DNA of 16,754 bases from positions 1 through 16,754 of IMG/VR virus record IMGVR_UViG_2939172355_000006; one strand, 5' to 3'. Both the position numbers and the translations under genes were made by a program. Source of the stretch: a virus. Its lineage: Duplodnaviria; Heunggongvirae; Uroviricota; Caudoviricetes. The notes below the pieces were generated by a model. It saw nothing but the letters and a program-made list of their open reading frames with translations, searched no databases and was not told the origin of the DNA. The stretch's first letter is position 1. The number at the start of each line of letters is the position of its first letter. Positions 1 to 16,754 of this stretch are shown here, in pieces.

Positions 1-903
1 TTATGAAAGCATAGACCGTTTACCCTCCCTGGGTACGACGGAACAGGGGTCCTGATGGATAATCACATCCGATCCCGGAAAACGCCGTAAAATAGCCTGC
101 TCTACCTGATCCGCCACCATATGTGCCTGAACCAAAGGCAGAGAGTCTTCCATTTCCAAATGAATCTGAATAAAGCGGGTCGGCCCTGACTGCCGCGTGC
201 GAAGATCGTGAGCGCCGCTAACACCCGGCCAGGAAGTCACGATATCAATAATTTCTTGCCGTTCCTCATCAGGCAATGCGCGATCCAGTAATGACTGTAC
301 CGCCTCATATCCCATGCGTAACGCGCTATATAAAATATAGATGCCGATTCCCAATGCAAACAGAGCATCGGCGCGATGCCAGCCGTACCAGGACAACCCC
401 AGCGCCAGCAGAATTGCGCCGTTCATCATAACATCAGACTGGTAATGTAGCATATCAGCCCTCACCGCCTGGCTTTGCGTCCGGCGCACCACCCAACGCT
501 GAAACGAGACAAGGATAATCGTACAAATTAGCGCCACAATTGTCACGATAACCCCGACGCCTGGATCTGTCATCGGTGTTGGAGATACCAGATGTTGAAT
601 ACCCGTCAAAAACAGGAATAGTGCCGAACCGGAGATAAACATACTTTGCGCCAGCGCCGCGAGGGACTCAGCTTTACCGTGACCAAACGAGTGATTATCG
701 TCGGCAGGTTGCAGGGAATATCGCACCACCAGTAAATTCGTCAACGACGCGCCGATATCCACCAGCGAATCCACCAGCGCGGCGAGAATACTCACCGACC
801 CGGTATACCACCATGCAAAAATTTTAATCAGCAATAGCAGCGAAGCCATCGCCGTCGCAGCAATCGCCGCCCGACTGACCAGCCGTCCATAAGATTGATT
901 CAT
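1..903 (-). CDS. fieF: Cation-diffusion-facilitator Fe(II)/Zn(II) efflux transporter FieF (YiiP)
   Basis: 300-aa product starting at the ATG at 901-903. The ORF-track start at 921 is an in-frame upstream extension. The sequence [36 protein letters not shown]...[18 protein letters not shown] matches my memory of E. coli FieF. It has a multi-TM CDF core plus a cytoplasmic C-terminal domain. The stop codon is at the window edge. Confidence 0.95.
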
Positions 904-984
904 AAATACTCCCGCTATCAACTGACGCTAGTATAACGGAAGCAAATCATCTGCAATGCATTAAGCAGCAGGCAAATTGAGGAT

Positions 985-1011
985 AAAAAAAACCCCCACA
1001 TCATGTGGGGG
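985..1011 (-). terminator. Rho-independent terminator upstream of fieF, probably the orphaned terminator of the native upstream gene (cpxP 3' end in E. coli)
   Basis: CCCCCAC (993-999) pairs with GTGGGGG (1005-1011) around a 5-nt loop. On the minus strand the hairpin is followed by eight T (992 down to 985). Confidence 0.75.
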
Positions 1012-1076
1012 AAGACAGGGATGGTGTCACAAAAAATCACCTAACCTACTGATATAAATGGATTTATATAAACCAC

Positions 1077-1096
1077 TGTCCACATAGCGTCCACAT
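1077..1096. repeat. Tandem direct repeat (T/C)GTCCACAT x2 with 11-bp phasing: putative integrase arm-type binding sites in the P' arm
   Basis: GTCCACAT occurs at 1078-1085 and 1089-1096. The reverse complement reads TGTGGAC(A/G), which I recall as the P2 Int arm-site consensus. The repeat lies between the ogr terminator and the bacterial junction. Confidence 0.5.
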
Positions 1097-1100
1097 CGAC

Positions 1101-1128
1101 CATAAATAAAGCCCCTCAACTGAGGGGC
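1101..1128 (-). terminator. Rho-independent terminator downstream of ogr (T-rich on both sides, possibly bidirectional)
   Basis: GCCCCTCA (1111-1118) pairs with TGAGGGGC (1121-1128) around a 2-nt loop. On the minus strand TTTATTTAT follows. On the plus strand TATTTTTGTG follows. The hairpin starts 12 nt after the ogr stop. Confidence 0.8.
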
Positions 1129-1139
1129 TATTTTTGTGA

Positions 1140-1358
1140 TCACATCCACATAATTTGCTGCCCTGACGGCAACGGGTGCGGCCTCACGGCGTGGACTTCT
1201 CCCGGCTTCACGATGTATCTCTGTACCGACTCATAAGTGATGAACGTGGCGCTGCAATTCACGTTCTGGCACTGGTGATAACGCTCTTTTGTCGTGTCAG
1301 TGATATAGCGGCTTGTACGCGCATGTGCGGCATGCTGGCATAAAGGACAATGAAACAT
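1140..1358 (-). CDS. ogr: Ogr, zinc-finger late-gene transcriptional activator of P2
   Basis: 72-aa product MFHCPLCQHAAHARTSRYITDTTKERYHQCQNVNCSATFITYESVQRYIVKPGEVHAVRPHPLPSGQQIMWM, as I recall P2 Ogr, with a CxxC...CxxxxC zinc motif. The true ATG is at 1356-1358. A perfect TATAAT lies on the minus strand at 1415-1410. Confidence 0.95.
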   Translation of the reverse strand: MFHCPLCQHAAHARTSRYITDTTKERYHQCQNVNCSATFITYESVQRYIVKPGEVHAVRPHPLPSGQQIMWM

Positions 1359-1470
1359 CGCGAGCACCTCTTCCGGTTTTGTTGATAGTGCCATTTTAGT
1401 TAAATTATCATTATAAAACAAAAAGATAAACAAAAGACATCACTCATAATCTTCTGTTTCGTACTCCACA

Positions 1471-2286
1471 TCAGAAACCGTCGCGGCGAATCAGCGTAGT
1501 GACGCCTGACTCGTTAAGCAGGTCAGCATCGGTGCCGGACTCCTGCAAATCCCAGAATACAGATGCGCTGATGCCGGTAACACCGTTCACCCCGACATTG
1601 GACAGCGTTTTATGCCAGCCCTGCTCCTGGTCGATTTTAGCGCGCAGCCCCAGCGCACGGGCGGTGGCATACGCGGTGGCGGTGGTACTGGTGACCGTAT
1701 CCCATGCGAGGAAATCCGGCCAGATGACCATCAGCTCACGCTGGCTGAAATTCTGGCGGTAGGCTTTCACCTCGGAAATGGTTTTACAGCCCCATGCGCT
1801 GATATACCCGAAAGCGCGCAGCTTCTGACAGACTGATGCCAGTGCAACAGCCACCTCTTTGGTATCCAGCCCCGGCACGCCGAGAATACGCGGTTTAACA
1901 CCGGTTACCGACTCCGCCGCCAGCAGGGCTTTCAGTCCGGTGTACTGACCGTTTTCGTCGGTGGTGCCGATGATATTGGAAACGGTCTGCGCAAGTTTCG
2001 CTTCCTCGTCGTCGCCGGTGCCGTCTTCCACACGCACGACAACGGTGACCGGTTTTGACTGGTCGGCGATGGCCTGCAACGATGCCGCCAGCGTGCCTTT
2101 TTTACCGGCCTTTGCAATTGCGCTCTGCACATTGGTAATCAGCACTGGTTTATTGAGGGGGAAGATTTCCGCATCCGCATCGCTGGCCGTGCAGACCATG
2201 CCAACAATGGCGGTGGATACGGTGGAAATGACGCGGGTGCCGTCGTTAATCTCCAGCACCTGCACGCCGTGATGATAGTCACTCAT
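1471..2286 (-). pseudogene. FI: Tail sheath gene FI, 3'-truncated (271 of about 396 codons)
   Basis: MSDYHHGVQVLEINDGTRVISTV...LLNESGVTTLIRRDGF matches the N-terminal two thirds of P2 gpFI. The reading frame ends abruptly at a TGA (1471-1473), directly abutting the sequence upstream of ogr. Confidence 0.9.
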
Positions 2287-2309
2287 CCGTTTAACTCCGT
2301 GGTTAATGG

Positions 2310-2380
2310 GTGCAACTATTTTCTGTTGGGCAGTGCATGAGACGCTATTTGACCTGGCTGGTCAGTGGATGAAACAACAG
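2310..2380 (-). promoter_or_regulatory. Putative Ogr-dependent late promoter PF upstream of FI
   Basis: On the minus strand there is an imperfect TGT-N12-(A/C)CA element (TGT 2376-2374, CCA 2361-2359). It sits about 55-60 nt upstream of the expected start downstream of an A/T-rich -10-like AAAATA (2322-2317). The position immediately after a terminator and before FI fits the P2 late-operon layout. Confidence 0.35.
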
Positions 2381-2410
2381 ATAAAGAAAAGGCAGGCAAT
2401 TCGCCCGCCT
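2381..2410 (-). terminator. Rho-independent terminator downstream of the Z/fun-slot cargo gene
   Basis: AGGCAGGC (2390-2397) pairs with GCCCGCCT (2403-2410) with one mismatch and a 5-nt loop. On the minus strand TTTCTTTAT follows. Confidence 0.6.
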
Positions 2411-2605
2411 GTCCTGATTTGTACTCACTCATTTTCCGACTGACAATTTACATAGCCAAAACGCTATCAAATCTGACAGTCTGCTTTGAGCGAGGAGCAG
2501 AGGTTAGTTTTAGTTAACCAAAATGATAAAAAGCAGTAGAAAAATCCGCTCATTACGTTATGGTTATAAGCCGCACATAATCATCCGAGCCAAATCCTCT
2601 TGATT

Positions 2606-3505
2606 TCAAAGAATTAGCACTTGCTCTTCACTAGAAACTATGGTTCTGACTTCACGCTCAAATATTGGATCCATTATCATTTTTCTATTTGTTGGAATAG
2701 TAAATTTACCGAGTACCATGACAATGCTACTCAACGGAAATAATTTTGGAGTAACATTTCCTAATTGAATCGTAGGATATATATTAAAGCCCCCTTTTAT
2801 CCTCATTGGCGAACCTTCAATGAAGTGTCGATAATTAAATTTCGCCATAGGGATTCTCGCCACATGCACTTTCATAATTACAGCAACCTGAGCTATTTTT
2901 ACTTTCTGGAGGTAAGTTGACAATCGTTCTAACTGCGTTGTTTCATAGAAAAAATCAGACCACGTTACAGTACTTGTTCCAGTAACAATTTTTATGCTGT
3001 TTCTCTTGTTGGGGTGAGCTTTTCCATATTCATAGATCTCCCGTAAGCTATCCATGTTCTTCACATAAGGGGCTTTCCGACCTCTCTTGACATAAACGCG
3101 GTCTGTAGTATCAGAAGGTGGATTTGCCTGCATAGCTGCAGCTTTTCTGCTTAATTTAGAGATATCATCTTCATCGAGTATATGTATACGGAATATATTA
3201 TTACCTGTGGCAAGCGCACGGCTGATATCATGACTGGAATCACTTGCATAAATTGTATTCAATCCTGAAGTTCCATACTGGCATAATTTGTCATGCGTGA
3301 AATTTTTTTCCAGTCTAAAGAAGGCGGGGATATGCAAGGTTTTATTAAAACTCCGACGAATATGGCTTTTGACATACACCAAATGAGCAGAGCAATTTGG
3401 GTCAGGACATTTGAGTGGATAGGGATTAACACTATAATTAAAAGTATTTACATTTACTAAAATCTGATTGTTATCAATAGCCTGAGTTATACGAATACCA
3501 CTCAT
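2606..3505 (-). CDS. Hypothetical 299-aa protein with an N-terminal Cys/His zinc-ribbon-like motif; accessory cargo in the P2 Z/fun slot
   Basis: Intact ORF with a strong SD (GGAGGAG 4 nt before the ATG at 3505). The region is clearly AT-rich relative to the flanking G and FI genes. The motif is C33-x4-C38 ... H71-x3-C75 (LKCPDPNCSAHL...FFRLEKNFTHDKLC). I recognise no enzymatic domain. Confidence 0.8.
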   Translation of the reverse strand: MSGIRITQAIDNNQILVNVNTFNYSVNPYPLKCPDPNCSAHLVYVKSHIRRSFNKTLHIPAFFRLEKNFTHDKLCQYGTSGLNTIYASDSSHDISRALATGNNIFRIHILDEDDISKLSRKAAAMQANPPSDTTDRVYVKRGRKAPYVKNMDSLREIYEYGKAHPNKRNSIKIVTGTSTVTWSDFFYETTQLERLSTYLQKVKIAQVAVIMKVHVARIPMAKFNYRHFIEGSPMRIKGGFNIYPTIQLGNVTPKLFPLSSIVMVLGKFTIPTNRKMIMDPIFEREVRTIVSSEEQVLIL

Positions 3506-3644
3506 TACTCCTCCATAAAGATAGGCGCAAGCATTTAGTAATAAACCATTAACATGCCGAGATCATACCCGATCATTGAAATGTAAACACTCCCCTAAGA
3601 CGGCTGCTGGCATAATATTTTATGACATCAGCAATGCCCACCTC

Positions 3645-3686
3645 TGGCACAGAGTGGACTGTCAGATTAGGCTTTACTCTGTGCCA
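3645..3686. repeat. Perfect 11-bp inverted repeat with a 20-nt spacer, between G and the cargo gene
   Basis: TGGCACAGAGT (3645-3655) pairs with ACTCTGTGCCA (3676-3686). No U-tract follows on either strand, so it is not a canonical intrinsic terminator. Confidence 0.6.
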
Positions 3687-3720
3687 TAGATATGTAAGCC
3701 CACACTAGAGCTCATACAAC

Positions 3721-4248
3721 TTATTGCGGCATTTCCGGCCATTCAGGATTTGCAGGATCCACACGACTGACCAGAACACTATAGCGTTCCCATGCCTCCA
3801 GTCGACTACGCTCCTCATCTGTTGCCATATTCAGCCTGACCGCGCGCTCCAGCGGCAAAATCACGGATTCAGCTTCGGAAAGCAAAGCTGCCTTATGTAA
3901 TTCCGCCAGTTTCTGCTGTTCGTCTGCCGTATAAATCCGCTTAATCACGGCACCATCCTTAAACATCCATTTACCTGAGTCGTCAGCACGTCGGTTGGAG
4001 GTAATATCAGGAACCTCAACAACGCTAAAACCTTCAGGATTAAGCGTTGAAGCATCTCTGGTGATAGCGACAATAATATTATTTTCATCGTAAACAATCT
4101 TTATTGTGTCTGGCTGAAAGTTCTTCACTTCCTCATACCAGTTTTTTCCGTCCTCAGAGTAAAGCCAGATAACTCCGTGTTTCTTTGTTAACTCATACTG
4201 TTCCAGTGTTTTAGCGTTACCCGCTTTTATGTTCTTTAAGTGCATCAT
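3721..4248 (-). CDS. G: Tail fibre assembly chaperone gpG
   Basis: 175-aa product [40 protein letters not shown]...[12 protein letters not shown]2 gpG-like. It starts 1 nt after the H stop codon. Confidence 0.9.
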
Positions 4249-4249
4249 A

Positions 4250-5331
4250 TTAAACGCTCGCTACATTATACCAGGTGCCATTTATATACTTTTGAACGGG
4301 TCTGTAATAAACGCCCGCTATATTATCGGCAGAGTTGGACCCTGTATCCTGAACATTAATACCAGACAATACATGACCTGACGGGCACTGGAAATTCCAT
4401 GTTTGCCAGTTGTTCACTCCATAATATTGCTGTGACCCAAGTCGAACATCTTTCACATATCTGGAATCAAAATTGCCATAGTTGCCAGGAATAACTTGCG
4501 AGCCACAAAGCCAGTTACCGTTATTATCCATGTACGCCTGACCATCGGTGCCATTGGCTGTCCTTGAGTTATTAATCATGTAGATGCCAAATTGCTTATT
4601 TCCCAGACCGCCAATCATAAATTTGCGGTCGGCATGGTCCTGACGGAGCAAAGCCTGAGCACCATCAGTGGATACCGCATTACGTCCAAAAATAACATTC
4701 TGGTCACGCATATGAATCCACATGCCTGTGCTGCTGTTAATTGCAAGGCGGTTTGCGTACACCCATGCGTTAGTTGTTATATCTCCTGTAACATCCAGAG
4801 CGTGCCCCATAGTTATGCGACCAGTTCTGAGATTCAACGAAAAGGGGCGTAGTGGCCCGATATCACCATTTTCCCCCTCATTCTCTCGTGTGGGGATAAT
4901 ATGCAGGCATTCTTCAGAACGGCGAAAAATAGCACCAAAGGATGAATTAAAGATTCTCAGTGCATTGACTGTCGATATTTTTACTTCACTGCTGAAAAGG
5001 GCTTTAACAAGGACAGACAAAGCATCCCATTTAAGATTCATCAGGTCTTTTGTTGTGGTGCCCTGACGGCTTCTCCATTTGAAATATTCATTGCCGTTGT
5101 CGCCTGTTTCAAACCACATGTATGAATCAGTGTCACCATCGGCATCATTTTTAAATCCAATCTTCGCCCAGTCAGTATTTCGAATCCAGGCAAGGATTGA
5201 GTCGTTTTCAAAAGTAAGTCCACCGGACAAGGTATCGCCATTTTTTTGCACGGCGTTCCCGGCTCGGTTTACCGTTTCCTGTAAACCGAGATATTCGATA
5301 ACGGCGGCAACGGTCGATTTAGCCAGAATAC
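4250..5331 (-). pseudogene. H: Tail fibre gene H, 5'-truncated (about the C-terminal 360 codons of about 669)
   Basis: My own translation of the open frame upstream of the ORF-track GTG reads ...ILAKSTVAAVIEYLGLQETVNRAGNAVQKNGDTLSGGLTFENDSILAWIRNTDWAKIGFKND..., matching the central region of P2 gpH. There is no start codon and the N-terminal half is absent. The receptor-binding C-terminus diverges from my recollection of P2. Confidence 0.85.
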
Positions 5332-5691
5332 CGTGAGCGCGCTGGTTTCAGGTTCATACTCAATCACCGCCCCGTCAGGGAAACGGATATGCAGGGCATC
5401 CGCCGACGCAGACGGCGCGGGGTTATCGCCGGAATAAATCCCCGGCAGAACGAACGCCGTGTCGAGTTCACCACCCACGGCCAGAATCAGCACCTGTTCC
5501 CCCACGGAAGGTGCCCACCATGTGCGCGAACGCCCGGCGCGATGGGTCAGCCACTGAAGCCAGTCGGTGCACATGCCGCCGGTCTGCACACGGCAGCGAC
5601 CGGCATTAAGGTCGGTTTCGACGATAATGCCGGTGCGGATCATGTTGCGCAGTGCGCGCGCGAGTTCCTGAATATTTGCGAGAGTGTTCAT
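5269..5691 (-). pseudogene. V: Baseplate spike gene V, 3'-truncated (121 of about 211 codons, then an out-of-frame tail)
   Basis: MNTLANIQELARALRNMIRTGIIVETDLNAGRCRVQTGGMCTDWLQW...EYEPETSALTV matches the P2 gpV N-terminus from the ATG at 5689-5691. After codon 121 (about 5329) the frame reads FWLNRPLPPLSNISVYRKR*, which is H-gene DNA in the wrong frame. Confidence 0.85.
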
Positions 5692-5699
5692 GCGTGTGA

Positions 5700-5760
5700 G
5701 ATTGCACAATATATAAAAGTTATGCTATCTGGATTCATTTGTAGAACGACCATACAACAT
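5700..5760 (-). promoter_or_regulatory. Putative Ogr-dependent late promoter PV
   Basis: On the minus strand there is a TGT (5756-5754)...ACA (5742-5740) dyad with an 11-nt spacer (the consensus I recall is N12). TATATT follows at 5713-5708, just upstream of the V start. The region overlaps the divergent upstream region of the 5775 gene. Confidence 0.35.
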
Positions 5761-5774
5761 TCGAGGAGAGCGTA

Positions 5775-6560
5775 ATGTTCAGTGATAATGTGACTAATGC
5801 GTGGTGGTTTATCTCTTTGTATCTATTTTTATTAATAGCATTAACATTTGTTACCTTTGGTAAAAGTAATCTTATGAGGTTTATTGCACATCATTTCAAT
5901 CTTGAGTATTCAGACAGAAAGTTAAAAATGCTCGACAAAAAATGGCGCGACATTCAACTATTTAAAATAATTAACGGAATCAATGTATCAGGCATCGAAG
6001 ATGTGAGAATGATACAGCAGGGGCTGATTGATGGAAAACTAAAAACATCGTATTTTTTCCTTACTCGCTTCTGGGGTGACATAACAAAACCACCACACAT
6101 AATTAAAACAACAATTGTAATTCTGGCCAGTATTATTTATATTCTCTTCGCATGTTATATACACAATGAACAATCCGCTATAGTAAGGGATGCCATAGGT
6201 ATACCATATAAAAATATGATGTACTATGTTTATAGTGACAAAGTTCTTTTATCCTTCAAAAATAAAACGGTTGAATTTAATAAAACTTATAGCCTTGCCG
6301 ATTGCAAGAGTCTGCAAAACGTATTTATAAAAGACACACTTCCCGAGATCGCCTGCAATAAGCTCTTACAGCTAAACAAGGAGGACTCCGAATGGTTAAG
6401 TCAGGAGATTAAAGATAATAACAGCTACAGAAAAACATTATTAATAATGTCCCTAACCTATTTCATTTCAGGTCTGCTTATATTCCTGTCATATACAAAA
6501 TTCCTTTACGCCAATAAGAAGGTTTTAGAATACAAAGCATCAAATAAAAACCACTCATAA
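5775..6560 (+). CDS. Hypothetical 261-aa membrane protein (three predicted TM helices); accessory cargo in the P2 orf30 slot between S and V
   Basis: Intact ORF with an SD (GAGGAG 5763-5768). It is very AT-rich and lies on the opposite strand to the flanking late genes. Hydrophobic segments are AWWFISLYLFLLIALTFVTFG, IIKTTIVILASIIYILFACYI and TLLIMSLTYFISGLLIFLSY. I recognise no catalytic motif. Confidence 0.8.
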   Translation: MFSDNVTNAWWFISLYLFLLIALTFVTFGKSNLMRFIAHHFNLEYSDRKLKMLDKKWRDIQLFKIINGINVSGIEDVRMIQQGLIDGKLKTSYFFLTRFWGDITKPPHIIKTTIVILASIIYILFACYIHNEQSAIVRDAIGIPYKNMMYYVYSDKVLLSFKNKTVEFNKTYSLADCKSLQNVFIKDTLPEIACNKLLQLNKEDSEWLSQEIKDNNSYRKTLLIMSLTYFISGLLIFLSYTKFLYANKKVLEYKASNKNHS

Positions 6561-6570
6561 ACCTCTAAAT

Positions 6571-6597
6571 ATTGAGCGACCAGCACGGCCGCTCAAT
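6571..6597. terminator. Hairpin between the convergent genes at 5775-6560 and S; possible bidirectional terminator
   Basis: ATTGAGCG (6571-6578) pairs with CGCTCAAT (6590-6597) around an 11-nt loop. The flanking T-tracts are weak. Confidence 0.4.
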
Positions 6598-6631
6598 GCT
6601 TAATTGCGCATCAGCCTCTGCCTGGATAAAA

Positions 6632-7084
6632 CTAACGCTCAAGGTGAGCCAGGATAATCTCTTCAATCATCTGCACATCCTCACCGGTAAAGCCGAGCAG
6701 AGGACGCGCCGGATAATCAATTTTCTTACCGTCTTTCCGGTTTTCTTCCGACAGACCGAACTGATGCACACTGGCGATTTTCGGTGACTTCCCGCCGTAA
6801 AACTCCATTGATGCCTGTTCCGGGCTGGCGCGGATATGCAAAAAACGACTGGTGATAAGTTTCGCAAACATTTTTCGCTTAACACGACCGGTCTTTTTTC
6901 TGGCGCTCTGCTGCTGGCGTGGCGCGTAGGGTGTGCCGTCCGGAGTTTTCTGTGCCATCACCCGACGCTGCTGACTCTGCCGCAGGCGTTTCGCCAGTTC
7001 GGCACTCAGTCGCCGACGCCCTGACGGTGACAGCGATTCAATCAGTCCGGTCAGCCGGTCTTCAAAACGCTTAAACTCATTCAT
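6632..7084 (-). CDS. S: Tail completion protein gpS
   Basis: 150-aa product MNEFKRFEDRLTGLIESLSPSGRRRLSAELAKRLRQSQQRRV...MIEEIILAHLER, P2 gpS-like. It overlaps the end of R by 8 nt. Confidence 0.9.
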   Translation of the reverse strand: MNEFKRFEDRLTGLIESLSPSGRRRLSAELAKRLRQSQQRRVMAQKTPDGTPYAPRQQQSARKKTGRVKRKMFAKLITSRFLHIRASPEQASMEFYGGKSPKIASVHQFGLSEENRKDGKKIDYPARPLLGFTGEDVQMIEEIILAHLER

Positions 7085-7544
7085 CCCACTTGCTCACCAG
7101 TTCGCCATTGATATACAGCTCCATCGGGCGGGTGACCGGCTCCGGCGGCGGAGGTTCCGGGATATTCTTCACATGCAGCGCGCCGTCCACCTCACTGACC
7201 AGCGTGCGCTCGGTCAGCATCAGGCTGATACTGATATCAAAGCTGCTGTCATTGTTGATGTCCGCATAAAACGTGAAGCCCTTTTTCTGGCCTGCGTCGG
7301 TGGTCATGATGTCGGGCTGATTTTCCCGCAGCCACGCTAGCACCGGCACGATGAGCAGGTCAAAATCACCGGTAAAGTCGGTCACAATGACATTGAGCGT
7401 GTAACGCTTTTCAAATGACAGCGACCTCGCCAGTGTGGAGGCAATACTCCCGTTATCCACGAATATCCGCAGCATCTCGGGACTGGTTTTCAGCACCGTG
7501 ACAGCATCAGTCAGCGCCCTGCGCAGGCTGTCGGGTTTGAGCAT
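7077..7544 (-). CDS. R: Tail completion protein gpR
   Basis: 155-aa product MLKPDSLRRALTDAVTVLKTSPEMLRIFVDNGSIASTLA...LYINGELVSKWDE, P2 gpR-like. Confidence 0.9.
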   Translation of the reverse strand: MLKPDSLRRALTDAVTVLKTSPEMLRIFVDNGSIASTLARSLSFEKRYTLNVIVTDFTGDFDLLIVPVLAWLRENQPDIMTTDAGQKKGFTFYADINNDSSFDISISLMLTERTLVSEVDGALHVKNIPEPPPPEPVTRPMELYINGELVSKWDE

Positions 7545-7797
7545 CGTTTTCGTCCTGACAGTGTTTAATCATTTTTACCTGGCTGGCACAGCGTGCCAGC
7601 GCGTTCTCAAGCTGCCGGATATCAGCACTTAAATCGCCGTTCGTCTCCGGGTCACTGCCCGGCATCGGGCAAAGGCTCACTTTCGGGCAGGCGTTGTGGA
7701 CAATCACTGGCGTCGGCGCAGGCCGGGCGCTGGTGCAACCGGCGCACAGCATCAGGCAGGTCAGCGCCGTACCAGCGGCGAAAATCTTCGTTTTCAT
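7507..7797 (-). CDS. lysC: LysC, outer-membrane lipoprotein spanin subunit (Rz1-like), embedded out of frame in lysB and running into R
   Basis: 96-aa product MKTKIFAAGTALTCLMLCAGCTSARPAPTP... with a lipobox (LCAGC). It starts at the internal ATG at 7797 of the 7507-7914 ORF. The overlapped architecture is known for P2 lysB/lysC. Confidence 0.8.
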   Translation of the reverse strand: MKTKIFAAGTALTCLMLCAGCTSARPAPTPVIVHNACPKVSLCPMPGSDPETNGDLSADIRQLENALARCASQVKMIKHCQDENDAQTRQPAQGAD

Positions 7798-8077
7798 TAA
7801 GTAACCTCGTGATGGTTTTCTCGCGCTGTGCTTCACGCTTCGCGGCGTTCTCCAGCTCCTGACGCAGTGCCACCTGCGCCAGCTCGTTTTTGTCTGCCCT
7901 GGTAAGGGCAACATGAAGCTGATTTTTCAGCATGGTGATGGTCGTCTGCTGTTCACTGGCGACGTTGTTCGCCCTGTCCAGCGAGGCGCGCAGGCTGGCA
8001 TTTTTGTGTTTCACCAGAAACAGACCGGCCACCGCCAGTGATAACAACACGACCAGCACAATCATCAGCTTTGACAT
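7652..8077 (-). CDS. lysB: LysB, inner-membrane spanin subunit (Rz-like)
   Basis: 141-aa product MSKLMIVLVVLLSLAVAGLFLVKHKNASLRASLDRANN... with an N-terminal TM helix and a coiled-coil region. P2 LysB-like. Confidence 0.9.
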   Translation of the reverse strand: MSKLMIVLVVLLSLAVAGLFLVKHKNASLRASLDRANNVASEQQTTITMLKNQLHVALTRADKNELAQVALRQELENAAKREAQREKTITRLLNENEDFRRWYGADLPDAVRRLHQRPACADASDCPQRLPESEPLPDAGQ

Positions 8078-8490
8078 GGTTCCCGCCCCTCAAAACGCTG
8101 ACAGCAGGCCGTACGTATCAGCCGGAAGAACACCGATGCCACGAGATAAATCAGCGCGGTAAAAATCCCCCCGGCAGCGACCAGCGAGATAAACGTCGCC
8201 ACCATCACTACCAGAGCCACTGACCGCCTGCGCCACGGCACCGGCTGCAAAAACAGCGCCGTGACAATCTTCACGGCCAGCGATTCCGGCGGCAGCTCCC
8301 GCCCGTAACGTTCCAGTACATACTCAGTGGCATACACGCCGACACCACCGGCAACCACACAGATAACCGTCGCCAGAATCGCCCAGGCGGCGACAAAACT
8401 GACGGCCACGCTCTGCGGGTAAATCAGGGACAGTGCCAGCATCAGCGCCAGCGACACGTTCAGCATCAGTGAAAGGGATAATTTCTTCAT
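8065..8490 (-). CDS. lysA: LysA, membrane protein of the P2 lysis cassette (lysis timing, antiholin-like)
   Basis: 141-aa product MKKLSLSLMLNVSLALMLALSLIYPQSVAVSFVAAWAILATV... with multiple TM helices. P2 LysA-like. Its upstream partners Y (holin) and K (endolysin) are absent. Confidence 0.85.
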   Translation of the reverse strand: MKKLSLSLMLNVSLALMLALSLIYPQSVAVSFVAAWAILATVICVVAGGVGVYATEYVLERYGRELPPESLAVKIVTALFLQPVPWRRRSVALVVMVATFISLVAAGGIFTALIYLVASVFFRLIRTACCQRFEGREPCQS

Positions 8491-9364
8491 GGTGTTTACT
8501 CCGTTTACCGGTCTGGCAAAAAGCCTGCGTGCTGCCGTGCATCACAGCTCACCGATTTACGTCAAACGTAACATTCTGGCCTCAACGTTTATCCCACACC
8601 CGTGGCTTTCTCAGCAGGATTTCAGCCGCTTTGTGCTGGATTTTCTGGTATTCGGTAATGCGTTTCTGGAAAAGCGTTACAGCACCACCGGTAAGGTCAT
8701 CAGACTGGAAACCTCACCGGCAAAATATACCCGCCGTGGCGTGGAGGAGGATGTTTACTGGTGGGTGCCGTCCTTCAACGAGCCGACACCTTTCGCGCCC
8801 GGCTCCGTGTTTCACCTGCTGGAGCCGGATATTAATCAGGAGCTGTACGGTCTGCCGGAATATCTCAGCGCCCTTAACTCTGCCTGGCTGAATGAGTCGG
8901 CCACGCTGTTCCGCCGCAAGTATTACGAAAACGGCGCTCATGCCGGATATATCATGTACGTCACTGATGCCGTGCAGGATCGCAACGATATCGAAATGCT
9001 TCGCGAAAACATGGTGAAGTCGAAAGGCCGCAACAACTTTAAAAACCTGTTTCTCTATGCCCCGCAGGGGAAAGCTGACGGCATTAAAATTATCCCGCTC
9101 AGTGAAGTGGCAACGAAGGACGATTTTTTTAATATCAAAAAAGCCAGCGCCGCTGACCTGCTGGACGCGCACCGCATCCCCTTTCAGTTGATGGGCGGCA
9201 AGCCGGAGAACGTCGGGTCGCTGGGTGATATTGAGAAAGTAGCAAAGGTCTTTGTCCGCAATGAGCTTATCCCGTTACAGGACAGGATCCGCGAGATAAA
9301 CGGCTGGCTCGGTCAGGAGGTCATCCGATTTAAAAACTACTCACTGGACACTGACAACGGCTGA
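8489..9364 (+). pseudogene. Q: Portal gene Q, 5'-truncated (lacks about 55-57 N-terminal codons)
   Basis: From about 8504 the product FTGLAKSLRAAVHHSSPIYVKRNILASTFIPHPWLSQQDF...IRFKNYSLDTDNG matches P2 gpQ from about residue 57 to its C-terminus. The apparent ATG at 8489-8491 is created by the CATG shared with the lysA start. Confidence 0.85.
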
Positions 9365-9369
9365 ACATC

Positions 9370-9391
9370 GCCGCCTGCGGGCGGCTTTTTT
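9370..9391 (+). terminator. Rho-independent terminator downstream of Q
   Basis: GCCGCC (9370-9375) pairs with GGCGGC (9380-9385) around a TGCG loop. TTTTTT follows at 9386-9391. The hairpin starts 6 nt after the Q stop. Confidence 0.85.
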
Positions 9392-9533
9392 ACACCCCGT
9401 CATCACGCCCTCACACGTTCGCCACTGTACAAAACACCCCGCAGACACACCAACGCCCCGGCAGGCCGACTAAACGCCATCACGACGCGCTCAGACGCTG
9501 AAAAAATAAAATCAGCACCACCGCCAGCGCGCA

Positions 9534-9552
9534 GTGCTTTCCCCGCCTCGCC
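9534..9552 (-). other. P2 cos site (19-nt cohesive-end sequence)
   Basis: The reverse complement of 9534-9552 is GGCGAGGCGGGGAAAGCAC, which is the P2 cohesive end as I recall it. It sits at the expected position just beyond Q. Confidence 0.8.
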
Positions 9553-9779
9553 CGCCCGCTTCATGGGTCGGTTTTGATGCAATTCCAAAAGCCGTCCAAA
9601 CTCTCTTAGGCTAAATGTCCAACGAGAAAATAGTTCTTTGAATGTGAATGCATTTTAATGCAGAGTTATGCCCAGCATTTTTGTACACTTCGATGTATCA
9701 AATGCGCTGCAAACGATCAAATATGGATGTTTTATCAAGCATCCCCCAAAAGATATTTACATCATCCCATGAGGTTAAG

Positions 9780-10853
9780 ATGGATAACAAAATCGTAGAA
9801 ATTGAGACAAATAAGCTTGATTTTGACCCTAAAAACCCACGTTTCTTTCGTCTCAATGATGCCAGTAACGCTGCAACAGTCATTGAGGAAATGTTAGATG
9901 ACGAAAGTGTCCACGATCTAATGCTATCAATCGGTCAGCAAGGTTACTTTCCTGGAGAACCTTTATTGGCAGTAAAAAGCAATGGAAACTACATCGTGGT
10001 TGAGGGAAACAGACGCTTAGCTGCTGTAAAGTTGCTCAATGGAGATCTGCTTCCTCCAAAAAGAAAACTTAAAGGTGTGCAAGAAATCATTGATGATACT
10101 ACCAATAAACCTAAGAAGCTTCCCTGCATCATTTATGAAAACCGAGAGGATGTACTGAGATATATCGGTTATCGTCATATAACTGGGGTCAAAGAATGGG
10201 ACTCATTATCTAAAGCCAAATACCTTAAAGAGTTATGTGATACTTTTTATTCACATGAGCCTAAAGAGATAGTATTAAAAAATCTGGCTCGTGAGATTGG
10301 GAGTAAACCACATTATGTTGCAACACTTCTCACTGCACTGAACTTATATGAAGTCGCGCATGACCATGAGTTTTTTAATTTACCCATGAAGGCTTCTGAC
10401 GTGGAATTTTCATATATAACCACAGCTTTGGGATATTCAAAAATCACAAACTGGTTAGGTCTACAGGATAAAAAGGATTTTTTAGACCCAAATTTAAATG
10501 AAGAAAACCTTAAGCGTTTATTCTCTTGGTTTTTTGTGCCTGACCAACAAGGTAGAACCATCATCGGTGAGTCTCGAAGAATAAAAGATATTGCAGCAGT
10601 GGTTGAGAAACCCGAAGCAATTGAAATTCTCATGAAAAGTTCAAACTTGGATGAAGCATATCTATATACCAGCGGAGAAAGAGAAGCATTAGATAAAGCA
10701 CTAAACGCAGCTAGTGTTAAATTAAGAGTAGTTTGGGATATGCTACTTAAAGCTAAAGAATTAACATTAGAGCATGAAGAGGCTGCATCTGAAATTTTTG
10801 AGATGTCAAAAAATATTAGAAATCAGATCAGAAGCAAAAGGGAGGATGATTGA
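9780..10853 (+). CDS. ParB/Srx-like N-terminal domain protein with a central HTH-like region (357 aa); accessory cargo, first gene of a two-gene operon
   Basis: The preferred start is the ATG at 9780, preceded by GAGG (9771-9774). The N-terminus is typical of ParB-like domains (LDFDPKNPRF) and the arginine-patch motif VVEGNRRLAAVKLL has GNRR at 10005-10016. A helix-turn-helix-like segment (LAREIGSKPHYVATLLTAL) follows. The gene is AT-rich. Confidence 0.75.
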   Translation: MDNKIVEIETNKLDFDPKNPRFFRLNDASNAATVIEEMLDDESVHDLMLSIGQQGYFPGEPLLAVKSNGNYIVVEGNRRLAAVKLLNGDLLPPKRKLKGVQEIIDDTTNKPKKLPCIIYENREDVLRYIGYRHITGVKEWDSLSKAKYLKELCDTFYSHEPKEIVLKNLAREIGSKPHYVATLLTALNLYEVAHDHEFFNLPMKASDVEFSYITTALGYSKITNWLGLQDKKDFLDPNLNEENLKRLFSWFFVPDQQGRTIIGESRRIKDIAAVVEKPEAIEILMKSSNLDEAYLYTSGEREALDKALNAASVKLRVVWDMLLKAKELTLEHEEAASEIFEMSKNIRNQIRSKREDD

Positions 10854-10857
10854 GATT

Positions 10858-11883
10858 ATGATTACAAATCTTGATTCAATGCCTTCTAATGAGCCTTATT
10901 TATGGGCTGATTATATTGAGATATTGGCCTTAACTAATATCGACAGGTCATTCAGTCGAGGAGACCTATATAGCACACTGCAAGCTCAACCCGAAGCAGT
11001 ACTAGCTGAAACAGATGAAGCAGAAGAAGAGGGCGTTTATGATGTTGATGATGAAAATGATACGCCTGTACGCAAGAGAACAAAACGAAGTGTTAGTCGA
11101 GCATATACTGACAGAAAGTGGAGCTATGCGATAGGCTTCATACGACAACGCATTGATTTATTTGGGGATAGTTACCCTTTTACTTTATCAGAAGACAACG
11201 ATACTGTAGAGTTACGTGATATATCAGAAAAGCCACTGGAACATTTAGAAAGACTATATTTAGCTTTACTAATCTGTGCTAACATAAAATATGTCAACAT
11301 AATGAGCAGAAGAGAGATAACGCGCAGTTTTGAACTAATTAGTTTACCTATTTTTGAAAGCCTAATGCCTAGCGGTAGCATAATAAAAGCATGCTGGGCT
11401 TCTGGTGGTCAAGCGGCCCCTTACACTGGAACTCTATATAATAAATTTAAGAGTATTGCTTCCGATATCCGTTGCACAGCGAACTTCAAAGAACGAGATT
11501 TCAGTCGAGGAAATAGTGGTGACGGAGGCCTTGACATAATTGCCTGGCATCCAATGGGAGATCAACGAGATGCCATCCCTATTTCTTTTGTTCAGTGTGG
11601 CTGTTCTCAAGAAGAGTGGGAAGCGAAGCAGCTTGAGGCCTCACCTGCGATGCTCTACAGTAAATTCCCCGTAGCTCACCGATGGGCAACTTATTATTTC
11701 TTACCTCAAGATCTACGATGGATAGATGGTGAGTGGGCGCATAAAAATAAGTTAGGCGATGCTATTTTTGTTGATCGCCTAAGATTAATCAATTTAACCA
11801 GAGCATCTGATAATATTGATCACAGTCAAAATATTAGCTATCTAGATATCATCCTTGATCCTTCCAGCGCGATCGCTGCTTAA
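10858..11883 (+). CDS. Hypothetical 341-aa protein with a C-terminal Mrr/PD-(D/E)xK-like nuclease motif; accessory cargo, second gene of the operon
   Basis: The ATG at 10858 lies 5 nt after the upstream TGA (10851-10853), with GGAGG at 10841-10845. An alternative ATG at 10846 overlaps the upstream gene. The motif GNSGDGGLDIIAW-x13-ISFVQCGC (about 11512-11600) resembles the Mrr catalytic core (D-G-G-hD ... hQxK), but Gly replaces the expected Lys. An acidic stretch ETDEAEEEGVYDVDDENDT lies near the N-terminus. Confidence 0.7.
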   Translation: MITNLDSMPSNEPYLWADYIEILALTNIDRSFSRGDLYSTLQAQPEAVLAETDEAEEEGVYDVDDENDTPVRKRTKRSVSRAYTDRKWSYAIGFIRQRIDLFGDSYPFTLSEDNDTVELRDISEKPLEHLERLYLALLICANIKYVNIMSRREITRSFELISLPIFESLMPSGSIIKACWASGGQAAPYTGTLYNKFKSIASDIRCTANFKERDFSRGNSGDGGLDIIAWHPMGDQRDAIPISFVQCGCSQEEWEAKQLEASPAMLYSKFPVAHRWATYYFLPQDLRWIDGEWAHKNKLGDAIFVDRLRLINLTRASDNIDHSQNISYLDIILDPSSAIAA

Positions 11884-12818
11884 TCCCATAAATCTGGAAG
11901 GTTTCTAGCAACCGCCTCAAACAATGGAGGCGGTACTGCATTACCTACCACAGTATATTTCATATTAATAGAAGCCCGTTCAGTTTCTGGGAAAATTAAA
12001 TCCCCAAAACCTTGTAAAATAGCAGCCTCTCGATAGCTAAACCTACGAGCTGGTGCATCCGAAGTAAATTGCCACTTATCAGGTCCCAATTTTTCTAATG
12101 TTGGACTTATTGGATGTAGAGGCATATGTCTAGGATTTGCAACAATTGTTTTAGATATCTGATCCCAATCTTGCCTACGGTTTCGCGATAGATAATACCA
12201 ATGAAAATCGGCGTCATAAAACTCGCCAACAGGCCAAACAGGCATATGCCCAATAGCATCACGAATTGTGGAATATGGTGTCAAACCATCACCATGTGTT
12301 GGTTTTGGAAATTTGTATGTAATACCGTAGTCCTTTCGTATTCCTACGATAAAGATTCGCTTCCTATCTTGGGATACCCCATAATGGGACGCATTCAGAA
12401 TTTGCGAGCTTACTGTATAACCTGCTTCTTCGAAAACTTTGAATTGATCCTTTAATAAATGCTCAAAGTTACGCCTTACCATACCAGAGACATTCTCTAC
12501 AATGAATGCTTTTGGCTTAATTTTACTCAAAGCACGGGCAAACTCTAAATATAGTGTATTAATCTTTCTATCTGCCTTCCTTGCCCCACCTTGACTAAAT
12601 CCTTGGCAAGGATAGCATCCGATGAGCAACTCAGCAGAAGGGAACGACTGGAGCCCTGAGATATCGCCCAAAATGTAGTCAGTTTCAGGATGGTTTTCTA
12701 AGTAAACGTCCCTTGCGTAAGGCAAAATATCATTTGCCATAAGCACATTGAAACCTGCGTTCAAAACTCCCGCATCAGAACCACCACATCCAGAAAAAAG
12801 TGAAACTACAGTTGGCAT
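11880..12818 (-). CDS. DNA (cytosine-5)-methyltransferase
   Basis: 312-aa product with the canonical m5C MTase motifs: I FSGCGG, IV PCQGFS (catalytic Cys71, about 12606-12608), VI ENV, VIII QDRKRIFIVG, IX RRFSYREAAILQGF, X GNAVPPPL. A strong SD (AGGAGG) precedes the ATG at 12818. Its stop overlaps the stop of the convergent 10858-11883 gene. Confidence 0.92.
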   Translation of the reverse strand: MPTVVSLFSGCGGSDAGVLNAGFNVLMANDILPYARDVYLENHPETDYILGDISGLQSFPSAELLIGCYPCQGFSQGGARKADRKINTLYLEFARALSKIKPKAFIVENVSGMVRRNFEHLLKDQFKVFEEAGYTVSSQILNASHYGVSQDRKRIFIVGIRKDYGITYKFPKPTHGDGLTPYSTIRDAIGHMPVWPVGEFYDADFHWYYLSRNRRQDWDQISKTIVANPRHMPLHPISPTLEKLGPDKWQFTSDAPARRFSYREAAILQGFGDLIFPETERASINMKYTVVGNAVPPPLFEAVARNLPDLWD

Positions 12819-13060
12819 TGACCCCTCCTAAAAACCGACCGCGTATTATAGCGAAACACCCCGTTGGGAAAAGCTAGATTTTGCCAAGTCTTGATATTCT
12901 CACGTTTTAGTAGTTGTGGCCATCTTTAACGAGAAAAAGATAAAATTGACTTCTCATTAATTTTCAATAGGTTTAATTGTAAGCTCAAACTAACGCCTCG
13001 CGACACTCGTTATTCAACCCCGCCAGCCCTGAAAACAAGTTTCACGACTGGCGGCGTTCT

Positions 13061-13267
13061 CTATCGTCTGCGTTGTGGTGGCGCAACTCTGGACTGACCG
13101 ATATGGTTAAACCGCCCGTAATTATCCCGGACTATTTCGGCACACCCGACCAGCTCATCGGGCGTCAGATTTTCGTTGACCATAATCCGCTGTAAACGCT
13201 GAACAATAGCCATCAGCTTGATATTTTTAGTTTTATGGTGCGGTATCTCGCCTGGTATTCTGTGCAT
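13061..13267 (-). CDS. Small hypothetical early-region protein (68 aa)
   Basis: The ATG at 13265-13267 overlaps the upstream TAA in a TAATG coupling motif. The GC content matches the phage backbone. I recognise no domain. It is the last backbone ORF before the AT-rich cargo, at the position where orf83/A would follow in P2. Confidence 0.5.
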   Translation of the reverse strand: MHRIPGEIPHHKTKNIKLMAIVQRLQRIMVNENLTPDELVGCAEIVRDNYGRFNHIGQSRVAPPQRRR

Positions 13268-13719
13268 TATCCAAGCCACCCGTTTTGCTGTGCACGCTCC
13301 ATCTGTTCATCTGAATAGTTCCATGCTCCATCCGTGGCAACCATTGCCCCGCCAGACATCCCCGTCTCTGGTTCATACATAACAGCAAGGCCGAGCTGAT
13401 GCATAATTTCATGATTAATTCTGAATACCAGACCACGCTCACTAAGTTCTTTCCAGTTCACAATCTCACATGCGCCTGTATTAAGCCGCTCAATACTTAG
13501 CAAGACATAATCTTCCAGCCAGTCTGACAGGTCAGTAACATCTGTTATCCGGGCTTCAACCTTTCGCCCCGTATACACACCCTGCACCCATTCATGCAAA
13601 ATCAACGTGTCCCCGCGCTCATAATTACGGTCATTTTTCCGAAACTCTGCGCGTTTCTTTCCTTCCAGCACAAGGTCAAAATATTTTGCGTGCAGCTTTA
13701 CCTCGTGAATTTTTGCCAT
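13267..13719 (-). CDS. DUF3850 (ASCH/PUA-like) domain protein with a C-terminal HExxH-containing extension (150 aa)
   Basis: [44 protein letters not shown] matches the DUF3850 signature as I recall it (HELKI.P.YF..v..G.K.fE.RkNDR.f.vGD.l.L.E). HEIMH is encoded at 13413-13399. The ATG at 13717-13719 overlaps the upstream TAA (TAATG). Confidence 0.75.
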   Translation of the reverse strand: MAKIHEVKLHAKYFDLVLEGKKRAEFRKNDRNYERGDTLILHEWVQGVYTGRKVEARITDVTDLSDWLEDYVLLSIERLNTGACEIVNWKELSERGLVFRINHEIMHQLGLAVMYEPETGMSGGAMVATDGAWNYSDEQMERAQQNGWLG

Positions 13720-14252
13720 TATGTCCACTCCATTACTGTTGAGAATCCCGGCCACTCATCAGCGACCGGATACGTGAATTTTTTCCCGTCATAATTTACG
13801 GTCGCTCCACGCGCCAGCGCCTCAAGCTCCCATCGCTGAGGCCTGATACCGTTCTGAGCAAGGTCAACGCGGATACGGGTGATTTGCATTCGTTCCGACC
13901 GGGTCAGTCTGGCCGACGGTGCAATTTCATGTGTTTTTAACGGGCTTCCGTTTCTTTGTTGACGATTTGGTGTTTTCAGGCCGTGTTTTAATGCTCCCCT
14001 GAGCGCCCTCACGACCTCCGGGTCATTCCATTCGATAACACCGTCATCAACCAGATTTAGCACTGCTGCGGCGTGCTCAGAAGGTGTGGGAGCCGGTAAC
14101 GAAGCATCACTACCGGTGAGCTTTGTGATGTGGCGAATCATGGCGTCAAGATGAGAAGAAAAGCGCGTTGCTGCGTCGGCCTGTGCTTCGGTTCTGACCT
14201 GTTGCAGCAGTAATGCGTATTTACCGCACTGATTTTCAGAAACTGTATGCAT
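13719..14252 (-). CDS. Hypothetical early-region protein (177 aa)
   Basis: The ATG at 14250-14252 has GGAG 6 nt upstream. The ORF-track start at 14285 is a TTG. The N-terminal segment ([26 protein letters not shown]) is reminiscent of the small P2 orf80-type proteins. The rest is unrecognised. Confidence 0.65.
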
Positions 14253-14315
14253 GACTTTCTCCAGGCAAAAAGAAGCCCCGCACAATTAAGTGCGTTAAAA
14301 ACTCTGGTTAATTAC

Positions 14316-14816
14316 TTAATGCAGATATTGCTCTGGTTTTACCGACGTCAGGATTGTCGGTGCATACTCAAACAGGCTGAATAATTCACGTAATGCACGG
14401 AATAAGGCATCACGCCAGTAACATGATTCTTCATTAATTCGCCAGTATGGCTGGTTGAATTCTTTTTCAGTCAATCCGGCATGCATAAATAAAGTACGGC
14501 GCTGACTGACAGTTAAAAAGCTAATATATGCATACTCACTTGCACCGACCTGACGGCGTTTTGAGAATGCCCCACGCAATTCATCAATTGCACATACCAG
14601 TCGTTCACGTTCGACGTCGTTCATTTCTTCAAAACGCATCGTTGCGTGACGCTGTTTTAACTGTGCATGAAAGCAAACCGTTAGCCGTTCGCGCTCCATC
14701 ATCTGATTATAATAATCACATGTATCCTGCCAGCGAGGGACGGCAAGATGCTTGCCAATTATCCGGCGCATAGCTGCTGGCTGTTTTTCAACGAGATTGA
14801 GCGTCATCACTGTCAT
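14316..14816 (-). CDS. B: P2 gpB, replication protein (DnaB helicase loader)
   Basis: 166-aa product MTVMTLNLVEKQPAAMRRIIGKHLAVPRWQDTCDYYNQMMERERLTVCFH...ILTSVKPEQYLH, as I recall P2 gpB. The ATGA overlap with the upstream small ORF indicates translational coupling. Confidence 0.88.
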   Translation of the reverse strand: MTVMTLNLVEKQPAAMRRIIGKHLAVPRWQDTCDYYNQMMERERLTVCFHAQLKQRHATMRFEEMNDVERERLVCAIDELRGAFSKRRQVGASEYAYISFLTVSQRRTLFMHAGLTEKEFNQPYWRINEESCYWRDALFRALRELFSLFEYAPTILTSVKPEQYLH

Positions 14817-14983
14817 TTCCAGCCCCTCCGGCTTTTCAGAAAGGTCAGAGCCTTTTTTAACGGACTCTGTTTTTTGGTGCGGATAATGATTCCCTTACGC
14901 CCCTTACCGTGGGTGATGGTGAAGTCAATCGCCCTGGGGCTTTCGTTACGCAGTAACTGAGCAATACAACGCGGTTCACTCAT
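14813..14983 (-). CDS. Small early protein in the P2 orf78 position (56 aa)
   Basis: The ATG at 14981-14983 lies 2 nt after the cox stop. The product is MSEPRCIAQLLRNESPRAIDFTITHGKGRKGIIIRTKKQSPLKK... and its stop overlaps the B start (ATGA). Position and size fit orf78. Confidence 0.6.
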   Translation of the reverse strand: MSEPRCIAQLLRNESPRAIDFTITHGKGRKGIIIRTKKQSPLKKALTFLKSRRGWK

Positions 14984-14985
14984 AA

Positions 14986-15258
14986 TCACAACCCCATCCA
15001 CAAAAGCCATGCATCACGCTGTTCAACTGGTCGGTTATAAAACGCCTCTCGTACAGCGCGATTAAACTCTGGAATGAAAACCCACTTCTCACCGACACGA
15101 GCGTTCGGCTTACTTGGATCACGAAGCTCAATAACTGGCAACTTATTCTCTTTTACCATCTTGACTACAGCCGTTTCTGGCTTACCAAGTAACTCTGCAA
15201 ACTTAACCGTATGTACCGCATCAATCGGGTACTGAATCACATAGTCATTGACTTCCAT
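14986..15258 (-). CDS. cox: Cox-like protein (Pc repressor, excisionase and directionality factor)
   Basis: 90 aa and first gene of the early operon. The pattern ...KFAELLGKPETAVVKMVKENKLPVIELRDPSKPNARVGEKWVFIPEFN...RDAWLLWMGL parallels P2 Cox (..GKLPVIDM.DP.....RAGEYWVYLPAWN....RDGWLMWLGL). Confidence 0.85.
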   Translation of the reverse strand: MEVNDYVIQYPIDAVHTVKFAELLGKPETAVVKMVKENKLPVIELRDPSKPNARVGEKWVFIPEFNRAVREAFYNRPVEQRDAWLLWMGL

Positions 15259-15298
15259 TGATTAGCCCTTTTTGCTTTCGTGTTACCCTTATTAGATC

Positions 15299-15337
15299 CA
15301 GTCCCTTCTAGGTCGCACCTGTCCTTTCTAGGGACTG
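15299..15337. promoter_or_regulatory. Direct repeat GTCC(C/T)TTCTAGG x2 (20-bp phasing) nested in an 8-bp inverted repeat; putative Cox or repressor binding sites in the cox leader
   Basis: GTCCCTTCTAGG lies at 15301-15312 and GTCCTTTCTAGG at 15321-15332. CAGTCCCT (15299-15306) is the reverse complement of AGGGACTG (15330-15337). Confidence 0.45.
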
Positions 15338-15354
15338 GCTAACACACTCAAAAG

Positions 15355-15398
15355 GTCACCAATACACAACCTTTTGACGGGAATATAAGTCACCAATA
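15355..15398. promoter_or_regulatory. Perfect 10-bp direct repeat GTCACCAATA x2 (34-bp phasing) flanking the Pe -10/start region: putative C-repressor operator half-sites
   Basis: The copies lie at 15355-15364 and 15389-15398. One copy sits in the Pe and Pc spacers and the other just downstream of the predicted Pe start. P2 C is known to bind direct repeats flanking the Pe -10. Confidence 0.5.
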
Positions 15399-15402
15399 GG
15401 TT
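15374..15402 (+). promoter_or_regulatory. Putative repressor promoter Pc, convergent with Pe
   Basis: TTGACG (15374-15379), a 17-nt spacer, then TAGGTT (15397-15402). The predicted start at about 15409-15411 coincides with the C start codon at 15411. No SD precedes C, which suggests a leaderless or near-leaderless mRNA. Confidence 0.35.
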
Positions 15403-15410
15403 ACTGTCAA
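15375..15410 (-). promoter_or_regulatory. Early promoter Pe (drives cox, B and the early operon)
   Basis: Near-consensus sigma-70 promoter on the minus strand: TTGACA (15410-15405), a 17-nt spacer, then TATATT (15387-15382). The predicted start is near 15375. Confidence 0.6.
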
Positions 15411-15704
15411 ATGCAGACATTCGAAAAACTGAAAGCGATTAGGAAAGCAGAAGGCTTAACACAGGCGAAATTCAGCGAAATTAGCGGGATAGCTCTAGGA
15501 ACAGTCAAAAATTACGAAAGTGGGCATAAAGACCCTGGTCTCAGCATCGTTATGCGAGTCACAAATACGCCTTTATTTAAAAAATATACGCTCTGGTTAA
15601 TGACTGGTGATACGTCACCACAAGCTGGTCAGATCGCGCCGGCTCTCGCACACATTGGGCAAAAACCAACAGAATCAGACCACTCCGAAAAACAGACTGG
15701 TTAA
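15411..15704 (+). CDS. C: P2 C-type immunity repressor (HTH, 97 aa) of a non-P2 immunity class
   Basis: An N-terminal HTH (LTQAKFSEISGIALGTVKNYESG) and a C-terminus ...KKYTLWLMTGDTSPQAGQIAPALAHIGQKPTESDHSEKQTG parallel P2 C (..TKYALWFMTNQIAPESGQIAPALAHFGQ...). The N-terminal half diverges. Confidence 0.85.
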   Translation: MQTFEKLKAIRKAEGLTQAKFSEISGIALGTVKNYESGHKDPGLSIVMRVTNTPLFKKYTLWLMTGDTSPQAGQIAPALAHIGQKPTESDHSEKQTG

Positions 15705-15773
15705 CACTCTATAAACATTACATTTTCACCATTTGTTACCAAGATGGTGAATACAGCGTCAGAGGGCTTTCTT

Positions 15774-16754
15774 ATGTCAATTAAGAAGCTCGATGATGGA
15801 CGCTATGAAGTGGACATTAGACCTCGCGGTCGCGACGGAAAACGCATCCGCAGGAAATTTGAAAGAAAAGCTGAGGCTGTAGCATTTGAGCGATACACAA
15901 TCGCCTACGCCAGCCAGAAAGAATGGGCAGGTCAGCGAGCAGATCGCAGAACTTTGAGTGAGTTGCTGAACATCTGGTGGAAATATCACGGGCAAAACCA
16001 CGAGCATGGAACAAAAGAGTTTAATCATCTGCTCAAAACCATCAGCGGCATAGGTGATATACCAGTGAGCCGGATGAGCAAAAGAGCTTTGATGGATTAT
16101 CGTTCCATGCGACTACGTGATGGTATCAGTGCCGCAACGATAAACCGTGACATGTACCGATTATCCGGCATGTTCACAAAATTAATTCAATTGGATGAAT
16201 TTTCCGGGCAACACCCAATTCACGGACTGCCGCCACTGGCGGAGGCCAACCCTGAAATGACGTTCCTGGAAAAAGCAGAAATCGAAAAACTGTTAAATGT
16301 TTTGGATGGTGATGACTTACTTGTCGCACTTTTATGTCTGAGCACTGGAGGAAGATGGACGGAAGTTGCCACGCTAAAACCAGCACAGATTACAAATTGC
16401 AGGGTTACCTTCCTGAAAACCAAAAACGGTAAAAAGCGAACCGTGCCGATTTCTGAGGAACTGGAGAAAAAAGTTAAAGAGGAGGCCAGCGCTAAATTAT
16501 TCAAAGTTGATTATGAGAAGTTTTGCGGGATTTTACGCAGAGTGAAGCCAGATATACCACCCAATCAGGCAACCCACATCCTGCGGCATACATTCGCAAG
16601 CCATTTCATGATGAATGGGGGCAATATAATCGCACTGCAACAGATTCTGGGACATGCGAGCATTCAGCAGACGATGGCCTATGCGCACCTTGCGCCTGAC
16701 TACCTGCAAAATGCCGTCGCGCTGAATCCTCTAAAAGGCGGAGTGACGTTATAA
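15774..16754 (+). CDS. int: Tyrosine recombinase, P2-family integrase (326 aa)
   Basis: The ATG at 15774 has AGAGGG 7 nt upstream. The N-terminal arm-binding-type domain begins MSIKKLDDGRYEVDIRPRGRDGKRIRRKF. Catalytic motifs are present: TGGRWTE (Arg), HILRHTFASH (H-x-x-R) and GHASIQQTMAYAHL (Tyr). The stop lies at the window end. Confidence 0.92.
   Translation: MSIKKLDDGRYEVDIRPRGRDGKRIRRKFERKAEAVAFERYTIAYASQKEWAGQRADRRTLSELLNIWWKYHGQNHEHGTKEFNHLLKTISGIGDIPVSRMSKRALMDYRSMRLRDGISAATINRDMYRLSGMFTKLIQLDEFSGQHPIHGLPPLAEANPEMTFLEKAEIEKLLNVLDGDDLLVALLCLSTGGRWTEVATLKPAQITNCRVTFLKTKNGKKRTVPISEELEKKVKEEASAKLFKVDYEKFCGILRRVKPDIPPNQATHILRHTFASHFMMNGGNIIALQQILGHASIQQTMAYAHLAPDYLQNAVALNPLKGGVTL

Follow-up and report, generated by a model that had tools for sequence, protein, structure and literature searches.

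One of the questions raised by this locus is how a P2-type prophage can lose its morphogenesis, lysis and replication genes while its accessory genes, immunity switch and integrase stay in place, and whether such a pattern reflects selection or chance. Here we looked at a stretch of 16,754 nt (the window), which starts in the host gene fieF on the attL side of the prophage (1-903, minus strand; annotated in RefSeq in NZ_CP033401.1, where the region is identical) and ends with the int stop codon. The integration site is the fieF-cpxP attachment site of E. coli. The attL core (982-1028), which contains the hairpin CCCCCACATCATGTGGGGG, is an exact 47-bp direct repeat (L001 6982-7028 and 22870-22916) of the attR core, located 116-162 nt past the window end. 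The first-pass annotation had the att arm retained from position 1035; the arm is there, with its core slightly further to the left. Based on our analysis, the element is probably a recently decayed prophage remnant of the Wphi/SIAC10 type, young and non-autonomous, and it is likely to be passed on vertically within the E. coli ST410 clone.

We used blastn to align the window with SIAC10 (OU784549.1/NC_070904.1), a viable phage, and with the full-length EC45 prophage (NZ_CP059125.1) at the same locus. Both alignments result in five collinear blocks with exactly four deletions between them, which sum to 17,670 bp and confirm the earlier proposal of four deletions stripping morphogenesis, lysis and replication genes. 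In SIAC10 coordinates, D1 (10578-16025, 5,448 bp) removed U, T, E/E', FII, 97% of D and the C-terminal 31% of FI; D2 (19866-22890, 3,025 bp) removed I, J, W, the N-terminal 48% of H and the C-terminal 43% of V; D3 (26077-32513, 6,437 bp) removed Y, X, L, M, N, O, P, 98% of K and the first 58 codons of Q; and D4 (4573-7332, 2,760 bp) removed orf83, orf82, orf81, the N-terminal 82% of A and 41% of orf80. D4 also took the ori, as the nick site of P2 (AF063097 position 29892) lies 22 nt within it. The genes previously listed as missing are indeed lost, yet that list was incomplete, since FI, V and orf80 are truncated and orf81-83 are gone, while gene A, which was described as absent, persists as a 135-codon remnant. 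The junctions were placed from the breakpoints against both references at window positions 1470-1477 (D1, with the microhomology ATCAGAAA/ATCGGAAA), 5329-5330 (D2), 8504-8512 (D3) and 14121-14124 (D4), and they show microhomology of 2-9 bp that is partly imperfect. Accessory loci divide the backbone into blocks, and no deletion leaves its own block: D1 is confined to the F operon, D2 to the V operon, D3 to the O/P operons and D4 to the early replication operon, and each takes 56-81% of the block.

What is left of the backbone can be followed along the window. The late-gene activator ogr (1140-1358, minus strand, annotated ogrK) is intact and 100% identical to SIAC10 and EC45. It is followed by only 38 nt of D (1440-1477) and by the N-terminal 272 codons of the tail-sheath gene FI (1471-2286, minus), which is annotated as partial with its C-terminus missing. 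The tail-fibre assembly gene G (3721-4248, minus) is intact but orphaned, next to the C-terminal half of the tail-fibre gene H (4250-5330, minus; annotated as a 333-aa ORF), of which SIAC10 has another allele in the segment 4755-4997. The baseplate-spike pseudogene V' (5331-5691, minus, annotated partial) keeps ~121 N-terminal codons; S, R, lysC, lysB and lysA (6632-8490, minus) are intact but orphaned; and the portal pseudogene Q' (8504-9364, plus, annotated partial) has no start region. The 19-nt cohesive-end sequence cos (9534-9552) is an exact match to the reverse complement of P2 cosL, GGCGAGGCGGGGAAAGCAC, and it lies where the linear SIAC10 record begins and ends. The C-terminal remnant of the replication endonuclease gene A (13719-14124, minus), with the ori nick just beyond it in D4, is followed after the junction by the orf80 fragment (14125-14252). 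B, orf78 and cox (14316-15258, minus) are again 100% identical to SIAC10 and EC45, and by annotation and comparison with Wphi the 97-aa immunity repressor C (15411-15704, plus) and the 326-aa integrase (15774-16754, plus) are intact and of Wphi type. The first-pass list of retained genes (ogr, G, S, R, lysA/B/C, B, cox, C, int, cos and the cargo) holds: these genes, together with orf78, are all present and identical to EC45.

Most of the accessory genes sit in two P2 defence hotspots known from previous work (PMC9122126, PMC9519451). In the fun(Z) hotspot there is an AT-rich gene for a 299-aa protein (2606-3505, minus), which has the position and size of Wphi orf44; it belongs to phrog_7195, a family of unknown function, and has no match in Pfam or PADLOC. 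In the A-Q (old/tin) hotspot the Wphi layout is found (9780-11883, plus), with an orf98 homologue that encodes a ParB-N-domain protein (9780-10853, plus) and an orf96 homologue (10846-11883, plus). The N-terminus of Orf98 resembles PD-Lambda-5_A, and the protein also matches PDC-M38A in PADLOC; Orf96 belongs to a widespread family in which no Pfam domain was found. These are followed by the Wphi mth gene for a C5 cytosine DNA methyltransferase (11880-12818, minus; PF00145, E=1e-61, and PADLOC MTase models), of which orf98/orf96 are probably the restriction-like partner, and, at the orf91 position, by small accessory genes for a 68-aa ORF and a DUF3850/ASCH protein (13061-13719, minus). The location and partial homology of the cargo hint at a putative defence role. 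Among four P2-like isolates that included SIAC10, phage AC1 was the sole one reported to be protective (PMC9122126). The slot between V and S was also considered as novel cargo and was rejected, as it holds an ordinary homologue of P2 orf30 (5775-6560, plus; phrog_2407), a predicted membrane protein of 261 aa with 84% amino acid identity to P2 Orf30 over its full length; the P2 counterpart is non-essential.

Comparison with viable relatives indicates what was lost. In SIAC10 and in Wphi (AY135739), both viable members of Peduovirus, the gene order, cos, the int/C/cox type, orf44 and orf98/orf96/mth are as in the window. The retained blocks are 96-100% identical to SIAC10, which also has orf30, whereas Wphi, without orf30, aligns at 97.5% identity over 84% of the window. 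SIAC10 forms plaques (PMC9122126), so the ancestral layout is functional. Compared with these phages the window is short of 17.7 kb of essential genes. With capsid, terminase, tube, baseplate, holin, endolysin, gpA and ori all missing, the remnant is non-autonomous, in agreement with the earlier view that it makes no particles, does not lyse the cell and probably does not replicate. Judged from its gene content, it is unable to replicate (no gpA and no ori nick), to package, to build particles or to lyse.

Could the four deletions be an assembly artefact? This was rejected, because the same junctions are found in 68 independent complete genomes. Among 5,426 complete genomes, D1, D2 and D4 were each found in 68 and D3 in 70; all four are fixed together in the same 68, and no intermediates were found. 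In WCHEC020031, the one genome checked for this, each junction probe matches a single place and a second P2-like copy is absent. In a wider search the truncated FI' ORF was found in 476 assembly blocks and the truncated Q' ORF in 474. The element is chromosomal in all 68, and in most of them both its coordinates and the genome size are similar. The population survey that the first-pass annotation had called for thus links the deletion set to one clone: the carriers checked belong to the high-risk clone ST410, an assignment from the literature that covers a handful of the 68 (LZ00114/CP087570, E2, WCHEC115106 and KBN10P04869; PMC8976530, PMC9405272). ST410 has its most recent common ancestor in the early 1800s (PMC6052333), and the deletions would be at most a few centuries old, on the timescale of the clone.

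The EC45 prophage gives a closer view of this age. It occupies the same fieF-cpxP site with ~11 kb of identical flanks and keeps all genes, with ISEc12 inserted in O; every retained base of the window (15.8 kb) is identical to it, with 0 substitutions. The youth of the deletions is reason enough for every retained ORF to be intact, and G, S, R and lysABC, which have no function left, are intact likewise. At 100% identity, intact ORFs are uninformative on purifying selection, and their intactness would reflect recency rather than measurable selection. LT594504 is also listed as a full-length sister prophage, matched by search hits only.

Are the deletions placed at random? In simulations with a naive null of uniform deletion placement, all three cargo blocks are spared with p=0.006, and p=0.0006 when the switch, int and cos are spared too, values which for this window are post hoc, since it was flagged for that very pattern. 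The cargo is also spared in two independent decays, which an H-gene probe brought up irrespective of cargo. FAHZZU6014 (NZ_CP182912.1), at the same site with identical flanks and identical over all retained bases, has a single different deletion from P to S of ~7.5 kb (10.07 kb in EC45 coordinates including ISEc12; p=0.12). E4 has three deletions (p=0.039); between one of them and the cargo, 82 bp of cos survive. Few as they are, these two replicates give a Fisher combined p of ~0.03. Taken together, the data support a non-random placement of the deletions with respect to accessory genes. Inside the clone the picture is different: the orf98/orf96 operon has suffered three independent disruptive events in sublineages, namely an insertion of IS5 at codon ~53 of orf96, a nonsense change (TTA>TGA) at codon 141 and an insertion of IS2 63 bp upstream of the orf98 ATG. 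The operon is 14% of the element and takes three of the five observed variants (p≈0.02), while no disruptive event was seen in the structural remnants among these variants.

One possible option, put forward in the first-pass annotation, is full domestication: the prophage would now be a vehicle for defence genes, continuing purifying selection would keep each cargo ORF and the repressor-based immunity, and the phage functions would be left to decay. The sparing of cargo, C, cox, int and cos, the hotspots in which the cargo is located, the PD-Lambda-5_A-like N-terminus, the C5 methylase and the near-identical defence genes reported generally in defective P2 elements (bioRxiv 10.64898/2026.02.27.708500) all fit this option. 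Yet the non-random sparing and its two replicates are the part of it that stands; the selection it predicts is not seen, as the comparison with EC45 gives 0 substitutions and the functionless and truncated genes are equally intact, ~6 kb of useless backbone is still kept, and the loss-of-function events strike in the cargo, which was expected to be disrupted less often than the structural genes in related strains. We regard this option as doubtful. The opposite explanation, which we consider unlikely, is deletional bias in a dead prophage, with cargo sparing as an after-the-fact coincidence. The element is young, its junctions have short microhomology within genes, and they leave eight truncated ORFs and no clean module boundaries. 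P2-like backbone probes find matches in over 2,000 of the 5,426 genomes; decaying copies are therefore probably numerous, and some of them would show any given pattern. Erosion can also remove cargo entirely, as in the cryptic P2 remnant of K-12 (locI), which like the window has an attL-proximal ogrK and D fragment beside the host flank, but is at a different att site and at a far later stage, with cargo, switch and int all lost. Against coincidence stand the p=0.006, the same sparing in the two further decays, and the way each deletion eats most of its own inter-cargo block and halts before the cargo.

Another hypothesis is that accessory and immunity genes persist because their loss kills the cell and not because they benefit the host, as would happen if the methylase were lost with an active nuclease partner or the repressor with the lytic genes present. 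The disruptions are found only on the presumed nuclease side (orf98/orf96) and never in mth, and such nuclease-side loss with the methylase kept is the usual pattern of restriction-modification modules. PD-lambda-5 was described as a compact RM+Abi system (PMC9519451). As a full explanation this is rather improbable, since p=0.010 remains for orf44, orf30 and orf98/96 once mth and C are conditioned on, no toxin-like feature was found in orf44 or orf30 by Pfam, PADLOC and phrog searches, and the repressor is unneeded for survival after D4. It could also be imagined that the remnant is a satellite made by deletion, whose cos, int, cox, attL/attR, ogr and C would be kept because a P2-like phage that co-infects the cell still mobilises it. 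In favour are the intact state of cos, int, cox and the two att cores, the piece of cos that E4 too keeps, and twice the element length, which at 31.5 kb is near the P2 genome size. This is very improbable, as ori and gpA are missing, the annotation has no satellite genes (sid, psu, delta or alpha-like ORFs), the copies are all chromosomal, and WCHEC020031, the one carrier checked, has no second P2-like prophage.

In what is probably a young, vertically inherited remnant, four separate illegitimate-recombination deletions each took the middle of one backbone block. The loss of lytic functions would be favoured or neutral, and deletions running into accessory or immunity genes would be filtered out, whether by host benefit or by addiction (methylase, repressor). 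This would account for deletions that fill their backbone blocks yet end before the cargo is reached. Elements of this kind are known from the defective P2-like prophages whose defence loci are conserved (bioRxiv 10.64898/2026.02.27.708500, Fig. 6C). The loss of replication, packaging and lysis genes with tail-fibre and integrase genes kept follows the general picture of domesticated prophages and of decay biased by gene class, and matches the trend among incomplete prophages (PMC7744054). What these surveys do not report for this element is the inactivation of a cargo module, orf98/orf96, which appears to be under way in sublineages. Intact defence loci in defective P2-like prophages have been reported before, and the ST410 remnant is ordinary in kind; it is a well-resolved new example, set apart from those surveys in that its ancestor, exact breakpoints, host clone and timescale are resolved.

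The host gene fieF (1–903, minus strand) opens the window, a P2-like prophage fills the rest as far as the int stop codon, and cpxP lies just past the window end. In megablast searches of phage records the closest relative is SIAC10 (OU784549.1/NC_070904.1), a plaque-former isolated on E. coli C (PMC9122126), whose match spans 93% of the window in seven pieces, at 99.4% identity; Wphi comes second, with 84% of the window covered at 97.5% identity. The element is a Wphi-type member of the P2-like phages (Peduovirus): it follows the P2 gene order, with gene names verified against the P2 record AF063097, and shares five collinear blocks with SIAC10 at 96–100% identity. Its accessory genes are laid out as in Wphi, with orf44 between G and FI and orf98, orf96 and mth between cos and A, and a homologue of P2 orf30 (84% amino acid identity) is found between V and S. 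The 19-nt P2-type cos (9534–9552) is exact and intact, attL (982–1028) and attR form a perfect 47-bp repeat, and int encodes a tyrosine integrase of 326 amino acids, the same length as that of Wphi. The att core (982–1028) includes a perfect GC-rich hairpin, after which comes the host sequence downstream of fieF; it resembles the fieF terminator, and integration would regenerate it. In the C-terminal half of H, about 240 bp (4755–4997) do not align to SIAC10 (242 versus 221 bp) and are identical in the sister prophage of strain EC45; this is tail-fibre allele mosaicism among otherwise near-identical phages.

The five blocks shared with SIAC10 are separated by four gaps, each a deletion whose content was read from the SIAC10 gene table. 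D1 (5,448 bp) removes D, U, T, E/E', FII and 31% of FI; D2 (3,025 bp) removes 48% of H, all of I, J and W, and 43% of V; D3 (6,437 bp) removes K, Y, X, L, M, N, O, P and 58 codons of Q; and D4 (2,760 bp) removes 82% of A, orf83, orf82, orf81 and 41% of orf80. Microhomology at the junctions is limited to 2–9 bp and partly imperfect, which is the signature of illegitimate recombination. From the essential set (Q–K, R, S, V, W, J, I, H, G, FI–D, A and B) 15 genes are deleted entirely or nearly so and four more (FI, H, V and Q) are truncated, and the element is a defective derivative rather than a functional phage. The nick site of the P2 origin (29892 in P2) maps 22 nt inside D4, so that the cis replication site is absent as well as the A protein. 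The list of lost genes in the first-pass annotation stands in substance when compared with SIAC10, yet it was incomplete, since FI, V and orf80 are also truncated and orf81–83 are lost; gene A, which it took to be absent, persists as a remnant of 135 codons. The classes of genes lost and kept match those of a survey of incomplete prophages, in which replication, packaging and lysis genes are generally lost whilst tail fibre and integrase genes are kept (PMC7744054).

The ancestor of this element is essentially in hand. Probe searches found about 28 genomes with intact versions, which carry the undeleted backbone together with the same cargo. One of them, EC45 (NZ_CP059125.1), has a full-length prophage at the same fieF–cpxP site, and the window equals it at every retained base, the apparent mismatches being only alignment artefacts within the junction microhomologies; the identity extends to about 11 kb of flanking chromosome. 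The scaffold gene O of EC45 carries ISEc12 (IS21 family; locus 9852–12154) at a site that falls inside D3, and the EC45 prophage is thus itself disabled. Another sister, FAHZZU6014 (NZ_CP182912.1), shows 99.99% identity, with 3 mismatches in 23.9 kb, and its single deletion, unlike those of the window, spans P to S; it took the head, lysis and R genes and spared all cargo. At its junction (locus 7675–8329) a fragment of P is joined to a shortened S.

In the population the deletions travel as a set. Junction-spanning probes found D2 and D4 each in 68 and D3 in 70 of 5,426 complete genomes, and D1 in 74 at first count and in exactly 68 when one long piece across the junction was required, the surplus matches being joined half-matches. 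The first counts of 74, 68, 70 and 68 had suggested intermediates, which were rejected after the strict single-piece search. In six further genomes, not among the 68, the two halves of the D1 probe (ogr/D' and FI') lie within 700 bp of each other, which implies other, independent deletions of the D–FI tail operon in other P2-like remnants. Junction probes combined with intact-boundary probes gave no partial-deletion intermediate among the 5,426 complete genomes, no genome had both a junction and an intact boundary for the window's H allele, and the surroundings of the truncated FI', H' and Q' reading frames, where these were looked up, showed no intermediate either. Truncated FI' occurs in 476 and truncated Q' in 474 public assembly blocks, with a constant context among those read; for the truncated reading frames in general the range is about 475–1,240 blocks. 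An assembly artefact is excluded by the 68 independent closed genomes and by the single place of each junction probe in WCHEC020031, the one carrier genome checked.

The carriers include LZ00114 (CP087570), E2, WCHEC115106 and KBN10P04869, all of which are described as ST410, the international high-risk clone (PMC8976530, PMC9405272), and every carrier of the four-deletion form that has been typed in the literature is ST410. The first-pass annotation had proposed to check whether the same deletion set is fixed in a lineage, and these 68 genomes and their typed members show that it is. The common ancestor of ST410 was dated to the early 1800s, about 200 years ago (PMC6052333), and the four-deletion set is young. 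Of the 5,426 complete genomes only 68 carry this form, which shows no long-term vertical conservation across diverged host lineages. A literature search found no paper that links ST410 to this remnant.

The cargo occupies known places. Two P2 hotspots, A–Q (old/tin) and fun(Z), were defined previously (PMC9122126, PMC9519451); here orf98, orf96 and mth sit between cos/Q and A, and orf44 between G and FI. Residues 1–151 of orf98, and only these, match the PADLOC model PD-Lambda-5_A (E=2.5e-24), and a candidate system, PDC-M38A, was also matched; PD-Lambda-5 has been described as a compact RM+Abi system (PMC9519451). The mth product matches methylase models, whilst orf44, orf30 and orf96 had no PADLOC or Pfam match, and PHROGs adds only families of unknown function. 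The orf96 family (10846–11883; ~305 amino acids, no Pfam domain) is found at 40–55% identity across Enterobacterales, Burkholderiales and methylotrophs and is uncharacterised and broadly distributed. A homologue of mth with 93% identity occurs without orf98 and orf96 in 36 complete genomes, several of them O145, which means that the methylase is also carried with other partners in the same hotspot.

One of the questions raised by this layout is whether the erosion is selective, as the first-pass annotation had proposed, and here the evidence from placement and the evidence from sequence point in opposite ways. The three cargo blocks split the prophage into four backbone blocks, and each of these has suffered one deletion that removes 56–81% of it. 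When four non-overlapping deletions of the observed sizes were placed at random, all cargo reading frames were spared in 0.6% of trials, and cargo, cox, C, int, ogr and cos were all spared in 0.06%; given that mth and C are spared, as their loss is plausibly lethal, the figure was still 1%. For the window this statistic is post hoc. The decays of FAHZZU6014 and of E4 (NZ_CP104516.1) were found through an H-gene probe and not through the cargo. In E4 an unrelated P2-like prophage occupies another att site (trhP/ogrK; locus 1–16000) and has undergone three independent deletions of 4,534, 6,423 and 1,680 bp, which spare orf44, orf30, A, an 82-bp cos fragment and, in the A–Q hotspot, a retron-type cargo with a reverse transcriptase and an HTH protein. 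Cargo sparing has p=0.12 in FAHZZU6014 and p=0.039 in E4, or about 0.03 combined, and over the three independent cases none of eight deletions touches cargo.

The sequence itself gives another picture. There are no substitutions relative to the full-length EC45 over the retained DNA, and intact reading frames are therefore uninformative on selection; for the same reason dN/dS of cargo versus remnants cannot be computed. The cargo is no more pristine than the orphaned G, S, R and lysABC or the eight truncated genes. Variation within the clone amounts to five variants in total and falls disproportionately in cargo. IS5 interrupts orf96 at 11005 (codon ~53) in strains FXCREC123 and JXZ9A32M; a T>G change at 11267 turns Leu141 of orf96 from TTA into TGA in E22 and GCA_029947345.1, in the latter as the only difference in 15.25 kb; and in E2 an IS2 lies at 9717, upstream of orf98 and 63 bp from its ATG. 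Of the other two, one is an IS4 close to attL, in non-coding DNA, and the second a T>C at 15397 in the Pe/Pc switch region between cox and C, 14 nt upstream of the C start, which is the only difference between F070 (AP023237.1) and the window. Three of the five thus fall in orf98/orf96, within 14% of the element (p≈0.02), orf96 having been inactivated at least twice independently in ST410 by the IS5 and the TGA, and none falls in mth. Such a pattern would be expected if a restriction-like partner were dispensable or costly and the methylase were not, a reading that draws on the similarity between PD-Lambda-5_A and the N-terminus of orf98, and it suggests that a restriction-like function is being lost in a clone that is rich in plasmids and multidrug-resistant. 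Nothing in these data points to purifying selection that still acts on all of the cargo, and one of its modules is on the way to being lost.

The most likely account is that a functional Wphi/SIAC10-type phage lysogenised an ancestor of the ST410 complex, and that different sublineages disabled the prophage differently within at most a couple of centuries, by an insertion sequence in O, by one deletion or by four. In the successful clone four microhomology-mediated deletions gutted every backbone block, and any that extended into accessory or immunity genes were probably filtered out, through either benefit or addiction. Pure chance in the placement of the deletions could give a similar outcome; this explanation is weakened by FAHZZU6014 and E4, which repeat the sparing as replicates. 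Addiction alone could also keep cargo, yet it leaves the sparing of orf44 and orf30 unexplained.

Another option is that the stripped element persists as a hitcher that depends on a helper. A helper P2-like phage might excise and package it, for example as a dimer of ~31.5 kb, but it has no origin, and all copies are chromosomal, most of them at similar coordinates, which makes this unlikely. It also differs from phage satellites of the P4-like or PICI-like kind in having no ori/gpA replication module; no satellite-type genes were seen in the window annotation, and junction-probe searches of WCHEC020031 showed no second P2-like helper prophage. A broader idea is that loss of whole backbone blocks between the hotspots would be a repeatable, selected route by which P2-like prophages are quickly reduced to fixed defence islands of the chromosome, whose retained cos, int, cox and att may be mobilised by helpers. 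The repeatability has the three cases of ST410, FAHZZU6014 and E4 in its favour, and we consider the idea as a whole improbable. A 2026 preprint (bioRxiv 10.64898/2026.02.27.708500) described defective P2-like elements with defence genes near-identical to those of intact phages and asked whether domestication is at work. The conceptual gain here is small, because retention of defence loci by defective P2-like prophages has already been reported, and the ST410 remnant adds a new, well-resolved case to a phenomenon already known.

What the remnant offers is an unusually clean and datable snapshot of prophage decay in a globally important, multidrug-resistant clone. The viable phage and the full-length, one-deletion and four-deletion forms are all extant with identical sequence, and the breakpoints, the order constraints and the timescale (at most about two centuries) are therefore known. 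It also carries a caution, that intact accessory genes in a remnant do not amount to purifying selection unless divergence has been checked. The repeated knock-out of a likely restriction-like cargo in ST410 could bear on the acquisition of plasmids by this clone.

Follow-up and report, generated by a model that had tools for sequence, protein, structure and literature searches.

Broad anti-phage defence has been validated for PD-lambda-5 of E. coli ECOR7, which was listed as "ParB/HEPN, methyltransferase" and described as a compacted RM+Abi system (Vassallo et al. 2022). It has two genes, one of which fuses the HEPN effector to ParB. A ParB-superfamily nucleotide-binding domain also works with a nuclease in GmrSD, SspE, DndI and BrxU, under a logic tied to DNA modification; each of these is one polypeptide joining a DUF262 domain (DGQHR/DGQQR) to a DUF1524/HNH His-Me nuclease. 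SspE and DndI are the partners of phosphorothioation systems, and modified DNA stimulates both of these ParB-superfamily NTPases (PMC11662687). The CTP-dependent clamps ParB, KorB and Noc share an N-domain fold with an arginine patch, a central HTH and a C-terminal helical, dimerisation-like domain. LlaJI and BsuMI are NTP-dependent multi-subunit RM systems with m5C methylases, in which restriction is split over subunits, one of them an NTPase, and the subunits used are McrB-type AAA+ GTPases or helicase-like proteins.

The window, that is the whole 16,754-nucleotide stretch analyzed, contains a degraded P2-like prophage with three genes directly 3′ of cos, in the known defence hotspot of this element (Table 1). 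The cassette is best explained as cargo of the P2 old/tin hotspot, and we consider it probable that it is an RM-like defence and addiction system built around a two-subunit restriction module. The RM-like interpretation of the sequence-only reading is supported, and the open reading frames of all three genes were found at the coordinates it had given. Its description of the cassette as undescribed was not sustained, since the genes are orf98, orf96 and mth of phage Wphi (99.9% identical) and the cassette is already in the P2-hotspot table of Rousset et al., neither named nor discussed there. Our literature search found the cassette in such hotspot tables only and no experimental test of it.

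The lower GC content previously judged by eye was confirmed by measurement: 9553-13060 has 0.397, the stretch 6600-9552 has 0.556, and the sequence to the right has 0.469. The 19-nt P2 cos sequence is the left boundary of the hotspot and lies outside the system; the first base of the linear phage record OU784549 is exactly window position 9553. At the right edge, GC climbs after about 13000, and at query 3436-3508 (window 12988-13060) megablast again finds other P2-like phages. Gene A is indeed damaged beside the cassette, being present as a truncated copy (13719-14285), and so is the portal gene (8489-9364) at the opposite flank.

Table 1. Features of the cassette and its borders (positions in the window)
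Feature	Position	Strand	Remarks
P2-type cos site	9534..9552	.	19-nt sequence GTGCTTTCCCCGCCTCGCC read in the window
Leader of the two-gene operon, with its putative promoter	9553..9779	+	
Gene 1, ParB/KorB-like	9780..10853	+	357 aa; Wphi orf98, WP_000368931, phrog_3694
D-P-K-N-P-R-F motif, gene 1 aa 16-22	9825..9845	+	conserved in homologues
E-G-N-R-R motif, gene 1 aa 75-79	10002..10016	+	conserved in homologues
Gene 2, partner	10858..11883	+	341 aa; Wphi orf96, WP_001350076, phrog_3984
Acidic low-complexity insertion, gene 2 aa 43-86	10984..11115	+	13 D/E in 44 aa
G-D-G-G-L-D, gene 2 aa 221-226	11518..11535	+	start of core beta strand
Q-C-G-C-S...W..K, gene 2 aa 246-257	11593..11628	+	conserved residues
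Gene 3, DNA cytosine-5 methyltransferase	11880..12818	-	312 aa; Wphi mth, WP_001143634
Methylase upstream region and right edge of low-GC island	12819..13060	-	

Genes 1 and 2 are coupled in translation and co-evolve tightly as a pair. The ATG of gene 1 (9780) has GAGG just before it, and that of gene 2 follows the gene 1 TGA (10851-10853) after a gap of 4 nt, with GGGAGG at 10840-10845 ahead of it; RefSeq sometimes calls an alternative start at ATG 10846. The leader 9553-9779 gave no sigma-70 consensus match scoring at least 9/12. Genes 2 and 3 converge, with stop codons overlapping within TTAA at 11880-11883, as had been read.

The structure model of gene 1 predicts a ParB N-domain followed by an HTH domain for DNA binding, both in agreement with the domains proposed from sequence, and then a helical hairpin at the C-terminus. 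It makes the protein a canonical ParB_N/KorB-type protein and not a DUF262 one. The motifs picked out by the sequence-only reading are in place (NPRF at aa 19-22, GNRR at aa 76-79, 10005-10016). F15, D16, N19, P20, R21 and F22 are invariant across 38 homologues, and D..NPR is invariant in 14 divergent sequences, the dnd-linked ones included; by its position, this motif resembles ParB box I. EGNRRL is invariant across all aligned homologues and EGNRR aligns with and resembles GERR of Spo0J/ParB, the box II arginine patch to which nucleotide phosphates bind. The protein nevertheless departs from ParB, KorB and Noc in having GNRR for GERR in box II and YLGYRHITG...W in place of box III, and its sequence scores below the family cut-offs. 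It also differs from them in context, with a linked nuclease-fold protein and methylase, no ParA partner and no partition setting; no ParA-like ORF was found in the window region. A partition or regulatory context of the ParA/parS or KorA kind was not found either, the neighbours at the loci examined being the partner and a methylase or dnd genes.

The closest validated relative is PD-lambda-5, which likewise joins a DNA methyltransferase to a ParB-fold protein and comes from E. coli. Residues 1-151 of gene 1 match 24 PADLOC PD-Lambda-5_A models (best E=2.5e-24), a match that covers about one third of these profiles and ends around position 160 of 440-500; we counted this homology in favor of the RM-like reading. 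Unlike PD-lambda-5, gene 1 runs on into the HTH domain and helical hairpin, has no HEPN match in Pfam, and is one of three genes, the effector being a separate protein of PD-(D/E)xK fold; the 25 PADLOC models that fit the methylase best do not include PD-Lambda-5_B. Residues 41-327, the ParB domain and following helical region, match positions 58-342 of PDC-M38A (E=6.5e-25), a 715-position PADLOC profile about twice the length of gene 1. PDC-M38 is a candidate system for which our search found no literature. The sequence-only reading had offered GmrSD and SspE as analogues, and PD-lambda-5 proved closer. Membership of the GmrSD/SspE/DndI group was rejected for want of a PF03235 or PF07510 match in Pfam; in contrast to its single polypeptides, the locus encodes two proteins, one with a canonical ParB_N domain carrying EGNRR and an HTH, the other with the PD-(D/E)xK fold.

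The model of gene 2 begins with a winged-helix-like region and ends in a domain of PD-(D/E)xK fold, which agrees with the nuclease fold suggested earlier. The acidic N-terminal patch is real, but it is missing from many homologues, variable in the rest and modelled at pLDDT 68-79. The Mrr-type core that had been read here stood in part: GDGGLD and QCG with Gly for Lys were borne out (at 221-226 and 246-248 of the 341-aa protein; the earlier D250/D254/Q274 numbering referred to a longer ORF), whereas the Mrr_cat assignment was not, as PF04471 gave no match in gene 2. The same search found Mrr_cat near two surveyed loci (L068, L072), and an Mrr-type Type IV enzyme was rejected. GDGGLD is a candidate metal-binding Asp motif on the basis of its sequence, with G221, D222, G223 and D226 invariant and GD(G/A)GxD present in all divergent homologues. 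The model places a strand at aa 227-230 beside it, another at aa 242-247 and a helix at aa 251-257. Q246 stands at the usual (D/E)xK place, Gly248 at the usual Lys position and the invariant K257 in the helix after the Q246 strand. Q246, W254 and K257 are invariant also in the dnd-linked homologues; some homologues lack C247 and C249, and E159, invariant in closer homologues, is replaced in two of the 14 divergent sequences. With Gly for the canonical Lys, nuclease activity of gene 2 is not assured; we infer only that K257 might substitute for it.

Profile searches against Pfam, PADLOC and NCBIfam gave no full-length match of genes 1 and 2 to a characterized restriction or defence family, which would have refuted the earlier reading, and PADLOC gave no match at all for gene 2. 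The same profiles detected no sequence similarity to systems of the LlaJI/BsuMI type, from which the locus differs in that its candidate NTPase has a ParB/Srx fold; m5C-based protection and restriction split over subunits would be common to both. DptFGH/DndFGH were rejected because NCBIfam gave no dpt-family match for genes 1 and 2, while its TIGR03237 found DptH at a surveyed locus (L063); NCBIfam also contains DptF and DptG models. A classical single-protein Type II enzyme is disfavored by the obligatory ParB-like partner.

Gene 3 is a complete m5C methyltransferase, as had been stated, matching PF00145 at 9.9e-62 and TIGR00675 at 1.8e-54 and carrying motifs I, IV, VI, VIII and X as FSGCGG (aa 8), PCQ (aa 70-72, with Cys71), ENV (aa 108), QDRKR and GNAV. 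M.HaeIII is closest to it (1.6e-48) over the full length, target-recognition region included. The best PADLOC model is DruM of Druantia type II (DruM2, 1e-110); that system was rejected, as no large helicase ORF was found in the window and genes 1 and 2 matched no Dru model.

Our linkage survey comprised 72 loci from Pseudomonadota, Campylobacterota, Acidobacteriota, Chloroflexota, Bacteroidota and others. Wherever the contig reaches, the gene immediately 5′ of the partner is the ParB-like one. The earlier reading had named joint occurrence of the three genes as a test, and a C5 methylase was found within 5 kb of the pair in about 58 of the 72 loci, usually directly adjoining and convergent, with ends that overlap or nearly abut it. 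At eight methylase-less loci, DNA phosphorothioation (dnd or dpt) genes take its place: seven have dnd genes, one of these showing DndB/C/D/E equivalog matches beside the pair (L074), and at the remaining one DptH alone was seen before the contig ends (L063). The pair almost always adjoins a DNA-modification module, either a C5 methylase or dndBCDE, and we counted the dnd/dpt loci, as cases of an alternative modification module, in favor of the RM-like reading. This link to phosphorothioation genes is invisible from the window alone. Three loci have no adjoining modification gene, L030, L039 and L057, the last with its nearest C5-methylase-like match about 7 kb off.

These data bear on the view that unrelated genes have come to lie side by side by chance, the pair working by itself as a Type IV or abortive system of two genes and the methylase being an orphan or having an anti-restriction role. 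Hotspots do accumulate unrelated cargo, the few pairs without an adjacent modification gene sit in defence islands with SIR2-HerA, Mrr or HipA, and the DruM match indicates a methylase clade used by other systems. Against this, the methylase is adjacent across phyla, a missing methylase is replaced by another modification system, and a Pseudomonas phage carries the full triad at another place in its genome. In complete E. coli genomes, three alleles occupy the same P2 hotspot, always as three genes (103, 36 and 48 genomes, 187 in all); the present cassette, intact or IS-disrupted, accounts for 103 of the 5426 genomes. The conserved linkage therefore disfavors the orphan methylase that the sequence-only reading had kept as an alternative, and we regard such independence as very improbable.

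Within the triad, pairwise identities correlate strongly between the ParB-like protein and its partner (Spearman 0.85) and less so between these two and the methylase (0.48 and 0.45). In most loci the methylase is conserved above the pair, with identities of 60-84% compared with 38-64% for the ParB-like protein and 30-49% for the partner, the pattern usual for methylase versus restriction genes. The other two hotspot alleles have methylases 97.8% and 76% identical to gene 3 and pairs 31-34% and 23-25% identical to this pair (31%/23% in the second E. coli allele, the one with the 97.8% methylase). The loose pair-methylase coupling and the near-identical methylase with 23-31% identical pairs count against the RM-like reading, in that they make it hard to see how the pair would recognize the methylase target. 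Three IS insertions were seen, two in the partner gene, one in the operon leader (IS2, about 160 bp upstream of the gene 1 ATG in one E. coli genome, L077) and none in the methylase. We counted the linkage, the pair correlation, the conservation ranking, the exchange of pairs between alleles, the completeness of the triad, the insertion pattern, the predicted folds and the invariant motifs in favor of the RM-like reading.

The pair could instead be regulatory or maintenance machinery, in which a KorB- or DndB-like DNA binder and an inactivated, DNA-binding restriction-fold partner control how the adjacent modification genes are expressed or targeted. The missing (D/E)xK Lys would fit, Menshen NsnA is a documented case of inactive restriction-fold domains that serve for DNA binding alone, and the link to methylase as well as dnd genes could mean that the pair controls modification. 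We find this improbable, however, as D222, D226, Q246, K257 and the DRxR motif of gene 2 are invariant down to 24% identity, three dnd-linked loci (L070, L073, L074) already encode DndB, the IS insertions fall selectively in the pair genes and leader, fast divergence of the pair beside a stable methylase is typical of arms-race effectors, and the cassette sits in a defence hotspot. With DndB at these loci and DptH at L063 and L070, the pair is not the sole candidate effector there.

In another reading, the pair would not be a classical restriction enzyme but an effector, either licensed by modification or of the abortive-infection kind. Its ParB-like member would detect the host's own m5C or phosphorothioate mark, or that a phage has removed or blocked this mark, and turn the partner to a nicking or toxic state, as proposed for SspE/DndI and for the "RM+Abi" PD-lambda-5. 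One and the same family of pairs goes with two marks of unrelated chemistry, divergent members adjoining phosphorothioation systems like those that SspE and DndI serve, and loose lineage coupling fits the sensing of a mark or state better than co-evolving specificity; the stimulation of DndI and SspE by modified DNA and the description of PD-lambda-5 by Vassallo et al. point the same way. On the other hand, gene 1 is predicted to be of the canonical ParB_N/KorB type, the cassette holds no HEPN or other typical Abi effector, the IS pattern and higher methylase conservation suit plain RM equally, and sequence does not tell the two logics apart. We consider such an effector unlikely.

Under the preferred RM-like model, the products of genes 1 and 2 would form one restriction complex. 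The ParB-like subunit would contact DNA via its HTH domain and its nucleotide pocket (NPR, EGNRR) would act as an NTP switch or clamp, licensing the PD-(D/E)xK subunit (D222/D226, Q246, K257) to cut or nick unmarked DNA. A more specific version, which we put forward tentatively, makes a ParB/KorB-type nucleotide-gated clamp the DNA-scanning subunit of a restriction enzyme, in a modification-agnostic module that evolution has coupled to an m5C methylase or to Dnd phosphorothioation: once loaded on unmodified DNA, the clamp would shut or slide when it binds NTP, and would bring in or switch on the dedicated nuclease. If true, this would be a new class of NTP-dependent restriction beside the Type I/III ATP motors and the McrBC GTPases. 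In the RM-like model, methylation by gene 3, possibly at GGCC-like sites, would mark host and prophage DNA as self, and the ratio of restriction to methylase expression may be under antisense control through the overlap of the convergent 3′ ends. E. coli W, the host of Wphi, has neither mcrBC nor mrr, a background that agrees with an active m5C methylase and that we counted in favor of this model.

The three genes of the cassette next to cos (9553-13060) form a genuine system that is conserved and occurs widely, and that is most likely a restriction-modification-like defence with a ParB-fold subunit. A sequence-only reading had placed three open reading frames in a low-GC island at this site. 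All three were present where it located them, every sequence motif that it cited was found in the window proteins, and the island was confirmed by a GC content of 0.397 over 9553-13060 versus 0.556 in the 3 kb on the left. Gene 1 encodes a ParB/KorB-like protein of 357 aa, gene 2 its partner of 341 aa and gene 3 an m5C methylase of 312 aa; genes 1 and 2 are called the pair below, and the three genes together the triad.

Positions of the cassette genes, surrounding prophage features and related alleles (L-numbers are homologous loci or records compared with the window)
Feature	Position	Strand	Remark
P2 cos sequence	9534-9552		Read in the window sequence
Gene 1	9780-10853	+	ORF; GAGG before ATG
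Gene 2	10858-11883	+	ORF; ATG 4 nt past the gene 1 TGA and 12 nt past GGGAGG
Gene 3	11880-12818	-	ORF; stop codon overlaps the gene 2 stop in TTAA
Portal gene, truncated	8489-9364		Prophage degradation
gpA remnant fused to another fragment	13719-14285		Prophage degradation
299-aa ORF	2606-3505	-	Second low-GC island
261-aa ORF	5775-6560	+	Lowest-GC stretch of the window
Triad allele, phage vB_EcoM-12474III	L075 1402-4438		P2 hotspot
Triad allele, Yersinia phage HQ103	L079 227-3279		P2 hotspot
Methylase ORF, HQ103 RefSeq record	L079 2338-3279	-	Intact yet unannotated

The gene 1 protein scored weakly on ParB_N in profile searches, and sequence and profile searches against PDB chains returned weak matches to ParB N-domains only. 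Its first 151 residues matched the PADLOC model PD-Lambda-5_A (E=2.5e-24), and residues 41-327 matched the PADLOC candidate PDC-M38A. The AlphaFold model had a pLDDT of 86.8, and the C-terminal end of the protein consists of two long helices. The motifs D..NPRF, EGNRRL and YLGYRHITG..W were invariant down to homologues of ~31-33% identity, with EGNRRL occupying the position of the GERR of ParB.

Sequence and profile searches, including those against PDB chains, gave no meaningful match for gene 2. Because a Foldseek search of its model (pLDDT 90.6) against the PDB also returned nothing significant (best E 0.036), the assignment of a nuclease fold to this protein is moderate, not strong. The order of its secondary structure elements and its invariant residues agree with a nuclease core: the first helix carries E159, GDGGxD marks the start of a strand, and the strand after it has Q246 at its end. 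Gly replaces the usual Lys, and an invariant K257 is found in the following helix. A zinc site formed by H231, C247, C249 and H274 was rejected, since divergent homologues do not conserve these residues. The missing canonical Lys and the modest fold scores are among the main weak points of reading the pair as a restriction module. A regulatory, non-nucleolytic pair, acting in a KorB- or DndB-like way, is quite unlikely in our view. When 1.84 billion cluster representatives (clusters at 50% identity) were covered by a gene 2 profile search, 1494 relatives were recovered, 806 of them with E <=1e-10, and the best 150 of the 1494 were nearly all standalone and 300-380 aa in length, a few being shorter fragments.

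One genome per species was scanned for gene 2 relatives. The 72 loci found were from Pseudomonadota, Campylobacterota, Acidobacteriota, Armatimonadota, Chloroflexota, Bacteroidota and others, and a ParB-like gene lay directly upstream of the partner in every locus whose contig extends that far. A C5 methylase was encoded within 5 kb of the pair in ~58 of the 72 loci, mostly convergent and abutting but sometimes co-directional or upstream. The eight loci without a methylase (L063, L064, L066, L067, L070, L072, L073 and L074), which hold the most divergent pairs, were from Helicobacter, Arcobacteraceae, Thiovulum, Thalassotalea, Marinomonas, Salinibius and an uncultured Alteromonadales MAG. Seven of these eight had dnd phosphorothioation genes adjoining the pair, and DndB, C, D and E were identified by NCBIfam equivalog matches in L074, from Thalassotalea. 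In the eighth, L063, only DptH is visible before the contig ends. DptH is present in L070 too, together with an HNH endonuclease that depends on phosphorothioate, and both L066 and L072 encode a DndI-like GmrSD protein. A Swt1-like HEPN protein is also encoded in L066, and an Mrr homologue in L072. No modification gene adjoined the pair in three of the 72 loci (L030, L039 and L057), all in defence islands, with L057 showing a weak C5-methylase-like match ~7 kb from the pair; in L052 and L068 the contigs end before the downstream side of the pair is visible.

The pair is almost always linked to a DNA-modification module, which takes one of two chemical forms, and it is very unlikely that its adjacency to the methylase is a coincidence. 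In five loci from Burkholderiales and Rhizobium (L021-L024 and L031; ~8900-13400), a 1048-aa N6_Mtase-domain protein is encoded between the partner and a C5 methylase that lies farther away and shares 41-42% identity with that of the window (tblastn); this arrangement may represent a variant of the system with four genes. Yersinia phages L-413C and HQ103 also carry the triad, as does, at a different genomic position, Pseudomonas phage vB_PaeM-D14A.

Across 48 complete triads, pairwise identity of the ParB-like protein correlated strongly with that of the partner (rho = 0.85), and methylase identity correlated at only 0.48 with the ParB-like protein and 0.45 with the partner. Genes 1 and 2 form a translationally coupled, co-evolving pair, one with a ParB/KorB fold and the other with a restriction-enzyme fold. 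Three triad alleles occupy the same hotspot in E. coli P2-like prophages, each present only as a complete triad, and together they are found in 3.4% of complete E. coli genomes, O145:H28 outbreak strains included.

Triad alleles in E. coli, with protein identities relative to the Wphi type
Allele	Complete E. coli genomes	Methylase	ParB-like	Partner
Wphi type	103	reference	reference	reference
vB_EcoM-12474 / L-413C type	36	97.8%	31%	23%
HQ103 type	48	76%	34%	25%

IS insertions were found in three E. coli copies, with IS5 in the partner gene (L076 and L078, apparently at the same site and perhaps from one event) or IS2 ~160 bp upstream of gene 1 (L077), and the methylase was intact in all three. 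In restriction-modification systems, likewise, the modification gene is stable, the effector pair diverges fast and can be exchanged, and decay hits the effector. The reading that we favour, and consider somewhat probable, is that the pair is the restriction half of such a system: the ParB-like subunit would bind DNA, its nucleotide pocket serving as a switch or clamp, the partner would act as a nuclease, and the modification mark would shield self DNA. The loose coupling of the pair and methylase lineages and the use of one pair family with two unrelated marks somewhat favour a pair that is licensed by modification or acts abortively, as has been suggested for SspE, DndI or PD-lambda-5, but we hold this to be rather unlikely.

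By its sequence, gene 3 encodes a complete m5C methyltransferase of the ordinary kind. Among solved structures M.HaeIII (GGCC) is its closest relative, with an alignment over the full length that includes the target-recognition region (E=1.6e-48); the SRNR segment of gene 3 and a downstream Arg line up with base-contacting residues of HaeIII. A GGCC-like target is thus only a lead. GGCC was the scarcest 4-mer palindrome in a depletion test (0.73), with GATC (0.75), TGCA (0.78) and GTAC (0.78) similar, and no motif for this methylase was found in the E. coli methylome papers searched. The cassette contains no CCGG versus 73 sites in the whole window, an absence attributable to chance: on the identical copy L002, a Markov model predicts only 1.7 sites for the span of the three genes, and homologous cassettes are not depleted (observed/expected 0.93). 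The best PADLOC model for gene 3 was DruM of Druantia type II (1e-110); because it outscored every Type II methylase model, this methylase clade seems to be common to more than one non-classical defence system.

Among validated systems PD-lambda-5 comes closest; its authors list it as "ParB/HEPN, methyltransferase" and describe it as a compacted RM+Abi system (Vassallo et al. 2022). The cassette is not a member of it, as the ParB N-domain is the sole common part and the effector differs, being a HEPN domain fused to ParB in PD-lambda-5 and a separate protein of restriction-enzyme fold in the cassette. A GmrSD/SspE/DndI-type identity was ruled out because the cassette has neither a DUF262 nor an HNH domain. 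Menshen and the two-gene GmrS/GmrSD system, both of which use DUF262, were rejected, as were Mrr and Druantia, and the pair does not appear to belong to DptFGH either. That ParB-superfamily domains associate with nucleases and DNA-modification systems is an established idea (Makarova et al. 2013). The literature searched contained no description of the split architecture with a canonical ParB/KorB-type protein, of its breadth or of the dual m5C/phosphorothioate coupling, REBASE and current DefenseFinder models being outside this comparison.

If the pair is a restriction module, a large family of at least 800 protein clusters (50% identity, E <=1e-10) has gone unrecognised by the defence-finding tools used, and ParB/CTPase-fold switches, known from chromosome segregation and gene silencing, would gain a role in self/non-self discrimination. 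The same methylase with three very different putative restriction pairs, and one pair family with m5C or phosphorothioate, amount to a natural experiment in modularity that could reveal how restriction modules read marks. The cassette would then also have consequences for phage therapy, for transforming clinical E. coli and for the interpretation of m5C methylomes.

The 3.5-kb cassette shares 99.9% identity with the right-hand end of coliphage Wphi, in which its genes are annotated orf98, orf96 and mth, and is 100% identical to record OU784549. The Wphi-type cassette was found in 103 of 5426 complete E. coli genomes, usually beside the same shortened portal gene. The prophage of the window is heavily degraded (1-9364 and 13061-14285), with truncated portal, gpA, sheath and gpV genes and fragmentary tail-fibre genes. 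The shortened portal gene and an intact cassette are annotated likewise in three other E. coli chromosomes inspected, and the degraded remnant is therefore common to several strains.

The cassette occupies the P2 hotspot that Rousset et al. and Vassallo et al. describe, with the portal gene on one side and gene A on the other. It has already been catalogued, since the accessions of its proteins are entered as "hypothetical + DNA_methylase + hypothetical" in the P2-hotspot supplementary table of Rousset et al.; the word ParB is absent from their main text. No published test of the cassette was found in the literature searched, nor any description of the triad in that on PD-lambda-5, Wphi, ParB CTPase/restriction-modification, PDC-M38, the P2 hotspot or dndBCDE with ParB, and PHROGs assigns genes 1 and 2 to families of unknown function. 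The genome paper of E. coli W, the Wphi host, terms the strain "restriction minus" for its lack of hsdMRS, mcrBC and mrr and leaves the Wphi cassette out of consideration (PMC3032704). An active m5C methylase of the prophage would be compatible with this lack of m5C-dependent restriction.

Two further ORFs of the window lie in low-GC DNA. The 261-aa ORF (GC 0.33-0.35) had no credible Pfam match and falls in phrog_2407, of unknown function; with a gpV fragment on one side and gpS on the other, it appears to sit on a deletion junction. The 299-aa ORF (GC 0.35-0.40), with no Pfam match and assigned to phrog_7195, also of unknown function, sits between a tail sheath fragment and a tail-fibre assembly gene, at the P2 Z/fun position named defence hotspot 2 by Vassallo et al.
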